DNA of 64,000 bases from a virus. The position numbers were made by a program, and so were the translations under genes. Every line of letters starts with the position of its first letter. The stretch's first letter is position 1. This document shows, one piece after another, positions 1 to 64,000 of the stretch. The notes under the pieces were generated by a model, which was not told where the DNA came from, ran no database searches, and saw only the letters and a list, made by a program, of their open reading frames with translations. Where the stretch lies: IMG/VR virus record IMGVR_UViG_3300028115_000004, positions 1 to 64,000 of that record. One strand, written 5' to 3'.

Positions 1-435
1 ATTGCTGAAATCTCTTCTCATGCGGGAAGACTAAATACCCTTGAGTCTGAGATGGATTCCAACGAGACCCTTCTTGGTGCTACTCTACTTTACAATGTAG
101 ATAATCCTTATAGTTGGGTTAAGTCTACTCCGGTTAAGACTGCAATCAATGATCTAGATAGTGCAGTTGGTACGTTATCTGATCTGGATGGAACCACATT
201 CGTATCTGCCTCAGACAAGGCAAATGTTGTGGCTGCACTCAACGTGCTTGCGGGTGACGTACAACAACTTCACGACAGCGCTGGAACACTTGATGCTAGA
301 ATCGGATCACTTGCAAACCTTGCTGCATTCTTTGATAGTGCGGGAGCGACTGCAAGTATTGTAAACGCCCTGAACCATATGGCAAGTAGAGTAGTGGATA
401 TCTATGATGAGAATGGCACTCTCTTAAATACTTAA
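1..435 (+). CDS. C-terminal part of a putative virion fibre/structural protein (5'-truncated by the window)
   Basis: Frame is open from base 1 to TAA at 433-435. Heptad-like A/L-rich helices; ends ...VVDIYDENGTLLNT, similar to the ...INVYNSAGVLQN end of the 1464-aa fibre. Confidence 0.6.
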   Translation: MAEISSHAGRLNTLESEMDSNETLLGATLLYNVDNPYSWVKSTPVKTAINDLDSAVGTLSDLDGTTFVSASDKANVVAALNVLAGDVQQLHDSAGTLDARIGSLANLAAFFDSAGATASIVNALNHMASRVVDIYDENGTLLNT

Positions 436-450
436 TAAAAGGACGGTGGA

Positions 451-2940
451 ATGCCAATTGCGAAAAGTAAACCGCTTAAACTCCAAAGTCCGGATCAAGG
501 CGATTTAAAGAGATTAAGTAGTACCGAAGAAAACTATCTGTCATATCTGGTAGGAACTCATCTTGTCGAAACAAGTAGCGATATCGGTGATATTACGCTT
601 ACTTCGACAGGCAATACTTCTATTGGCTCTCATTTAGATACTTTCTTTAATCAGGCGATAGGTACACACCCAGGCTCTTCGATCACTTCAGGAACAACGG
701 AGACCACCCTCTATCAGGTTGCGGGAACTGCATCCGAAACCGATTCGGACTTCCGTAAACCAGTCTCATACTATAATCCTCCGACAGACGGGCCTACCAG
801 TCTATTGGAGGGTGTGCATGAGATGGCAGATTCAGACATGAACCGTTTGGTTGACCGTCTCAACGGCCGTATCGCACTATCTGATTATATTGGTCAATAT
901 AAACTTGGTTCTTCTTCGCCTGGCGGAGACTACACCACACACATATCTAACGTGTTCTCTGATACTCTCAATAGTGGACTTGTTGCTAATTATAACATAT
1001 ATCGTAGAACAACGCAAGCACAACCTACCAGTATTTTAGACAGTGATGGTACTGTAACCGCACTCATGTCTATTAAGAGAAGTAGCGGCCGCACAGGAAC
1101 ATATCAGGGTGTTGAACGGATGACGAACCGACAGATGAAAATCTCGTTGGGTCAACGTGCGAAGACTAGACGTGCAATTGCAGATAGTATTGGGTCTTAT
1201 CAATTAAGGTCAAGTTCTCAGGGCGCACCTCTGACGGGTTCTTGGAGAGCCGTTGGTACTGCGACTGACACTAAACAAATCTTGGAAGAGACTGCATATA
1301 CTCGTACAAGAGTTTCGACTTACAATAGAGACCGAGCTTCAACCTATACTCGTGTATCGACACGCACCAGTACTAGAGACTTTGCTGGAGATTATGTAGG
1401 TAACTACTCAAGAACGTTTGAAGGTAATTATAACAGAACCTTCGTGGGTAATTATGTAGGCGACTTCATTGGTAACTACACCCGAACCAGACTCTCCATT
1501 TATAACAGAACCAGAACTTCTGCATACACTGGTGACTATGTTGGTAACTACACTAGACTCTTTGGTGGTAACTATACCAGAGGCTTCCTTGGAGAATATG
1601 CCAGAAACTTTGCGGGTGACTACACAGGCAATTACTCTAGAAACTTCGAAGGTAATTATTCTCGTGCTTTTACTCGGACTAGAGCTTCTAATTATACCAG
1701 AACGTCAACCAGAACGTCAACCCGCACAAGAACTTCTGCATATGCTGGTGATTTTGTTGGTAACTATGGTCGTTCTTTCACAGGGAATTACAGTCGTGGT
1801 TTTGTAGGAAACTATGGTAGAACCAGAGTATCCTCTTATTCCCGAAACTTTGCAGGAAACTTTTTAGGCGAATATACACGTACATCAACACGTACATCGA
1901 CAAGAGATTTCACCAGAGATGCGATTTACCCTGACTATACTCGCACAAGTGTCCGTGATGGGTACTACTTTAGATTTGGAAACCCCGATACTTGGTCTGA
2001 AGTTCAGACCTTTATCGGCCCTGCTTATTATACGGGTAACTATACATTATCTCCTAGCTTTATAGGTAATTATACTACAGTTAGGTCTTCTGCTGTACAG
2101 TATGGTAGACTTATATTTTATATACAAGGCCCAGATAACGTAGATGCCGAAGGATTTCCTATCGGCAATATGTACAGTCGTTTTTTGTACTATGCCAGAA
2201 CAGCATTCTACACTGGTAACTATACAAGAACCAGCATTACTTCTTTTACGGGTAACTACTTAGGAGACTATGCTGGTAACTTTTTAGGTGATTACACTCG
2301 TACATCAACACGTACAAGAACGTCCGGTTATAGTAGAAACTTCGTAGGTAATTATAGTAGAACCAGAAATTCAGCATACTCACGCACCAGAAACTCAACG
2401 TACACACGTACCTCAACCCGAACAAGTTCTACAGATTTTGTTGGAGACTTTGCGGGTAACTTTGTTGGTGATTATGCTAGGGACTTTGTTGGTAACTATT
2501 CACGATCATATACCAGAACAAGAGTCTCGGCCTACACCAGAAACTCTACTCGGACACGTCCCTCTACATATTCAAGAACAAGAGTCTCTGCCTATACTCG
2601 TGGACGGGCATCCGCATACTCAAGAACCAGAATTACTGACTACTCACGTGATTTTATCGGGGATTACTCTAGAGGTTTCTTGGGGAACTACACAAGAAAC
2701 TCACTAAATACCTTTAGTCGAGATCGTGTATCTGCATACTCCAGAAATAGAGACTCCACATATGCCAGAACGAGCACACGAACAAGGGTTTCCAGTTATG
2801 CAGGAGACTTTACTGGTGATTATGCTAGAACCTTTGTCGGAAATTATTCCAGAAGTTTCTTAGGAAACTACGTTGGAACCACGATTGGTTCTTCCACTTC
2901 AGTCATTGAAACGTACACCTTGTATGTTCGATATGCATAA
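451..2940 (+). CDS. Repetitive fibre protein A (829 aa): ~282-aa globular N-domain, self-complementary tetrapeptide arms, branched tip
   Basis: YxRx / FxGN / RxSx tetrapeptide repeats at 1297-1920 and 2257-2880; clear paralog of 2978-6451; lies in the virion gene region. Confidence 0.75.
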   Translation: MPIAKSKPLKLQSPDQGDLKRLSSTEENYLSYLVGTHLVETSSDIGDITLTSTGNTSIGSHLDTFFNQAIGTHPGSSITSGTTETTLYQVAGTASETDSDFRKPVSYYNPPTDGPTSLLEGVHEMADSDMNRLVDRLNGRIALSDYIGQYKLGSSSPGGDYTTHISNVFSDTLNSGLVANYNIYRRTTQAQPTSILDSDGTVTALMSIKRSSGRTGTYQGVERMTNRQMKISLGQRAKTRRAIADSIGSYQLRSSSQGAPLTGSWRAVGTATDTKQILEETAYTRTRVSTYNRDRASTYTRVSTRTSTRDFAGDYVGNYSRTFEGNYNRTFVGNYVGDFIGNYTRTRLSIYNRTRTSAYTGDYVGNYTRLFGGNYTRGFLGEYARNFAGDYTGNYSRNFEGNYSRAFTRTRASNYTRTSTRTSTRTRTSAYAGDFVGNYGRSFTGNYSRGFVGNYGRTRVSSYSRNFAGNFLGEYTRTSTRTSTRDFTRDAIYPDYTRTSVRDGYYFRFGNPDTWSEVQTFIGPAYYTGNYTLSPSFIGNYTTVRSSAVQYGRLIFYIQGPDNVDAEGFPIGNMYSRFLYYARTAFYTGNYTRTSITSFTGNYLGDYAGNFLGDYTRTSTRTRTSGYSRNFVGNYSRTRNSAYSRTRNSTYTRTSTRTSSTDFVGDFAGNFVGDYARDFVGNYSRSYTRTRVSAYTRNSTRTRPSTYSRTRVSAYTRGRASAYSRTRITDYSRDFIGDYSRGFLGNYTRNSLNTFSRDRVSAYSRNRDSTYARTSTRTRVSSYAGDFTGDYARTFVGNYSRSFLGNYVGTTIGSSTSVIETYTLYVRYA
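1297..2880 (+). repeat. 12-nt (tetrapeptide) period coding repeat; two arms of 52 units each around a 112-aa tip
   Basis: Parsed by hand: the N-arm (1297-1920) and C-arm (2257-2880) are each 624 nt. Confidence 0.9.
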
Positions 2941-2943
2941 ATA
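2936..2943 (+). promoter_or_regulatory. Probable T4-type late promoter variant (CATAAATA) for fibre B
   Basis: One mismatch to TATAAATA, about 35 nt upstream of ATG 2978. Confidence 0.5.
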
Positions 2944-2977
2944 GAGGAAGAACTAACGATATGGATGAGAAATTTTA

Positions 2978-5900
2978 ATGTCTTCGAACATACCACTAAA
3001 ACTAGAAGGAACGAATGGCGATCTTCAGGAGATGACCTCTACTGAAGAGAACTATTTGGCCTATGTGGTTGGTAAGGATAACCTAACAGGAACATCCAAT
3101 GATGTGAGTGACATCACACTGACATCTGCTGGCAACACAACCATTGGTTCATATGTAGATACGTTTTACAATCAAGCGGTTGGGACACACCCTGCCTCTT
3201 CGATTACTGGCGGATCAACCACAACGACTGTTTACCAGACTGCGGGAACGAAGACACCCTCATCTGGTTCTTTGCGTCCTGTTGGTTATACGACTGTTAG
3301 TTCAACACCAAGTTTATACGAAATGAATGACTCGGACATGAATGTCCTTGCAAGAAGACTTAACTCTCGTATCGCAACTTCCGACTATCCTGGCGTATTC
3401 AAACTCGGATCGTCTTCGCCTGGCGGAGATTATGCAGCACACATTGCCGGTGTCTTTACTGATACACAGACCGATGGTACAAGTGTAACATACAACATTT
3501 ATCAGAGAAATGCAATGACTGCACCAACTACGGTCAGACCTATTGGTCTTCGTAGTGATGGTGATACTCAAGAGATGGCGGATTCAGACATCTCTGATAG
3601 TATTGGTGCGTTCGTAAGAAATATTCGTGCAACGGCTGGTGAGATTGGTTCTTATCAGTTGCGTTCTGCTTCGCAGGGTGCACCTACAGATGCTGGTACG
3701 TGGACTGCGGTAGGTACTGCCACAGACACTAAGAAAGACACAGCTGAGACATCATACACTAGAACACGTACCTCAGCTTATACTAGAAACCGTGCATCGA
3801 CATACACAAGGGATCGTGTTTCTACCTACACAAGAAACTCGACACGTACTCGCACGTCAAGTTATCTTGGGGATTATATCGGGGATTACACTCGTGGGTT
3901 TATCGGAAACTACAGCCGAGACTTTGCGGGGGATTATGTCGGGGACTATGTTGGTAACTATGCCAGAACTCGCACATCAACATACACCAGAAATAGAGTA
4001 ACCAACTTTGCCGGTAACTTTATTGGCGACTATACTCGCACACGTGTTTCATCTTATACTAGAGATCGTGTTACCAACTTCACTCGTGATCGTGTTTCTA
4101 CCTATAATAGAACAAGAACCTCTACGTATTCAAGAACTCGCATCACCGATTATGTTGGCGACTTCATTGGTAACTACACCAGAGACAGAATTTCTACCTA
4201 CTCAAGAACTCGTGTATCATCTTATGCGGGTGATTATGTAGGTAATTATAGTCGTGCATTCCTTGGGAATTACTCTAGAGATTTCGCAGGTAACTACGCA
4301 AGAGACTTTGCAGGCGACTATCTTGGTAACTATGCAAGAACTTCTACTAGGGATTCTACTCTAGGTAGAGATTCTACTTATTCAAGAACGTCAACTCGTA
4401 CAAGAGTTTCAACTTACACAAGAACACGTGCAACCAACTATCAACGCACACGTAATTCAGCTTACACAAGAAATTCGACTCGTACCAGAACTTCGACTTA
4501 TACCCGTGACAGAGTAACTAACTTTGCTGGTAACTTCGTAGGCAACTATGCGAGAAACTTTGCAGGCGACTTTGTGGGTAACTACGCCCGTGGATTCTTG
4601 GGTAACTATGTTGGTAACTTTGTGGGTAACTACACTCGCACGGGTTATTATGCCGGTGACTTTGTTGGAGAATATTCTCGTACAAGAACTGCTACGGGTG
4701 ATTATACTCGTAACAGTACACGTACAAGTACACCAACCGGAAACTATCAAAGAACCAGAACTGCAACAGGTACGTATACTCGTACCTCTACCAGAACAAG
4801 TACTCCGACTGGCACATACACTCGTACAAGAACTGCAACGGGTACGTATACTCGTGTATCGACACGTACAAGAACTGCAACGGGTGATTATACTCGTGTT
4901 AGAGCGGCAACGGGTACGTATACTCGGGCCCGTGCTGCAGGGGTTGCGTATACTCGCAACCGTGTTGGTGCGGTGGCTTATACCAGAACCAGAGTTGCTA
5001 CGACTAGTTACACAAGAACTCAGAACTACGCCCGAACACTGTATTATGTTCGGTTTAATAATAACCCTTATGAACCAGACGTTTTAACTTATACTAGTAT
5101 TGGATATTATGCACGGACAACTAGTTACAACAGATCGGCATCATATACGGGTAACTACTCTCGTAACGTAACGTATGCGGGTAACTATGCGAGAACTGTG
5201 TACTACACTGGAAACTACACGAGAACCCTGTACTACACAGGTAACTACACGAGAACTCTATACTACGCTGGTGACTTTACGGGTAACTATCAAAGAACCC
5301 TGTACTACGCTGGAAACTACACGAGAACTCTATACTACGCTGGTGACTTCGTGGGTAACTACACGAGAACTCTGTACTACGTTGGTGATTATACCCGTAC
5401 TCTATACTACGCTGGTGACTTTACAGGTAACTATACGAGAACCCTGTACTACGTTGGTGATTACGCAAGAACGTCTACACGAACATCTACACCAACATTA
5501 GATTACACACGTACTCGTGCAACTGATTATACGAGAAACAGAAGTTCAGCTTATACTCGCACATCAACTCGTACTCGTGGTTCTGCATATACCCGTGACA
5601 GAGTAACTGACTTTGCCGGTAACTTTGCGGGTAACTACGCAAGAAACTTTGCTGGTGATTACACAGGCAATTACTCTCGTGGATTCCTTGGTGATTATGT
5701 GGGTAACTTCGTAGGTAACTATGCGAGAAACTTCGCAGGCGATTATGTGGGTAACTATTCTAGAAGTTTCCTTGGCAACTTCGCAGGTAACTTTGTGGGT
5801 GAATACACAAGAACATCCCTAAGAACTCGTACTTCTTCCTACAACCGAACAAGAACTTCAGCATACACCAGAAGCAGAACATCTGCTTACGCAAGGACAT

Positions 5901-6451
5901 CTACCCGTACAAGTACGAGCGACTTCCTTGGTGAATACACTCGTGGGTTCTTGGGTAACTACACAAGAAACAGTCTTAATACATTTACTGGCAATTTCTT
6001 GGGTAACTATTCACGAGACTTTGCTGGAAACTACTCAAGAACATTCACAGGCGATTACTTGGGTAACTTCATCGGTAACTATACCCGTGGATTCCTTGGG
6101 GAGTATACTCGTGATCGTGTGACTGACTTTGCCGGTGACTTTATTGGTAACTACTCACGTGACTTTGTGGGTGAGTATACCAGAACTTCACTACGTACCT
6201 CGACCCGCACAAGACTTTCGACCTACAGTAGAACTCGTTTGTCTACTTACACACGGAATAGTACACGTGATAGTACTAGAGACTTTGCTGGAGACTATAT
6301 AGGTGATTACCAGAGAACCTTTACTGGTGATTATTCTAGAGAATTCTTGGGTAACTACTCTAGAAGTTTCTTGGGTAATTATACAGGTACAACTATTGCG
6401 GCCACTTCTAGTACGATTCAAACGTACACTCTTTACGTAAGGGCAGCTTGA
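2978..6451 (+). CDS. Repetitive fibre protein B (1157 aa): ~259-aa N-domain plus two 430-aa self-complementary arms
   Basis: Shares N-domain motifs with fibre A (STEENYL.Y, DTF.NQA.GTHP, KLGSSSPGGDY, GSYQLRS.SQGAP, AVGTATDTK) and the C-terminal TYTLYVRxA. Confidence 0.75.
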   Translation: MSSNIPLKLEGTNGDLQEMTSTEENYLAYVVGKDNLTGTSNDVSDITLTSAGNTTIGSYVDTFYNQAVGTHPASSITGGSTTTTVYQTAGTKTPSSGSLRPVGYTTVSSTPSLYEMNDSDMNVLARRLNSRIATSDYPGVFKLGSSSPGGDYAAHIAGVFTDTQTDGTSVTYNIYQRNAMTAPTTVRPIGLRSDGDTQEMADSDISDSIGAFVRNIRATAGEIGSYQLRSASQGAPTDAGTWTAVGTATDTKKDTAETSYTRTRTSAYTRNRASTYTRDRVSTYTRNSTRTRTSSYLGDYIGDYTRGFIGNYSRDFAGDYVGDYVGNYARTRTSTYTRNRVTNFAGNFIGDYTRTRVSSYTRDRVTNFTRDRVSTYNRTRTSTYSRTRITDYVGDFIGNYTRDRISTYSRTRVSSYAGDYVGNYSRAFLGNYSRDFAGNYARDFAGDYLGNYARTSTRDSTLGRDSTYSRTSTRTRVSTYTRTRATNYQRTRNSAYTRNSTRTRTSTYTRDRVTNFAGNFVGNYARNFAGDFVGNYARGFLGNYVGNFVGNYTRTGYYAGDFVGEYSRTRTATGDYTRNSTRTSTPTGNYQRTRTATGTYTRTSTRTSTPTGTYTRTRTATGTYTRVSTRTRTATGDYTRVRAATGTYTRARAAGVAYTRNRVGAVAYTRTRVATTSYTRTQNYARTLYYVRFNNNPYEPDVLTYTSIGYYARTTSYNRSASYTGNYSRNVTYAGNYARTVYYTGNYTRTLYYTGNYTRTLYYAGDFTGNYQRTLYYAGNYTRTLYYAGDFVGNYTRTLYYVGDYTRTLYYAGDFTGNYTRTLYYVGDYARTSTRTSTPTLDYTRTRATDYTRNRSSAYTRTSTRTRGSAYTRDRVTDFAGNFAGNYARNFAGDYTGNYSRGFLGDYVGNFVGNYARNFAGDYVGNYSRSFLGNFAGNFVGEYTRTSLRTRTSSYNRTRTSAYTRSRTSAYARTSTRTSTSDFLGEYTRGFLGNYTRNSLNTFTGNFLGNYSRDFAGNYSRTFTGDYLGNFIGNYTRGFLGEYTRDRVTDFAGDFIGNYSRDFVGEYTRTSLRTSTRTRLSTYSRTRLSTYTRNSTRDSTRDFAGDYIGDYQRTFTGDYSREFLGNYSRSFLGNYTGTTIAATSSTIQTYTLYVRAA
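3755..6391 (+). repeat. Tetra-/hexapeptide coding repeat; arms 3755-5044 and 5102-6391 around a 19-aa turn
   Basis: Both arms are 1290 nt. Near-identical DNA tandem units (ctgtactac.ctgg.aactacacgaga..) lie at about 5190-5460. Confidence 0.9.
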
Positions 6452-6476
6452 CAAACGATACAGAATACTGTATCAT
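6448..6476 (+). promoter_or_regulatory. Sigma70-like early promoter TTGACA-17-TATCAT with an overlapping 7-4-7 inverted repeat
   Basis: ttgaca 6448-6453, tatcat 6471-6476; gatacag-aata-ctgtatc 6457-6474. Confidence 0.6.
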
Positions 6477-6522
6477 AACAATTGAACTATATACATTGGT
6501 AGATCATTTATAGGAGACTGAA

Positions 6523-6996
6523 ATGAGTTATAGAAAATGGATGGATAATGCGTTCTGGGAAAACGACGAAAAGGAAATGCTTAACTGCATCCTTGAGATG
6601 GAAGATGATGTCGGACGTGTTACCCGTCAAGTAATGAAACTTCGTAAGGCCGATGACGAAGGTAATGTAAACCCCGACTTCGCAGAGGTTGTTGAACTTC
6701 TTGGTGAATCCATCATCGATGAGAATACAACTGAACGTAACTCACGTAAGAAGCGTGAAGCAGAAGAAGAAAAACAACGTGAACTTGAACACGCCAAGGC
6801 ACGTAAATTAGAACAACTCTTTAACTACAAGCTCGAAGCGTTTGAGATTGAGGATATCAAGAACTCTAAGAATCGTCAACTCAAGTCCAAACTTCGACGT
6901 GCAAAGAATCGTGTAGAGGTAGACCTCTATGCAATTATGATTGTCATGGAAGAAATGAAGCGCAAAGAAGAGGAAGCTGCGAGTGGAGAAGAGTAA
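6523..6996 (+). CDS. Hypothetical charged helical protein (157 aa); possible fibre assembly factor
   Basis: SD aggag; E/K/R-rich coiled-coil-like C-half; directly follows the fibre pair. Function is inferred from position only. Confidence 0.6.
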   Translation: MSYRKWMDNAFWENDEKEMLNCILEMEDDVGRVTRQVMKLRKADDEGNVNPDFAEVVELLGESIIDENTTERNSRKKREAEEEKQRELEHAKARKLEQLFNYKLEAFEIEDIKNSKNRQLKSKLRRAKNRVEVDLYAIMIVMEEMKRKEEEAASGEE

Positions 6997-7711
6997 AGGT
7001 TATGTAATTGTCGCATCCAAGAAGATCAACTTTTATCGATATGCGGTCAACCTTGCAGAGTCTATTCTAGATTTTTACGAAGACGCAAAGATCACTCTAG
7101 TCTGTGAAGAGTGGATGTTTGAGGAAGTCCATCGTGAACTTTTCGATCAAGTAATCTGGTGCAACAATCACTATCGTGCGAAACTGTGGGGCATGGCAAA
7201 GTCTCCCTATGACCTCACGATGTATATCGATGCCGATATGGAATGTGAACACGGAGATATCGAACATGTCTTCGAAGGACTAGGCGACAACGATGTCATG
7301 TTCACTGCACTCACAGATGATCGTGAGTATGTTTATGCAGAACGTAGATTCGACAGTCCCGAAGGTGAACAAATCTTCACCCTCTGTGGTGGTGTCTGTC
7401 TGTACGATATGTCTAAACCTATCGTGAAAGAATTTATCTGGGACTGGTGGGAACTGACTAGACGACAGATGGATCATGAATGGTGGCCTGAAGGTTATGG
7501 TGAGAGTCTTCGTTCTTGGGATCAATTCTCCTTGTGGTGGTTGGTTGAGAAAGAACCGAAGTACAAAGACTTGAAGGTAGGAATCTTTGAAGAAGACCTC
7601 CGTTGGAATTTCTACAACGCTCTGAATGAAGCAATAACACCCGCTCCTGAATCTGGTATTGTCTTGAGACACTACTCTTCTGGTTTGGATAAAGACGGTT
7701 ATATTTTATGA
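6983..7711 (+). CDS. GT-A fold glycosyltransferase (GT8-like/nucleotide-diphospho-sugar transferase)
   Basis: SPYDLTMYIDAD (DxD motif), LCGGVCLY, WDQFSLW; GTG start overlapping the upstream ORF. Confidence 0.75.
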   Translation: MEKSKGYVIVASKKINFYRYAVNLAESILDFYEDAKITLVCEEWMFEEVHRELFDQVIWCNNHYRAKLWGMAKSPYDLTMYIDADMECEHGDIEHVFEGLGDNDVMFTALTDDREYVYAERRFDSPEGEQIFTLCGGVCLYDMSKPIVKEFIWDWWELTRRQMDHEWWPEGYGESLRSWDQFSLWWLVEKEPKYKDLKVGIFEEDLRWNFYNALNEAITPAPESGIVLRHYSSGLDKDGYIL

Positions 7712-8406
7712 GTATGAGAACTATCCCTATCAACAGTCAAGAGTTGATTGATCTACTCAATCAATATGTTGATATTGCTAATCATGAAGCATTTGAGGAT
7801 AACGTTCATGTTTGGTGTGAAAATCAGAATGATGTGGGTCACAAAGAAAAGTGGACTGGTGATGAATATCTAAACCACTTGCGATATGTCGAAGGAGAAT
7901 CCCACGAAGGATTCCCTGATCACATGGTCGCTCGTTCCTTCAAACCAAACCAACCCGAAGAAATGATCAAGGCTTTCGAAAGAGATTCCGATCCTATTGT
8001 GAGGAAAGAACTTCTAGATAGGATATATAAAGCCAATGAAGAGATGATGTTGTTTCTGGGTACGAGAAACAATGCATTATGTGCGTACTATCCCCCCGAT
8101 GGATATATCTCATGGCACACCAACTGGAATGCTCCAGGCTACAACCTGATCTTCACTTGGTCTGAGACTGGGGAAGGTTGGTTTAAATATCTCGACCCCA
8201 AGACCAACAAGGTTGTGCACTGTCAAGACCAGCCCGGATGGCAACTGAAGGCGGGATACTTTGGTCACATTAGAGAGAAGGATAAGATTGTCTACCATGC
8301 AGCCTCAACTGATTGTAGACGTATCACCGTATCCTTTATCTTCTCAGCAAATGATATGTCCCTCGATCTCCAAGAAGATGTTATTTCTGAAATAACCGGA
8401 GAATAA
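7708..8406 (+). CDS. 2OG-Fe(II) oxygenase-like protein, HxN variant (paralog 1 of 3)
   Basis: YYPPDGYISWHTNWN...VYHAAS...RRITVSF: DSBH pattern with H-x-N...H...R. Confidence 0.7.
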   Translation: MSMRTIPINSQELIDLLNQYVDIANHEAFEDNVHVWCENQNDVGHKEKWTGDEYLNHLRYVEGESHEGFPDHMVARSFKPNQPEEMIKAFERDSDPIVRKELLDRIYKANEEMMLFLGTRNNALCAYYPPDGYISWHTNWNAPGYNLIFTWSETGEGWFKYLDPKTNKVVHCQDQPGWQLKAGYFGHIREKDKIVYHAASTDCRRITVSFIFSANDMSLDLQEDVISEITGE

Positions 8407-8430
8407 GTCCATTTTCCAGTTTCTTGTTTA

Positions 8431-8438
8431 TATAAATA
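8431..8438 (+). promoter_or_regulatory. T4 late promoter TATAAATA
   Basis: Exact consensus upstream of ATG 8475; sits in the loop of the inverted repeat tttcttgttt/aaacaagaaa. Confidence 0.85.
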
Positions 8439-8474
8439 AAACAAGAAAGTATTCACTTAACACTGGAACTGGGA

Positions 8475-8834
8475 ATGGCGACTTACGAAGAACTACTCAT
8501 AGATCAAGGCGCAGACGTTGCGATTGAGATCGAACTGGTTGAACAGGACGGGTCTAAGAAAGACCTGACTGGATTTTCTGCTGCCGCAAAAATGAAAAGA
8601 AGTTTCAACTCCACGGACAGTGATGAGATCGTAGATTTCACCGCTGTCATTGGCGATCCTGCTGCGGCCGGAGTTGTTGTCCTCTCCCTCACAAACACCC
8701 AAACCGATGCGCTGAATACTCGTGGAAGATATTTTTATGATGCAGAGATTTCTTTCCAAGACTCCGATGGTAATACTATTATCGAAAGAGTACTGGAAGG
8801 CAAAGTAAAAGTATCACCTTCTGTGACAAGGTAA
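8475..8834 (+). CDS. Small Ig-like virion structural protein (BppU-N-like)
   Basis: IDQGAD...DLTGFSAAAKMK...LSLTNTQT..L..GRYFYD.E...RVLEG.V.VSPSVTR pattern common in marine T4-like phages; late promoter upstream. Confidence 0.65.
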   Translation: MATYEELLIDQGADVAIEIELVEQDGSKKDLTGFSAAAKMKRSFNSTDSDEIVDFTAVIGDPAAAGVVVLSLTNTQTDALNTRGRYFYDAEISFQDSDGNTIIERVLEGKVKVSPSVTR

Positions 8835-8838
8835 ACAG

Positions 8839-9183
8839 ATGGCCATTCAAGTACAGAACGTATCACAGAAGCGGGTCTCAATTGTAAAACGTGTTACGGT
8901 TGGTAAACCTGTACGCAAGATTAATCCTGCCACAACGTCTATTGACAATTTGGCGGGAGTTGATACGTCCACAAAAGAGAATGGATATATTCTTGTTTAC
9001 AACTCTTCTACTGAAAAGTGGGAAGCCGTTGATAACCAAGCAGCTACCAATCTTGGTGGTATTAATGATGTTGAAGTGAGCACACGTGTGGATGGAAGTA
9101 TTCTCGTTTATAATGAAACTACTGAACAATGGGAATCAAAAATAGAACTAGAGAAACAAACAATTAACGGAGGCCAATACTGA
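8839..9183 (+). CDS. Small virion protein with two fibre-type repeats
   Basis: Two copies of L....DV......G.ILVYN..TE.WE; C-terminal INGGQY. Confidence 0.6.
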   Translation: MAIQVQNVSQKRVSIVKRVTVGKPVRKINPATTSIDNLAGVDTSTKENGYILVYNSSTEKWEAVDNQAATNLGGINDVEVSTRVDGSILVYNETTEQWESKIELEKQTINGGQY

Positions 9184-11195
9184 TGGCATCAATTATTAGA
9201 ATCAAACGAAGTGGGGTATCGGGCAATCCCACAACGCTAGCTCAGGGCGAGTTAGCGTATTCCTATTATAATGGTGCCGGCGGCGACAGACTCTACGTAG
9301 GTACTGGAATAGAAACCGCAGGAGATGCGGTAAATCATACAGTAATCGGTGGTAAATATTACGTCGATCTGTTGGGAGGACAGGGTGTTGCCCCATTCGG
9401 TACACTCACTGCAAACACCGCCCTAATTGCAGACTCCAACTCTAAGTTAGATCACTTAATCGTAGATAATATTGACCTGAATGGCAATACGATTTCCTCA
9501 ACAACTGCCAGTTTGGTACTCGCCCCGTCCAACGGAGTAGTTTCGGTTAATGGTTCTCGTATTGCGACTGTTGCAACGCCCATTGCAGACAGTGATGCGG
9601 TCAACAAACTCTACGTCGATACTCAGATTAGTAATGTAACATTTACTATTTCGGATGATGCGGCTGACTCGGACGAATTCTCTTCCGTTTCTGGTACTCT
9701 TAGATTTGCTGGTGGTACTGGTCTTACTTCTACAGTAACAGACGATACCGTAACATATGACATTGATGCAACTGGTGTGGCTGCAGGAACCTATGGTTCT
9801 ACAACTCAGATTCCGGTCTTCACGGTAAATGCACAAGGTCAACTTGATAGTGCGGGAACTGTACCTGTCGCAACAACTCTGACAATAAACTCCAGTCCTA
9901 TCAGCATCCTCGACTCGGATATCACCTTTGCAGCCACTGGTAACATCACTCTTGATGTCAATGAAGACACCAATACATTTACATTCAACCTAAGAAATGC
10001 AAGTACAGACAGTCATGGTGCTGCGTACTTCGAAGCCGATGACTTTGATGTTGTCTCTGGTTTCGTATCTTTGGAAGACACTGTTGTCAAAGGTGTAACT
10101 GCTGACACAGGAAGTGCAACTCCCGCTACTCATGACTTTACCATTGCGGGTACTTCGGCACAAGGGATCAATACTTCCGGTTCTGGTTCTACAATCACAA
10201 TCACCGCTGCAGACGCTGACTCTGATCAAAAGGGTGTTGCATCGTTCCGATCTGGTGACTTTGTTGCGACATCTGGTGATATCGAACTTGTGGACGAGGT
10301 ACTCAAGTCTCTACAGACAGACGATGGTACTGTAACACCTACTGGGCATTCTATCGCCATCTTCGGTGGAGAGGGAATCAATGTAACCCACTCCGGTGCG
10401 GTTATTACGGTTGCTGGTGAAGACGCTGATTCTGATAACAAGGGTGTTGCATCGTTTAACTCAAACGATTTCACAGTAACTAACGGTGATGTTGTTATTG
10501 CATCTGGTGGTGTGGATAACGCACAACTTGCCAATTCTACTGTAGTTGTCGGTAGCACAACCGTAAACCTTGGTGACACAATCACCGATGTTGTTGGTCT
10601 TACTTCTCTTGAAGTTGATAATATTCAGATCGACGGTAACACAATTAGTACTACCGATGTTAACGGCATCATGTATATTGATCCGAACCCTGTTGGGGAT
10701 TCGGGTGATTTGGTTATCCTTGGTAACCTCACGGTTCAGGGAACCACAACCACGATCAACTCGACTGAGTTGTCGGTCAATGATCTCAACATCACTCTTG
10801 CGGACAGTGCTGCAAATGCGGCCGCTGCAGATGGTGCGGGTATCACGGTTGCGGGTGCAAATGCGACTATCACATATGCAGCTGCTGGTGACGAATGGCA
10901 ATTTAACAAACCCCTCGACGTTACAGGTGCGATCACTGCATCGGGTAATGTTGAAGCAGGTTCTCTCACAATCAACGGTGTCACATTTGAACAACTGGTT
11001 GATAGTGAGGTTGCAAACCTTCTTACTGCGGGTGAGGGTATTGACCTCACATACAATGACGGTTCAAATGAACTGACCATTGCCGCAGAACTCGCCACGG
11101 TAACTAACCCTGGCGTGGCCTCCTTCGATTCGGATCAATTCACTGTAACATCTGGTGCGGTGACTGTATCTGAACTTGATGGTGGAACATACTAA
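9183..11195 (+). CDS. Tail fibre/virion structural protein (670 aa)
   Basis: N-terminal IIRIKRS...LAQGELAY (Mtd-N-like anchor), repeated GVASF.S.DF.V..G.V units, GNLTVQGTTTTINST motif, C-terminal DGGTY. Confidence 0.75.
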   Translation: MASIIRIKRSGVSGNPTTLAQGELAYSYYNGAGGDRLYVGTGIETAGDAVNHTVIGGKYYVDLLGGQGVAPFGTLTANTALIADSNSKLDHLIVDNIDLNGNTISSTTASLVLAPSNGVVSVNGSRIATVATPIADSDAVNKLYVDTQISNVTFTISDDAADSDEFSSVSGTLRFAGGTGLTSTVTDDTVTYDIDATGVAAGTYGSTTQIPVFTVNAQGQLDSAGTVPVATTLTINSSPISILDSDITFAATGNITLDVNEDTNTFTFNLRNASTDSHGAAYFEADDFDVVSGFVSLEDTVVKGVTADTGSATPATHDFTIAGTSAQGINTSGSGSTITITAADADSDQKGVASFRSGDFVATSGDIELVDEVLKSLQTDDGTVTPTGHSIAIFGGEGINVTHSGAVITVAGEDADSDNKGVASFNSNDFTVTNGDVVIASGGVDNAQLANSTVVVGSTTVNLGDTITDVVGLTSLEVDNIQIDGNTISTTDVNGIMYIDPNPVGDSGDLVILGNLTVQGTTTTINSTELSVNDLNITLADSAANAAAADGAGITVAGANATITYAAAGDEWQFNKPLDVTGAITASGNVEAGSLTINGVTFEQLVDSEVANLLTAGEGIDLTYNDGSNELTIAAELATVTNPGVASFDSDQFTVTSGAVTVSELDGGTY

Positions 11196-11208
11196 AATAA
11201 GTATTGAA

Positions 11209-11263
11209 GTCCCTCGAAAGGGGGACAACCCTTATATAAGGGTGTAATTAATCCAATATTGGA
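11209..11263 (+). promoter_or_regulatory. Three consecutive intergenic inverted repeats
   Basis: gtccctc-gaaa-gggggac 11209-11226; acccttatataagggt 11228-11243; tccaatattgga 11252-11263. Confidence 0.5.
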
Positions 11264-11277
11264 CTAGAGGATGACAA

Positions 11278-12645
11278 ATGTCAAACACATTATTTCGGCT
11301 TAAAAGAAGTTCTGTAGCCGGAAAGATACCGACAGTTGACCAACTAGAACTTGGTGAAGTTGCGATCAACACTTATGATGGACTTATGTTCATCAAAAAG
11401 AATGTTGACGGTACGGAATCGATTGTACAGATTGGTGAAGACACTGTAGAAGCTGCGGGATACGACGAATATTATTTCAGCGCAGACAGTGGCCAGACGG
11501 TATTTACCGGAAACGATTTTGACGGGGACACATTAGGATATTCCCCTGTACGTAGTAATGTCTATCTGAATGGTATTCTACTTGATTCAGACAAGGACTA
11601 TACTGGAACTGACGGATCGACAATAACACTTACCACGGGTGCGGACTCGGGTGACGTTATTCAGGTTCAGGCCTACACTTCCTCTCTCCAAATTGCGGAA
11701 TACAATTACACCTGTAGTGCAGCACAAACAACGTTTAGTGGTCTTGACGACAACAACAGATCACTTAACTATGCTGTGGATTATCTTGAAATATATCTGA
11801 ACGGTGTACTTCTTGATCCTAAAGTTGACTACACTGCGACTAGTGGGTCATCGGTTGTACTGACAGTACCCGCTGCCCTTAACGACTTTGTACAAATTTT
11901 CGTACTGCCTGAATTTAAGGCAGCTGCAACAAACTATCAAGCGTATCATTTTAGTTTCGTAGATAGTGGTGGTAAGACACAACTCGTTGGAAACGACAGT
12001 GACGAAAACCTACTCACATATTCTGTAGGTTCGTTAAAAGTATTCAACAACGGTGTATTGATGAGTCCGGATACGGACTACTCTGCCATCGACGGTGTTA
12101 GTGTTAACTTTACGGCTGGTCTGGATTCTTCTGATAAAGTAGAGATTCAGGCATACGCACAGAGTGCGGAAAGACCTTCTTACGAAGACGTGAAGGTCAC
12201 TGCAGGTATTTACGTTGGAGGAACTTCTAACGAATACCTGATCAAAGAATATAGAAACACTACCTTCACTCCCGTTATCGAAGGAACAACGACTGCGGGA
12301 ACTGCGACATATAGTGCACAGGTAGGTAGATATACAAGAATGGGTAACGTTGTCAACTTTACCCTACAACTCGTATGGAGTGGACATACGGGTACAGGTG
12401 ATTTGATTGTTACGGGACTTCCCGTGGCTTCTCTTGATGAGACTGGATTGGAGTATACTTTCTCAGTATCCTCAAACGGTCAATTGACTTATACAGATGG
12501 TGACACCTTATTGTCTAGAATGGAAAAGAATTCCACACAAATTATTCTTCAGACAGAAGATGGGGCAGGGAACTATACTGCTGTTGGAATGGCGTCAAAT
12601 AGTTCTGGTAGAGTTTTGATTACTGGTCAATACTTCATTGCCTAA
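11278..12645 (+). CDS. Fibre/baseplate-associated structural protein (455 aa) with three Ig-like repeats
   Basis: Mtd-N-like start (FRLKRSSVAGKIP..DQLELGEVAINTYDG); three repeats of Y.F.A..GQT.F.G.D...L.Y....VYLNG.LL...DY..... Confidence 0.7.
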   Translation: MSNTLFRLKRSSVAGKIPTVDQLELGEVAINTYDGLMFIKKNVDGTESIVQIGEDTVEAAGYDEYYFSADSGQTVFTGNDFDGDTLGYSPVRSNVYLNGILLDSDKDYTGTDGSTITLTTGADSGDVIQVQAYTSSLQIAEYNYTCSAAQTTFSGLDDNNRSLNYAVDYLEIYLNGVLLDPKVDYTATSGSSVVLTVPAALNDFVQIFVLPEFKAAATNYQAYHFSFVDSGGKTQLVGNDSDENLLTYSVGSLKVFNNGVLMSPDTDYSAIDGVSVNFTAGLDSSDKVEIQAYAQSAERPSYEDVKVTAGIYVGGTSNEYLIKEYRNTTFTPVIEGTTTAGTATYSAQVGRYTRMGNVVNFTLQLVWSGHTGTGDLIVTGLPVASLDETGLEYTFSVSSNGQLTYTDGDTLLSRMEKNSTQIILQTEDGAGNYTAVGMASNSSGRVLITGQYFIA

Positions 12646-12649
12646 ATTG

Positions 12650-12657
12650 TATAAATA
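12650..12657 (+). promoter_or_regulatory. T4 late promoter TATAAATA
   Basis: Exact consensus upstream of ATG 12707. Confidence 0.85.
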
Positions 12658-12706
12658 AGAGAGAACACGCTTGGCGTGAAAACGAGGAAAATAAAGGGAA
12701 CGTCTA

Positions 12707-15700
12707 ATGGCACAATCAAAAGCTAGATATCTGTCCAGTCTGTTGACAGCTTCTGGTTTCGTAAGAGACGATAGGTCACAATTAGCAGGTTCGGATGGTT
12801 TACTTGATTCACCGTCATTGCCTGCTATCTCCAACGCTATGTTGGTGCATACGGGTATCACAATTAATGATTATACCGTATCTTTGGGTGACAGTCAAGA
12901 CCTTACGACCGGAGACATCGCAGAACACGTAAATCTGTATTACACTACCGCACGGGCGGATAGTGATGCAAAGAATGCGATCAGTGGTGGCACTGGTCTC
13001 ACATATAACTCCACAACTGGTGTTATCGATATTACCAATACCGGAGTGGCCTCTGGTACGTATGGCAGTGCATCTCAAGTTCCCGTTTTCACTGTTAACG
13101 CACAAGGTCAGATCGATAGTATTGGTGTTGTAAATGTTGCCGGTGTAGACTCTTTTGGGTATAATAACGGTACAGGTGAGATGTCCATCGCCACTGCGGA
13201 TGGTGGTAACTTCACTGCAACCATAACTCTTAACCCCTTCACGTCTACTGATCTTGTTGAAGGTACAAACCTATACTACACGCAAAACAGAGTCGATTCC
13301 TCGTTCGACGCACGTCTTGCTACGAAAACAACAGACAATGTAACAGAAGGTACAAACAACCTTTACTGGACAAATGCACGATTTGACAGTTCTCTTGCGG
13401 GTGCATCTACAACTGATTTGAGTGAGGGCGAAAACCTCTATTACACTCAGGTAAGATTCGACTCTGCATTTGGTGATAAGACTACGGACGGTCTGACAGA
13501 AGGTTCTACTAATCGGTACTTTACAACTGCAAGAGTTCGTTCTTCTATCAGTGCAAGTGGAGACATCAATTACGACTCCGCTACGGGTGTAATCTCACTC
13601 ACAGTTGAGAACGTCTACAACAAGGCAAGTTTCGATTCCGACTTTAATGTCGCAATGGACTCTGCAACGACAAGTGATCTTGCAGAAGGATCAAACCTTT
13701 ATTACACGGACACACGTGCACGTAACGCCATTGGTCTTCAGGATCAAGGTGGTGACGGATCGTTAACATACGACTCTGCATCTGGTAGATTCTCGTACAC
13801 AGGCCCCTCTGCGACAGAGGCAAGGGCACACTTCTCTGCCGGTACTGGACTAACATTCAATTCTGGTGAGTTCTCTATTACAAACACAGGAGTCGCCGCA
13901 GGAACATACGGTTCTGCATCTCTGGTTCCTGTTGTTACCATCAATGCACAGGGTCAAGTAGACTCCATCGGAACAGTAAGTGTTGCGGGTGTCTCTAGTA
14001 TCAACTTTGACTCTGCGAATGGTAACTTCACGATTAACACCGCTGATGGTGGTGTATACGTTGAGACCATTACACTTGATCCTTACACAACGACAGACCT
14101 CACAGAAGGTACTAACCTTTACTATACACAAGCAAGGTTTGATACTGCATTTACTGGTAAGTCAACTACTGACCTTTCTGAAGGTAACAACTTATACTAC
14201 ACCACAGCACGTGCGGATAGTGATGCGAAAAACGCCATCTCCGTTGCTGATTCTGGTGGTGATGGTTCGTTGTCCTATAATGCAGGCACAGGTACAATCA
14301 CGTATACAGGGCCTTCTGCAACTGAAGTCCGTGCTCACTTCTCGGGTGGTACGGGTGTCACAATCACAAATGGCGTGGTTGCTGTTGGACAGTCAGTAGG
14401 TACAACCGATGACGTAACATTCGGTAAGGTCACTGCGGACTCTGCGGTTCTTGATGGTATCAACTTTAATGTTCTAACATCAAGACATTCAAATGCTGCT
14501 GGAACATTGTATTTTGACTCTGATCACCAAAAGGGTCTATCACTTGTTCTTGATACACAGAACAATCCAAACCCTGACGTAACTCTTAATATTGGACAAG
14601 AGATATTCCTCTATGTCCATAACTTAACTGGTGCTCAGATTGACAATGGTGATGCGGTATATATTTCGGGAACTGCACACGGTAAACACCCCCAAGTATC
14701 TCTTGCACGTGCAAATGCTTCTGCAACAGGACAACCTAGTGGTCTTGCGACTATGGACATTCCTGATGGTGCTCACGGTTGGGTAACAAGATACGGTATT
14801 GTCCGTGATGTAAACACTGGTAGTTTTGCTGCTGGTTCTACACTATATCTTTCCGCTGATTCCGCAGGTAAGTGGACATCAACCGAAGTTACTGTAGATA
14901 CTGGATATCCTTTCCATATTGGTCAGGTTCTGACTTCTGACTCTAGTGTTGGTACAATCCTTGTAGACGGATTCAGTGAACACTACGAATATCTACGTAT
15001 TGAAGATAGATTAAAAGTCTCAGGTAGACTTGAAGCTGACTCTGCGTCACTTCTGAATGTTCAATTTAATACTACACTGTTTGATTCACATCAACCGTAT
15101 AGTGAAGGTCTATTATACTACGATAACAAACATAAGACTCTAAACTATAATGATGATATCACTGGTATGGTTCACGAGGTTGGTACTCAAGAACACCAAC
15201 GTGTATTCAACAATACGGGTTCTTTGATCAGAAAAGGACAACCGTTATATTTCAGTGGTAACTATACATCCGGAAATCTTAATGTTCCGACTGTCGATCT
15301 CGCTGATGCGACAGATGTAAACGCTTATAACGCACAGGGTATTGCTGCACAGGACATTGCAGATAACTCCTACGGACACTGTTTGATCTCTGGACAACTT
15401 ACTAATGTAAACACATCCGGTCTATCAGATGGATCAAACTTCTTCGTGGGTCTTGGGCCTGGATTGACTCAAAACTCATCTCCGGTTTACCCCAACTTCC
15501 CAATGTGTTTGGGTTGGGTTGTGCAGTCTGGTGACTCTGACACTGGTATCCTGTTGGTCAATCAACAGAACCACTCTGTTAACAGTTTCCGTGTAACATC
15601 TTCTGCACACATTGGTACAAACCTACAGGTTGACGGTAACCTTACAGTATTGGGTTCTCAGACCACAGTAGGTACGTCTAACGTAACTCAGGGTGCACCT

Positions 15701-17101
15701 TTCTATCGTCTCAACGAAGGTGATGCGATTGGTGAGGCCAACACAGTATTTACAGGAACGGGTCTTGATGACGCATTCTTCGCTGGTCACTTCACTGGTA
15801 CTACTGCACAGACTTACTATGTCCGAATCGACGGTGTAGGAACTGGGCCTGGCGGTGTTGACACCTTTGAGGTTGCACTTAGTGACGATAGTGCGTTTGC
15901 ATCTCCGGTACTCACTAAAGAACCGATCACGGGTGAAGAGCAACTTATCCACTCTACCGATAATATTTCGGTTGACTTTGGTGCAACTACGGGTCACGAT
16001 AGTGGTGACAGATGGTCTGGTACTGCTGCTCCTGTAAACATTGACACTGGTTTCTTCACAAACCGAAACACTGGTACAAGTGGTGTTGGTTATACTCATA
16101 TGGGTATATTCTTCGATGTCACCGATGAGAAGTGGAAACTTCTTGATGCATATGACTCGACGCCCACTGGTTCAATCAACATGGCAGATTCTTCTGTCAG
16201 TCTCGCAACTTTGGTGGCGGGTGCGTTTGAGGGTAACTTAACTGGTGACTTAACAGGTAATGCGGATACCGCAACAGCCCTTGCAAATGGTAGAAACTTC
16301 TCTATCACGGGTGATGTGATCGCAAACGTTATCTCGTTCGATGGTACGGGTAACGTTGCACTTTCTGCTGCAATTGCTGCGGGATCGATTGTCAACGCAG
16401 ACATCAACGCAACAGCAAACATTACAGACACCAAACTCGCAACGATCTCGACTGCGGGTAAAGTACAGAACTCTGCAACGACTGCAACCGATGCGAACAC
16501 AGGTTCTACAATTGTCGAAAGGGATGCATCTGGTAACTTCGCTGCGGGTACGATTACTGCTGCTCTAACGGGTAACGTAACTGGTAATGTGACAGGTGAT
16601 GTGACAGGTGATGTCACAGGTACAGTTAGCAGCATTGCCAACCACAGTACGACTGACCTTAGTGAAGGTACTAATCTCTACTACACAACTTCACGTGCAG
16701 ACAGTGACTTTGATATCAGACTTGCAATCAAGTCTACAACAAATCTGTCTGAAGGTTCGAACCTGTATTACACTACTGCGAGAGTAAATACTGACTTTGA
16801 CACTAGACTTGCAACTAAGTCTACCACAAACTTGAGTGAAGGTACTAACCTTTACTACACAACTGCACGTGCGGACTCCGATGCGAAGAATGCAATCAGT
16901 GTAAGTGGTGACCTTGGTTACAATGCTGGAACGGGTGTGATCTCCTTTAGTGAGACATACTCGACTGCAACCGAACTGTTGACTGCAATCAAGACTGTGG
17001 ATGGTGCAACCTCTGGATTGGATGCTGACCTCCTTGACGGTCAACACGGTTCTTACTACAGAATCAACGTGTACAACTCTGCGGGCGTCTTGCAGAACTA
17101 A
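12707..17101 (+). CDS. Long tail fibre-like protein (1464 aa)
   Basis: About 11 copies of T[DN]LSEGxNLYYTxAR, GNVTGDVTG tracts, C-terminal SGLDADLLDGQHGSYY; T/S/G-rich. Confidence 0.8.
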   Translation: MAQSKARYLSSLLTASGFVRDDRSQLAGSDGLLDSPSLPAISNAMLVHTGITINDYTVSLGDSQDLTTGDIAEHVNLYYTTARADSDAKNAISGGTGLTYNSTTGVIDITNTGVASGTYGSASQVPVFTVNAQGQIDSIGVVNVAGVDSFGYNNGTGEMSIATADGGNFTATITLNPFTSTDLVEGTNLYYTQNRVDSSFDARLATKTTDNVTEGTNNLYWTNARFDSSLAGASTTDLSEGENLYYTQVRFDSAFGDKTTDGLTEGSTNRYFTTARVRSSISASGDINYDSATGVISLTVENVYNKASFDSDFNVAMDSATTSDLAEGSNLYYTDTRARNAIGLQDQGGDGSLTYDSASGRFSYTGPSATEARAHFSAGTGLTFNSGEFSITNTGVAAGTYGSASLVPVVTINAQGQVDSIGTVSVAGVSSINFDSANGNFTINTADGGVYVETITLDPYTTTDLTEGTNLYYTQARFDTAFTGKSTTDLSEGNNLYYTTARADSDAKNAISVADSGGDGSLSYNAGTGTITYTGPSATEVRAHFSGGTGVTITNGVVAVGQSVGTTDDVTFGKVTADSAVLDGINFNVLTSRHSNAAGTLYFDSDHQKGLSLVLDTQNNPNPDVTLNIGQEIFLYVHNLTGAQIDNGDAVYISGTAHGKHPQVSLARANASATGQPSGLATMDIPDGAHGWVTRYGIVRDVNTGSFAAGSTLYLSADSAGKWTSTEVTVDTGYPFHIGQVLTSDSSVGTILVDGFSEHYEYLRIEDRLKVSGRLEADSASLLNVQFNTTLFDSHQPYSEGLLYYDNKHKTLNYNDDITGMVHEVGTQEHQRVFNNTGSLIRKGQPLYFSGNYTSGNLNVPTVDLADATDVNAYNAQGIAAQDIADNSYGHCLISGQLTNVNTSGLSDGSNFFVGLGPGLTQNSSPVYPNFPMCLGWVVQSGDSDTGILLVNQQNHSVNSFRVTSSAHIGTNLQVDGNLTVLGSQTTVGTSNVTQGAPFYRLNEGDAIGEANTVFTGTGLDDAFFAGHFTGTTAQTYYVRIDGVGTGPGGVDTFEVALSDDSAFASPVLTKEPITGEEQLIHSTDNISVDFGATTGHDSGDRWSGTAAPVNIDTGFFTNRNTGTSGVGYTHMGIFFDVTDEKWKLLDAYDSTPTGSINMADSSVSLATLVAGAFEGNLTGDLTGNADTATALANGRNFSITGDVIANVISFDGTGNVALSAAIAAGSIVNADINATANITDTKLATISTAGKVQNSATTATDANTGSTIVERDASGNFAAGTITAALTGNVTGNVTGDVTGDVTGTVSSIANHSTTDLSEGTNLYYTTSRADSDFDIRLAIKSTTNLSEGSNLYYTTARVNTDFDTRLATKSTTNLSEGTNLYYTTARADSDAKNAISVSGDLGYNAGTGVISFSETYSTATELLTAIKTVDGATSGLDADLLDGQHGSYYRINVYNSAGVLQN

Positions 17102-17113
17102 AGGATAGGATAG

Positions 17114-17875
17114 ATGGCGATACCTAACACTAGAGATGAGTTTACAGACTACTGCTTACGTCGATTGGGACATCCGGTTATTGAAATTAATATTGATGAA
17201 GAACAACTGGAAGACAACATCGATGAGGCTCTGCAGTGGTTTCGTGAACACCATCCTGACGGATCACGTAGGTTTTACATCTCCCATCAATTATCAGCGG
17301 ATGATATATCGAACGGATATATCGATTTAGGTAACACGGATGTTACCACCGTTGTCCGCATGTTTCCGATCAACACTATATCGCAAACAACTAACTTCTT
17401 TGACATCAAATATCAAATGATGTTGAACGATATCACTGACCTAAATAACTACGCTGGTGATATTGCATATTACGAACAGATGCAACAACATCTCTCTTTG
17501 CTTGATATGAAACTAACAGGTATTCCTGAGATCACGTTTTCAAGACAAGAGAATCGTCTCTACTTCTATCTCAGTAATGAGAAGACAAGTGCGGGAGACT
17601 ATGTTGTCATTGAAGTGTATGGTATTAGAACTCCCACTTCTTCTGGTGCGGATTACAACTCACTCTGGAACCATGCGTTCCTAAAAGAGTATTGTACTGC
17701 CCTGATTAAGAAACAGTGGGGAACTAACCTACTCAAGTTTGATGGTATGCAACTTCCTGGCGGGGTGACGATCAATGGTAGACAAATCTATGAAGATGCC
17801 CAAACTGATCTTGAAAAGTTAATGCAGAAGTTTAGGGAAGAAGAGGATGTTGGGCCTGTCTTCTTCATAGGGTGA
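17114..17875 (+). CDS. gp13: Neck protein gp13
   Basis: YCLRRLGHPVIEINID...ALIKKQWGTNLLKFDGMQLPGGVTING; synteny. Confidence 0.93.
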   Translation: MAIPNTRDEFTDYCLRRLGHPVIEINIDEEQLEDNIDEALQWFREHHPDGSRRFYISHQLSADDISNGYIDLGNTDVTTVVRMFPINTISQTTNFFDIKYQMMLNDITDLNNYAGDIAYYEQMQQHLSLLDMKLTGIPEITFSRQENRLYFYLSNEKTSAGDYVVIEVYGIRTPTSSGADYNSLWNHAFLKEYCTALIKKQWGTNLLKFDGMQLPGGVTINGRQIYEDAQTDLEKLMQKFREEEDVGPVFFIG

Positions 17876-17881
17876 TAGACA

Positions 17882-19576
17882 ATGGCAACAAATCCGTATA
17901 TCAGTCAATCGGTAAAATCTGAACAGAACTTATACGAAGACATAGTAATTGAGTCTCTCAAGTTCTACGGACAGGATGTGTATTACATCCCCCGTGAGAT
18001 TGTCAACAAAGACCCCATCTTCCTAGACGATGTACCTTCACGTTTCAGTGATGCGTACAAGATCGAAATGTATATTGAGAACACCGAAGGTTTCGACGGT
18101 GAGGGTGACTTGTTCACTAAATTCGGTATTGAGTTACGTGACCAAGCTACCTTCGTAGTTGCCCGTAGACGTTGGAAACATCTAATCGGTAACTACTTGG
18201 ATGAGAAGAAATTCCGTCCACGTGAAGGAGATGTTATCTTCCTTCCCATGTCTAACTCTATCTTCCAGATTCAAAAGGTGGAGACAGAGACTCCGTTCTA
18301 TCAACTCAGCAATCTACCTACGTTCAGACTTCAGGCAGAACTCTTCGAATATAACGACGAAGACTTTGATACTGGTATCGATCAGGTTGATGAGATTGAA
18401 TATGAAGGTGCGTATCAGTATAAGATTACTATGCGACCTAATGATACCACAGGTTCTACCGCTGGGGCAACATCAACAATTAATGAACAAGGTACGATAA
18501 CTTCACTCACCTTGACCAACGCTGGCCGTGGATATGAGACGGCACCAACACTTAGTTACTCTGACTTCACTGAAGCGGAGACGAAGAAGTTTGGTCTGAA
18601 CTCTATTAACATGAACAACGCACAAGGTAGAGAGGGAGAATTCCTTTACACCAGTAACAACGGTGTTGCCGAGGTGTTCCTCCTTCTCAATAATTTCCCG
18701 ACTACCCAAGGTTCTTTGTTCCTACATGGTGAAGATTCTGCACAGTATATGTGGGGTGTCGATGCTAGTGGTGGTTTGGTCTATCAAACAATAGGAATGA
18801 GTTCTCCCAAGGTTGTGCCTGGCGCAACTGTTGCACGTGGTGCATGGCAGCACATTGCCATTGCACAAGACAGTGACAATCTGTCTGTCTATTATAATGG
18901 TGTGAAGGTTCTGGATTCGGATGCGCCTGTCACCGCACAGTTTGCGGGTTCAAGTGGGTTCTCTGTTGGTGCAACATCTGCACGTACATTCAACGGTGTG
19001 GATTGGGAAGCTACAAGAGGATACCTCGACGAAATCAGATTCCGTTCGGGTGTGAGAAACACTCTTATCGGTGACTCTGATATGACTGTACCGACTGAAG
19101 CATATGATTCAGATGCATCTACTATTCTTCTTGAACATGCAGACGGTACTGCGCCTACTATCACAACAACAATTGATGCAACCACAGGATCGGTCACAGG
19201 GTTTACTATTACGGATGGTGGTTTCCTCTATCAAGAGGCTCCGACTATTACGATCACACCGCCTGTGACAGGAGGTGACTTTGTGATTGGAGAGATTGTT
19301 ACTCAAACCAACTCTACATACACAATGAAGGGCGAAGTCACAGACTGGTCAGATTCAGATAGAGTTTTACAATTAGCACACTCTGGTGCAACGGATGGAG
19401 ATTTCCACGAGTTTGGAGTCAACCGCAAGATCGTTGGTGCGAATGCTAATTGGGTTCCTTCATTGGTAGAAGAACTACAGGAGATTCAAGTCTCTGCACA
19501 GAATGTCACCTTCAATAACTTCGAATCTGACTTCTTAGACTTCTCCGAATCAAATCCCTTTGGAGACATGGAATAA
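17882..19576 (+). CDS. gp14: Neck protein gp14 with an inserted LamG/concanavalin-like domain
   Basis: ESLKFYGQDVYYIPRE, GDLFTKFGIE, RPREGD, C-terminal DFSESNPFG; insert carries WQHIAI...VYYNG...GYLDEIRF. Confidence 0.9.
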   Translation: MATNPYISQSVKSEQNLYEDIVIESLKFYGQDVYYIPREIVNKDPIFLDDVPSRFSDAYKIEMYIENTEGFDGEGDLFTKFGIELRDQATFVVARRRWKHLIGNYLDEKKFRPREGDVIFLPMSNSIFQIQKVETETPFYQLSNLPTFRLQAELFEYNDEDFDTGIDQVDEIEYEGAYQYKITMRPNDTTGSTAGATSTINEQGTITSLTLTNAGRGYETAPTLSYSDFTEAETKKFGLNSINMNNAQGREGEFLYTSNNGVAEVFLLLNNFPTTQGSLFLHGEDSAQYMWGVDASGGLVYQTIGMSSPKVVPGATVARGAWQHIAIAQDSDNLSVYYNGVKVLDSDAPVTAQFAGSSGFSVGATSARTFNGVDWEATRGYLDEIRFRSGVRNTLIGDSDMTVPTEAYDSDASTILLEHADGTAPTITTTIDATTGSVTGFTITDGGFLYQEAPTITITPPVTGGDFVIGEIVTQTNSTYTMKGEVTDWSDSDRVLQLAHSGATDGDFHEFGVNRKIVGANANWVPSLVEELQEIQVSAQNVTFNNFESDFLDFSESNPFGDME

Positions 19577-20346
19577 TGTTTGGTAATTATTTTTATCACA
19601 AGAGAGTGAGAACTGCGGTCTCCGTATTTGGTTCCCTATTCAATGACTTACACATTCTAAGACAGAACGCTGCTGGTGAGGTAATCTCACAGGTCAAAGT
19701 TCCATTGTCCTATGCACCTCGTAGAAACTTCATCGAACGTCTCAATGAGATGGCGAAGGGAGAGGATGCAGAACGTAGAGTGGCCATTAAACTGCCTCGT
19801 ATGTCCTTTGAGGTTACGAACATGCAGTATGACCCACAGAGACAGTTACCGAAAGTAAATCGTTTTGAAAAAGAGTATGAGAGTGACAACAACAAACGTT
19901 ATAAGATGTACACTGCGACTCCTTATGATATCACATTCCAGTTGAGTATATACGCAAAGAGTCAAGACGATGCACTTCAGCTTGTAGAACAGATTCTACC
20001 TTACTTTGCACCTCAGTACACAGTCACAGTAAAACCTTTTTCGGACATCCCCGACATCAAGGAAGATATACCTATCAGTCTTGATACGGTGACGTTCCAA
20101 GACGCCTATGATGGTGCGATTGAACAGAGACGTACTATCGTGTACGATCTCTCATTCACCATGAAGATCAACTTCTATGGGCCTAACCTAGAGTACGGTA
20201 TCATCCGTGAGGTTAATAACAACCTATATATTATGGGTGATAGTGATACTTTCTATACAAACATTAATGTAACACCGACACCCGTAGGTGTTAGTCCTGA
20301 CAGTGACTATGGATTCTTGATACAATATTTGGATAGTTCTGCATGA
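19576..20346 (+). CDS. gp15: Tail sheath stabiliser/terminator gp15
   Basis: MFGNYFYH, KVPLSYAP, LPRMSFE, EQILPYF. Confidence 0.93.
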   Translation: MFGNYFYHKRVRTAVSVFGSLFNDLHILRQNAAGEVISQVKVPLSYAPRRNFIERLNEMAKGEDAERRVAIKLPRMSFEVTNMQYDPQRQLPKVNRFEKEYESDNNKRYKMYTATPYDITFQLSIYAKSQDDALQLVEQILPYFAPQYTVTVKPFSDIPDIKEDIPISLDTVTFQDAYDGAIEQRRTIVYDLSFTMKINFYGPNLEYGIIREVNNNLYIMGDSDTFYTNINVTPTPVGVSPDSDYGFLIQYLDSSA

Positions 20347-20687
20347 GTGAAGATAAAGATAATGTAAAAAGTGATTATGATTATTCAAGAGAAACATACT
20401 ACGATCTTCTAGAGAAGGGTCGGGAGTCTCTTGACCTCATGATCGAAGTCGCTCGTGAGAGTGAACACCCCCGTGCATTCGAAGTGTTGTCAACCATGAT
20501 GAAAAACATGGCGGAAATCAACGATAAACTCATGGCTTTGAATAAGACCAAGAAAGAAATTGATCGTAGTGATGACCCCAAACAACTGGGAGGAACTACT
20601 AACAACTTGTTCATTGGTTCCACTACAGACCTACAACGATTTTTACAGAATGAAAAGGTGATTGACGTTGAGCCTGACACAGACTAA
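20343..20687 (+). CDS. gp16: Terminase small subunit
   Basis: DYDYSR, ESEHPRAFEV, NNLFIGSTTDLQ. Confidence 0.93.
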   Translation: MSEDKDNVKSDYDYSRETYYDLLEKGRESLDLMIEVARESEHPRAFEVLSTMMKNMAEINDKLMALNKTKKEIDRSDDPKQLGGTTNNLFIGSTTDLQRFLQNEKVIDVEPDTD

Positions 20688-22275
20688 GGAGTCCTATCTT
20701 GGTAACCCACTCGTCAAACGTGATGGTATCAATGAAGATTGGACTGAGGACAAGGTAAGAGAATATGCTCGTTGTATGGGTGACCCTGCCTATTTTGCTC
20801 GTACTTACGTTAAGATCATTTCTCTTGATAAGGGGCTCGTACCCTTCAACCTATACACCTATCAAGAAAAGATGTTTCACCACTTTAACTCTAATAGATT
20901 TTCTATTGTTCTTGCTTGTCGTCAATCTGGTAAATCCATTTCTTCTGTAGTATATCTGTTATGGTACGCTATCTTTCACCCCGAAAAAACTATCGCAGTA
21001 CTCGCCAACAAAGGTGCAACTGCGAGGGAAATGTTACAACGTGTCACGCTCGCTCTTGAAAATCTTCCTTTCTTTTTGCAGCCTGGCTGCAAGGCACTCA
21101 ACAAGGGTAGCATCGAATTTTCCAACAACAGTCGCATTATTGCTGCTGCCACCAGTGGTAGTTCTATACGGGGTATGTCTGTTAACCTTCTTTTTCTTGA
21201 CGAGTTTGCTTTTGTTGAACGGGCTAATGAATTCTATACTTCAACCTATCCTGTCGTCTCTGCTGGTAAAGATACGAAAGTCATTATCACGTCTACGGCA
21301 AATGGTATCGGGAACACCTACCAGAAAATCTGGGAAGGTGCAGTCCAAGGAATAAATGAATATAAACCGTTTGAGGTAAACTGGTGGGACGTGCCTGGCC
21401 GTGATGAGAAGTGGAAAGAACAAACTATCTCAAACACATCACAACTACAGTTCGATCAGGAGTTCGGGAATACATTTTTTGGGACGGGCGACACCCTAAT
21501 CAACGCAGAGACTTTACTCTCGTTGAGGACGAAACCCCCAATTGAAGTATTGGAAGGTGGTGACTTGTTAGTATACGAACAACCAAATCCAAATAAAGAA
21601 TATATTTGTATGGTTGACGTATCAAAAGGAAGAGGGCAGGATTATTCGACCTTCACGGTTATCGACATAGCGGCCAGACCCTTTAAGCAGGTCTCGGTTT
21701 ATCGCTGCAATACTATCTCTCCAATTCTCTTTCCTAACATTATATATAAGTATGCAACTCTCTACAACAACGCATATGTGGTTGTGGAATCGAATGATCA
21801 GGGTGGAGTTGTATGTAATGGATTATATCACGATTTAGAATATGAGAATGTTCATGTAACCAGTGCAGTGAAAGCCTCCGGTATCGGAATCGAAATGAAC
21901 CGCAAGGTTAAACGTCTTGGTTGTTCTAGCATAAAAGATATTCTAGAGAATCGCAAGTTAGATATTGTAGATGAAAATACGATCCTTGAGATATCGACGT
22001 TTGTCGCAAAGGGTCAGTCATATGAGGCCTCGGATGGAAACCACGATGACCTCATGATGAATCTAGTCATGTTTGGATACTTTGTTTCGACGCAGTTCTT
22101 CGCAGACATGACAGATATCAATATCAAACAGATGTTGTTTGATGAAAGAATGAAACAGATTCAGGATGATGTCCCTCCATTTGGATTTATTGATGATGGT
22201 AGCGCACACATAATCGAACAGGAAGCTCAAGAAGGTATTAATGAATGGCAGGTTTGGCGTCAAGATGATTGGTGA
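20662..22275 (+). CDS. gp17: Terminase large subunit
   Basis: YLGNP, RQSGKS (Walker A), LLFLDEFAFV (Walker B), ITSTANG, HDDLMM; TTG start, exact start uncertain. Confidence 0.96.
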   Translation: MTLSLTQTKESYLGNPLVKRDGINEDWTEDKVREYARCMGDPAYFARTYVKIISLDKGLVPFNLYTYQEKMFHHFNSNRFSIVLACRQSGKSISSVVYLLWYAIFHPEKTIAVLANKGATAREMLQRVTLALENLPFFLQPGCKALNKGSIEFSNNSRIIAAATSGSSIRGMSVNLLFLDEFAFVERANEFYTSTYPVVSAGKDTKVIITSTANGIGNTYQKIWEGAVQGINEYKPFEVNWWDVPGRDEKWKEQTISNTSQLQFDQEFGNTFFGTGDTLINAETLLSLRTKPPIEVLEGGDLLVYEQPNPNKEYICMVDVSKGRGQDYSTFTVIDIAARPFKQVSVYRCNTISPILFPNIIYKYATLYNNAYVVVESNDQGGVVCNGLYHDLEYENVHVTSAVKASGIGIEMNRKVKRLGCSSIKDILENRKLDIVDENTILEISTFVAKGQSYEASDGNHDDLMMNLVMFGYFVSTQFFADMTDINIKQMLFDERMKQIQDDVPPFGFIDDGSAHIIEQEAQEGINEWQVWRQDDW

Positions 22276-22288
22276 AAACCCCGCTTTT

Positions 22289-22296
22289 TATAAATA
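22289..22296 (+). promoter_or_regulatory. T4 late promoter TATAAATA
   Basis: Exact consensus upstream of gp18. Confidence 0.85.
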
Positions 22297-22361
22297 AAAG
22301 TATTGAGAAAATCCGTATTATGTTCAACTTATAATTTGTAAACGAAAAAAGGAAAAGAGTC

Positions 22362-24155
22362 ATGGCATTACTATCACCGTCTCTGTCTCCTGCGATTACG
22401 GTCAAAGAGATCGATTTGTCGGGTGTTGCACCCAACGTATCGACTTCTGTTGGCGCATTCGTCGGGAACTTTCGTTGGGGCCCCGTGAACTCTCGTACAT
22501 TAGTCGCAGACGAGTCTGGACTGGTGAGAGTGTTTGCCGCACCTGACGAAGACAACGCTGTGGATTTCCACAGTGCTTCGTACTTTTTAAAGTACACCAA
22601 CTCGCTTTACATTGTTCGTGGTAACAATGGAGGCATTAACGCACACAGTGCAGTAACTAAACTTACTGGCGATTCCGCAGTAGTTGAAAACCAAGAAGAT
22701 TGGGAAACTACAGTTAAATCTTCTGTAAACGCTCGAACACTGGCAACAGGTTCTTTCATTGCAAAATATCCAGGCTCTCTGGGTAACGCATTGACTGTAT
22801 CTTTCTGTCCTGCCGCTGATTCAGATGGTGCAAACTACTTCAACGCATGGTCTTACAAAGGATCATTCGACCGTGCCCCCACAACTTCTGCCTATGCAAC
22901 CGACAACGGTGCATCGAAGGACGAAGTTCACGTAGCAGTTATTGACCGTACAGGTTCTTTCACAGGTACGCCTGGCAGTGTGTTGGAAACATTCCCTCAC
23001 CTGTCTGCTGCTAAGGGCGCAGTAACTCCGGATGGATCACCTAACTACATCCAAGAAGTACTCAACAGTCGTTCTGAGTATGTGTGGTGTGGTCAGTTCG
23101 ATAACGATTCCGCTTTCGGTGCTTCTTACGAAAACATTGGTCAAAACTGGGGTAAGACACCTTCGGTTGACTCTGCAGTAGATTACTCTACAGGTACTTC
23201 TGCATGGACTAATGATGTTTCTAAGATCAAGCTCGGTGGTGGTGTTAACAGTTCTGATTTGACCAACGGTCAGGTTACAACTGGTTTCGATCTATTCGAC
23301 GACACCGAACAGATTCAGGTAGACTTCCTGATTCCTCTTCAGTCTGCTAACGACTCGGATGGGGTTACAATCGCTAATTACTGTAACGCAATCGCTAAAG
23401 ATCGCAAAGACTGTGTGGTTCCTGTGTCTCCTCCTAGAGAAGACATTGTTGGTATTCCTACAGCCACGGCTAATACAAACGCAATTTCGTTTGCAAATTC
23501 TTTGTCGAACAGTTCTTACCTGATCGTAGATAACAACTACCTCAAGGTATTCGATAAGTACAACGATAACTACATCTACATCCCTGCTAACTCTAGTACT
23601 GCGGGTATCATGGCTGCAACAGACTTTGTTGCTGCACCTTGGTACTCTCCTGCTGGTCAGAGACGTGGTAACTATCTTGCAATTACAGATATTGCCCACT
23701 CTCCGAACAAAACGCAGAGAGACTCACTGTACAAGGCTAACGTCAACCCAATCTCCAATATTCCTGGCGTGGGTATCGTCCTTTATGGTGATAAGACACA
23801 CGAACTCAGACCTTCTGCATTTGACAGAATCAACGTTCGTAGATTGTTCATCGGTATTGAGAAGTCTATCGCAGCTGCTGCGAAGAACATTCTCTTCGAA
23901 TTCAACGACGAGTTTACTCGTGCAGAATTCGTGAATGTCGTTGAACCTCTGCTTCGTGAGATTAGAGGTCGAAGAGGTATCACTGACTTTAAGGTGGTTT
24001 GTGACGAAACAAACAACACCCCTGCAGTGGTTGACAGAAACGAATTTGTCGCTTCTATCTTCATCAAGCCTGCCCGTTCTATTAACTTCGTGACGTTGAA
24101 CTTCGTCGCAGTTAGAACTGGTGTGGACTTTGAAGAAGTAGTTGGCGCAGTTTAA
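22362..24155 (+). CDS. gp18: Tail sheath protein
   Basis: SPAITVKEID, FRWGP, PWYSPAG, SAFDRINVRRLF, FEFNDEFTR, IKPARSINF. Confidence 0.96.
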   Translation: MALLSPSLSPAITVKEIDLSGVAPNVSTSVGAFVGNFRWGPVNSRTLVADESGLVRVFAAPDEDNAVDFHSASYFLKYTNSLYIVRGNNGGINAHSAVTKLTGDSAVVENQEDWETTVKSSVNARTLATGSFIAKYPGSLGNALTVSFCPAADSDGANYFNAWSYKGSFDRAPTTSAYATDNGASKDEVHVAVIDRTGSFTGTPGSVLETFPHLSAAKGAVTPDGSPNYIQEVLNSRSEYVWCGQFDNDSAFGASYENIGQNWGKTPSVDSAVDYSTGTSAWTNDVSKIKLGGGVNSSDLTNGQVTTGFDLFDDTEQIQVDFLIPLQSANDSDGVTIANYCNAIAKDRKDCVVPVSPPREDIVGIPTATANTNAISFANSLSNSSYLIVDNNYLKVFDKYNDNYIYIPANSSTAGIMAATDFVAAPWYSPAGQRRGNYLAITDIAHSPNKTQRDSLYKANVNPISNIPGVGIVLYGDKTHELRPSAFDRINVRRLFIGIEKSIAAAAKNILFEFNDEFTRAEFVNVVEPLLREIRGRRGITDFKVVCDETNNTPAVVDRNEFVASIFIKPARSINFVTLNFVAVRTGVDFEEVVGAV

Positions 24156-24168
24156 GGAGTAGAGAAAG

Positions 24169-24696
24169 ATGGCAATTTTAGGCGTAGATGACTTTAAGTC
24201 GAAGTTGAGAGGGGGCGGTGCACGTCCTAATCTCTTCAAAGCGACAGTCAACTTTCCCGCTTACGCTGGGGGTGATGTCGAATTGACATCCTTCCTGTGT
24301 AAGGCTGCAGCACTCCCTGCTTCCGTGATGAACGTGATTGAAGTCCCGTTCCGTGGTAGACAGTTGAAGATCGCTGGTGACAGAACGTTCGAAACATGGA
24401 CGATTACTGTAATCAACGATACTAACTTCGACACTCGCAACGCAATGGAACGTTGGATGAACGGTATCAATGCACACAGTGCAAATACTGGTCTGACCAA
24501 CCCCGTTGATTACGAAGCAGACTTGATTGTTGAGCAATTGGACAAAGACGGTTCAACTCTAAAAACTTATCAGTTCCGTGGTTGTTTCCCAACCAACGTT
24601 GCTGCGATTGACGTTAACTACGAAACAGTTGACACAATCGAAGAGTTTACGGTTGAGTTCCAAGTCCAGTACTGGGAATCTGACACAACCTCTTAA
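24169..24696 (+). CDS. gp19: Tail tube protein
   Basis: GGGARPNLF, PFRGRQLKIAGDRTFETWTITVIND, IEEFTVEFQVQYW. Confidence 0.96.
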   Translation: MAILGVDDFKSKLRGGGARPNLFKATVNFPAYAGGDVELTSFLCKAAALPASVMNVIEVPFRGRQLKIAGDRTFETWTITVINDTNFDTRNAMERWMNGINAHSANTGLTNPVDYEADLIVEQLDKDGSTLKTYQFRGCFPTNVAAIDVNYETVDTIEEFTVEFQVQYWESDTTS

Positions 24697-24719
24697 GGTT
24701 GGTATAAGTAGTACTGATG

Positions 24720-24746
24720 CGGGGGAGTTTATCTCCCCCGTTCTTT
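24720..24746 (+). terminator. Stem-loop after gp19 (terminator-like)
   Basis: cgggggag-tttat-ctcccccg followed by ttcttt; a TATAAGTA late-promoter variant lies just upstream at 24703-24710. Confidence 0.55.
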
Positions 24747-24764
24747 ACAGGATTGGAAAGGTAT

Positions 24765-26294
24765 ATGGCAGAACAAGATAATAGTGTATTAAGACTTTTT
24801 GGATTTGAGATTAAAAAGGCCCGTAAGGTCGGTGAAGAAGACAAAAAGTTACAGTCTATCGTTCCGAAAACGGATGACGATGGCGCTGGGTACGTCACTG
24901 CCAGTGGTGCTCACTATGGTCAATACATTGACATGGAGGGTAATGATGCGAAAGACAATACGGAACTTATTAAGAAGTATCGTGGTCTTGCAGAACACCC
25001 CGAAGTCGATGCAGCGATTGAGGACATCATTAACGAATCTATCTCAGCCTCTGATATGGAGTCTTCGGTAGAAATTAATCTGGACAAAGTTGAAACCTCT
25101 GATAAGATCAAGAAGATGATGATCGAAGAGTTTGATCAAATTTGTTCTATGTTGAACTTCAACGAACTCGCACACGACATTTTCCGTTCGTGGTATGTTG
25201 ATGGTCGTTTGGTTCATCACTTAGTTGTAAATGAATCCAACCTAAAGGCTGGTATTAAAGAAGTTCGTCCTATTGACTCTGCGAAGATTCGCAAGGTCAA
25301 AGAGGTCACATATAAAAAGGATCAGGCAACAGGCGCAAAGATTGTAGACAAGGTAAACGAGTTCTACATCTATCAAGAGAAGGCTGGGTCTAACCAAGGG
25401 GTTAAACTCTCACCTGATTCTGTTTCATATGTGTCTTCGGGTCTACTTGACCCAACACGTAAGAGAGTGATCTCTTACTTACACAAAGCAATTAAACCCA
25501 TCAACCAGTTAAGGATGATGGAAGACTCTCTGGTGATCTACCGTCTCGCACGTGCACCTGAGAGAAGAATTTTCTATATCGATGTTGGTAACCTACCTAC
25601 GGGTAAGGCAGAACAACACATGAAAGACATCATGTCTCGTTATAGAAACAAGTTAGTTTACGATGCCAACACCGGACAGATCAAGGATGATCGCAAACAT
25701 ATGTCCATGTTGGAAGATTTCTGGTTACCTCGTAGAGAAGGTGGCCGTGGTACAGAGATTTCTACACTGCCTGGCGGTGAGAATCTTGGACAGATTGACG
25801 ATATCATCTACTTCCAGAAGAGATTGTATCGTTCTCTGAATGTACCTATTAACAGACTGGAACAGGAAGCACAGTTCTCTCTTGGTCGTTCTACTGAGAT
25901 CAGTAGGGACGAAGTTAAGTTCCAGAAGTTTATTGATAGACTGCGTAGAAGGTTCTCTAATGTATTCCTGAACATTCTACGCAAACAGTTATTGTTGAAG
26001 GGTGTAATGACCGAACAGGATTGGGAAGATTGGAAGAACGATATCCAGATCGACTTTATCCGTGACAACCACTTCACCGAGCTGAAGGATGCAGAACTGT
26101 TGAGAGAAAGACTCGACACAATGGATCGAATCACAAACTACGTGGGCGAATACTTCTCACGTGAGTGGGTAATGAAGAATGTCATGATGATGTCCGATGA
26201 AGACATTGACTTGATGAAGAAAGAAGTCGAATCCGAAAACTCAGTTGCTGATGAGGAAGGAAACGACGAAACAGAAGATGACTTTGGAGGTTAA
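24765..26294 (+). CDS. gp20: Portal protein
   Basis: YRLARAPERRIFYIDVGNLP, MLEDFWLPRREGGRGTEISTLPGG; start moved to ATG 24765 (SD ggaaagg). Confidence 0.96.
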   Translation: MAEQDNSVLRLFGFEIKKARKVGEEDKKLQSIVPKTDDDGAGYVTASGAHYGQYIDMEGNDAKDNTELIKKYRGLAEHPEVDAAIEDIINESISASDMESSVEINLDKVETSDKIKKMMIEEFDQICSMLNFNELAHDIFRSWYVDGRLVHHLVVNESNLKAGIKEVRPIDSAKIRKVKEVTYKKDQATGAKIVDKVNEFYIYQEKAGSNQGVKLSPDSVSYVSSGLLDPTRKRVISYLHKAIKPINQLRMMEDSLVIYRLARAPERRIFYIDVGNLPTGKAEQHMKDIMSRYRNKLVYDANTGQIKDDRKHMSMLEDFWLPRREGGRGTEISTLPGGENLGQIDDIIYFQKRLYRSLNVPINRLEQEAQFSLGRSTEISRDEVKFQKFIDRLRRRFSNVFLNILRKQLLLKGVMTEQDWEDWKNDIQIDFIRDNHFTELKDAELLRERLDTMDRITNYVGEYFSREWVMKNVMMMSDEDIDLMKKEVESENSVADEEGNDETEDDFGG

Positions 26295-26295
26295 C

Positions 26296-26604
26296 ATGAG
26301 TGATATTGAGAACGAAACTAATAGCGCAGTCGAAGAGTTTATCGATGCGTTACAACAGAAAAACTACAACGCTGCACAGAATATGTTCGGTAATCTGATT
26401 CAGGACAAGGTGAACACACGTCTTGATGCAGAGAAAGTTGCTGTTGCAAATTCCATCTTTAACTCAGCAGATGATGACATCGACATCTCAGAATACGAAG
26501 AAGATGAGTTGGATGCAGCTGCAGTCGAAGACGAAGATGACTTCGAAGAAGAAGATACAGCCGAGGATGAGGGTAAACACATCTACGCTGGTGGTGAAGT
26601 TTAA
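26296..26604 (+). CDS. Acidic prohead core protein (gp67-like)
   Basis: SD ggagg, ATG 26296; D/E-rich C-terminus; lies between gp20 and gp21. Confidence 0.65.
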   Translation: MSDIENETNSAVEEFIDALQQKNYNAAQNMFGNLIQDKVNTRLDAEKVAVANSIFNSADDDIDISEYEEDELDAAAVEDEDDFEEEDTAEDEGKHIYAGGEV

Positions 26605-26633
26605 TAAAAAATTCATCTAAAAAACCTTTTTTG

Positions 26634-26641
26634 TATAAATA
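26634..26641 (+). promoter_or_regulatory. T4 late promoter TATAAATA
   Basis: Exact consensus. Confidence 0.85.
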
Positions 26642-26663
26642 ATAGTTAAACAGGAAACTTGAA

Positions 26664-26867
26664 ATGAAAACATTTCAACAGATTCGTGAGGCAAAATCAC
26701 CGAAGGGTGAAGTTGTCTTCGATAAGAAAATACAAAAAGTCCCTGTCAAGATAGTCAAGGATAAAAAAGGTTTTACCGCCTATGTGGATGGAGATATGTT
26801 GGACACGTTCCGCAATCAGAAAGAAGCAGAGAAGGCAGCTGAGACAATTATAAAGGAACTCAGATGA
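26664..26867 (+). CDS. Small basic head-region protein (67 aa)
   Basis: SD agga, late promoter upstream, stop overlaps the gp21 start. Confidence 0.65.
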   Translation: MKTFQQIREAKSPKGEVVFDKKIQKVPVKIVKDKKGFTAYVDGDMLDTFRNQKEAEKAAETIIKELR

Positions 26868-27523
26868 AATTAATTAGCGAATACACCGAAAACGATGTCC
26901 AGTGCATCGTAGAGAAAAGAGAAGATGGCGAGAAGAAATACGTCATTGAAGGCGTATTCGCCCAAGCAGATCAAAAGAATCGTAACGGACGTATCTACCC
27001 CAAACCCATTATGGAGAGAGCGGTAAGTAAGTACGTTACAGATCAGGTTAGCAAGAAACGTGCGGTCGGTGAGTTGAATCACCCTGAAGGGCCGACAGTT
27101 AACCTTGACAAAGTTTCGCACCTCATCACAGACCTCAAGTTTGAGGGAAATGATGTAGTCGGAAAGGCACAGATATTGGATACTCCAATGGGTAAGATCG
27201 TAAAAGGTCTCCTTGAGGGCGGTGTTCAACTAGGTGTGTCAACTCGTGGTATGGGTAGCCTTGAGCAAAGAAATGGCGCAATGTACGTCAAAGACGACTT
27301 TATTCTTAGTACGGTTGACATCGTACAAGACCCTAGCGCACCTGACGCCTTCGTTAATGGAATCATGGAAGGTGTAGACTGGGTTTGGAATAACGGCATT
27401 TTAAAGCCTCAGGTAATTGAGAAAATGGAGACTGAAATTAAAACTGCTCCGAAAGCATTTCGTCCCGAAGTGCAGATTCGAGAGTTTAAGAATTTCCTCT
27501 CGTTAATTAAATCACAATTGTAA
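26864..27523 (+). CDS. gp21: Prohead protease
   Basis: MKLISE, NRNGRIYP, GELNHP, LGVSTRGMGSL, DIVQDPSAPDAFV. Confidence 0.96.
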   Translation: MKLISEYTENDVQCIVEKREDGEKKYVIEGVFAQADQKNRNGRIYPKPIMERAVSKYVTDQVSKKRAVGELNHPEGPTVNLDKVSHLITDLKFEGNDVVGKAQILDTPMGKIVKGLLEGGVQLGVSTRGMGSLEQRNGAMYVKDDFILSTVDIVQDPSAPDAFVNGIMEGVDWVWNNGILKPQVIEKMETEIKTAPKAFRPEVQIREFKNFLSLIKSQL

Positions 27524-27532
27524 GGAGTCAAT

Positions 27533-28573
27533 ATGACTGATAATACAAAGACAGTCGAAGTCGAACTCCACGATGAAGAAATTAACGATATCGTGGAAGA
27601 AACTCTCGACGAGGCGGCTCCTGCAGCTAAAGCCCCGAAAGGTGACGAAGGTGAGGTAACCGAACCTGAGTCTATCGCATCGGTGGACAAAGCGGCAGAT
27701 GCCACTAAACAAGCTCCTGTTCCGAAAACAAAGGCAGGAATGATCAATGCTATGTACGGCAAAATGAACGCAATGAAAAAGGTTGATTTGCAGGCTGCAT
27801 ACGGTAAGATGATGGGAGAAGAAGTGGTAGCAGAAGAAGAAGTGGTTGCTGAAACCACTGACACTACTGCAGAACTAGACGCATTGGTCGAGTCTGAGGC
27901 TACACTCAGTGATGAGTTCAAAGCCAAAACTGCTGTAATTTTCGAAGCTGCTGTGAAGTCGAAGTTGTCCGAAGAAGTGGACAGAATCGAAGCACAGTAC
28001 AAGGAGGAACTTTCCGAGGAAGTCGCATCTATTAAGAGCGATCTAGTCGAGAAGGTTGACAGCTACCTCAACTACGTAGTTGAATCTTGGATGGAAGATA
28101 ACAAGGTTGCAATCCAGAACGGTCTCCGTACTGAAATTGCAGAGACCTTTATGGATAAGATGAAAGACCTCTTCGTTGAGTCTTACATCGAAGTTCCTGA
28201 GTCCAAGGTAGACTTAGTTGACGAACTTGCTTCACAGGTTGAAGAGTTGGAAGAAAAACTCAACACTCAAACTGGTGACGCAATCAAACTTGCCGAAGAA
28301 CTTGAGACATACAAGCGTGAATCGATCATTGCGGAAGCAACTCGTGACATGGCTGAAACTCAGGTTGAAAAACTCCGTGGTCTCATTGAGAACGTAGACT
28401 TCGATGACGAAGCATCGTTCAAGATGAAAGTTGCCACTGTGAAGGAGTCTTTCTTCAAGGCAGAAAAAGTATCGGTACAAGAAACCATGGCAGAAGAAGC
28501 TGACGCAGAAGTTGAAGTTTCTAGTGTGATGGAACAGTACCTCAAAACAATTAGACAAACCGCTAAGAAATAA
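27533..28573 (+). CDS. gp22: Prohead scaffold protein
   Basis: Acidic coiled coil; FEAAV, VDSYLNYVVESWM; synteny. Confidence 0.9.
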   Translation: MTDNTKTVEVELHDEEINDIVEETLDEAAPAAKAPKGDEGEVTEPESIASVDKAADATKQAPVPKTKAGMINAMYGKMNAMKKVDLQAAYGKMMGEEVVAEEEVVAETTDTTAELDALVESEATLSDEFKAKTAVIFEAAVKSKLSEEVDRIEAQYKEELSEEVASIKSDLVEKVDSYLNYVVESWMEDNKVAIQNGLRTEIAETFMDKMKDLFVESYIEVPESKVDLVDELASQVEELEEKLNTQTGDAIKLAEELETYKRESIIAEATRDMAETQVEKLRGLIENVDFDDEASFKMKVATVKESFFKAEKVSVQETMAEEADAEVEVSSVMEQYLKTIRQTAKK

Positions 28574-28584
28574 GGAAATCTATT

Positions 28585-29916
28585 ATGAACTCTTACGATC
28601 ATTTGATTGAGAAGTGGTCTCCCGTTCTGAACGAAAGTTCTGCTGGCGAAATCACCGATTATCACAGAAAAGCAGTTACAGCTGCAATCTTGGAAAACCA
28701 AGAACGTGCAATGCATGAAGAGCGTGCACAACATGCCGGTTTCGGTTCTTTGACCGAAGCAGCGCCTGGTGGCGCTAACACAGGTTCTATCGGTACATGG
28801 GATCCGATTCTGATCTCTCTCGTTAGACGTGCTATGCCTAACCTCATGGCATACGATGTGTGTGGTGTTCAACCGATGTCTGGCCCGACTGGTCTTATCT
28901 TCGCTATGAAGGCAAGATACCAAGGTGGTTCTACTTCTAACCGTGAAGCACTGTTCAACGAAGCTGAAACTCAGTACTCTGGCGACAGCGGTGGTACACA
29001 TGATTCCGACAACGTGTCTGGTTTCAACGGTATCACTCCTACTGGTGACTCTGCTGACGCACTTCGTGCAACTGCTCTTGCTGCAGGCGGTATGCCTACT
29101 GCAGACGCTGAAGCACTTGGTTCGACAGGTGGTTCTTCATTCAACGAGATGGGCTTCACCATCGAAAAGGCAACCGTGACTGCGAAGTCTCGTGCGCTGA
29201 AAGCCGAGTACAGTCTTGAACTCGCACAAGACCTGAAAGCGATTCATGGTCTTGACGCTGAGACTGAACTTGCAAACATTCTCTCTACGGAAATCCTTGC
29301 GGAAATCAACCGTGAAGTTATCCGTACTATCAACAGCCAGGCGAAGACAGGTGCTCTTCAGGCGAACGTTACCAAGCAAGGTATCTTCGATCTGAGCTCT
29401 GACGCTGACGGTCGTTGGTCTGCAGAGAAGTTCAAGGGTCTTGTTGTTCAGCTTGACCGTGAAGCAAACGTAATTGCAAAAGAGACAAGACGTGGTAAGG
29501 GTAACGTTATCGTGTGCTCGTCTGACGTTGCAACTGCACTGTCTGCTTCTGGCATGCTCGACTACACTCCTGCAATGTCTACCAACCTTCAGGTTGACGA
29601 CACTGGTAACACCTTCGCTGGTGTACTGAACGGTCGTATGCGTGTGTACATCGATCCTTATGCACAGACTGACTACGTGACAGTTGGCTACAAGGGTACA
29701 AACGCTTATGACGCAGGTGTGTTCTACTGCCCCTACGTTCCTCTGCAGATGGTTAAGGCAGTTGGTGAGGACACGTTCCAGCCGAAGATCGGATTCAAGA
29801 CTCGCTACGGCATGGCTTCGAACCCCTTCGTTGGTTCAACTCCTGCTGACGGTCTTGCTGCTGCTAAGAGCAACCCGTATTACAGAATCTTCCGTGTGGA
29901 CAACATCCTCGCCTAA
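28585..29916 (+). CDS. gp23: Major capsid protein
   Basis: LVRRAMPNL, GVQPMSGPTGLIFAM, AKSRALKAEYS.ELAQDLKAIHGLDAE, FQPKIGFKTRYG. Confidence 0.98.
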   Translation: MNSYDHLIEKWSPVLNESSAGEITDYHRKAVTAAILENQERAMHEERAQHAGFGSLTEAAPGGANTGSIGTWDPILISLVRRAMPNLMAYDVCGVQPMSGPTGLIFAMKARYQGGSTSNREALFNEAETQYSGDSGGTHDSDNVSGFNGITPTGDSADALRATALAAGGMPTADAEALGSTGGSSFNEMGFTIEKATVTAKSRALKAEYSLELAQDLKAIHGLDAETELANILSTEILAEINREVIRTINSQAKTGALQANVTKQGIFDLSSDADGRWSAEKFKGLVVQLDREANVIAKETRRGKGNVIVCSSDVATALSASGMLDYTPAMSTNLQVDDTGNTFAGVLNGRMRVYIDPYAQTDYVTVGYKGTNAYDAGVFYCPYVPLQMVKAVGEDTFQPKIGFKTRYGMASNPFVGSTPADGLAAAKSNPYYRIFRVDNILA

Positions 29917-29958
29917 GACCTGTATAAAAAATAGAACTAGGTTTACTAGTCATTTTAT

Positions 29959-29986
29959 GGGGAGACTTCGGTCTCCCCTTTTTTTT
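29959..29986 (+). terminator. Rho-independent terminator with cUUCGg tetraloop
   Basis: ggggagac-ttcg-gtctcccc followed by T8. Confidence 0.92.
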
Positions 29987-29994
29987 GACATAAG

Positions 29995-30019
29995 AAAAGG
30001 GGGACTGAATGTCCCCCTT
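29995..30019 (-). terminator. Rho-independent terminator for the minus-strand genes
   Basis: aaaagggggac-tgaat-gtccccct; the U tract is on the minus strand. Confidence 0.75.
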
Positions 30020-30027
30020 AATTTTTA

Positions 30028-31368
30028 TTATACTTGAATAGGATTCTTACCAAGTTTTCTATTATCCTCTCTGGTCTGAATCGCAAAGTTTGACAGTTCG
30101 GATTTGCCTCCATCGGCATACGGTTTGATGTGACCTATTTCAAAGTCAGCAGTCAAAACATCTTCCATTGGAATCTCTACACCTTCAGGAGTAACCCAAC
30201 CCTGATCTTTCGCTGCGATAAGTTTCTCTTCTATGCTGCCATTTCTGCGAGAGTCTAATTGTACGAAGTATTTCGTACAGTCGAACTTCGATGTGATCAA
30301 CTTATTTCGCAGAGTGTTGAAACGAATCTCTCGTGAACGTAACAACTCAGAGAAAGTCGCTGAACGGCCGTTCTCATTGTAAGAATGTTCTGTCTTGTCT
30401 TTCATAAGATCAATCTGAATGTTGATGTAATCTTTAACGAAAGATTCTGGTTCTGTTATTTTCTTTCCACCACGAATCTGTTCTAGATAAATCACAAACA
30501 AATCTAACAAACCATTTTCACGTTTAAAGATAGAGAGATTTTTACCAACAGTCTTCAAGAAGCGTTCAACTTCACGAACAAACTTGTTAACCAATTTGTT
30601 TGCGTTTTCGTTATAGTACATTTCTTCTAGTGATTTAGCGGTAATCTTACTATCTAAACCATCAAGATAGATCATACATAGACCAGCGAAATAATCATCT
30701 AGTTTGCGGCGATTAATTTCTTTTTGTGTAAAGACACCCGCTGCGGAAAAAGTCTTAGAGTATTTTGTAGCGAGTTCACGAATCTCATCTGCAACATTAG
30801 AAAGAATTGGGTTTCTCAACTCTGGTGCGTTAAGAGTAACCCCACTGTTAACAACCAAGAACAAACGAGTAATGTCTTCTCTAGTGGCATTAAGGTAAAC
30901 CTCTAGAGTTATCTTACGTGAATCTAAAATGTTTTTCATTCCAACGGGTAGTTTGGAGTAAGTGCCATTTTCTGAAGTGATAGTGTACACTTCATCACCA
31001 ATAACGTAATTGCCTTCGGGTATACTGAATTTGTTTTGTTTGTATTCAAGAATAGTGTTTGTTCGATTATTAGAATCCAAATTCAGATAGGTTGCCCTTT
31101 CAACAAACTGAGTAAAATAATCCACAGACTTCTTATCGTTACTAATTTCTGCATTGTTCAGACAAGAGTTTACGTGCGCCAGAATAAATTTTGACGGCGC
31201 AGTATTTAAGATCACTGAAACAATAAATGATTGTTTGTTGGATAAGTCCCACCTAGTAACTGATTGACAGTTTAGATCAGCATAGACTTTATCGATGATA
31301 GTCAAGTATGATCCGAAAGTGGTGTTTGAAGTTTTTGATTCAACAGATTTGAATGTTACATTTTTCAT
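30028..31368 (-). CDS. DUF262 (ParB/Srx-like) + C-terminal HNH protein, GmrSD/SspE-like architecture
   Basis: Q..RW...KQSFI.SV, LDSNNRT (variant of DGQQR), LF..VNSGVTL, C-terminal EIGHIKPYADGGKSELSNF....DNR. Confidence 0.7.
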   Translation of the reverse strand: MKNVTFKSVESKTSNTTFGSYLTIIDKVYADLNCQSVTRWDLSNKQSFIVSVILNTAPSKFILAHVNSCLNNAEISNDKKSVDYFTQFVERATYLNLDSNNRTNTILEYKQNKFSIPEGNYVIGDEVYTITSENGTYSKLPVGMKNILDSRKITLEVYLNATREDITRLFLVVNSGVTLNAPELRNPILSNVADEIRELATKYSKTFSAAGVFTQKEINRRKLDDYFAGLCMIYLDGLDSKITAKSLEEMYYNENANKLVNKFVREVERFLKTVGKNLSIFKRENGLLDLFVIYLEQIRGGKKITEPESFVKDYINIQIDLMKDKTEHSYNENGRSATFSELLRSREIRFNTLRNKLITSKFDCTKYFVQLDSRRNGSIEEKLIAAKDQGWVTPEGVEIPMEDVLTADFEIGHIKPYADGGKSELSNFAIQTREDNRKLGKNPIQV

Positions 31369-31449
31369 AATAATTACCTTATATACATTAGTTGGGTTTT
31401 GTAGGAAGAGAAGGAGTCACCATGAGTCGTTCTTTGAACCTACAATCAT

Positions 31450-31479
31450 ATAGTACCATAAGTATTTCTACTTTGGCAA
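31450..31479 (-). promoter_or_regulatory. Sigma70-like promoter TTGCCA-18-TACTAT
   Basis: Read on the minus strand upstream of the DUF262-HNH gene; extended TG present. Confidence 0.55.
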
Positions 31480-31484
31480 TACTT

Positions 31485-32615
31485 TTATCGAATAATATCG
31501 ATATCTTCTGCGTTAGTGTTCCAAGTCTCTACAACGGAACGCAGTCTACCGTCTGACTTCAGAGACTCGTATCGTTTACCTGCCTTCTTACGCCACCATT
31601 CAATGACGTTCTCCACTTCGAAACGATCAAAGTTTTCAGCCCTGACCAACTCATCGGTCTCAAGGTTGAGGTACTGTGGTACGTTACTGTACCCGTAGGT
31701 AGAGAAGAAGGAACGTTTCTTCTCAGTCAACCCTTTCGCATTAGAAAAGGTCTGACAGAACTTCGCATAGGCATCCTCATCGTGATGTTTGAGAGAGGAC
31801 TTGATGATAGACGCCATCTTGGTCTGCGTCTTCAACTTGCGTGAAGATGCGTCAGCAGGAACCAAGAACTCACCATCGTTACGTACCTTAAACCAATCGT
31901 TCAGTTTACGGAAGTTGTCATCGTTGATGAGCGGTGCGAAGTTTGAGTCTGTCAGACCGTTAAACCTCAATAGTGGTTTCATCCCGTCATACATCGAAGA
32001 TGACTTGGATGACCCATATAGTGAAGTAGTCTCAAACATACAGATGTTTGCGGCATACTTCTTACTCAGTGCGAGTCGCACTTTGTGGGAACAACAGATG
32101 GCTGCAAGTAACTTACCACCAAGGTAGTTGAACCCGAACGGTTGAGTGGGTACAATGTTGAACCCCATTATCACTGACTGATTGAATCGACGCATCACGT
32201 CCGGACTCATCGTGTCCAGTGGTTTACCCAACCATTCATTACGTGGACGTGAGTTGATCGTCGGAGAACCGAAACGAATCATACCCACAACCATACCCGA
32301 ATTCTTTTCTTTGACCAACCACAACATCTGCTTGCCTGGGATACTTGACTCGACGGGTGCAGATGTGGTAATCTCCATGTATGACATGAACTGATCTTGA
32401 CGACACTCCGAAACCACAAACTCCATATCATTGGGGTGCATGTCGAACTTGTCGAACAGATCATTCTCAGGGCCCATGCCTGGCAAACTGCAAGGGAACG
32501 TCTCCATCCGTTCCATTTTAATCTTACGCATGTAATCGTCGATGCGGTCGAAGTTTGCAAAGAACTCTTCGAACACATTCGCAGCGTAGTGTGCGTCTTC
32601 TCTAGTTAGTAACAT
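31485..32615 (-). CDS. DUF4338/Druantia DruA-like protein
   Basis: PFGFNYLGGKLLA.IC.SH, FETTSLYG.SKSSSMYDG resemble DruA/DUF4338 motifs as recalled; no search was run. Confidence 0.6.
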   Translation of the reverse strand: MLLTREDAHYAANVFEEFFANFDRIDDYMRKIKMERMETFPCSLPGMGPENDLFDKFDMHPNDMEFVVSECRQDQFMSYMEITTSAPVESSIPGKQMLWLVKEKNSGMVVGMIRFGSPTINSRPRNEWLGKPLDTMSPDVMRRFNQSVIMGFNIVPTQPFGFNYLGGKLLAAICCSHKVRLALSKKYAANICMFETTSLYGSSKSSSMYDGMKPLLRFNGLTDSNFAPLINDDNFRKLNDWFKVRNDGEFLVPADASSRKLKTQTKMASIIKSSLKHHDEDAYAKFCQTFSNAKGLTEKKRSFFSTYGYSNVPQYLNLETDELVRAENFDRFEVENVIEWWRKKAGKRYESLKSDGRLRSVVETWNTNAEDIDIIR

Positions 32616-32639
32616 ATGATCCTCTCATCAATACTAATC

Positions 32640-32669
32640 ATTATATAGCAAAAGTATAGGGGTTGTCAA
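32640..32669 (-). promoter_or_regulatory. Sigma70-like promoter TTGACA-18-TATAAT
   Basis: Consensus boxes on the minus strand, back-to-back with the gp3 late promoter. Confidence 0.8.
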
Positions 32670-32672
32670 GCG

Positions 32673-32680
32673 TATAAATA
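32673..32680 (+). promoter_or_regulatory. T4 late promoter TATAAATA
   Basis: Exact consensus upstream of gp3. Confidence 0.85.
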
Positions 32681-32704
32681 GAGAAAGTGATATAGGAGAT
32701 ATTC

Positions 32705-33205
32705 ATGGCAACTCTAACTGACAACAAAAACTATCTACAACCTACAGGGTTTGCGGTATCCATCGAAAAGACGAATTACCCAAACCTTCAATATTTCGCA
32801 CAGAGTGTAACACACCCTGGCGCTTCTGTCAACCCTATCGAACTGCCAGGCAGAAGAATTTCTGCATTACCCTTTGCGGGTGACAAGATTACCTATACGG
32901 AACTGTCCATCGACTTCATCCTTGATGAGGACATGGCATCCTATCAGGAGATGCAGGCTTGGTTGGAGAGAATGGTTAACGAAGGAAACATCACTAAGGC
33001 CCAAGCTCTCGCAGATAACACGATATCTACCTTTGCGGATATCACTCTCTCTATCCTCACTAGTCACAACAACCCCAACAAGAGGATTCGGTACTTCAAC
33101 TGCATCCCTACCAACATTGGGTCTATTGAGTTGAACGCAACTCAGAATCAGACCTATCTAACATACACAGCATCCTTCAGGTTCGATACATTTGAGTTGA
33201 TTTAA
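32705..33205 (+). CDS. gp3: Tail tube terminator/completion protein
   Basis: NYLQPTGF, GDKITY.EL.IDFILDEDM..Y.EM..W, DITLSILTSHNN; synteny before uvsY. Confidence 0.8.
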   Translation: MATLTDNKNYLQPTGFAVSIEKTNYPNLQYFAQSVTHPGASVNPIELPGRRISALPFAGDKITYTELSIDFILDEDMASYQEMQAWLERMVNEGNITKAQALADNTISTFADITLSILTSHNNPNKRIRYFNCIPTNIGSIELNATQNQTYLTYTASFRFDTFELI

Positions 33206-33206
33206 T

Positions 33207-33857
33207 ATGCAAAGAATTGAGATTAAGAACAAAAGAGTTCTTGACATATTAGATGATGTACGTTATAATTATACTAAGAAATACGATATCAAAACGATAT
33301 GTAAGGATTCTGGTCATCCAGATAATGCGAGGTGGTATACCTCAGACAAGTACCGAGATGCTATTATAGCTTCCGGAACTAAACATAAGGGTGGAGCTGA
33401 TTTTGCACACGCTTGGTTTTTAAAACCTTTTCATATAAAAGATGAAGTAGATGACAAGTTAAGGAAACAATATAAGGAAGATTGGATTGATCTAGATCGG
33501 AGATTGAAAATCGAACTTGGTCTTAAGACTAGCGCATTGCTTTTATATTATCCTCCCAAGGGACATATCGAATGGCACAACAATGCTAATGCTTCTGCGT
33601 ACAACCTGATCTTTACATACAGTGAAACTGGGGATGGTTGGTTCCGGTACTATGACCTAGAGAAGGGCGAGAACGTGACCATGCAGGACAAGAAGGGTTG
33701 GAGTCTGAAGGCTGGTTACTTTTCAGATTATGATGAACCAAATAACTTGGTGTATCATTGTGCATACACCGATTGTGATAGGATAACATTGTCCTATGTA
33801 TTAGGTAAACGTAAAGATTATTGGCAAGATTGTATAGATTATATTAGTGAGGAATAA
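33207..33857 (+). CDS. 2OG-Fe(II) oxygenase-like protein, HxN variant (paralog 2 of 3)
   Basis: YYPPKGHIEWHNNAN..YNLIFTYSETGDGWF...GWSLKAGYF...VYHCAY..CDRITLSY. Confidence 0.7.
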   Translation: MQRIEIKNKRVLDILDDVRYNYTKKYDIKTICKDSGHPDNARWYTSDKYRDAIIASGTKHKGGADFAHAWFLKPFHIKDEVDDKLRKQYKEDWIDLDRRLKIELGLKTSALLLYYPPKGHIEWHNNANASAYNLIFTYSETGDGWFRYYDLEKGENVTMQDKKGWSLKAGYFSDYDEPNNLVYHCAYTDCDRITLSYVLGKRKDYWQDCIDYISEE

Positions 33858-33858
33858 T

Positions 33859-34305
33859 ATGTTAGACCTTGAGTCTGTTTTGAAAGAGTGGGAAGAAGAT
33901 TCTAAGATTCCCATGCACCAACTTGATGAGACTTCTCGTAGCACCCCATCGTTACATGCGAAGTATCTGCAATACCTGTCACTGACCAAGTTGCAACTGA
34001 AACGTGCAGAACACGGTCAGAAGACTCTACTCAAAGACAAGTTCTTCTACTATGAAGGCAAGATGTCTCAGGAAGAGATCAAAGACAAGAAGTGGACGTA
34101 TGACCCCTTTGAAGGAAACATGCCTACCAAGGCGATGAAAGAAAAGTTCTATGACGCAGACGGAGACATCCAGAAGTCTGAAGAAAGAATTGAGTACTAT
34201 AAAGTTCTTATAAGTACATTGACGGAAATAGTTGATAGTCTCAAGTGGAGACACCAAACCATTAAGAACATCATCGACTGGAGAAGGTTTGAATCAGGCG
34301 GATAA
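33859..34305 (+). CDS. uvsY: Recombination mediator UvsY
   Basis: W..DS.I....LD..S...P.LHAKY, YYEGK, RHQTIKNIIDWRRFESG. Confidence 0.88.
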   Translation: MLDLESVLKEWEEDSKIPMHQLDETSRSTPSLHAKYLQYLSLTKLQLKRAEHGQKTLLKDKFFYYEGKMSQEEIKDKKWTYDPFEGNMPTKAMKEKFYDADGDIQKSEERIEYYKVLISTLTEIVDSLKWRHQTIKNIIDWRRFESGG

Positions 34306-35782
34306 CACAATACGAGTGGGATTAGTCAACCACTCTTATATGGCGATTGAGAGTAATCCCGCTCAGGAACAGGAGCTACGGGAGTACTTCTCTTTCTTTG
34401 TGCCTGGCCATAAGTTCATGCCCGCATTCAAGAAACGTGTCTGGGACGGTAAGATCAAACTCTACAACCAAGTCACCAAACAACTGAATGTGGGTCTCTA
34501 TCATCATTTACGTAAGTTCTGTGCGGATCGTTTCTATCCTCTACAGATCGTAGACAGTTATGAGTGGGGTACACCAACCGCAAAGAACAAGATCAACCAT
34601 CCTGAGTTGGTGAAGTTTCTGGGCGGCCTAAAAACACCCTTTGAACCCCATGAGTATCAGTATGACGCAATCTCTCATGCGGTAGAGAACCGTAGGGCCA
34701 TTCTACTGTCTCCCACAGGATCAGGCAAGTCTTTTATCATCTATAATATCATGAGGTGGTTTGAGAAGAACGAGAACGGAAAGATTCTTGTTGTCGTACC
34801 AACAACCTCTCTGGTAGAACAGATGTACAAGGACTTCTCTGAGTATGGGTATGACGTAGAGAATCACTGTCACATGGTCTACTCCGGTAAGGAGAAGAAC
34901 ACGGACAAGAGGGTCATCATCTCTACGTGGCAGTCCATCTACAAGTTCCCTCATGAGTGGTTCGAACAGTTCCATTGTATTTTCGGAGATGAAGTCCATT
35001 TATTCAAGGCAAAATCTCTGTCTACCCTTATGGACAAGTGCGTCAATGCAAGCTATCGCTTTGGTACTACGGGTACACTTGACGGAACAGAGACGAACAA
35101 ACTGGTATTGGAAGGTTTATTCGGCCCTGTATTTAAGGTGACTACCACCGTAAAACTGCAGGAAAGTAAACAACTCGCAGACCTAGACATCAAGGTTATT
35201 CTTCTAAGATACCCTAACGACGAATGTGCGAAACTCAACGGTAAGACCTATCAGGAAGAACTTGACTACATAGTTACTAGTGAGAAACGCAATCGATTCA
35301 TCACCAATCTCACAGTTGACCAGAAAGGGAACACTCTGGTATTGTTTCAGTTCGTAGAGAAACATGGTAAAGTCCTATTCGACATGATCAGGGATGCGGT
35401 CGGAGAGGATCGAAAGGTGTTCTATGTCTCAGGTGAAGTTGATGCGAGTGATCGTGAACAGATACGTGGAATAGTGGAGAAACAGAAAGATGCTATTATC
35501 GTCGCCTCACTTGGCACTTTTAGTACTGGTATCAATATTCGTAATTTGCACAATATCGTTTTCGCTACACCTAGTAAGTCGCAGGTCAAGGTACTCCAAT
35601 CAATCGGTCGTGGCCTCAGAAAATCTGATGACGGTTCTGTTACTAAGTTATTTGACATTGCTGATGATTTTCATATGAAGGGGTATCGCAACTTTACTCT
35701 GAGACACAGCGCAGAAAGAATCAAGATATATACTAAGGAAGGATTTAAATATAAAGTCTTCCCTATAAATCTGAAAGGATAG
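34289..35782 (+). CDS. uvsW: SF2 helicase UvsW
   Basis: WDGKIKL, SPTGSGKS, DEVH, GTTGT, LQSIGRGLR; probable TTG start at 34289 after ggag. Confidence 0.95.
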   Translation: MNQADNTIRVGLVNHSYMAIESNPAQEQELREYFSFFVPGHKFMPAFKKRVWDGKIKLYNQVTKQLNVGLYHHLRKFCADRFYPLQIVDSYEWGTPTAKNKINHPELVKFLGGLKTPFEPHEYQYDAISHAVENRRAILLSPTGSGKSFIIYNIMRWFEKNENGKILVVVPTTSLVEQMYKDFSEYGYDVENHCHMVYSGKEKNTDKRVIISTWQSIYKFPHEWFEQFHCIFGDEVHLFKAKSLSTLMDKCVNASYRFGTTGTLDGTETNKLVLEGLFGPVFKVTTTVKLQESKQLADLDIKVILLRYPNDECAKLNGKTYQEELDYIVTSEKRNRFITNLTVDQKGNTLVLFQFVEKHGKVLFDMIRDAVGEDRKVFYVSGEVDASDREQIRGIVEKQKDAIIVASLGTFSTGINIRNLHNIVFATPSKSQVKVLQSIGRGLRKSDDGSVTKLFDIADDFHMKGYRNFTLRHSAERIKIYTKEGFKYKVFPINLKG

Positions 35783-35785
35783 ATC

Positions 35786-36145
35786 ATGTCAACAAATATA
35801 AAGCAGTTAAAATTAAGTACTGGTGAAGAAGTGATCTGCGAAGTTGTCGAGGACGATGATTTCGAAGTCATTGTTAAGAATGCTCTTAAGGTGGTGTCGA
35901 AGATTCAGGATGGGTATAAATTCTATACCTTCAAGAACTTCATGATCTATCAAGATCAACCTCATTCGTTGCAGGTCATTCGGGCTGACCACATTGTTTC
36001 ATATGCAGTTCCGCCTAAAGATTTGATTATAGAGTGGGAGACTGGATTGCAACAGATGTACGAACAGGGTGAAGAAGAACCTCAAATGATGGTATCAGGA
36101 GATTCGGATAGTAACATTATACCCTTTAAACCGTTATTGCACTGA
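35786..36145 (+). CDS. Conserved T4-like hypothetical protein (Sm-like fold possible)
   Basis: KQLKLSTGEEVICEV start, typical of the gene between uvsW and gp55. Confidence 0.65.
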   Translation: MSTNIKQLKLSTGEEVICEVVEDDDFEVIVKNALKVVSKIQDGYKFYTFKNFMIYQDQPHSLQVIRADHIVSYAVPPKDLIIEWETGLQQMYEQGEEEPQMMVSGDSDSNIIPFKPLLH

Positions 36146-36200
36146 GGGTATATTCAACCCTGCCCGGAAACTTAAAGTATTATATCATAGATTTTTTATT

Positions 36201-36635
36201 ATGTCAAGACAAATTGTAGGATTTACCGCTTCAACCTTTGATCTGTTACATGCTGGTCACGTCTCTATGTTAAGAGAGTCGAAGGAACAGTGTGACTATC
36301 TGATCTGCGGACTGCAGGTCGATCCCTCTATGGACAGACCGGAAAAGAACAAACCCGTCCAGACTCTAGTAGAGAGATACACTCAACTGGCGGGTCTTCG
36401 TTTCGTCGATGAGATCATCCCCTATCAGACCGAAGAAGATTTGGAAGACATTCTGAAGATGGTCAACATCGATGTACGCATCATCGGTTCCGAGTATAAG
36501 GATAAGACGTTCACAGGACGTGCGACTTGTGCAGCTCGTGGAATCGAAATCTATTTTAACCAGAGGGATCATAGGTTCTCTACCAGTGATCTGCGGAAAA
36601 GAGTAGTTGACAGTGAGACCCAATCTGGTTTATAA
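36201..36635 (+). CDS. Cytidylyltransferase (TagD/glycerol-3-phosphate cytidylyltransferase-like)
   Basis: TFDLLHAGH (HxGH), VDEIIPY, IGSEY, RDHRFSTS. Confidence 0.85.
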   Translation: MSRQIVGFTASTFDLLHAGHVSMLRESKEQCDYLICGLQVDPSMDRPEKNKPVQTLVERYTQLAGLRFVDEIIPYQTEEDLEDILKMVNIDVRIIGSEYKDKTFTGRATCAARGIEIYFNQRDHRFSTSDLRKRVVDSETQSGL

Positions 36636-36636
36636 T
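36607..36636 (+). promoter_or_regulatory. Sigma70-like promoter TTGACA-18-TATAAT for gp55
   Basis: Consensus boxes. Confidence 0.75.
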
Positions 36637-36665
36637 ATGCAAAATATGAGGAGTAATAGTACCAA

Positions 36666-37274
36666 ATGAAACCGAAAGATAAACCACATTACGTCAACAA
36701 CAAGGAGTTCTCTCAATCAGTAGTAGACTACTGTGAAAGGGTTGCTTGGTGTAAGAAAAAGGGTGACACAACACCGATTGTCCCCAACTATATCGCTGAG
36801 TGTTTCCTGAAGATTGCGGAAGGTCTATCTCACAAATCTAATTTCGTTAGGTACACCTACCGTGAAGAGATGGTCATGGATGCGGTTGAGAACTGCCTGA
36901 AGGCCATTGAGAACTATAATGTCGAGACTGCGACTCGCACGGGTAACCCCAATGCGTTTGCATACTTCACACAAATCTCTTGGTATGCGTTTCTTCGTCG
37001 TATTCAACGTGAGAAGAAGCAACAGGATATCAAATTGAAGTACATCTCTGAGGCAGGCGTAGAGGCGTTCCTAGACGGACATTCAGACCAAGAAAGGGAC
37101 TATTCGAACGTTGTTCCCTTTGTGGACGTACTGCGTCACAGGATCGATATTGTGAAGGACGCAGACGCAGAGTTCAAAGAATATGTGAACGAACAGAAGA
37201 AAAGAAAACGTCGAACTGTAAAGGCTGACTCTGATCTGACGGATTTCCTTATAGATGAAACGAGTTCTGAGTGA
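36666..37274 (+). CDS. gp55: Late-transcription sigma factor
   Basis: HYVNNKEF, IAEGLSHK.NF..YTYREEM..DA.ENC, NAFAYFTQI...AFLRRI..EKKQ. Confidence 0.95.
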   Translation: MKPKDKPHYVNNKEFSQSVVDYCERVAWCKKKGDTTPIVPNYIAECFLKIAEGLSHKSNFVRYTYREEMVMDAVENCLKAIENYNVETATRTGNPNAFAYFTQISWYAFLRRIQREKKQQDIKLKYISEAGVEAFLDGHSDQERDYSNVVPFVDVLRHRIDIVKDADAEFKEYVNEQKKRKRRTVKADSDLTDFLIDETSSE

Positions 37275-37815
37275 ACTGTGTTATTGGGAATTCCCTGTTC
37301 CTGATAACGTAATGGATACCATCGGTGCGGAGATATATTTCGAACCACCGAATGAATCCTACAACCACAGACTTGCTGGTAACATTGAGAACGAGTATGT
37401 GTTGCGATATTCTCGTGATGCGATTCGTGACTTTATTGTCGGACAGGCTTGGGCAGAGTTAGGTGCACCTTACGAACTAACGGACGTGTGGGTAAACATG
37501 CAGAAGGCGGGGGAGTTCAATCCCCCACACTCTCATGGTGGAGACTATAGTTTTGTGATCTTCCATACCATACCCTACCGAATTGAACATGAGATGGCGC
37601 AGTTCCCCGTAGTGAACGGGGGTTCTGTTGCAGGACACTTCTCGTTCTTATACCAAGATACTGTGAAGGGTGGGGTGGTCAGTCACATGATTCCCGTGGA
37701 TAAAAACTATGAAGGATTCTGTTTCTTATTCCCCGCCAACCTTAAACATGCGGTCTATCCTTTCTATACAACGACAGACCACCGAATCACGGTTGCAGGA
37801 AATCTTGTCAAATAG
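37255..37815 (+). CDS. Putative 2OG-Fe(II) oxygenase (TIGR02466-like)
   Basis: WVNMQKAGEFNPPHSH..SFVI...LFPA.L.H.VYPF....RITVAGN. Confidence 0.75.
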   Translation: MKRVLSELCYWEFPVPDNVMDTIGAEIYFEPPNESYNHRLAGNIENEYVLRYSRDAIRDFIVGQAWAELGAPYELTDVWVNMQKAGEFNPPHSHGGDYSFVIFHTIPYRIEHEMAQFPVVNGGSVAGHFSFLYQDTVKGGVVSHMIPVDKNYEGFCFLFPANLKHAVYPFYTTTDHRITVAGNLVK

Positions 37816-37817
37816 TA

Positions 37818-37846
37818 TTGACATATAGCAATATTTTTGATATAAT
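37818..37846 (+). promoter_or_regulatory. Sigma70-like promoter TTGACA-17-TATAAT for gp47
   Basis: Consensus boxes with extended TG. Confidence 0.8.
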
Positions 37847-37875
37847 GTCGGGATATATTGTAAAATAGGTATATT

Positions 37876-38934
37876 ATGAAGCTAGTAATACTGAACGACA
37901 CCCACTGTGGTGCACGTAATTCTTCTGACATCTTTATGGATTATCAGGAACGCTTCTATACAGAGGTGTTCTTTCCGTATCTGTTGGAAAATGATATCAA
38001 ACAAATTCTCCACCTTGGAGACTATTATGATAACCGTAAGACGGTCAACTTCAAAGCCCTGAACCACAATCGTAAAATCTTTCTAGAGAAGTTGCGGGAG
38101 TATGGTATCACTATGGATATCATTCCAGGCAACCATGACGTGTACTATAAGAACACGAACGAACTGAACGCACTCAAGGAACTGCAGGGTCACTACATGA
38201 ACGAAGTGAACCTGATCATGGAACCTACCGTGATGAAGTATGGCAACTTAGATGTTGCTTTGATACCTTGGATCAATGCCGAGAACGAGAAAGCAACACT
38301 TGAGTTTCTTGAGACGTGCAAGGCTCCTGTGGTTGGTGCACACCTAGAGTTGCAGGGGTTTGATATGCAACGTGGTATGCCCTGTCATGACGGTATGTCT
38401 CCATCTCACTTCTCAAACTTTGAGATGGTTCTGACAGGTCACTTCCATGCGAAGTCTACGCAGGGTAACATTCACTACCTTGGGTCTCAGATGGAATTCT
38501 TCTGGAACGACTGTAACGACAAGAAGTACTTCCATATTCTTGATACCGAAACAAGAGAACTGACTCCGGTACGTAACCCCATCACGATCTACGAGAAGGT
38601 ATACTACGAGCAGAGTAAGATGAGTAAGTTCAAAGACCTTCGTTATCTTGACAACAAGTTTGTTAAGTTGATCGTGGTAGAGAAGGGTGACGCTTACGAG
38701 TTCGAACGTTTCGTGGATCGCATTCAGAATCAGAAGATTCACGAACTGAAAATCGTGGAGGACTTCAACGAGTTCATTGGTTCCAATGTGGACGACGATG
38801 CGGTATCTGTTGAGGATACCGAAACTCTGGTCTATGATTATATCGACGCTGTTAACACAGACCTAGATAAAGACCGGATTAAAAGGGAGATATCTTCTCT
38901 CATGACTGAAGCACAAACTATGGAGATTGTATAA
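37876..38934 (+). CDS. gp47: Recombination endonuclease (Mre11/SbcD-like)
   Basis: DTHCG, HLGD, PGNHD, GHFH metallophosphoesterase motifs. Confidence 0.95.
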   Translation: MKLVILNDTHCGARNSSDIFMDYQERFYTEVFFPYLLENDIKQILHLGDYYDNRKTVNFKALNHNRKIFLEKLREYGITMDIIPGNHDVYYKNTNELNALKELQGHYMNEVNLIMEPTVMKYGNLDVALIPWINAENEKATLEFLETCKAPVVGAHLELQGFDMQRGMPCHDGMSPSHFSNFEMVLTGHFHAKSTQGNIHYLGSQMEFFWNDCNDKKYFHILDTETRELTPVRNPITIYEKVYYEQSKMSKFKDLRYLDNKFVKLIVVEKGDAYEFERFVDRIQNQKIHELKIVEDFNEFIGSNVDDDAVSVEDTETLVYDYIDAVNTDLDKDRIKREISSLMTEAQTMEIV

Positions 38935-39113
38935 TGCGAGGCGCAACATCAAAACTTCTACGCAAAGCAGGCGTAGACACCAAAAAAGATAAACGCATGT
39001 TTAATGCCATGAGTCATAGAAACAAGGCTATCTTCTTAGATTTCTTGAGGACTTCTCTCCGTATCGAAAACTTCAAGACCAATTTGGTAGGAAAGGGGAT
39101 TGACATTGAGTAA
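38934..39113 (+). CDS. Small basic hypothetical protein (59 aa, not in the ORF track)
   Basis: ATG overlaps the gp47 stop (TAATG), SD ggag; MRGATSKLLRKAGVDTKKDKR...IDIE. Confidence 0.55.
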   Translation: MRGATSKLLRKAGVDTKKDKRMFNAMSHRNKAIFLDFLRTSLRIENFKTNLVGKGIDIE

Positions 39114-39312
39114 GGGAAGTAAACCACGTCCTATCACAGACAGAAAAAAGTTTGATGAAAATTGGGAAAACATTTTCCGTAAGGACAATATCACATCTAA
39201 ACCAGCCGAGTTCTGGAATCATGATTGTACTTCCGATGGGCCTATATCGATCCAGAAGGGATATCCTTGTAACTGGTGCGGTATAGATGAACATGGAAAT
39301 TACACGGGTTGA
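39100..39312 (+). CDS. Small hypothetical protein with a C-terminal Cys cluster
   Basis: SKGSKPRP...FDENWENIF, HDC...CNWCG. Confidence 0.55.
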   Translation: MTLSKGSKPRPITDRKKFDENWENIFRKDNITSKPAEFWNHDCTSDGPISIQKGYPCNWCGIDEHGNYTG

Positions 39313-39337
39313 CAGAAGTCAACCAACCGTGTATAAT
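39309..39337 (+). promoter_or_regulatory. Sigma70-like promoter TTGACA-17-TATAAT for gp46
   Basis: Consensus boxes; ATG is 8 nt after the -10 box; the -35 lies inside the palindrome ggttgac-agaa-gtcaacc. Confidence 0.8.
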
Positions 39338-39345
39338 ATGCGACT

Positions 39346-41073
39346 ATGATTAAATTTGAGAAAATCCGGTACAAGAATTTCTTGTCCACCGGCAACAACT
39401 TTACTGAGATCGATTTTGAGAAGTCTCCTACTACTCTGGTGGTGGGACATAATGGTGCGGGTAAGTCTACCATGTTGGACGCCCTGTCGTTTGTCCTATT
39501 CGGTAAACCTCACCGTAAGATTTCCAAACCGCAACTCGTTAATTCAATCAACGGCAAAGGTACTCTTGTCGAGGTTCTCTTTTCTGTGGGTTCCGTAAAG
39601 TATAAGGTTGTCCGTGGTATCAAACCCAACGTCTTTGAGATTTGGGCTAACGATAACATGATCAACCAGAACTCCCATGCGAAGGAGTACCAACAGGTTC
39701 TAGAGAGAAACATTCTGAAACTGACTCACAAGTCTTTTCACCAGATTGTCGTTCTAGGATCAAGTTCGTTCGTACCATTCATGCAGTTGAACACGAGTGC
39801 ACGTCGAGAGGTTATCGAAGACCTACTTGATATCAACATGTTCAGTAAGATGAATGGTCTACTCAAAGAGAAGATGTCTATCCTCAAGAATGATATCAGT
39901 GAGAACGGACACGCTATCGAACTGGTCAAGACCAAGGTCAATGCACAGAAGAAATACTTGCGTGATCTATCGGCCCTGAACACTGCACATCGTAAGGAGA
40001 AAGAGTCAGAGATCACCGCACTACTTGCGGAGATTACGGAACTGCAGGACTTCAATACAGAAAACCTGTCTACGGCATCGACACAACAAGAAGACGTGTC
40101 GAAGAAGTTAGAGAAAGTGAACACGTCACGTGAGAAGTTGTTGGAGTATCAATCTACCTTCCGATCTCAGATTAAGTCTGTGGTGAAGGAAGCGAAGTTC
40201 TTCGATGAGAACGAACATTGTCCTACCTGTGACCAACACATCGCAGAGGACTTACGTGAGTCTAAGAAGAACGATGCTAACGCACGTGCGAAAGAACTAC
40301 ATGACGCCATGACCAAATCAAACAAACAGATGGAAGAGTTTGACAAACAACTCTTTGATCTGAATGAGGTGATGGTAAAGGTTAATGCACTACAGTCTCA
40401 GGTCAATTCTAACAACCAAGAAATCTCTAGTCTTAATCGTAGGATTGATCGTATTCGTTCTGAGTTGGATGGACTGTCTGAGAACAGTACCGAACTCAAC
40501 GAAGCGAACCAACAGCTTCGGACTCTAACAGAAGAACTAGAGATCAAACAAGATGAGAAGTATAAACTGCACGAGACTTACTCGTATCAACAGGTATGTG
40601 CGGAACTACTCAAAGATCAGGGTATCAAGTCTAAGATCATCAAACAGTACCTTCCGGTCATCAACCAACTGACCAATCAGTACTTACAGATTCTAGACTT
40701 CTTTGTTCACTTTGATCTGGATGAAGGATTCAACGAGACGATCCGTTCACGCTTCCGTGACAACTTCTCGTATGACTCTTTCTCTGAAGGTGAGAAACAA
40801 CGTATTGACTTGTCCCTACTATTTACATGGCGACAGATTGCAAAGATGAAGAACTCAGTGGCCACAAACCTACTGATTCTTGATGAGACGTTTGATTCGT
40901 CTTTGGATGACGATGGGGTTGACAACCTCATGAAAATCCTGTATAGTCTAGGGGAACAAGACACGAATGTATTTGTGATCTCTCACAAGGCAGAACTAGA
41001 GGACGCACAATTCAATCGTCGTATTGAGTTTGTCAAAGAGAAAAACTTCTCTAAAGTAAAGGAAGCGGCTTGA
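39346..41073 (+). CDS. gp46: Recombination ATPase (Rad50/SbcC-like)
   Basis: GHNGAGKST, CPTC zinc hook, FSEGEKQRID, LILDE. Confidence 0.96.
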   Translation: MIKFEKIRYKNFLSTGNNFTEIDFEKSPTTLVVGHNGAGKSTMLDALSFVLFGKPHRKISKPQLVNSINGKGTLVEVLFSVGSVKYKVVRGIKPNVFEIWANDNMINQNSHAKEYQQVLERNILKLTHKSFHQIVVLGSSSFVPFMQLNTSARREVIEDLLDINMFSKMNGLLKEKMSILKNDISENGHAIELVKTKVNAQKKYLRDLSALNTAHRKEKESEITALLAEITELQDFNTENLSTASTQQEDVSKKLEKVNTSREKLLEYQSTFRSQIKSVVKEAKFFDENEHCPTCDQHIAEDLRESKKNDANARAKELHDAMTKSNKQMEEFDKQLFDLNEVMVKVNALQSQVNSNNQEISSLNRRIDRIRSELDGLSENSTELNEANQQLRTLTEELEIKQDEKYKLHETYSYQQVCAELLKDQGIKSKIIKQYLPVINQLTNQYLQILDFFVHFDLDEGFNETIRSRFRDNFSYDSFSEGEKQRIDLSLLFTWRQIAKMKNSVATNLLILDETFDSSLDDDGVDNLMKILYSLGEQDTNVFVISHKAELEDAQFNRRIEFVKEKNFSKVKEAA

Positions 41074-41099
41074 CAACCATTGTGAAACCGTGTTATTAT
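41070..41099 (+). promoter_or_regulatory. Sigma70-like promoter TTGACA-18-TATTAT for gp45
   Basis: Near-consensus boxes. Confidence 0.65.
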
Positions 41100-41127
41100 A
41101 CACGCATATTAACTGAGGAAACTTATT

Positions 41128-41805
41128 ATGGAACTTTCTGATCGTACTCTACAAGTACTCAAAAACTATGCAACCATCAACCCGAACATCGTGTTCAATG
41201 AGGGTAACAGTGTTAAAACTGTATCGGTTGCTCGCAACGTATTCTCTCGCACTTCGGTGTCTGAGGACTTTCCGGTCGGATTCGGTATCTATGATCTGAA
41301 CGAATTCCTGAATGTGTTGGGTCTCGTAGACAAACCCAATCTCTCTTTTGAGAAAGATTATGTTGTGGTTGGAGATTCAACGGGTCGTTCGAAGATCAAG
41401 TACTTTTACTCTGATCCGGATATGTTGACTTCGCCTTCGAAGGATATCAACCTTCCAGAATTCGAAGTTAACTTTCGACTAGATAATGCAACGTTGGGAC
41501 GCATTAAACGTGCGGCCGCAGCACTTGGACACACGGATATTTCGATCTCGCCTAACAATGGTGCGATTCAAATTTCTGTTGTGGATACCAAGGATGCAAC
41601 TTCCAATGCGTTCACTATCGACGTTGATGGGTCATATGATGAAGGAGTTGATTTCAACTTGGTTCTGAATGTGAACAACTTGAAGATTGTCAACGAGGAC
41701 TTTGAAGTCAACATCTCTAAGAAGTTGATCTCTCAGTTCAAGTCTGTTCAGTCGGATATTGAATATTTTATTGCACTTGAAAAATCATCTACTTACGGAG
41801 TATAA
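41128..41805 (+). CDS. gp45: Sliding clamp
   Basis: LKNYATINPNI, FGIYDLNEFL, YFIALE. Confidence 0.93.
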   Translation: MELSDRTLQVLKNYATINPNIVFNEGNSVKTVSVARNVFSRTSVSEDFPVGFGIYDLNEFLNVLGLVDKPNLSFEKDYVVVGDSTGRSKIKYFYSDPDMLTSPSKDINLPEFEVNFRLDNATLGRIKRAAAALGHTDISISPNNGAIQISVVDTKDATSNAFTIDVDGSYDEGVDFNLVLNVNNLKIVNEDFEVNISKKLISQFKSVQSDIEYFIALEKSSTYGV

Positions 41806-41807
41806 CA

Positions 41808-42023
41808 ATGGCTAAAGCAGCAGAAGCACAAAAGCAAGACCACTCTCAGATTTACGAACTGGGTAACCGAGTGGCACGTTCGACTATCGCAGTGATTGAC
41901 ACTGTGGTACAGCGAGGCGGATTCAAGGGTGAGGAACTCTCTACTATTGGTCAGTTGCGTGATCAGGCAGTACAGGTTGTTCAGCTCGCAGAAGCATTCC
42001 AGTCTGAAGTAGCAGGTGAGTAA
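41808..42023 (+). CDS. Hypothetical protein (71 aa)
   Basis: SD ggag; IDTVVQRGGFKGEELSTIG.LR. Confidence 0.65.
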   Translation: MAKAAEAQKQDHSQIYELGNRVARSTIAVIDTVVQRGGFKGEELSTIGQLRDQAVQVVQLAEAFQSEVAGE

Positions 42024-42602
42024 ATGGAACTTTGGTCTTGGAAAGACTTCTTGCCCGATGTAGTCTTTCACATGCGTGAACGTGACGAATCCCTTGAGGG
42101 GGACAATCCCTTCAAGTGGGTTCGTAAGACTACGGGCGAACTCTTTGGTGGCAAGAAGGTTGTCATCTTTGGACTGCCTGGCGCATTCACACCCACGTGT
42201 ACTAACGAACAACTTCCCGGCTTTGATCGACTCTATCAGGAGTTTGTTGATGCAGGAGTTGATGAAATCTGGTGTACGTCCGTGAATGATGCATTCTCTA
42301 TGTACCAGTGGGCAAAACAACTAGACATTAAGAACGTCAAGATGTTGCCTGACGGTAATGGTGAATTTGCAGAAGAACTGGGGGTGGTGGTTAAGAAGAA
42401 TAACCTTGGTTTTGGAAAACGTTCTTGGCGTCACGCTGTCATTGTGAATGATCTGGTGATCGTCAAACGTATTGAGGAAGATGGACTACGTGACAACTGT
42501 CCAACCGATCCCTATGAGAACACCACACCCGAAAACATTCTTTCTCTTGTCAGAAAAATCTCGGGAGAGTCCAGACAGATGCAGCTAAACTTCGGGGTGT
42601 AG
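42024..42602 (+). CDS. Peroxiredoxin (Prx5 type)
   Basis: GLPGAFTPTC, SVNDAF, LPDGNGEF, GFGKRSWR. Confidence 0.9.
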   Translation: MELWSWKDFLPDVVFHMRERDESLEGDNPFKWVRKTTGELFGGKKVVIFGLPGAFTPTCTNEQLPGFDRLYQEFVDAGVDEIWCTSVNDAFSMYQWAKQLDIKNVKMLPDGNGEFAEELGVVVKKNNLGFGKRSWRHAVIVNDLVIVKRIEEDGLRDNCPTDPYENTTPENILSLVRKISGESRQMQLNFGV

Positions 42603-42669
42603 CTCAGTTGGATAGAGCAATGGCCTTCTAAGCCATCGGTCGGGGGTTCGAATCCCTCCACCTCGGCCA
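42593..42669 (+). tRNA. tRNA-Arg (anticodon UCU)
   Basis: Cloverleaf; anticodon loop CTTCTAA; GTTCGAAT T-loop; encoded CCA. Confidence 0.93.
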
Positions 42670-42673
42670 ATTT

Positions 42674-42747
42674 GCGGAGTTTGTATAGTGGTATTACCGG
42701 AGGTTTCCAACCTTCAGACGGTGGTTCGATTCCACCACTCCGCTCCA
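42674..42747 (+). tRNA. tRNA-Gly (anticodon UCC)
   Basis: Acceptor stem gcggagt/actccgc; loop TTTCCAA; GTTCGATT; CCA. Confidence 0.92.
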
Positions 42748-42751
42748 ATTT

Positions 42752-42827
42752 GCCGGTATAGCTCAGCAGGTAGAGTAGCTCACTTGTAATGAGAAGGTCG
42801 GGAGTTCGATTCTCTCTGCCGGCACCA
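42752..42827 (+). tRNA. tRNA-Thr (anticodon UGU)
   Basis: Acceptor stem gccggta/tgccggc; loop CTTGTAA; GTTCGATT; CCA. Confidence 0.92.
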
Positions 42828-42870
42828 TATCCTTATAACAAAATGATCTAAAAAAAGTTTAAAAAAACGC

Positions 42871-42899
42871 TTGACTTTAGACCAAGAATCTGTCATAAT
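42871..42899 (+). promoter_or_regulatory. Early promoter TTGACT-17-CATAAT with an A-rich UP element
   Basis: A-tracts at 42849-42867; extended TG. Confidence 0.7.
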
Positions 42900-42930
42900 T
42901 ACCCTGTAATTGAGAGTGAGGATATAGATT

Positions 42931-43224
42931 ATGACTGCATTTGTTAAAGAAGAGTTTGTTTGGGACGGTATGTACTTGATGTATCGTGGTCGCCACGAAG
43001 GGTCTAAGAACATGGAAGAACATAACCCAAACTGTCACCCATCTTGGGTCGGTAAACCAAAACCTGAGTTTATCGTTCGATTCAAGTATGGGAAGTACAA
43101 GCCTTGGAAAGCGTGGGTTAACTTCCTAATGAAGAACGTTTCTGTCGAACAGTACGTTGCTTTGGAAAAGGAATCTAGTCCGGTTCAAGCAATGCGTCAA
43201 CTTGGTTATAAGGGGAAAATGTAA
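42931..43224 (+). CDS. Hypothetical early protein
   Basis: SD gagga; follows the early promoter. Confidence 0.65.
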   Translation: MTAFVKEEFVWDGMYLMYRGRHEGSKNMEEHNPNCHPSWVGKPKPEFIVRFKYGKYKPWKAWVNFLMKNVSVEQYVALEKESSPVQAMRQLGYKGKM

Positions 43225-43715
43225 TGAAGATTGTATTCCAAACTCAAATCCGTGAGAACTACGGCGCCCATGATTGGGATGGCAAGGGCGAATGCCCTCA
43301 GCGATGGAAGTTCAAAGGTGGTAACACCTATGTGGTCAACTGTGACCTCAATCAAGCCATGGATAAGGCGTTCTGGGAACGTGCATCCGCTGCAGTCACC
43401 GAAGATGGTGACTACTTCGAAGAGTACGTGCTCTCTTCGGAGTTGATCGATGATATCGATTACGTGGAGTCTCAACACGTTGCGGAGTGGGACGCACCCT
43501 ACTATCTCACTGAGATCGATGGTGGGTTCCAAGTAAATCGTACTGAGAATAACGATGCGATGGGTTACATGCGTAAGGAGATTGCGAAGAAGTACGAGGC
43601 GTATGTCATTCGCAACAACACCCGTGAGGACTATAAGTCTTCTTTTGAGATGGTCAATGGTCAGATCATCCCCTACGCTGAGTTAGGTAACTGGTTTGAG
43701 GCCTACGCAGCATGA
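43224..43715 (+). CDS. Hypothetical protein
   Basis: Translationally coupled; TQIRENYGAHDWDGKGECPQRWKFKGG. Confidence 0.65.
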   Translation: MKIVFQTQIRENYGAHDWDGKGECPQRWKFKGGNTYVVNCDLNQAMDKAFWERASAAVTEDGDYFEEYVLSSELIDDIDYVESQHVAEWDAPYYLTEIDGGFQVNRTENNDAMGYMRKEIAKKYEAYVIRNNTREDYKSSFEMVNGQIIPYAELGNWFEAYAA

Positions 43716-44299
43716 GGGTAACTTGGGGTACATGGGTATCACTGGTACTCTTTTTAACTTTAATCGGAGTCGGGTTCTTTTATCAGGAACCCGCACCCAA
43801 GGTCGTAGTAGTTGATGCTCCTCTTGAGGAGGTTGTCCCTTCGGAACCGGAACCCCAACCGGAACCGGAGGGAACTTTTTATTCCGAGCGTGCGATAGAA
43901 TGTCTTGCACTTAACTCTTATTATGAATCACGTAATCAATCCCTTGCCGGTCAGATCGCAGTGGCGAACGTTGTCCTGAACAGGGTCAACAGTCCCAAGT
44001 TTCCCAATACTATCTGCGAGGTCATTCAACAAGGCCCTACCTTTGTGAACTGGAAAGGTAATGAGATGCCTGTTCGAAACAGGTGTCACTTCTCTTGGTG
44101 GTGTGATGGTAAGAGTGACATCCCCGCTGACGTAGTTACCTACTTAAAGATACTTGACACAGTGACCGAATTGTTGTATACTGACACAATTGATATCACG
44201 GATGGCAGTACGCATTACCATGCGGACTATGTTGAACCTGATTGGAGTAATCACTTTGAAAGGACAGTAGTGATCGACGATCATATATTTTATAAGTGA
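43712..44299 (+). CDS. Cell wall hydrolase (SleB/Hydrolase_2) with an N-terminal TM anchor
   Basis: CLALNSYYESR, AVANVVLNRV.S..FPNTICEV, FSWWCDG, THYHA.YV.P.W, HIFY. Confidence 0.9.
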   Translation: MRVTWGTWVSLVLFLTLIGVGFFYQEPAPKVVVVDAPLEEVVPSEPEPQPEPEGTFYSERAIECLALNSYYESRNQSLAGQIAVANVVLNRVNSPKFPNTICEVIQQGPTFVNWKGNEMPVRNRCHFSWWCDGKSDIPADVVTYLKILDTVTELLYTDTIDITDGSTHYHADYVEPDWSNHFERTVVIDDHIFYK

Positions 44300-44514
44300 A
44301 AGCTATGAAACCAAGTGAATATTACGATGAGTTAGTTAGACACGACTGGTACTACGAGTACTCAGATGACTATAGTGTATGGCAGAGAGGTCAAGCTAAC
44401 AAACATCGTATACAGAGTATAGCTCAGGAGAACGAAGTTCTGTTGGGACTATATAAAGCCTACTCTGATTTTATTTTCAGAGAAGGCGATAAACCCACTA
44501 GACCGGAGGATTGA
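44296..44514 (+). CDS. Hypothetical protein
   Basis: HDWYYEYSDD..VW.RG motif; coupled ORF. Confidence 0.6.
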   Translation: MKAMKPSEYYDELVRHDWYYEYSDDYSVWQRGQANKHRIQSIAQENEVLLGLYKAYSDFIFREGDKPTRPED

Positions 44515-44515
44515 T

Positions 44516-44827
44516 ATGGAAGTAGGGCTAATAGTTGTCGGCGCAGCAGCAGTAATTTTGATGGTGCGAGTTATTTGGTGGTTTGTGGAAGGTGGAAGTG
44601 TGAACATTACTCCTATGGATGATGCAGGTGTTCGTCACCCTCCCGCTGATCCAACCGATCCAGTTAACGTGCAAGCCGAAGTTGTCGAGGACATCATCGA
44701 AGATTTGATCGAAGATGTGGACTTGATGAAACTCACTAAGAAAGAACTTATGAGCATGGCTGAAACTAAAGGCGTTGCTGTCTCTTCACGTATGAAGAAG
44801 TCAGACATCGTTGAACAGTTACAGTGA
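44516..44827 (+). CDS. Membrane-anchored protein with a C-terminal Rho-N/HeH-like domain
   Basis: N-terminal TM helix; LTKKEL..MAE.KGV...SRMKKSDIVEQL. Confidence 0.6.
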   Translation: MEVGLIVVGAAAVILMVRVIWWFVEGGSVNITPMDDAGVRHPPADPTDPVNVQAEVVEDIIEDLIEDVDLMKLTKKELMSMAETKGVAVSSRMKKSDIVEQLQ

Positions 44828-45064
44828 ATGCAGTTCTTTGATAAGGAGATTGCAAGGGAAACCTTAATACATGTGCTGATGGGGACAATCGTGAATTACC
44901 CCATCAGCATATTTTTTGCCTGGCTGTTTATCAGTCAGTGGGGTATTACAGACCCCGTTGAGTTCGCAACAATTTCTACCGTTGGGTTTTTTTGTATTGC
45001 CTTCACACGCATATACGTGGTAAGATACCTAACTGAAAAACGAAAGTTACGACAATCTAAATGA
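44828..45064 (+). CDS. Small two-TM membrane protein
   Basis: Two hydrophobic segments and a basic C-terminus. Confidence 0.6.
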   Translation: MQFFDKEIARETLIHVLMGTIVNYPISIFFAWLFISQWGITDPVEFATISTVGFFCIAFTRIYVVRYLTEKRKLRQSK

Positions 45065-45077
45065 TGGAGTTTTTATT

Positions 45078-46016
45078 ATGCGTGATGAATTTTTGTGGGT
45101 CGAGAAATATCGCCCCCGCAAAGTATCTGATACTATCCTTCCGAAAGAACTGAAGGAGACGTTTCAGAAAATTGTAGATGGTGGTGAGATTCCGAACATG
45201 TTGTTTTCTGGTACTGCTGGTACTGGTAAGACTACTGTCGCACGTGCCATCTGTGATGAACTGGGACTTGACTACATCGTCGTCAATGGTTCCGAGGAGG
45301 GTAACATCGATACCCTTCGTGGTAAGATCAAACAGTTTGCATCTTCCATCTCTCTGAGTGGTGGGTACAAAGTTGTTATCCTAGATGAGGCTGATTACCT
45401 CAACCCCCAATCTACTCAACCCGCCCTCCGTGGGTTCATCGAAGAGTTCTCTAAGAACTGTCGATTCATTCTGACTTGTAACTTCAAGAACCGAGTGATC
45501 GAACCTCTTCACTCTCGTTGTTCTAATTACGAGTTTAACTTCAACAAGAAAACTCAGGCGCAACTGTGTGGACAGTTCATGTCCCGTGCACAGACGATCC
45601 TGACCGACGAAGGTGTCGCATCCAACCCCGATACTCTCGCACAGGTTATCATGCGTCACGCACCAGACTGGCGTCGAGTACTCAACGAGTTGCAACGTCA
45701 CTCTATCTCTGGTCAGTTGGAAACTACAGTTGTCATTAATGACGCAAATGAAAACTATAGTATCCTTTTCAAAGCCCTCAAGGACAAGGAATTCAAGAAG
45801 ATGCGTTCTTGGGTCGTAAACAATATGGATGTGGAACCCGCATCTGTATTCCGTGGAATCTATGACGTGATGTCGGAGTATGTCCAACCACAATCGATTC
45901 CTCAACTCGTATTGATTCTCGCTGATTATCAATACAAGAATGCGTTCGTGGCGGATCACGAACTCAACCTAGTCGCTTGTATGACTGAAATCATGGCAAA
46001 CGTGGAGGTCAAATGA
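45078..46016 (+). CDS. gp44: Clamp loader large subunit
   Basis: LWVEKYRP, GTAGTGKTT, ILDEAD, PLHSRC. Confidence 0.96.
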   Translation: MRDEFLWVEKYRPRKVSDTILPKELKETFQKIVDGGEIPNMLFSGTAGTGKTTVARAICDELGLDYIVVNGSEEGNIDTLRGKIKQFASSISLSGGYKVVILDEADYLNPQSTQPALRGFIEEFSKNCRFILTCNFKNRVIEPLHSRCSNYEFNFNKKTQAQLCGQFMSRAQTILTDEGVASNPDTLAQVIMRHAPDWRRVLNELQRHSISGQLETTVVINDANENYSILFKALKDKEFKKMRSWVVNNMDVEPASVFRGIYDVMSEYVQPQSIPQLVLILADYQYKNAFVADHELNLVACMTEIMANVEVK

Positions 46017-46426
46017 TGGAAAATAAGAAAGGGTTCTCTCCCCAAGAGGATGTGGATGTCTTCATGACTGCTGCGGGTCAAGCCCTTCGGTATGATATTC
46101 CGAAAGACCCCACAGTCATGTTTGATGAGGATCAGTCTAAACTCTACATGGACTTGGTTGAGGAAGAGTTCAACGAGACCAAGGAAGCGTTTGCAAATAA
46201 GGACGTGGTAGAGGTTGCGGATGGTATCGCAGACATGGTGTGGGTCATCATGGGACTTGCCAGTAGTCTTGGTATCGACTTCTATAAGGTATGGGATGCA
46301 GTCTTTGAGTCTAACATGAGTAAGGTGCAGGATGATCAGTTGATTAAGAATCCAGAAACGGGTAAGGTCATGAAACCAGCTTCGTACTTTCCTCCCAAGA
46401 TCAAGGAGGCGTTGGGTCTTGAGTAA
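46013..46426 (+). CDS. MazG/PRA-PH-like nucleotide pyrophosphohydrolase
   Basis: LVEEEFNE, EVADGIAD, V.ESNMSK, GKVMKP. Confidence 0.85.
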   Translation: MMENKKGFSPQEDVDVFMTAAGQALRYDIPKDPTVMFDEDQSKLYMDLVEEEFNETKEAFANKDVVEVADGIADMVWVIMGLASSLGIDFYKVWDAVFESNMSKVQDDQLIKNPETGKVMKPASYFPPKIKEALGLE

Positions 46427-46901
46427 ATGGGACTTAGCACACATGAAGGTTGCCGGAATCTATGGGGCGCTTTCTACTGCAATACGTGCAAAGGTTGGAT
46501 GTGTCATCGTGAAGGACAACCGTATTATCTCTATTGGGTATAACGGTATGCCTTCGGGATGGGACAACAACTGTGAGGACGAAGACTGGCCTATGTGGGC
46601 AAAAGACTATGATAAAGATAAAGTCGATCCTGTCTATGTTAAGTTGACAACCAAACCCGAAGTGTTACACGCAGAGACTAACGCAATCGCAAAGGTTGCA
46701 CGTAGTAATGAAAATTGTGATGGTGCAACACTATATACTACGATGCTGCCTTGTTTGGATTGTGCGAAGTTGATCTATCAATCGGGCATAAAAGAAGTCT
46801 TCTATGTAGAAGCGTACCCTAAAGGAACAGCAGGATTAGAGTTTTTACATAAGTGTAATATTCCTGTGAGAAAAATTAATGAGTACGAATCTGTATCGTG
46901 A
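46419..46901 (+). CDS. cd: dCMP deaminase
   Basis: VGCVIVKDNRIISIGYNG, HAETNA, PCLDC. Confidence 0.92.
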   Translation: MSKWDLAHMKVAGIYGALSTAIRAKVGCVIVKDNRIISIGYNGMPSGWDNNCEDEDWPMWAKDYDKDKVDPVYVKLTTKPEVLHAETNAIAKVARSNENCDGATLYTTMLPCLDCAKLIYQSGIKEVFYVEAYPKGTAGLEFLHKCNIPVRKINEYESVS

Positions 46902-47640
46902 AGAACTAAAAAAGATATTAAGAAAAAGATTAAGAGGATCAATGTCTGCATCGGAGAACGTTCTCTATTTTCCTAAAGATGTAGATGTTAGAATCTGTCC
47001 CAAGAACGGAATGACTTCTTTGAAATGGGCTTTGTTGTACGTAAACAACATTGAGATTTCCTCAGACAATCCAAAGTCTCTTATTTACGGAACAAAGAGA
47101 CATCGAATGGGGGAGATCAAAAAGTATGGAGACCGTGATTCCTTGCCGTTCAGGAAGGACAGTTTCCGAGTCGCAATCGCACGTGATCCGATCAAACGTT
47201 TCATGTCGGCTTGTGAGTATATCAAGACTGAATATACTAGAGTGAATGAAGTGATCGACTTGAACTCTGGTAAGGCTTTGTCTCATGACGAACTCAAGGC
47301 TCTAGAATCAATGTCGGACGTTGATATCTTGCCAGATAATCTGGACGAAATCATCGATGGTGTGTGGAACGGAGAGATTCAGAACACTCACTTTTACACT
47401 CAGACCTTTTACTATAGCAATCGTTCTCAGTACGACAAGATCGTCAAGATGAAAAACTTCAAAGAGTTCATGGAGTGGTTGAGAGTCCGTTGCGAAAGTC
47501 CGAAAAAGATTGATAGAGTACATACCAATAGAACATCTGGTCTATACTTTGGTGGTGTGGAGAAGTTGACAGAAGACCAGAAAAAACGTATAATGCGTAT
47601 TTACCAAGAGGATTATGATTATGGCTGGACAGAAGATTAG
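46879..47640 (+). CDS. Sulfotransferase family 2-like protein
   Basis: PKNGMTSLK (5'-PSB), RDPIKRFMSA (3'-PB), HFYTQ, IY.EDY. Confidence 0.75.
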   Translation: MSTNLYREELKKILRKRLRGSMSASENVLYFPKDVDVRICPKNGMTSLKWALLYVNNIEISSDNPKSLIYGTKRHRMGEIKKYGDRDSLPFRKDSFRVAIARDPIKRFMSACEYIKTEYTRVNEVIDLNSGKALSHDELKALESMSDVDILPDNLDEIIDGVWNGEIQNTHFYTQTFYYSNRSQYDKIVKMKNFKEFMEWLRVRCESPKKIDRVHTNRTSGLYFGGVEKLTEDQKKRIMRIYQEDYDYGWTED

Positions 47641-48013
47641 TCCATTTGATTTCTTGAATAGTATCAACACTACCAAGAAAAACCTCATGGAAGGAACAGA
47701 CGAAGAGAAACAGTACGTACCATTCGTGGTCAATCGGAGTCTGTCTTACTTCCCTGACACCGTTCATCTCGCAAATGTGATGAACATTCACCACAACCTA
47801 GACAATCGTCTACAATATGATTTTTTTATAAATATCATTAGGAAACGGAAACGTTTCTCTAAATGGGTCAAACCTGAAAGTGAAGCGAACGTGGAAGTGA
47901 TAAAAGAGTATTATGGGTATAGTCATGAGAAAGCCCGTCAAGCATTACCTCTCTTATCTTCCGATCAAATTGAATTTATAAAGAATAAGGTGAACAAAGG
48001 TGGAAGAAAATAA
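47615..48013 (+). CDS. gp62: Clamp loader small subunit
   Basis: PFDFLNSIN, YVPFVVNRSLS, QYDF, KEYYGYS.EKA. Confidence 0.92.
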   Translation: MIMAGQKISPFDFLNSINTTKKNLMEGTDEEKQYVPFVVNRSLSYFPDTVHLANVMNIHHNLDNRLQYDFFINIIRKRKRFSKWVKPESEANVEVIKEYYGYSHEKARQALPLLSSDQIEFIKNKVNKGGRK

Positions 48014-48410
48014 TATCGTTGAATGGAGTCCAGCGAAGATGCTGGAAGTCACTCTGGCAGAACCGGATGACTTCTTGAAGGTACGGGAAACACTAACCCG
48101 AATTGGTGTTGCGTCTCGTAGAGAAAATAAGTTATTCCAATCATGTCATATTTTGCATAAACAGGGCCGGTACTTTATCGTGCACTTCAAAGAACTGTTT
48201 ATGTTGGACGGCAAGAAATCAAACCTAGAACAGACAGACGTTGAACGTAGGAATACGATTGCAACTCTGTTGGCGGACTGGGGACTTGTCGAGATTCAAA
48301 ACAAAGAAGTTGCTAAGGACTGTGCCCCAATGCGTCAGATCAAGATCATTGGATACAAAGATAAAGACCAATGGGAGCTGTGTCCGAAATACAATATTGG
48401 TAATAAGTGA
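48000..48410 (+). CDS. regA: Translational repressor RegA
   Basis: PDDFLKVRETLTRIG, QSCHILHKQGRYFIVHFKELF. Confidence 0.96.
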   Translation: MEENNIVEWSPAKMLEVTLAEPDDFLKVRETLTRIGVASRRENKLFQSCHILHKQGRYFIVHFKELFMLDGKKSNLEQTDVERRNTIATLLADWGLVEIQNKEVAKDCAPMRQIKIIGYKDKDQWELCPKYNIGNK

Positions 48411-48946
48411 TGTTCAATATATTTGAAGACCGTGAAGAAGATATCGCAAACAAAAAACCTTTCTTCGGAAAACTTCCGGAAGGTATAGTAGAGGCTTACT
48501 CTTGGGATCAACACCTAGATATGCTGGATACCCATCCAGACAAGTTGCTTGATCCCAACAGTAAAAAGTTTCGAATCGGACTCAACAGTTTTCATAAAAG
48601 ACCTAGTGCGCCAGAATTCGCATCCACTATCGTAGAAGAGATGGAAGATGTCTTCTCTTTGCACGGCGACAAACGTTCGATCACTAATATTGCTTTCACA
48701 GGTTTTGGTAAGAACTCTGACAGTTACCCTTGGCACAAGGACAGTATGGATGTGTTCCTAGTACAGGTCAAGTCCACTATCGGTCTGAAGGTTGAGGGTG
48801 TCAACGACAACGAAGAGTTTGACTTTGAGCCAGGAGACTACGTGTGGATTCCTCGTGGAACCCACCACCAAATCTTTCCCCGTGTAAGTCGAGTGACCTT
48901 TAGTTTCGGAGTCGAGGGTGACCCTGACCCCTCAATCTATTTCTAA
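48407..48946 (+). CDS. Cupin/JmjC-like oxygenase
   Basis: WHKDSMDVFLVQ...FEPGDYVWIPRGTHH (HxD...H). Confidence 0.75.
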   Translation: MMFNIFEDREEDIANKKPFFGKLPEGIVEAYSWDQHLDMLDTHPDKLLDPNSKKFRIGLNSFHKRPSAPEFASTIVEEMEDVFSLHGDKRSITNIAFTGFGKNSDSYPWHKDSMDVFLVQVKSTIGLKVEGVNDNEEFDFEPGDYVWIPRGTHHQIFPRVSRVTFSFGVEGDPDPSIYF

Positions 48947-49443
48947 GAGAGTCTTACAGGTCTTGTTAGTAAAGCAATAGATGGGATTACCGTCTTGTCG
49001 ATAACACGAAGTCTGACCGTATCTGTGTCGGTGTCTGAATCGTTGAAAGGATTTGTTTCGATGTCATGAGTACTGTCCGAATCAATAAGAGTCTGGACGA
49101 ATGCTCTACCCGTGATAGTAATTTGAGTACCGTCTGTGGGGCCTCTGAAGACACCTTGATCTAGAGAAAGGTTTCCGATCAGACCACCACCAGAAACCGA
49201 TAGGGTTACATCGTCATGATGATCCCCCGAAACGAAAGAACCTTCGGGTGGTGTGTAGGTGAAAGACTCTTCCGCAGAATCATCAAACATAAAAGGTAGG
49301 GTTACACTCAGACTTGGAGTACCCCATACCATTCGGTTTCTAGAACTGTTCCACGTCATCACGTCCCCACTATCCGGAGAAGCGTCTTCGTAAGCAAATG
49401 CGTAACGTGGGTAATCGGAATCAATAGTTAATGGCATTGACAA
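48943..49443 (-). CDS. Hypothetical acidic D/S/T-rich protein, possibly a virion protein
   Basis: 166-aa ORF filling the gap on the minus strand; six DS motifs; CTAAATA late-like box at about 49475-49481 (minus strand). Confidence 0.6.
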   Translation of the reverse strand: MSMPLTIDSDYPRYAFAYEDASPDSGDVMTWNSSRNRMVWGTPSLSVTLPFMFDDSAEESFTYTPPEGSFVSGDHHDDVTLSVSGGGLIGNLSLDQGVFRGPTDGTQITITGRAFVQTLIDSDSTHDIETNPFNDSDTDTDTVRLRVIDKTVIPSIALLTRPVRLS

Positions 49444-49465
49444 AAAACTCCAAGTATGTTATAGT
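49437..49465 (+). promoter_or_regulatory. Sigma70-like promoter TTGACA-17-TATAGT for hsp20
   Basis: Extended TG; followed by a leader hairpin at 49494-49519. Confidence 0.65.
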
Positions 49466-49551
49466 TTACAATACTATTTAGTATATATAGTAGTGCATAT
49501 GCCGATGGTCGGGTATGCAATAGTCTTGCTTATTTAAAAAGGAGATACAAC

Positions 49552-49980
49552 ATGACTAATAATCTTAAAGCTAATACGCTCTTCCCTCGTGCCTCGTTTG
49601 TGGGGTTTGACCACCTGTTTCAAGAACTTGATTGGGTTGCCAAACACGCCACTGATACATATCCTCCACATAACATTGTGAAGGTTAGTGAAAACGATTA
49701 TCTAATCGAAATCGCAGTCGCAGGGTTTACTATGGACGATCTGGAGATTGAACAGGATGAACGCACTCTTACCGTTAAAGGTGAGAAGGCCAAAGCTGAA
49801 GGTGTTGAAGAACCTTCCTACATCCATAAGGGAATCTCGCAGAAGAAGTTCAAGAGGGTGTTTAGACTGTCCGAATACGTCTTTGTTGACGGTGCTTCTC
49901 TAAAGGATGGAATTCTGTCCGTTCAGTTGAAGTTTGAACTCCCCGACGAGAAGAGACCTCGTAAAATTTCTATCACGTAA
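49552..49980 (+). CDS. hsp20: Small heat-shock protein (IbpA-like Hsp20)
   Basis: VGFD, YPPHNI, IEIAVAGF, YIHKGIS, A.LKDGIL.V, KRPRKI.I. Confidence 0.93.
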   Translation: MTNNLKANTLFPRASFVGFDHLFQELDWVAKHATDTYPPHNIVKVSENDYLIEIAVAGFTMDDLEIEQDERTLTVKGEKAKAEGVEEPSYIHKGISQKKFKRVFRLSEYVFVDGASLKDGILSVQLKFELPDEKRPRKISIT

Positions 49981-49998
49981 TTTATCGAGGAAACTTAA

Positions 49999-50106
49999 AT
50001 GAAAAATCTAATGAAAAATCTTGATCGGTACTTTGAAGATGCTGGTATGCTGGTATTGCTTGTTGCAACAGTAGGCATCATGTTCCAAAGTCTAAGTCAA
50101 ATCTAA
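49999..50106 (+). CDS. 35-aa single-TM peptide (not in the ORF track)
   Basis: SD gagga; MKNLMKNLDRYFEDAGMLVLLVATVGIMFQSLSQI; followed by a hairpin at 50115-50133. Confidence 0.5.
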   Translation: MKNLMKNLDRYFEDAGMLVLLVATVGIMFQSLSQI

Positions 50107-50150
50107 AATAAACAGGGGGGTGAAAGTCCCCCCACCTATGGAGAGGAAAG

Positions 50151-50339
50151 TTGTTCAAGGAACTCAGGAAGTGTTTGCAATGCGGAGATGAGTTTGTATG
50201 TGTTTTAATATGGGCTAAATATTGCAGTGGAGAATGTGAGATAGAGGCGCATGAAGGTATACCAAATCATAATGAAGGACGACGAAAGGTCGGAGAAGTA
50301 TGCGGAGATCAGTCGGGAATCGTTTCGAAACCTGATTGA
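50151..50339 (+). CDS. Possible small zinc-ribbon protein
   Basis: CLQC...YCSGEC; SD gagg; overlaps the next gene by 89 nt. Confidence 0.35.
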   Translation: MFKELRKCLQCGDEFVCVLIWAKYCSGECEIEAHEGIPNHNEGRRKVGEVCGDQSGIVSKPD

Positions 50340-51045
50340 TGATGGAACCCTTGAGTTCCACACCTTCGATGCTATCACACCAGATCATCCTGACTTTGAA
50401 GACATCATTGCAATGTATGAGTGGAGACCCTCTCTTGCACTCATGGATAGAACCAAGGATGTAGATGATCACTCCCCAACCGAGAAGGCAGGAATGTGTT
50501 CTCACTGGGAACTTATGCGTAGACAAGGTGAGTCGGAAGAACGGTTCCTGATCATGGAACACGATACATACTTGTTGTCAGAACATGAGGATGAGTTCCG
50601 TAACCTATTGGGTTACATTGAAACGAAAGATATTTGTTATGCAAACATCGGTTTGTTTATGGGTTGTTATTCCTTCTCAACTCACTGTGCAAAGTGGCAG
50701 TATCAACTAATTAAGGATCAGGGGTTCTGGATCAACGGTGGGCCTTACGGTGTCCTAGAACGACTTTTTAAGAACTACATTGAACACTACTTATCAAAAC
50801 GAGATTATCTTGGAAAGGAAAATATTGTCATTCATCCTTGGCACGGTTGTGATACTCTGTATTTTGGCAGGGACATCTTCTCGGCCTATAACACGCACGA
50901 TCCCGATAGAGAGAACTCAGTACGTACTCCAACAACCCAAGTAGTTTCCAAATCACTGAAGGTCACCCAAGACCATCACAGATATCCAGACCAACACCTT
51001 GAGGAACCTTGGACTCGACACCACTATATGAAAATTGTCCCTTGA
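50251..51045 (+). CDS. Glycosyltransferase family 25-like
   Basis: FDAITP, E.AGMCSHWELM, LIMEHD. Confidence 0.7.
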   Translation: MKVYQIIMKDDERSEKYAEISRESFRNLIDDGTLEFHTFDAITPDHPDFEDIIAMYEWRPSLALMDRTKDVDDHSPTEKAGMCSHWELMRRQGESEERFLIMEHDTYLLSEHEDEFRNLLGYIETKDICYANIGLFMGCYSFSTHCAKWQYQLIKDQGFWINGGPYGVLERLFKNYIEHYLSKRDYLGKENIVIHPWHGCDTLYFGRDIFSAYNTHDPDRENSVRTPTTQVVSKSLKVTQDHHRYPDQHLEEPWTRHHYMKIVP

Positions 51046-51070
51046 CACCCACCAGTGGTTCATGTATAAT
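51042..51070 (+). promoter_or_regulatory. Sigma70-like promoter TTGACA-17-TATAAT for gp43
   Basis: Consensus boxes. Confidence 0.8.
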
Positions 51071-51096
51071 ACACGAACACTGACAGAGGCACCTAC

Positions 51097-53580
51097 ATGA
51101 TTCAACCAATGTTTTACACGTCCGTAGTCCGGTTCGGCAGTAACCTGTTGTTCCGTGGGTACGCAGAGAACGGCAAACGTATTCAAACCAAGATTCCGTT
51201 CAAGCCTACGTTGTACGTGCAGTCCAACAAGAACCAGTCGGGTTGGCGTGGCCTCGATGGTACAATGGTCGAACCCATGAAGTTCGACTCCATGAAAGAA
51301 GCAACCGAATTCCAGAAACGATACGAGGACATCCCTAACTTCAAAATCTATGGGATGAATAACTTCGTGTCTCAGTTTATTGCAGAGGTCTTTCCTGCCC
51401 CGATCAAGTTCAACCGTGATTGGGTGGATGTCTGCACCATCGACATTGAGGTGGCGTCCGACGATGGATTCCCCGAACCACAGTCCGCAGACTATCCTGT
51501 CATTTCGATCACTATCAAACAACCCAACTCTCCCTATCGGGTGTGGGGTCTGTATGACTACAATGCAGGCGAGGATGTGATCTACGAGAAGTGTGAGTCA
51601 GAATCCCAACTCCTCATGAAGTTTGTGGATCACTGGTTCCGTAACCAACCAGACATCGTGACGGGTTGGAACACACGGTTCTTCGATATCCCCTATCTGG
51701 TCAACCGCATCACCAAGACGATTGGTGAGGACATGGTGAAGAAACTTTCACCGTGGGGTCTCGTGCGTGAGGGTAACCCCACCATCAATGGCAAGAAACA
51801 ACAAGAGTATAAGCTCGAGGGTATCGAACAACTTGACTACCTAGAAATCTTCAAGAAGTTTACCTACAACACGTTGGGACAACAAGAGTCCTACCGTCTT
51901 GACCATATCGCACACGTGGTACTTGGTGAGGGTAAACTGTCCTATGAGGAACACGGTTCCCTACACGCACTGTACAAGACTGACTTTCAGAAGTTCATCG
52001 ACTATAATATCAAGGACGTTGAACTCGTGGAGAAACTGGATGAGAAACTTGATCTCATCTCTCTGGTTCTCACTATGGCTTATCGTGGTGGGGTGAACTA
52101 CAATGACACCCTTGGAACCACAAACATCTGGGACACAATCATCTATCGTATTCTAAACGGTCGTAAGATTGCAGTTCCGCCCAAAGTTGAGAAACCCAAG
52201 ACCCCCTACCCTGGCGGTTACGTGAAAGACCCACAGGTCGGCAGTCACGATTGGGTTACCTCGTTTGACCTTAACTCGCTGTACCCCAATATCATTGTCC
52301 AGTACAACATGTCACCTGAGACTGTCATGGACGGATTCTATAATGACGTATCGGTGGATGCATTCCTTGCCGGTGACATCGATGTGTCCGGTAATCCCTT
52401 CTCTATCGCACCGACAGGCATTAAGTTTACTCACGAACGTGAAGGTGTGATTCCTAGTATTATTAAACAGTACTATGATGAACGTCGAGTCATCAAGAAA
52501 GAGATGTTGAAGTTGCAACAAAAAAACCAAGACAATCCTAGTCGAGAGTTGGAATACAAGATCACCTCCCTGAACAACCAACAGATGGCCATCAAGATTC
52601 TAATGAACTCTCTCTACGGTGCACTTGGTAACCGATGGTTCCGTTACTTTGATCAACGGGTTGCGGAGTCCATCACACTTGCGGGTCAGTTGTCAATCAA
52701 GTGGGCAGAACGTGCCGTCAATGAGGAGATGAACAAGTTGCTCCAGACTGACGAAGATTACGTTGTTGCGATTGACACTGACTCCTTATACATTCGGATG
52801 AGTTCTCTGGTCGAGAAGTTCAATCCGAAAGACCCCGTGAAGTTTCTGGACAAGATTTGTTCCGAACACTTCGAAAAGGTTCTGGAGAAATCCTATGCGG
52901 AGATGGCGAGAGTCACCAGTGCAATGGTCAACCGTATGGAGATGGGACGTGAGGTAATCGCAGACCGTGGTATCTGGATGGCCAAGAAACGTTACATCCT
53001 CAATGTCCACAACAACGAGGGTGTGCAGTACGTGACCCCTAAACTCAAGTTGATGGGTATTGAAGCGGTCAAATCTTCAACTCCGCAGGTCGTTCGTGAT
53101 AAGTTCAAGGAAGTCTTTCGTGTCATCGTAGAAGGTTCCGAATCAGACACTCAGGCCTTTATTAGGGACTTTAAGTCCCAATTCAGGAACCGTCCACCCG
53201 AAGACATTTCGTTCCCTCGTGGGGTTTCGGAGATCACCAAGTGGCAGGATCGACAGACCGTCTACAAGAAGGGTTGTCCTATCCACGTGCGTGGTGCGAT
53301 CCTGTACAACAATGCGATCAAGGAACACTCCCTAACCAAACGGTACGAGCTGGTCAAAAATGGTGAGAAGATAAAGTTCGTCTATTTGAGAATGCCTAAC
53401 CGTCTAAATGAGAATGTGATTGCGTATCCTCTGAACCTCCCACCGGAGTTGGGGTTGCACGATTACGTGAACTATGATATGATGTTCGACAAGACATTCC
53501 TAGACCCACTCATACCTATTCTGGATGCAGTCGGATGGACTGCAGAACCACAGGCTACCCTTGATGATTTTTTCTCTTGA
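51097..53580 (+). CDS. gp43: Family B DNA polymerase
   Basis: [39 protein letters not shown]. Confidence 0.97.
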
Positions 53581-53613
53581 CAAATACACTTGATGTATGA
53601 TATGATACACCCC

Positions 53614-54549
53614 ATGTATGAATTAACTATGTTCAAAAACCAGTTTGACAACAAGACTCACCGGCGTCTGTCGTTTGAGTCGTGGGATTCCTTTGTCAAA
53701 TGGTTATATAAGATATCTGAAATTAAAGGAGAGAAAGGTGGAAATAATTCTAGTCCTCTTATTACTCCTGCTGTGTTTGAGGACGGTACTACTCGTTCAA
53801 ACAAAACAACTAACTATTGGGCAGGCTGGTGTTGCGTGGATGTTGATGATCATGACTTTCCTGCTGATACCCTGAAGGAGGTTTTGATTGATCGTTTTGG
53901 TGAGTATGACTTTGTTTGTTACAGTACTGCTTCTAATAGTAGCACTCTACCTAAATTTCGCCTCGTATTCCGAACTGACGAACAGGTGGATAGAGACCGA
54001 ATTAAACAATTCTGGTTTGCACTCAACACATCCCTTGGTGAACTTGGTGACCCACAGACAAAAGACCTTGCAAGAATGTATTACGTTCCAGCGCAGTATC
54101 CTTGTGATTCTAATTTTATTTTTGACCATCGAGGCGGGAGTTCTATTAATGTATCCGAGTTGATGGCGAAACACCCATACATTCAAAAGACAGGTAATTC
54201 CTTCCTAGATAGATTACCACCAGAATTGCAGAAGGCGGTAATTGAACACCGTAAGAGTCAACTAGATAATACCAACTATACGTGGACATCCTACCATGAC
54301 TGTCCTTTCTGGCCCAAGAGTCTTGCAGTAGAGTATATGCATATCTCTAATACAGGTTGGTATCACAAGATGTATCAGATCATGGTAGCGGTTGCGGGAC
54401 GTGCGTATGAGAGTGGTTATCCGATCACTGCAAATCAGATTGCGGAGATGTGTAAACAGTTTGATAGCGAGACGGGTAATTGGTATGAGAACAGACCATT
54501 GACAGTAGAGGCAGACAGAGCTTTGGAGTACATTTATAAAAATGGATAA
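53614..54549 (+). CDS. AEP-superfamily primase/primpol-like protein
   Basis: WCCVDVDD, YSTAS...KFRLVF, D..TKD.ARMYYVP; helical C-domain; probable start ATG 53614 after TTGACA(53577)-18-TATGAT. Confidence 0.65.
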   Translation: MYELTMFKNQFDNKTHRRLSFESWDSFVKWLYKISEIKGEKGGNNSSPLITPAVFEDGTTRSNKTTNYWAGWCCVDVDDHDFPADTLKEVLIDRFGEYDFVCYSTASNSSTLPKFRLVFRTDEQVDRDRIKQFWFALNTSLGELGDPQTKDLARMYYVPAQYPCDSNFIFDHRGGSSINVSELMAKHPYIQKTGNSFLDRLPPELQKAVIEHRKSQLDNTNYTWTSYHDCPFWPKSLAVEYMHISNTGWYHKMYQIMVAVAGRAYESGYPITANQIAEMCKQFDSETGNWYENRPLTVEADRALEYIYKNG

Positions 54550-55546
54550 GTTAAAAATATTAATCACAGGTGGGGCTGGTTTTATCGGTTCTCAATTGTA
54601 TGCGAGACTCGCAGATAAACATGATGTTGTATCGATGGATAACTACAACGATCATCTCTATCATCCCAAACTAAAGACTCAAAGAACCAAACAGTTCGAA
54701 CTTACGTTCTGGGATAGAGATATTCGAAGTGACATCTTGACGAATTCATCTCTAATTAATCACGGAGGCGCTGGGCCTTTTGATTATATTATTCACCTCG
54801 CAGCACACGCAGGTGTGAGAGATTCCTTTGGTAATGAAGCTGAGTATCATTCTAACAATATTGACGGTACTCAAAAGTTGATTGATATTATCAACGATAT
54901 GCCTGAAGGTATGAAGAGACCTCGTGTGATCTATGCATCTACTAGTTCTGTTTATGGTGGTACTCCCATTACAGAAAACGGTTGGGTTGAAGATAACGTT
55001 AAGGCGCACCAACTGAACGCTTATGCATACACTAAGTACGTCAACGAATGTCAGTTCAAGTCCTCTGGTATTGATAATGTTGGACTGAGATTCTTTACTG
55101 TTTATGGCCCTTGGGGTCGTCCTGATATGGCACTCTTTCAGTTTACGAAAAAAATACTTGACGGAGAGACCATTGACGTGTATAATTATGGGGACATGAA
55201 ACGAGACTTTACCTACATCGACGATATTCTTGACGGTATTGAGATTGTCCTTGAGAAGTTTGATAGTCGTGAAATTGAGTCAAATGAAATATTTAATATC
55301 GGTAGGGGTGAACAGGTTCAACTGATGGACTTCATCAAGGCGATTGAACGGGAGACCGGAAAGGGTGCCAAGATGAATCTCTGTGAGAAACACCCCGCAG
55401 ATACTAAAGAGACTTGGAGTAACACAGAGAAACTTCAGGCACTTGGATATAGTCCCAAGGTGTCTATTGATGAAGGTGTTAAGAAATTTTTTGAATGGTA
55501 CAAAGAGTGGATACCTAAACTAGGAGATGTAACAAATGGCAGATGA
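54542..55546 (+). CDS. NAD-dependent UDP-glucuronate 4-epimerase-like protein
   Basis: ITGGAGFIG, HLAAHAGVR, ASTSSVYG, YAYTK, RFFTVYGPWGRPDMA. Confidence 0.9.
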   Translation: MDKLKILITGGAGFIGSQLYARLADKHDVVSMDNYNDHLYHPKLKTQRTKQFELTFWDRDIRSDILTNSSLINHGGAGPFDYIIHLAAHAGVRDSFGNEAEYHSNNIDGTQKLIDIINDMPEGMKRPRVIYASTSSVYGGTPITENGWVEDNVKAHQLNAYAYTKYVNECQFKSSGIDNVGLRFFTVYGPWGRPDMALFQFTKKILDGETIDVYNYGDMKRDFTYIDDILDGIEIVLEKFDSREIESNEIFNIGRGEQVQLMDFIKAIERETGKGAKMNLCEKHPADTKETWSNTEKLQALGYSPKVSIDEGVKKFFEWYKEWIPKLGDVTNGR

Positions 55547-56564
55547 TTTTGACAAATATAATCCAGCAATGAATGAGGCAGCTGGGCCTACTCAAGCGGA
55601 CAAACAGAAACCGATCAGTTACAACAACCCCTTTCGACTAGGGATTGTTGGACACGGCTTTGTTGGTCGTGCGGTCGAGTATGCATTCACACATCCCCTA
55701 GTGGATTTGCATATCGCTGATCCGAAGTATGATACTTCTGTTGACGATATGTTGGAGTTTGATCCTATGTGTGTGTTCGTGTGTGCGCCTACGCCCATGA
55801 ATGCAGAAACGGGTTTCGTGGATGCGTCTATTGTTGAGGATGCAGTACTCAAGTTGATTGAACATACCGAAGCATTGGTTGTTGTTAAATCGACAATTAC
55901 ACCTGACATTATTGACCGTCTGTACAACTCTATGTTCGAAGATGGGGTTGACCGTTTCGTGTATAACCCTGAGTTCCTCACGGAGAAGTCTGCAGAAGAA
56001 CAGTTCGTGAATGCTGACTTCCATGTTCTTGGTGGTACTGAACGTGGTACTGCAGAACTGACTCAGATTTATGATATCTTCAGTCTGTGCAAATCTGACA
56101 CGTACTATCGCATGTCAGCTGCAGAGGCATCGTTTGTTAAGTATGGTATTAACGCATTCCTTGCAACCAAGGTCACGTTCTTTAATCAGTTCTTTGATCT
56201 TGTCAACATGTTCGGATGTAGTTATAATATCGTTACTCGTGCAATGGGTTCTGACCCTCGTGTGGGTATCGGTCACACTCGTGTGCCGGGCTATGATCGC
56301 AAACGTGGATTCGGTGGTGCATGTCTTCCCAAGGATACGACTGCACTGTTGAAGTTCTCAGAGATCAAGGACGAAGAAGGTAACGTGGTCAGTTTTGATC
56401 TGTTGAAGAATGTGTTGGATATCAACAATCGTTATCGACAGAACTACGAACTTGACGAACGAGAGAAAGCAAACAATATTACATTTGGAGATGAAAATGA
56501 GCGTGATGGACAAACTGAAGAAGAACAGCAAGATCAAGACAACGGAGGTGTTGTCGGAGAGTAA
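55536..56564 (+). CDS. UDP-glucose/GDP-mannose dehydrogenase (lacking the C-terminal UDP-binding domain)
   Basis: IVGHGFVG, CAPTP, VVKST, NPEFL, GFGGACLPKD. Confidence 0.88.
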   Translation: MADDFDKYNPAMNEAAGPTQADKQKPISYNNPFRLGIVGHGFVGRAVEYAFTHPLVDLHIADPKYDTSVDDMLEFDPMCVFVCAPTPMNAETGFVDASIVEDAVLKLIEHTEALVVVKSTITPDIIDRLYNSMFEDGVDRFVYNPEFLTEKSAEEQFVNADFHVLGGTERGTAELTQIYDIFSLCKSDTYYRMSAAEASFVKYGINAFLATKVTFFNQFFDLVNMFGCSYNIVTRAMGSDPRVGIGHTRVPGYDRKRGFGGACLPKDTTALLKFSEIKDEEGNVVSFDLLKNVLDINNRYRQNYELDEREKANNITFGDENERDGQTEEEQQDQDNGGVVGE

Positions 56565-57549
56565 GTTCTTCACTGAAAAGGACATGGTTCCTACCGATGT
56601 GCCAATGGTTAACGTGGCACTATCGGGTTCAATCAACGGTGGTGTGACGCCAGGACTTACGGTTCTGGCAGGCCCATCGAAACACTTCAAGACTTCATTC
56701 GCCCTGTTGATGGCGGGTGCGTATCTGAAGGAGAAAGAAGATGCGGTATTACTATTCTATGATAGTGAGTTTGGTTCCCCCCAATCTTATTTCCAACAGT
56801 TTGGAATTGACACTAGTCGTGTCCTTCACACTCCTATCACAAATGTAGAAGAACTCAAGTTCGATCTAATCAATCAACTTGAAGAAATAGATCGTGATGA
56901 TAATGTCATTGTCGTTATCGATTCGATTGGTAACCTTGCGTCCAAGAAAGAACTTGAAGATGCATTGAATGAGAAAGGTGTTGCTGACATGTCTCGTGCG
57001 AAAGCACTGAAAGGTCTGTTCCGTATGGCAACCCCATACCTTGCGATGAAGAACATTCCTATGTTGGCTGTCAACCATACCTACAAAGAGATCGGTTTGT
57101 TCCCGAAAGATATTGTGGGTGGTGGTACGGGTATCTACTACTCTGCCGATAACATCTGGATTCTGGGTCGTCAACAAGACAAACAGGGTACTGAGATCAA
57201 GGGTTATCACTTTGTAATCAATGTGGAGAAGTCCCGTTATGTTAAAGAAAAGTCTAAAATCCCTATCTCAGTTTCTTGGGAAGGCGGTGTTCAACGTTGG
57301 AGCGGCCTTTTGGATGTTGCTCTTGTTGGTGGGTATGTTGCTAAGCCTAGTAACGGTTGGTACTGTCGTGTTGACACTAACACTGGGGAACTGGTTGACC
57401 CTAAAGTTCGATTGGCTCAGACACTAGAAGAAGAGTTCTGGGCTCCGATCTTTGAGTTTAGTGACTTCGCAGATTTTCTGGAGAAACAATACAAGATCGG
57501 TCTACCTCAACAGGTTGGGATGGATGAGATTGTCGATGCCGAAGATTAA
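56497..57549 (+). CDS. uvsX: RecA-like recombinase UvsX
   Basis: AGPSKHFKT, FYDSEFG, IDSIGNLASKKE, GGGTG.YYSAD; start moved to MSVMDKL. Confidence 0.95.
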   Translation: MSVMDKLKKNSKIKTTEVLSESKFFTEKDMVPTDVPMVNVALSGSINGGVTPGLTVLAGPSKHFKTSFALLMAGAYLKEKEDAVLLFYDSEFGSPQSYFQQFGIDTSRVLHTPITNVEELKFDLINQLEEIDRDDNVIVVIDSIGNLASKKELEDALNEKGVADMSRAKALKGLFRMATPYLAMKNIPMLAVNHTYKEIGLFPKDIVGGGTGIYYSADNIWILGRQQDKQGTEIKGYHFVINVEKSRYVKEKSKIPISVSWEGGVQRWSGLLDVALVGGYVAKPSNGWYCRVDTNTGELVDPKVRLAQTLEEEFWAPIFEFSDFADFLEKQYKIGLPQQVGMDEIVDAED

Positions 57550-57853
57550 TGTCGATAAGGTCTCGGAGGGAATTGACTACAAGTTGATTCCCGTCGAGGA
57601 CTCACCAAATGATCAAGCGTGGGATGTTCGCATCCTACGTGGTGATCTTACAGAAACAGTTATTCGTTATGGAAATGTCGCTTTTGATGGCAGTAGGGAT
57701 TGCCTTACCTTCAACTTTGTGATAGTATACACCCCTGACCCTGAAGTGACAACTGAAGACGTAAACCTTCAAGAACATGCCGCTGATATCCTAGAAGACA
57801 TTCTGGAGAAGGCACATGCGGAGGGGTGGCTCGTCGCACAAGAGAGGAAATAG
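57536..57853 (+). CDS. Hypothetical protein in the gp40 position
   Basis: Lies between uvsX and gp41; start MPKINVDK. Confidence 0.6.
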   Translation: MPKINVDKVSEGIDYKLIPVEDSPNDQAWDVRILRGDLTETVIRYGNVAFDGSRDCLTFNFVIVYTPDPEVTTEDVNLQEHAADILEDILEKAHAEGWLVAQERK

Positions 57854-59241
57854 TGGATATTAATCTAGAACAAACGATTCTAAAGAACCTAGTAACAAAC
57901 GATCCATTTGCACGTAAAGTTGCAGCATTTATCCTACCGGACTACTTCGAAGGAGTGTACAAGTCACTCTTTCGGGAGTTCACCAAATTTATTGCCAAGT
58001 ACAACAAACTTCCTACCTTGGAAGCTTTCAAGATTGAGATTGATGAGGGAGATCGTCTATCGGATGAACAGTATCGTCATGCGGTGGAAATCTTACCTAA
58101 CTTGTTTGTAAAGGAAGAATCTAATCTTGACTGGTTGGTTGATCGTACTGAGAAGTGGTGTCAAGACCGAGCCGTTTTCAATGCGGTCATGGAGTCTATC
58201 CAGATCATTGAAGGTAAACACAAGTCTCTTGCGAAGGGTTCTATTCCAGAAGTCTTGAGTAAGGCACTGTCGGTGACCTTTGACACTAATATCGGTCACG
58301 ATTATCTGGAGAATGTAGATGCCCGATTCAACTTCTACCACGAAAAAGAAGAACGTATTCCGTTCGATCTGGAATACTTCAATGATATCACTAAGGGTGG
58401 ATTACCTAACAAAACCCTCAACATCGCTCTTGCTGGTACGGGTGTGGGTAAATCTCTTTTCATGTGCCATTGTGCTGGAGCTTCCCTGTCACAGGGGAAA
58501 AATGTCCTTTACGTCACTATGGAAATGGCTGAAGAGCGTATCGCAGAACGGATCGATGCAAATCTTCTCAACGTCCCGATAGATCAACTTGAGAACCTAT
58601 CGAAGGATATGTTCCGTGATCGTGTGGGTGAAATCTCACGTAAGACTCAGGGCAAGTTGATCATCAAAGAATACCCGACAGGACAGGCGAATGCCTCGCA
58701 CTTCCGTGCCCTGTTGAACGAACTGAAACTGAAGAAGAACTTTGTTCCTGACCTAATCTTTATTGATTACCTGAACATCTGTGCCTCTTCTCGTATGAAA
58801 GGAATGGGCGGTGCTATTAACTCGTATACGTATATCAAGTCTATTGCTGAGGAGTTACGTGGGTTGGCGGTGGAATTCGACGTGCCGATTATGTCTGCAA
58901 CACAGACGACACGTTCTGGTTACTCTAATGACGATGTGGGGCTTGAAGACACGTCCGAATCTTTTGGACTACCCGCAACCGCTGACTTTATGTTCGCACT
59001 CATCTCCAATAATGAACTTAATGCTCAGGGAAAAATACTTGTCAAACAGTTAAAAAACAGGTATAATGATCCCACACATAACCAAAGATTTGTGGTTGGT
59101 GTGGATCGTTCCAAGATGCGTCTGTTCGATTGTGATCAGTCATCTATGAATGATGATGAAGATAATGGGCCTGCATTCGATAATTCAGAAGCGGGTCAAC
59201 GTGTAAACATGGAACAGAAATTTAGGAACTTTAAGATATGA
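57853..59241 (+). CDS. gp41: Replicative helicase
   Basis: AGTGVGKS, VTMEMAEE, IDYLNIC, SATQTTR, SESFGLPATAD, KQLKNRY; GTG start. Confidence 0.96.
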   Translation: MDINLEQTILKNLVTNDPFARKVAAFILPDYFEGVYKSLFREFTKFIAKYNKLPTLEAFKIEIDEGDRLSDEQYRHAVEILPNLFVKEESNLDWLVDRTEKWCQDRAVFNAVMESIQIIEGKHKSLAKGSIPEVLSKALSVTFDTNIGHDYLENVDARFNFYHEKEERIPFDLEYFNDITKGGLPNKTLNIALAGTGVGKSLFMCHCAGASLSQGKNVLYVTMEMAEERIAERIDANLLNVPIDQLENLSKDMFRDRVGEISRKTQGKLIIKEYPTGQANASHFRALLNELKLKKNFVPDLIFIDYLNICASSRMKGMGGAINSYTYIKSIAEELRGLAVEFDVPIMSATQTTRSGYSNDDVGLEDTSESFGLPATADFMFALISNNELNAQGKILVKQLKNRYNDPTHNQRFVVGVDRSKMRLFDCDQSSMNDDEDNGPAFDNSEAGQRVNMEQKFRNFKI

Positions 59242-59441
59242 CAGGGACAGAACATACATTATGGACATTGTGTTTAGTGATACCTATATACTACCTTGGT
59301 AATTATCTTGGTTACCAGAGAGGAAAAGAAGAGGGTGTTGCTGACGCAATAGAATTTTTTATTAAGAAGAAGTGGTTTAAGGATCACATCGAAAAGGAGA
59401 TAGCCGAAAATGAGTTCAGTGAAACTGATAGCTCTGAGTAG
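59238..59441 (+). CDS. Small membrane protein
   Basis: N-terminal TM helix, then G..RGKEEG. Confidence 0.55.
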   Translation: MTGTEHTLWTLCLVIPIYYLGNYLGYQRGKEEGVADAIEFFIKKKWFKDHIEKEIAENEFSETDSSE

Positions 59442-60102
59442 TCCTAGTGCAGAGACAGGATGTCACACAGCAGAAGACTTAGTTGCGTATGCAGCTCGGG
59501 TAAGTAACCCTGCAAACCAGAACAATACGGAGACTGCGCCACGTCTCCTGAAGTACTTGATTCGGGAACAACATTGGTCACCGCTTGAGATGGTGCATAT
59601 CACTATGGAGATTCAAACGACTCGTGATATTAGTCGTCAGATCATTCGTCACCGATCATTCTCGTTTCAAGAGTTCTCACAACGATATGCGGTAAGTGAC
59701 AGTTTCACGAATCGTCAGGCTCGTCTTCAAGACCCCAAGAACCGTCAGAACTCAATCCCCATTGAAGTTCCGGAAGCCACGGGTGGCGAGGGTTCGGTAC
59801 GTTCCAGTACGGAACGTCTGTACGAAGACTGGAACATGAAACAACGTGAAGTGATTAACAAGGCGAACGATGTCTATAAGTGGGCGCTAAATAATGGTAT
59901 CGCAAAGGAACAGGCACGTGCAGTACTGCCCGAAGGTAATACTCAGACAACTTTGTATATGAGTGGTTCACTGCGGTCTTGGATTCATTACTGTGAACTT
60001 CGTCGAGGTCATGGTACACAACTAGAACATATGCGGGTAGCGGATCAATGTTGGGAAATCATTGGTGGCCACTTCCCGTCCGTAGTGGAGGCTTTATCAT
60101 GA
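59410..60102 (+). CDS. thyX: Flavin-dependent thymidylate synthase
   Basis: HWSPLE, RHRSFSFQEFSQRY, EQARAVLP. Confidence 0.95.
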   Translation: MSSVKLIALSSPSAETGCHTAEDLVAYAARVSNPANQNNTETAPRLLKYLIREQHWSPLEMVHITMEIQTTRDISRQIIRHRSFSFQEFSQRYAVSDSFTNRQARLQDPKNRQNSIPIEVPEATGGEGSVRSSTERLYEDWNMKQREVINKANDVYKWALNNGIAKEQARAVLPEGNTQTTLYMSGSLRSWIHYCELRRGHGTQLEHMRVADQCWEIIGGHFPSVVEALS

Positions 60103-60275
60103 TGTATAGGTGCAATGTAGTTGAGGATAGTGATGGTCATCAATGTCTGGAATTTACAGACGAATTGATGGACGCACTTGATTTGAAAGTGGGTGATGAA
60201 ATTATCTGGGAAGAGAATCACATCACAGGTGAATGGTCGTTTAGAAAAAAGGTAGTTGCAGATAGTCTGAGATAG
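60099..60275 (+). CDS. AbrB/MazE-like small DNA-binding protein
   Basis: LEFTDELMDALDLKVGDEIIWE; SD ggagg. Confidence 0.55.
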   Translation: MMYRCNVVEDSDGHQCLEFTDELMDALDLKVGDEIIWEENHITGEWSFRKKVVADSLR

Positions 60276-60296
60276 CGAGACTGCGGGAGGAAATGA

Positions 60297-60965
60297 ATGG
60301 AAGTAACGATTCGAAATAAAGACTTCCTTGCGACACTTGATGCTTTCAAGGATCAGATGTTTGCGGTAGAAGGTTACAACGATCCTAAGTATCATGTATA
60401 CAGTGAACCCGATGATAAACATCGTGGTAGGTACTACACCAGTGAACACTACCTTCGCAATATCTCTCTGAACGCAAAGGAACCTGTTGGCCCTCCGGAT
60501 CGACACTTCGCACAACCCATTGCAAAGATGGTACGTGAAGACCCTGAGAAGTGGAGTGCATACATGCAGTTGGTGAAGTATGACTTTGCCTCTGAGATTG
60601 GTGCACACACGTCTGCATTGTTGTCCTACTATCCGCCTGGCGGGTTTGTGGGATGGCATACCAACTGGGATGCGTCTGCGTATCAGGTGTTATTCACTTG
60701 GTCTACGGGTGATGGTTACTTCTCTTATTATGATAAAGAGAAAGACGAAGTGATCACAATTCAGGACGTGCCAGGATGGCAGTGTAGACACTACTACTTT
60801 GGGCCGAAGGAAGAACCTGAGAACCTGTGTTGGCACGGTGCGTATGCGGGAGGGGAACGTATTACCCTTGCATATAAATTCTGTGGTTATGGTAGGAACG
60901 ATCCTCGTGATGAGAAAGCGAGGCAGTTACGTGATTTATTAATTGAGGAGATTGAAAATGATTGA
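60297..60965 (+). CDS. 2OG-Fe(II) oxygenase-like protein, HxN variant (paralog 3 of 3)
   Basis: YYPPGGFVGWHTNWD..YQVLFTWS.GDGYF...QDVPGW...WHGAY..GERITLAY. Confidence 0.7.
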   Translation: MEVTIRNKDFLATLDAFKDQMFAVEGYNDPKYHVYSEPDDKHRGRYYTSEHYLRNISLNAKEPVGPPDRHFAQPIAKMVREDPEKWSAYMQLVKYDFASEIGAHTSALLSYYPPGGFVGWHTNWDASAYQVLFTWSTGDGYFSYYDKEKDEVITIQDVPGWQCRHYYFGPKEEPENLCWHGAYAGGERITLAYKFCGYGRNDPRDEKARQLRDLLIEEIEND

Positions 60966-61197
60966 TGACGAAAAGAAGAAACTTCAGAGTGCAATTAAAG
61001 AGATGTCTATGTCCATGACTCGTGTGGACGCAGAGAAAGACCTTCAGAAGGATATCATCCAGAGTGCGTTTGATGATACTGGGGTAGACAAGAAGTACAT
61101 TCGCAAGTTGGCGATGATCTACCATAAACAGAGTCTCACCGACTTTCAGACTGAGACCGAAGAAGTACAGAACCTATACGAGGACTTGTTTCTGTAA
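60958..61197 (+). CDS. dsbA: T4 DsbA-like dsDNA-binding protein
   Basis: IKEMS....KDI......GVDKK.IRKLA.IYHKQ....F..ETEEV..LYE.LF matches the T4 DsbA pattern. Confidence 0.8.
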   Translation: MIDDEKKKLQSAIKEMSMSMTRVDAEKDLQKDIIQSAFDDTGVDKKYIRKLAMIYHKQSLTDFQTETEEVQNLYEDLFL

Positions 61198-62648
61198 TGA
61201 TTATTGATAGATACATGATCCAAAATAGGGAAGACTTGTTCCTTAAGAACTTGATGAACCCTATGTTTGGTGATCCCAAACCCTACAACAAACAAGACTT
61301 CTGGAAGCTCATTGATCACTGGAAGGCCTATCTTTCGAATGAGTATGGTCTTCGTAAGGGAAACGTGGTGGGATGGGGTGTCGCAAAGAACAACGTCAAC
61401 TGTCATGCAATCCTGTTTGCAATTGCAGAACTTGGTGCACAGATTTTTCCTGCACACCTTGCATGGCATCCAGAGGCGGAAACCGACACTGTATCTACAA
61501 CCCTACGTCCTGAGTTTGGATTCTGGGATAACGTCACCCTGAATATGTTAGAGGGTGCACAGGGCAAGTTCTACGGAAAGTACCTTGATTATGAGATGAT
61601 CAACATCGATGAGGTTGACATTGTAAACTATAATGAAGAGATGGCCAATGTGACTCCCGATGTGTTTCCAGAAGACCCATTCTTCATTACCTACTCAGAT
61701 GGTTTATGCGAAGATGGATTTGAATTCCAGTATTACACACACCAAGAGACATGGGGTTTAGCGCACCGCCACTATAAACTGTTCAATATGAAGGACACGA
61801 TTGGTGTACATACGTTTAACTTCATGCACTGCATGTCCTTCATTACATACTCTCTTGCTGCTTACATGGGTTGTAAGGAACACTATGTCCTGAACTGGTG
61901 GGACAGGGTTGACCAGTGGAAGCCTGCCATGTTGAAGATGCTTCAAGAGGTATACAACAGACCAGAACGTAAAGTTATCTTCTTCAAGAATGAAGAGACT
62001 CTACGTCACAGTTTGTCAGTGATCGACGATACGGGTAAAGAGACGACTCGTTTCATTTGTCCTTACGGAGAATCTACGCAGTCTTTACATGATATTTGTC
62101 ATGACTTTAATATTCGTGCTACCGTCCTATACGGAGAAACCCGTGCGAAGGCACTGACTCTTTTTGTTAAACCAATTAATCCTGACTCAAAGTTCATTGA
62201 GGATTCGATTGGATTTGTGCCAGACAACTACTACGAGTGCGTGTATAGTCCGCAGAAGGGCGTTATGTTTGTGCGTGGGTATCATGACTCAGTATACCGA
62301 TCTTTCTCGTTTAGTGTAGAGAAGATGGAGACGGGTGAGTACATACATAAAGGCCTGCTCGAGAAACACCCCCATCAAAAACGTGTGGAGGAAATTCTAG
62401 GACACAGTGACTTCTTCTTACTGCGTAAGTATGGTGAGAGTTACCTTGCGGTCTATGAAGAACCTAAACCCGAACAGTATGAACTACTTGATATTTTGGG
62501 CTTGACACACATTGCAGTAATTGATAGAATGGCATACTGTTTGGAGAACAAACGTTATAGGGACTGGTTCGCATTGAAGAACCAGTTTTGGTATGGATTT
62601 GATTCTTATGAAGAAGGTAGAGTGAGGTATTATAATGGCGAAGGATAA
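61197..62648 (+). CDS. Degenerate adenylate-forming (ANL/AMP-binding) fold protein
   Basis: YGLRKGNVV, FAIAELGA, PEDPFFITYSDG (degenerate YTSGTTG), FMHCMSF, YGET. Confidence 0.5.
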   Translation: MIIDRYMIQNREDLFLKNLMNPMFGDPKPYNKQDFWKLIDHWKAYLSNEYGLRKGNVVGWGVAKNNVNCHAILFAIAELGAQIFPAHLAWHPEAETDTVSTTLRPEFGFWDNVTLNMLEGAQGKFYGKYLDYEMINIDEVDIVNYNEEMANVTPDVFPEDPFFITYSDGLCEDGFEFQYYTHQETWGLAHRHYKLFNMKDTIGVHTFNFMHCMSFITYSLAAYMGCKEHYVLNWWDRVDQWKPAMLKMLQEVYNRPERKVIFFKNEETLRHSLSVIDDTGKETTRFICPYGESTQSLHDICHDFNIRATVLYGETRAKALTLFVKPINPDSKFIEDSIGFVPDNYYECVYSPQKGVMFVRGYHDSVYRSFSFSVEKMETGEYIHKGLLEKHPHQKRVEEILGHSDFFLLRKYGESYLAVYEEPKPEQYELLDILGLTHIAVIDRMAYCLENKRYRDWFALKNQFWYGFDSYEEGRVRYYNGEG

Positions 62649-63180
62649 GAAAAAGACTGGCAGTATTGATGACATTACGCCAGAACAATGGAATGAAATG
62701 AATCGTCTTCATCTTGAAGAGGTGCGAGACTCAAAAGAAAACGACAAAGTTGTGAATATTGAGTATGACACGTGTAACGATATTGGGTTTCCGGAAGACA
62801 CCTTTACTTTAAGTGTGGGTGACATTACGGCTGATTCCATTCCGTTCACACTACACACCGACGATACTGTGAGTTATACAATCAAAGAACCCATCAACTA
62901 CAAGTTCAATGAAGGTGTGTTGATGGCAGAGTTCAAAGATTACATCGATTCGACTTACAGTGGTCACTATGGACAGGGTGGTTTACAGTCCTCTGAGATC
63001 ATCGTAGATCGTGGTCATGGTATGGGTTTCTTCTCTGGCAATGTTGATAAATACAACGGACGTTACGGTAAAAAAGGAGAAACGCCTGCAGACTATAGGA
63101 AGGACATTTTGAAGATCATTCATTATGGTTTCCTGATGCTGTACGAGCACGATAGAATTCATGGGAATACTACTGACTAA
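62635..63180 (+). CDS. DUF3310-like conserved phage protein
   Basis: YIDSTYSGHY, GNVDKY.GRYGKK, KDILKIIHY. Confidence 0.6.
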   Translation: MAKDKKKTGSIDDITPEQWNEMNRLHLEEVRDSKENDKVVNIEYDTCNDIGFPEDTFTLSVGDITADSIPFTLHTDDTVSYTIKEPINYKFNEGVLMAEFKDYIDSTYSGHYGQGGLQSSEIIVDRGHGMGFFSGNVDKYNGRYGKKGETPADYRKDILKIIHYGFLMLYEHDRIHGNTTD

Positions 63181-63991
63181 TGGTGACAGTTTTACGTATG
63201 GGGATGAACTGCCGGGTTCTCGGACTTATGGAGAGGACGGTGAAACGGCTCTCTTCGACTTAAATACACATCACCCCAAAACTTACACGTATAAACTAGC
63301 CAATCATCTTGGTGTTAACCACGTAAATTTGGCACATAACGGTTCTTCTAATCAAAAAATTTTTAGAAGAACCACCGCTTTCCTGCAGAGAACTACCAAG
63401 AAAGTAGACTACATGGTAATCATGTGGTCTTCTTGGGGTAGGTTGGAAGTTTTCTCGCCCATTACCTATAAGAAAGATAATGAAATGTTCATTCAGGAAG
63501 AGTGTAATATGAATCAACTTATTCCGGATCACCATGATCGTGAACTCGGGTTTAATCTAAAAAACTGGCCTGAAGGTGGTGAGGTTGGTCAAGCGGTAGT
63601 AGATTGGTACACCAAAGTTTATACCATGTCGACTCCGATTCTACATCATCTCAACTACATGTGTACTCTTCAACAGATCGCAGATTTAAAGGGTATCAAA
63701 ATCATACAAACCGGAATTCATCATGGAAACTGGCAGAATGTGTTGAGTTGTATGAATAGAGCTAAGAATGATGATCGTTTCAAACCTTGGTTGGCAGAGA
63801 TAGAATCTTGTTTTAGATACCTAAGACCGGAATGTAAGATAGGTTTTGGTGATAGACTAGATATGACATCTATTGCAGAGAGTCCAGATCACGAGGAATT
63901 TTTCATCTATCCCATGGGACATCCCTGCGAAGGAACACACACTTGGTATGCAGAGATGCTTTACAACGTATTTAAAGAGATGGAAGAATAA
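63161..63991 (+). CDS. SGNH/GDSL-like hydrolase or acyltransferase
   Basis: NGDSFTYG (block I), NLAHNGSSN..I.R, C-terminal GHP...H..YA. Confidence 0.65.
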   Translation: MGILLTNGDSFTYGDELPGSRTYGEDGETALFDLNTHHPKTYTYKLANHLGVNHVNLAHNGSSNQKIFRRTTAFLQRTTKKVDYMVIMWSSWGRLEVFSPITYKKDNEMFIQEECNMNQLIPDHHDRELGFNLKNWPEGGEVGQAVVDWYTKVYTMSTPILHHLNYMCTLQQIADLKGIKIIQTGIHHGNWQNVLSCMNRAKNDDRFKPWLAEIESCFRYLRPECKIGFGDRLDMTSIAESPDHEEFFIYPMGHPCEGTHTWYAEMLYNVFKEMEE

Positions 63992-64000
63992 TGTTATTGA

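Follow-up and report, generated by a model that had tools for sequence, protein, structure and literature searches.

A lineage-specific D-S-[A/D/G/S] motif on outward-facing virion proteins of an uncultured marine T4-like phage, a putative serine-modification tag

Described systems for comparison

The Maf (motility-associated factor) flagellin O-glycosyltransferases, such as Aeromonas caviae Maf1 and Magnetospirillum Maf (PDB 5mu5), are cytoplasmic enzymes that attach sugars to surface-exposed Ser/Thr residues of the filament-forming flagellin before it is assembled (PMC4065374, PMC3426422). The general O-glycosylation of Bacteroidota uses the motif D-(S/T)-(A/I/L/V/M/T/S/G/F/C), which is easily gained or lost by single mutations (PMC8729774). 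SdgA and SdgB transfer GlcNAc onto Ser of the staphylococcal Ser-Asp repeat adhesins, a modification that protects from proteolysis (PMC3794999, PMC8561734). Mycobacteriophages decorate their own virion proteins with phage-encoded glycosyltransferases (Freeman et al. 2023, as cited in PMC12801897).

The window analysed here is a stretch of 64,000 nucleotides from an uncultured marine T4-like phage, the contig of which is ~65% complete. An initial annotation had read D-S-[D/A/G/S] in its presumed exterior virion proteins as surface acceptor sites for a phage-encoded modification and had compared it with the Bacteroidota sequon. Like that sequon, the phage motif spans three residues, Asp followed by a hydroxy residue, and its DSA, DSG and DSS forms fit the extended Bacteroidota motif (PMC8729774). 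The fit is nevertheless poor because Thr, which Bacteroidota accept as freely as Ser, is avoided in the phage (DT-small depleted to 0.44-0.5) and because Asp, the commonest residue after DS here, is missing from their motif. Bacteroidota O-glycosylation also takes place outside the cytoplasm, on exported proteins, whereas phage particles assemble within the cytoplasm. The SdgA/SdgB targets likewise present an Asp-flanked serine (D-S-D) on an extended surface protein, where it is modified by dedicated glycosyltransferases, but as a long tandem (SD)n tract, while the phage sites are isolated in folded modules. Virion glycosylation in mycobacteriophages concerns other phages and other hosts, and it reportedly targets C-terminal extensions of capsid and tail-tube proteins rather than a D-S motif on fibres.

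The motif and its carriers

Expected numbers of DS were obtained from composition-corrected shuffles, per protein or pooled. A recount reproduced exactly all the hand counts of the initial annotation (Table 1), with 10 DT in the 1464-aa fibre and 0-3 DS in TerL, portal, gp13 and gp19. After correction, DS exceeds expectation in the 1464-aa fibre (29 vs 11.6, z 5.6; 18 vs 5.6 in its N-terminal 610 aa, residues 1-610), the 670-aa fibre (12 vs 5.9, p ~0.01) and the 127-aa fragment at the contig start (4 vs 1.25, p 0.02). The values for the 455-aa protein alone (6 vs 3.3) and for pooled gp13-gp23 (22 vs 16.7-20.5) are not significant. Neither of the Thr-rich fibres (829 and 1157 aa) shows an excess (O/E 0.9-1.0), and non-structural proteins hold 86 DS against 103 expected. 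The supposed enrichment of plain DS on virion proteins is thus strong in one fibre family only, and is not significant for gp14, gp15, gp18 and gp23 once composition is corrected for.

The real signal is the three-residue D-S-[A/D/G/S] rather than plain DS, and in this form the motif as originally written is strongly supported: A, D, G or S follows 58 of the 73 DS in virion proteins and 15 of the 82 in non-structural ones (Fisher odds ratio 17, p 7e-15). The four fibres contain 40 DS[ADGS] vs 8.4 expected and 42 [hydrophobic]DS vs 8.4, and in gp13-gp23 one of the four residues comes next after 18/22 DS (background 0.28, p 3e-7). When the a-b-[ADGS] tripeptide classes are all compared, none stands out as far as DS[ADGS], whether in the core virion proteins of the clade (58 vs 18.4) or in its fibres (305 vs 58.4). 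Non-structural proteins have fewer DS[ADGS] than expected (15 vs 24.1, a ratio of 0.62). DT is depleted (O/E ~0.5). Since 10 different hexamers encode the DS sites, the signal lies at the protein level. Ser is rare at the +1 position. Among close homologues, the Asp and Ser of DS are conserved at 0.89 and 0.85, against 0.73 and 0.66 for other Asp and Ser residues.

Table 1. Features bearing on the motif, in order of position
Feature	Position	Strand	Remarks
Fibre-like protein, C-terminal end	1..435	+	4 DS, three of them DSA; ORF open at 5' end, cut by contig start
Thr-rich fibres, 829 and 1157 aa (negative control)	451..6451	+	DS 11 vs 11.4; DS[ADGS] 5/11
Three-gene block, 157, 242 and 232 aa	6523..8406	+	chaperone, GT and oxygenase of the initial annotation; unlinked to motif
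GT-like/oxygenase-like pair	6983-8406	+	inside fibre cluster
119-aa LtfC-like small fibre protein or assembly factor	8475..8834	+	phrog_1084/3304; PF23926 weakly
670-aa fibre	9183..11195	+	12 DS, repeated A-DS-D-x-K-G-V-A-S-F modules among them
455-aa fibre-like protein, two beta-rich repeats	11278..12645	+	6 DS, +1 always G/D/S
1464-aa tail fibre, main motif carrier	12707..17101	+	29 DS; directly upstream of gp13
gp14 neck protein, ConA/Laminin-G-like insertion	17882..19576	+	6/6 DS in insertion, all DSA/DSD
gp15	19576..20346	+	C-terminal tail with 3 DS[DS]
gp18 tail sheath	22362..24155	+	5/6 DS are DSA/DSD; variable stretches, residues 104-331
gp23 major capsid protein, variable loop	28984..29055	+	three sites: GDSGG, HDSDN, GDSAD
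Conserved 215-aa protein	108,590-109,237 (same genome, outside the window)		predicted Maf/sialyltransferase fold

The motif occurs in the fibres, the gp14 insertion, the gp15 tail, the variable mid-region of gp18, the gp23 loop and, in relatives, a gp8-like wedge protein. The 1464-aa fibre matches phrog_697, and its syntenic counterparts are the fibre genes Syn9 gp108 and P-RSM4_113; Pfam and PDB sequence searches gave no match. Its modules EGxNLYYTxxRxDS and VPVxTxNAQGQxDSxG supply 7 and 2 DS, respectively, and [YF]DS[AS]xG hairpins a further 3. The 52% identical ortholog of the 670-aa fibre in L014 retains 4 of the 12 DS sites, the others reading DA, TD, TA, SA, TV, TY and similar. A 501-aa homologue (in G004) of the truncated fibre-like protein has 6 DS vs 2.3, and in the 119-aa LtfC-like family the excess is limited to DS-rich records (13 vs 6.3, against 3 vs 3.0 in the DS-poor).

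The gp14 insertion sites are retained in G011 and G016 and mostly gone in G014 and G008, while the DSDY of gp15 is kept clade-wide, including C48C1, and missing from G006, G007 and G009. Distant gp18 orthologs show gaps or different residues at the DS positions, which fall in a mid-region that probably forms the outer domains of the sheath. G008 retains two of the three gp23 loop sites, for which G006, G009 and C48C1 read NS, DA, TD or AD.

Distribution among relatives

The motif is clade-specific and confined to outward-facing virion proteins, as the initial annotation had supposed of its location. It is present in relatives with TerL identity of at least 71% and missing in cyanophages, roseophages and other T4-like contigs despite homologous fibres. 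The frequency of A/D/G/S after DS is 0.78-0.82 in the virion proteins of this phage and six related records, compared with 0.18 in non-structural proteins and 0.09-0.44 in the virion proteins of G006, G007, G009, S-SCSM1, Syn9 and P-RSM4. Of 80 homologous IMG/VR loci, ~24 have a fibre DS O/E of 1.9-3.8 and the others one of 0-1.5. The gp8-like wedge, a different protein, follows the same pattern, with 43 DS vs 17.8 where the records are DS-rich and 11 vs 9.7 where they are DS-poor.

All the main-clade records have a single origin in the TerL tree, so any clade-specific gene is expected to co-occur with any clade-specific motif, and the co-occurrences within the clade, including those given below for candidate enzymes, are all phylogenetically confounded.

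Probable role and candidate enzymes

We tentatively favour, at a little under an even chance, the view that outward-facing virion parts bear D-S-[A/D/G, rarely S] as a lineage-specific tag and a putative acceptor of serine modification. The modification would be phage-encoded and cytoplasmic, added before or during assembly, and probably an O-glycosylation, the added group presumably being a sugar. In the fibres, repeated shaft modules carry the motif at helix N-caps and in the turns of beta-hairpins, which are exposed and tolerant sites, and module duplication multiplies its number. The original proposal of surface acceptor sites is supported in part: the motif is real, conserved, clade-specific and on exposed proteins, but neither the enzyme pair nor the calcium-binding alternative finds support, and the Bacteroidota sequon fits poorly.

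The best candidate for the enzyme is the conserved 215-aa protein. Its fold is predicted with confidence (pLDDT 88). Of 48,161 chains, the closest to it was the Maf glycosyltransferase 5mu5, whose catalytic domain it matches (Z 10.4 over 171 aligned aa); Cst-I came second (Z 9.6), ahead of GT29 sialyltransferases (Z 7-8). Unlike Maf, the phage protein is one third the size and lacks the flagellin-binding domains. It covers the catalytic core only, reads GNGDH where relatives read GNGPS and has no sequence match to PF01973, points that count against the tag. Maf enzymes also use Thr, which the phage motif avoids, and we know of no D-S motif recognised by, or reported as acceptor for, a Maf enzyme. 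Around the gene lies a late glycan island of GT8, GT25, carbamoyltransferase, radical-SAM and methyltransferase genes, which could build or tailor the glycan.

The 215-aa protein was found in G001, G011-G017 and C48C1; none of the complete DS-neutral genomes G009, G021 and G025 has it, nor does any of the other 50,696 phage records. C48C1 has it without GT8/GT25, and its structural proteins contain 38 DS[AD] vs 19.3; G014 has the Maf-like gene and GT8, yet few DS sites, which weighs against the tag. GT richness alone is insufficient for the motif, as the GT-rich cyanophage S-SCSM1 is without it. In a non-T4 phage lineage, fibre/baseplate-like genes are immediately preceded by the gene of a distant homologue (21% identity), and DS[ADGS] makes up 14/17 and 6/12 of the DS in L263 and L264 of that lineage, support that comes from 29 sites examined post hoc. 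The suggested link to glycosyltransferases stands in so far as the clade carries phage GT genes missing in DS-neutral relatives, and not for the fibre-side pair, which does not track the motif.

A real possibility, though on the unlikely side, is that the motif is purely structural, Asp-Ser-small serving as a helix N-cap or beta-turn starter with the serine unmodified and the counts reflecting module duplication and common descent. The fibre pattern [hydrophobic]-D-S-A/D-x-[hydrophobic] resembles a helix N-cap with hydrophobic staple and [YF]-D-S-A-x-G resembles Asx-turn hairpins; the AF2 model of the 1464-aa fibre agrees, with DS where helices begin and at the edges of hairpins, Asp standing directly before helices or as the final strand residue ahead of S-A-x-G turns. 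DS positions are fixed in repeats, as in NLYYTxxRxDS (519/1081 modules) and NAQGQxDS (143/165) of the 120 closest homologues and in the LDSAxVxxLIDSAYIQxR repeats of the G012 fibre with its 109 DS, and such repetition inflates the counts. Other cap or turn formers (T, S, N, D) take the Asp position in DS-poor orthologs. Thr, which is beta-branched, should be disfavoured at these cap and turn positions. Where close homologues lack the Ser, Ala takes its place more often (12 times) than Thr does (3 times), which also speaks against a tag. However, N-cap and Asx-turn motifs are universal and predict no restriction to a clade, to Ser or to virion proteins. They leave unexplained the +1 preference in the conserved-fold gp15, gp18 and gp23 and in the gp14 insertion of one clade, a Ser that varies freely in DS-poor orthologs and is 85% conserved within the clade, the depletion, if anything, in non-structural proteins of the same phage, and the recurrence of the motif in a second phage lineage, next to a distant Maf-like gene.

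Divalent-cation (Ca2+/Mg2+) sites stabilising fibres and surface domains in seawater, raised originally as Ca2+-binding DxD loops, are a very unlikely explanation. DSD is indeed the most frequent form (15/50 fibre and 25/54 core-protein sites), D.D.D is mildly enriched (5 vs 1.5) and the fold of the gp14 insertion is often Ca2+-binding; but D-x-D shows no enrichment when its middle residue is anything but Ser (14 vs 16.9), there are 0 instances of the EF-hand-like D-x-[DN]-x-[DN]-G, DSA, whose Ala is no metal ligand, is as frequent as DSD, and the sites are scattered singly along the sequence.

The three-gene block as the modifying system (helical, GT-A-like and oxygenase-like proteins), implied by the initial annotation, is already disfavoured and the least probable reading of all, for although it sits within the fibre cluster and was found in 9 of the DS-rich loci with covered upstream DNA, it always accompanies the motif-free Thr-rich fibres rather than DS richness, and the proposed co-occurrence of the GT/oxygenase pair with the motif is contradicted by three relatives. 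None of the three proteins has a Pfam or PHROG match; language-model leads point the 242-aa protein to nucleotide-diphospho-sugar transferases (score 0.97) and, weakly, the 232-aa protein to 2OG oxygenases (0.87). L012 combines a DS-rich fibre (33 vs 13.1) with 9 kb of upstream DNA that contains neither the pair nor the block; C48C1 has the pair and a weak residual motif, its largest fibre holding merely 20 DS vs 13.6; and L014/G008 has the block at 64-67% identity together with fibres whose DS counts show no excess (5 vs 4.8 and 6 vs 5.6), its few DS still leaning to DS[ADGS] (0.50 in core proteins).

Abundance of Asp-Ser and of the three-residue motif in the virion proteins

The Asp-Ser dipeptide (DS) was recounted in the predicted proteins, the gene calls in the window being longest-ORF calls, and was compared with the number expected after shuffling each protein, which corrects for its composition. 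The hand counts of the initial annotation were all reproduced exactly. Its claim that DS is in excess in the exterior proteins holds for one fibre family, to which the composition-corrected shuffles confine the excess of the plain dipeptide, and fails for the exterior proteins generally. The 1464-aa fibre carries 29 DS against 11.6 expected (z 5.6), with 18 against 5.6 in residues 1-610, where Asp-Thr (DT) numbers 2 against 7.0. An excess is also observed in the 670-aa fibre (12 against 5.9, p about 0.01) and in a 127-aa fragment (4 against 1.25, p 0.02), that of the 455-aa protein (6 against 3.3) is not significant, and DS is the top dipeptide of this one family (51 against 22.3, z 6.9). The pooled gp13-gp23 proteins contain 22 DS against 16.7 (z 1.4) and 25 SD against 16.7, and the non-structural proteins of the whole genome 86 DS against 103. 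A DS excess as a property of all the fibres or exterior proteins was rejected, since the Thr-rich fibres of this phage (829 and 1157 aa) show none (11 against 11.4). These Thr-rich fibres have dipeptide biases of their own, namely TR (118 against 39.8), GN (67 against 12.5), NY (57 against 13.6) and GD (43 against 10.7). Glu-Ser is nearly missing from the fibres (1 against 11.2, z -3.2), a mirror image of the Asp-Ser excess.

The extended form D-S-[D/A/G/S], as originally proposed, was borne out. DS[ADGS] occurs 40 times in four fibres against 8.4 expected, while no enrichment is seen where DS precedes another residue (11 against 13.6); a preceding hydrophobic residue, [AFLVIYM]DS, is found 42 times against 8.4 and the four-residue form 33 times against 3.3. 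In gp13-gp23, 18 of the 22 DS are followed by A, D, G or S (background 0.28, p 3e-7), as compared with 15 of 82 in the non-structural proteins (Fisher odds ratio 17, p 7e-15). All 400 a-b-[ADGS] tripeptide classes were also compared in this phage pooled with six related records, which are not independent, with expected values obtained by multiplying the residue frequencies of each protein. Of all the classes DS[ADGS] stands out most, both in the core virion proteins (58 against 18.4; next class z 4.8) and in the fibres (305 against 58.4), with observed/expected ratios (O/E) of 3.15 and 5.2, respectively, as against 0.44 and 0.50 for DT[ADGS]; the NS, ES, DA, DG and DD classes are unremarkable. 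The residue following DS (+1) is D at 15/50 fibre and 25/54 core sites and A at 14/50 and 19/54, and no enrichment of I, L, V, M or T was observed there at the fibre and core sites.

Placement of the motif and its distribution among related phages

The source is an uncultured marine T4-like myovirus, and the window forms the first 64 kb of a single contig of 115,859 bp (CheckV completeness ~65%), whose 5' end falls within a fibre-like gene and from which the baseplate module is missing. The fibre cluster lies ahead of a stretch in which PHROG and Pfam scans identified gp13, gp14, gp15, TerS, TerL, sheath, tube, portal and major capsid protein. The closest deposited genome is that of Phage C48C1 (OQ984149, Kyanoviridae), with ~70% nucleotide identity over TerL and sheath. 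A minus-strand gene pair is present between gp23 and the replication genes; one of the two matches DruA of Druantia (PF14236, E 3e-10), and its 446-aa neighbour has no Pfam match and carries 4 DS against 1.9 expected.

The 1464-aa protein belongs to a fibre family of T4-like cyanophages and pelagiphages, by homology (phrog_697, E 5e-49; tblastn matches in 253 phage records; >4800 homologues) and by its location directly upstream of gp13, the same position as Syn9 gp108 and P-RSM4_113; cyanophage members are annotated as 'YadA domain-containing structural protein'. The fibre DS sites occupy fixed positions of repeated modules, such as EGxNLYYTxxRx-DS (7 copies in the 1464-aa fibre), VPVxTxNAQGQx-DS-xG, [YF]-DS-[AS]xG and A-DS-DxKGVASF. 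The 120 closest homologues contain 3680 DS against 1869 expected (DT O/E 0.49), and DS is kept in 143/165 NAQGQxDS and 519/1081 NLYYTxxRxDS modules. In the AF2 model of fibre residues 1-600, whose confidence is no more than moderate (pLDDT 59, domains at 70-82), the Asp is placed immediately ahead of helices at sites 85, 310 and 504, as the final strand residue ahead of an S-A-x-G turn at 290, 356 and 435, and directly past the NAQGQ turn at 137 and 419. Foldseek searches with this N-terminal model gave no significant match, and PDB sequence and profile searches with the fibre and two island proteins gave none. The modelled Asp placement, together with hydrophobic residues at -1 and +4, looks like a helix N-cap with a hydrophobic staple. 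A purely structural origin, in which DS[ADGS] would be a capping or turn motif and nothing else, has textbook capping and turn positions in its favour, and these count against the motif being an acceptor for modification.

In the core proteins, DS is found where the sequence is variable or carries an insertion: in gp14 within the ConA-like insertion, in gp15 within the C-terminal tail, in gp23 within one loop, and in gp18 within variable stretches between residues 104 and 331, which by analogy with T4 gp18 are presumably its outer domains. Distant orthologs of the core proteins have gaps or other residues at these positions. The make-up of the fibre modules is insufficient as the sole cause of the motif, because gp14, gp15, gp18 and gp23 share the +1 preference. 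A cause at the level of DNA was rejected, as ten different hexamers encode the sites and their codon usage resembles that of the other parts of the genes, and the motif is therefore a protein-level signal. Binding of Ca2+ by DxD loops, the alternative put forward in the initial annotation, is removed as a general explanation, since D-x-D lacking Ser is not enriched (D[^S]D 14 against 16.9) and EF-hand-like patterns are absent (D.[DN].[DN]G 0 against 0.5).

DS is flat in homologous fibres of the cyanophages Syn9 (gp108, 9 against 10.3) and P-RSM4 (P-RSM4_113, 13 against 15.2) and of the roseophages CRP-207 (gp46, 2 against 3.7) and CRP-6 (gp61, 1 against 3.8), as well as in the GT-rich cyanophage S-SCSM1 (long tail fibre 5 against 7.8; VrlC 9 against 15.9); the CRP-207 modules carry TA, NS or SA at the positions of DS in this phage. 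Homologous fibres were compared at 80 IMG/VR loci: the DS O/E is 1.9-3.3 at about 24 of them, with DT at 0.1-0.7, and between 0 and 1.5 at the remaining 56. In the related genomes and contigs (G-numbers), the fraction of DS followed by A, D, G or S is 0.73-0.93 in this phage, G011, G012 and G014-G017, 0.57-0.76 in G002 and 0.09-0.44 in G006, G007, G009, S-SCSM1, Syn9 and P-RSM4. A gp8-like wedge protein (phrog_438) co-varies with the fibres (DS 43 against 17.8 in DS-rich and 11 against 9.7 in DS-poor records), and no such co-variation was observed for gp6-like and gp5-like proteins, TerL and portal across the same records. Among close homologues, DS sites are conserved at 0.89 (Asp) and 0.85 (Ser), as compared with 0.73 and 0.66 for other Asp and Ser (p 0.016 and 0.0016, respectively), and the commonest replacement is DA (12), not DT (3).

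In a TerL tree the motif-bearing records, C48C1 and the G014/G008 pair constitute one well-supported clade with its base unresolved, and the motif thus has a single origin as far as is visible. C48C1 falls in between, with no significant DS enrichment in its fibres and a flat DS count overall, but with DS[AD] enriched in its structural proteins (38 against 19.3, z 4.5).

Candidate modifying enzymes

The initial annotation had implied a link between the motif and glycosyltransferase (GT) and oxygenase genes. The three-gene block beside the fibres has no Pfam or PHROG match; language-model leads point to a nucleotide-diphospho-sugar transferase for the 242-aa protein (0.97) and a 2OG oxygenase for the 232-aa protein (0.87). 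The block does not track the motif across relatives and was rejected as its enzyme system. It is present at 64-67% identity in locus L014 of G008, yet the fibres there are flat (DS 5 against 4.8 and 6 against 5.6); C48C1 also carries it, with 20 DS against 13.6 in the largest fibre and a weak DS[AD] signal in other virion proteins; and locus L012, with a fibre of 33 DS against 13.1, lacks it in the 9 kb upstream. In related contigs the block always travels with Thr-rich fibres. Three paralogous proteins of ~220-230 aa in the window, which match the same ORFs of relatives (C48C1, G008, G001, G004, G005), are oxygenase-like by a weak language-model lead only.

Genomic positions of the fibre and virion genes, candidate modification genes and other loci
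Feature	Position	Details
Fibre cluster	0-17.1 kb	
Fibres counted for Glu-Ser	52-17101	
Thr-rich fibres	451-6451	829 and 1157 aa
Three-gene block	6523-8406	157, 242 and 232 aa
Paralogous proteins	7708-8406, 33207-33857, 60297-60965	~220-230 aa
gp13 to major capsid protein	17.1-29.9 kb	
Minus-strand gene pair	31485-32615 (-), 30028-31368 (-)	
Cytidylyltransferase-like gene	36201-36635	144 aa
Five-gene block	65715-68458 (L003:1715-4458)	288, 165, 124, 163 and 165 aa
Carbamoyltransferase	93439-94950	
Radical SAM-SPASM	96180-97151	
GT8	97371-98156	
Cupin	100228-100968	
Methyltransferase	102711-103346	
GT25	103946-104971	
GT25	105221-105874	
Weak GT8-like	106390-107136	
Maf-like protein	108590-109237	215 aa

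Downstream of the window lies an island of glycan-related genes. Its GT8 has 387 relatives in IMG/VR and none among 50,697 phage records, and the six long GT8-bearing contigs with a fibre are all DS-rich (O/E 1.66-3.76). A presence/absence profile, requiring presence in this genome, G011 and G012 (and G001 where covered) and absence from the complete genomes C48C1 and G009, returned four GT genes, a cytidylyltransferase-like gene and a block of five small genes. The case for GT8 as the only correlate is weakened, as C48C1, which lacks GT8 and GT25, keeps the DS[AD] excess, and G014, which has GT8, has few sites. The five small genes, common to G011 and G012 and absent from C48C1 and G009, have no Pfam or PHROG assignment and a profile like that of GT8 and GT25. 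The cytidylyltransferase-like gene (PF01467, E 3e-13; phrog_7878, heptose adenylyltransferase-like) has a clade-restricted profile but is found in G008 as well.

A further candidate, a 215-aa ORF with the N-terminus MRVNVLGNGD, has no Pfam or PDB sequence match; a PF01973 search of the whole genome gave no match at E <= 0.1, and a scan of its proteins for the GNGPS motif found none. The protein is a member of a tight family (512 clusters, 62-96% identity), more distant relatives of which carry the canonical GNGPS motif; His117, His133 and Asp138 are conserved, and 171 representatives of the Maf-like family were collected. Its AF2 model (pLDDT 88) has as its best structural match among 48,161 chains the Magnetospirillum Maf glycosyltransferase 5mu5 (Z 10.4, rmsd 4.0, 171 aa), followed by Campylobacter Cst-I 2p56 (Z 9.6), the MptE-like HPPK 8sd5 (Z 8.7) and GT29 sialyltransferases (Z 7-8); the evidence from Foldseek taken by itself was weak (E about 0.03). 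The protein is thus predicted to have a Rossmann-like catalytic fold of the Maf/sialyltransferase type, and its alignment covers only residues 273-508 of the 5mu5 chain, which has 632 aa. The gene is present in G001, G011-G017 and C48C1, the last being its only match among all phage records, and the complete genomes G009, G021 and G025, which are DS-neutral, lack it; C48C1 carries it without GT8 and GT25. A homologue with 21% identity was found in another type of phage, whose terminase and portal are non-T4; it lies directly upstream of fibre/baseplate-like genes in which DS[ADGS] makes up 14/17 (locus L263) and 6/12 (locus L264) of DS.

Comparison with known glycosylation systems

The O-glycosylation system of Bacteroidota acts on exported proteins, outside the cytoplasm, and the cytoplasm is where tailed phages assemble their virion proteins. 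Its motif is D-(S/T)-(A/I/L/V/M/T/S/G/F/C), in which Thr is used freely and Asp is excluded at +1 (PMC8729774). The present motif shares with it, by definition of what was counted, an Asp immediately ahead of the hydroxy residue, but Thr is avoided here, Asp is frequent at +1, and I, L, V, M and T are not enriched. Maf enzymes transfer a CMP-activated nonulosonic acid, with the synthesis genes nearby; the sole cytidylyltransferase-like gene seen in this phage is of the PF01467 type and not of the CMP-sugar synthetase type. They work in the cytoplasm on a filament protein ahead of its assembly (PMC4065374), and the phage fibre is likewise a filament protein assembled in the cytoplasm. Unlike Maf (PF01973, MptE-like), which is a multi-domain protein of ~600 aa whose catalytic core lies between substrate-binding domains, the phage candidate has 215 aa and no PF01973 sequence match. 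SdgA and SdgB modify D-S-D serines within long tandem tracts (PMC3794999, PMC8561734), whereas the sites here are isolated, with no (SD)n tract and no enrichment of SD (24 against 22.4). Virion glycosylation is known in mycobacteriophages, as cited in PMC12801897, and GT clusters of marine cyanomyoviruses and the large GT islands of marine myoviruses are currently read as genes for modification of the host surface or DNA (PMC12801897). No paper describing the DS[ADGS] motif was found in the literature.

On a weighing of the points for and against, the motif is tentatively regarded as a putative serine-modification tag on virion proteins, with a probability approaching but not reaching even; a purely structural motif is somewhat improbable, though a serious alternative. 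The latter leaves unexplained why the motif is confined to virion proteins and mildly depleted in non-structural ones, why orthologous core proteins show it in this clade only, why it is the Ser that is conserved, and why the motif is associated with an enzyme of Maf fold, of which a second lineage gives one hint. Against a tag it counts that the main association goes back to one evolutionary event, that the evidence from the second lineage is limited in amount and was inspected post hoc, that replacement of Ser by Ala is commoner than by Thr, that G014 has the enzymes but few sites, and that the candidate is a catalytic core only, lacking a sequence-level family match. The two are not exclusive, exposed caps and turns being the easiest places for an acceptor motif.

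It is conceivable, although rather doubtful, that this abundant uncultured marine T4-like clade has its own sequon-directed O-glycosylation. A minimal Maf-like transferase would read D-S-[A/D/G] in the cytoplasm on exposed surfaces of the virion, the fibres and baseplate among them, a late island of 10-17 kb (GT8, GT25, carbamoyl-, methyl- and radical-SAM enzymes) would build and tailor the glycan, and the particle would end up sugar-coated; a remote counterpart of this enzyme and motif would exist in at least one further phage lineage. Modified serines would make DS[ADGS] the first acceptor motif to be defined for virion glycosylation in phages of Gram-negative marine bacteria, and would add a minimal, cytoplasmic protein glycosyltransferase of the Maf type whose sequon can be read; the large GT islands of marine myoviruses would have to be reinterpreted, with a bearing on how hosts are recognised, how stable the particle is and how well it withstands proteases and grazers, and a sequence rule would predict exposed, modified sites from metagenomes. 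If the serines are unmodified, a three-residue capping motif can reach five to ten times expectation in the fibres of one lineage, and searches for sequons should take this into account.

The strongest DS excess of all the fibres was observed in a 2640-aa protein of ...LDSAxVxxLIDSAYIQxR... repeats in G012, a 155-kb IMG/VR contig (L235:11081-19001), with 109 DS against 29 and 6 DT against 20.4. In the Roseobacter phage CRP-207, in which tblastn found no Maf-like gene and the fibres have no DS excess, the coat protein (L006:34145-35200 (-)) carries 7 DS against 2.4 (p 0.004).
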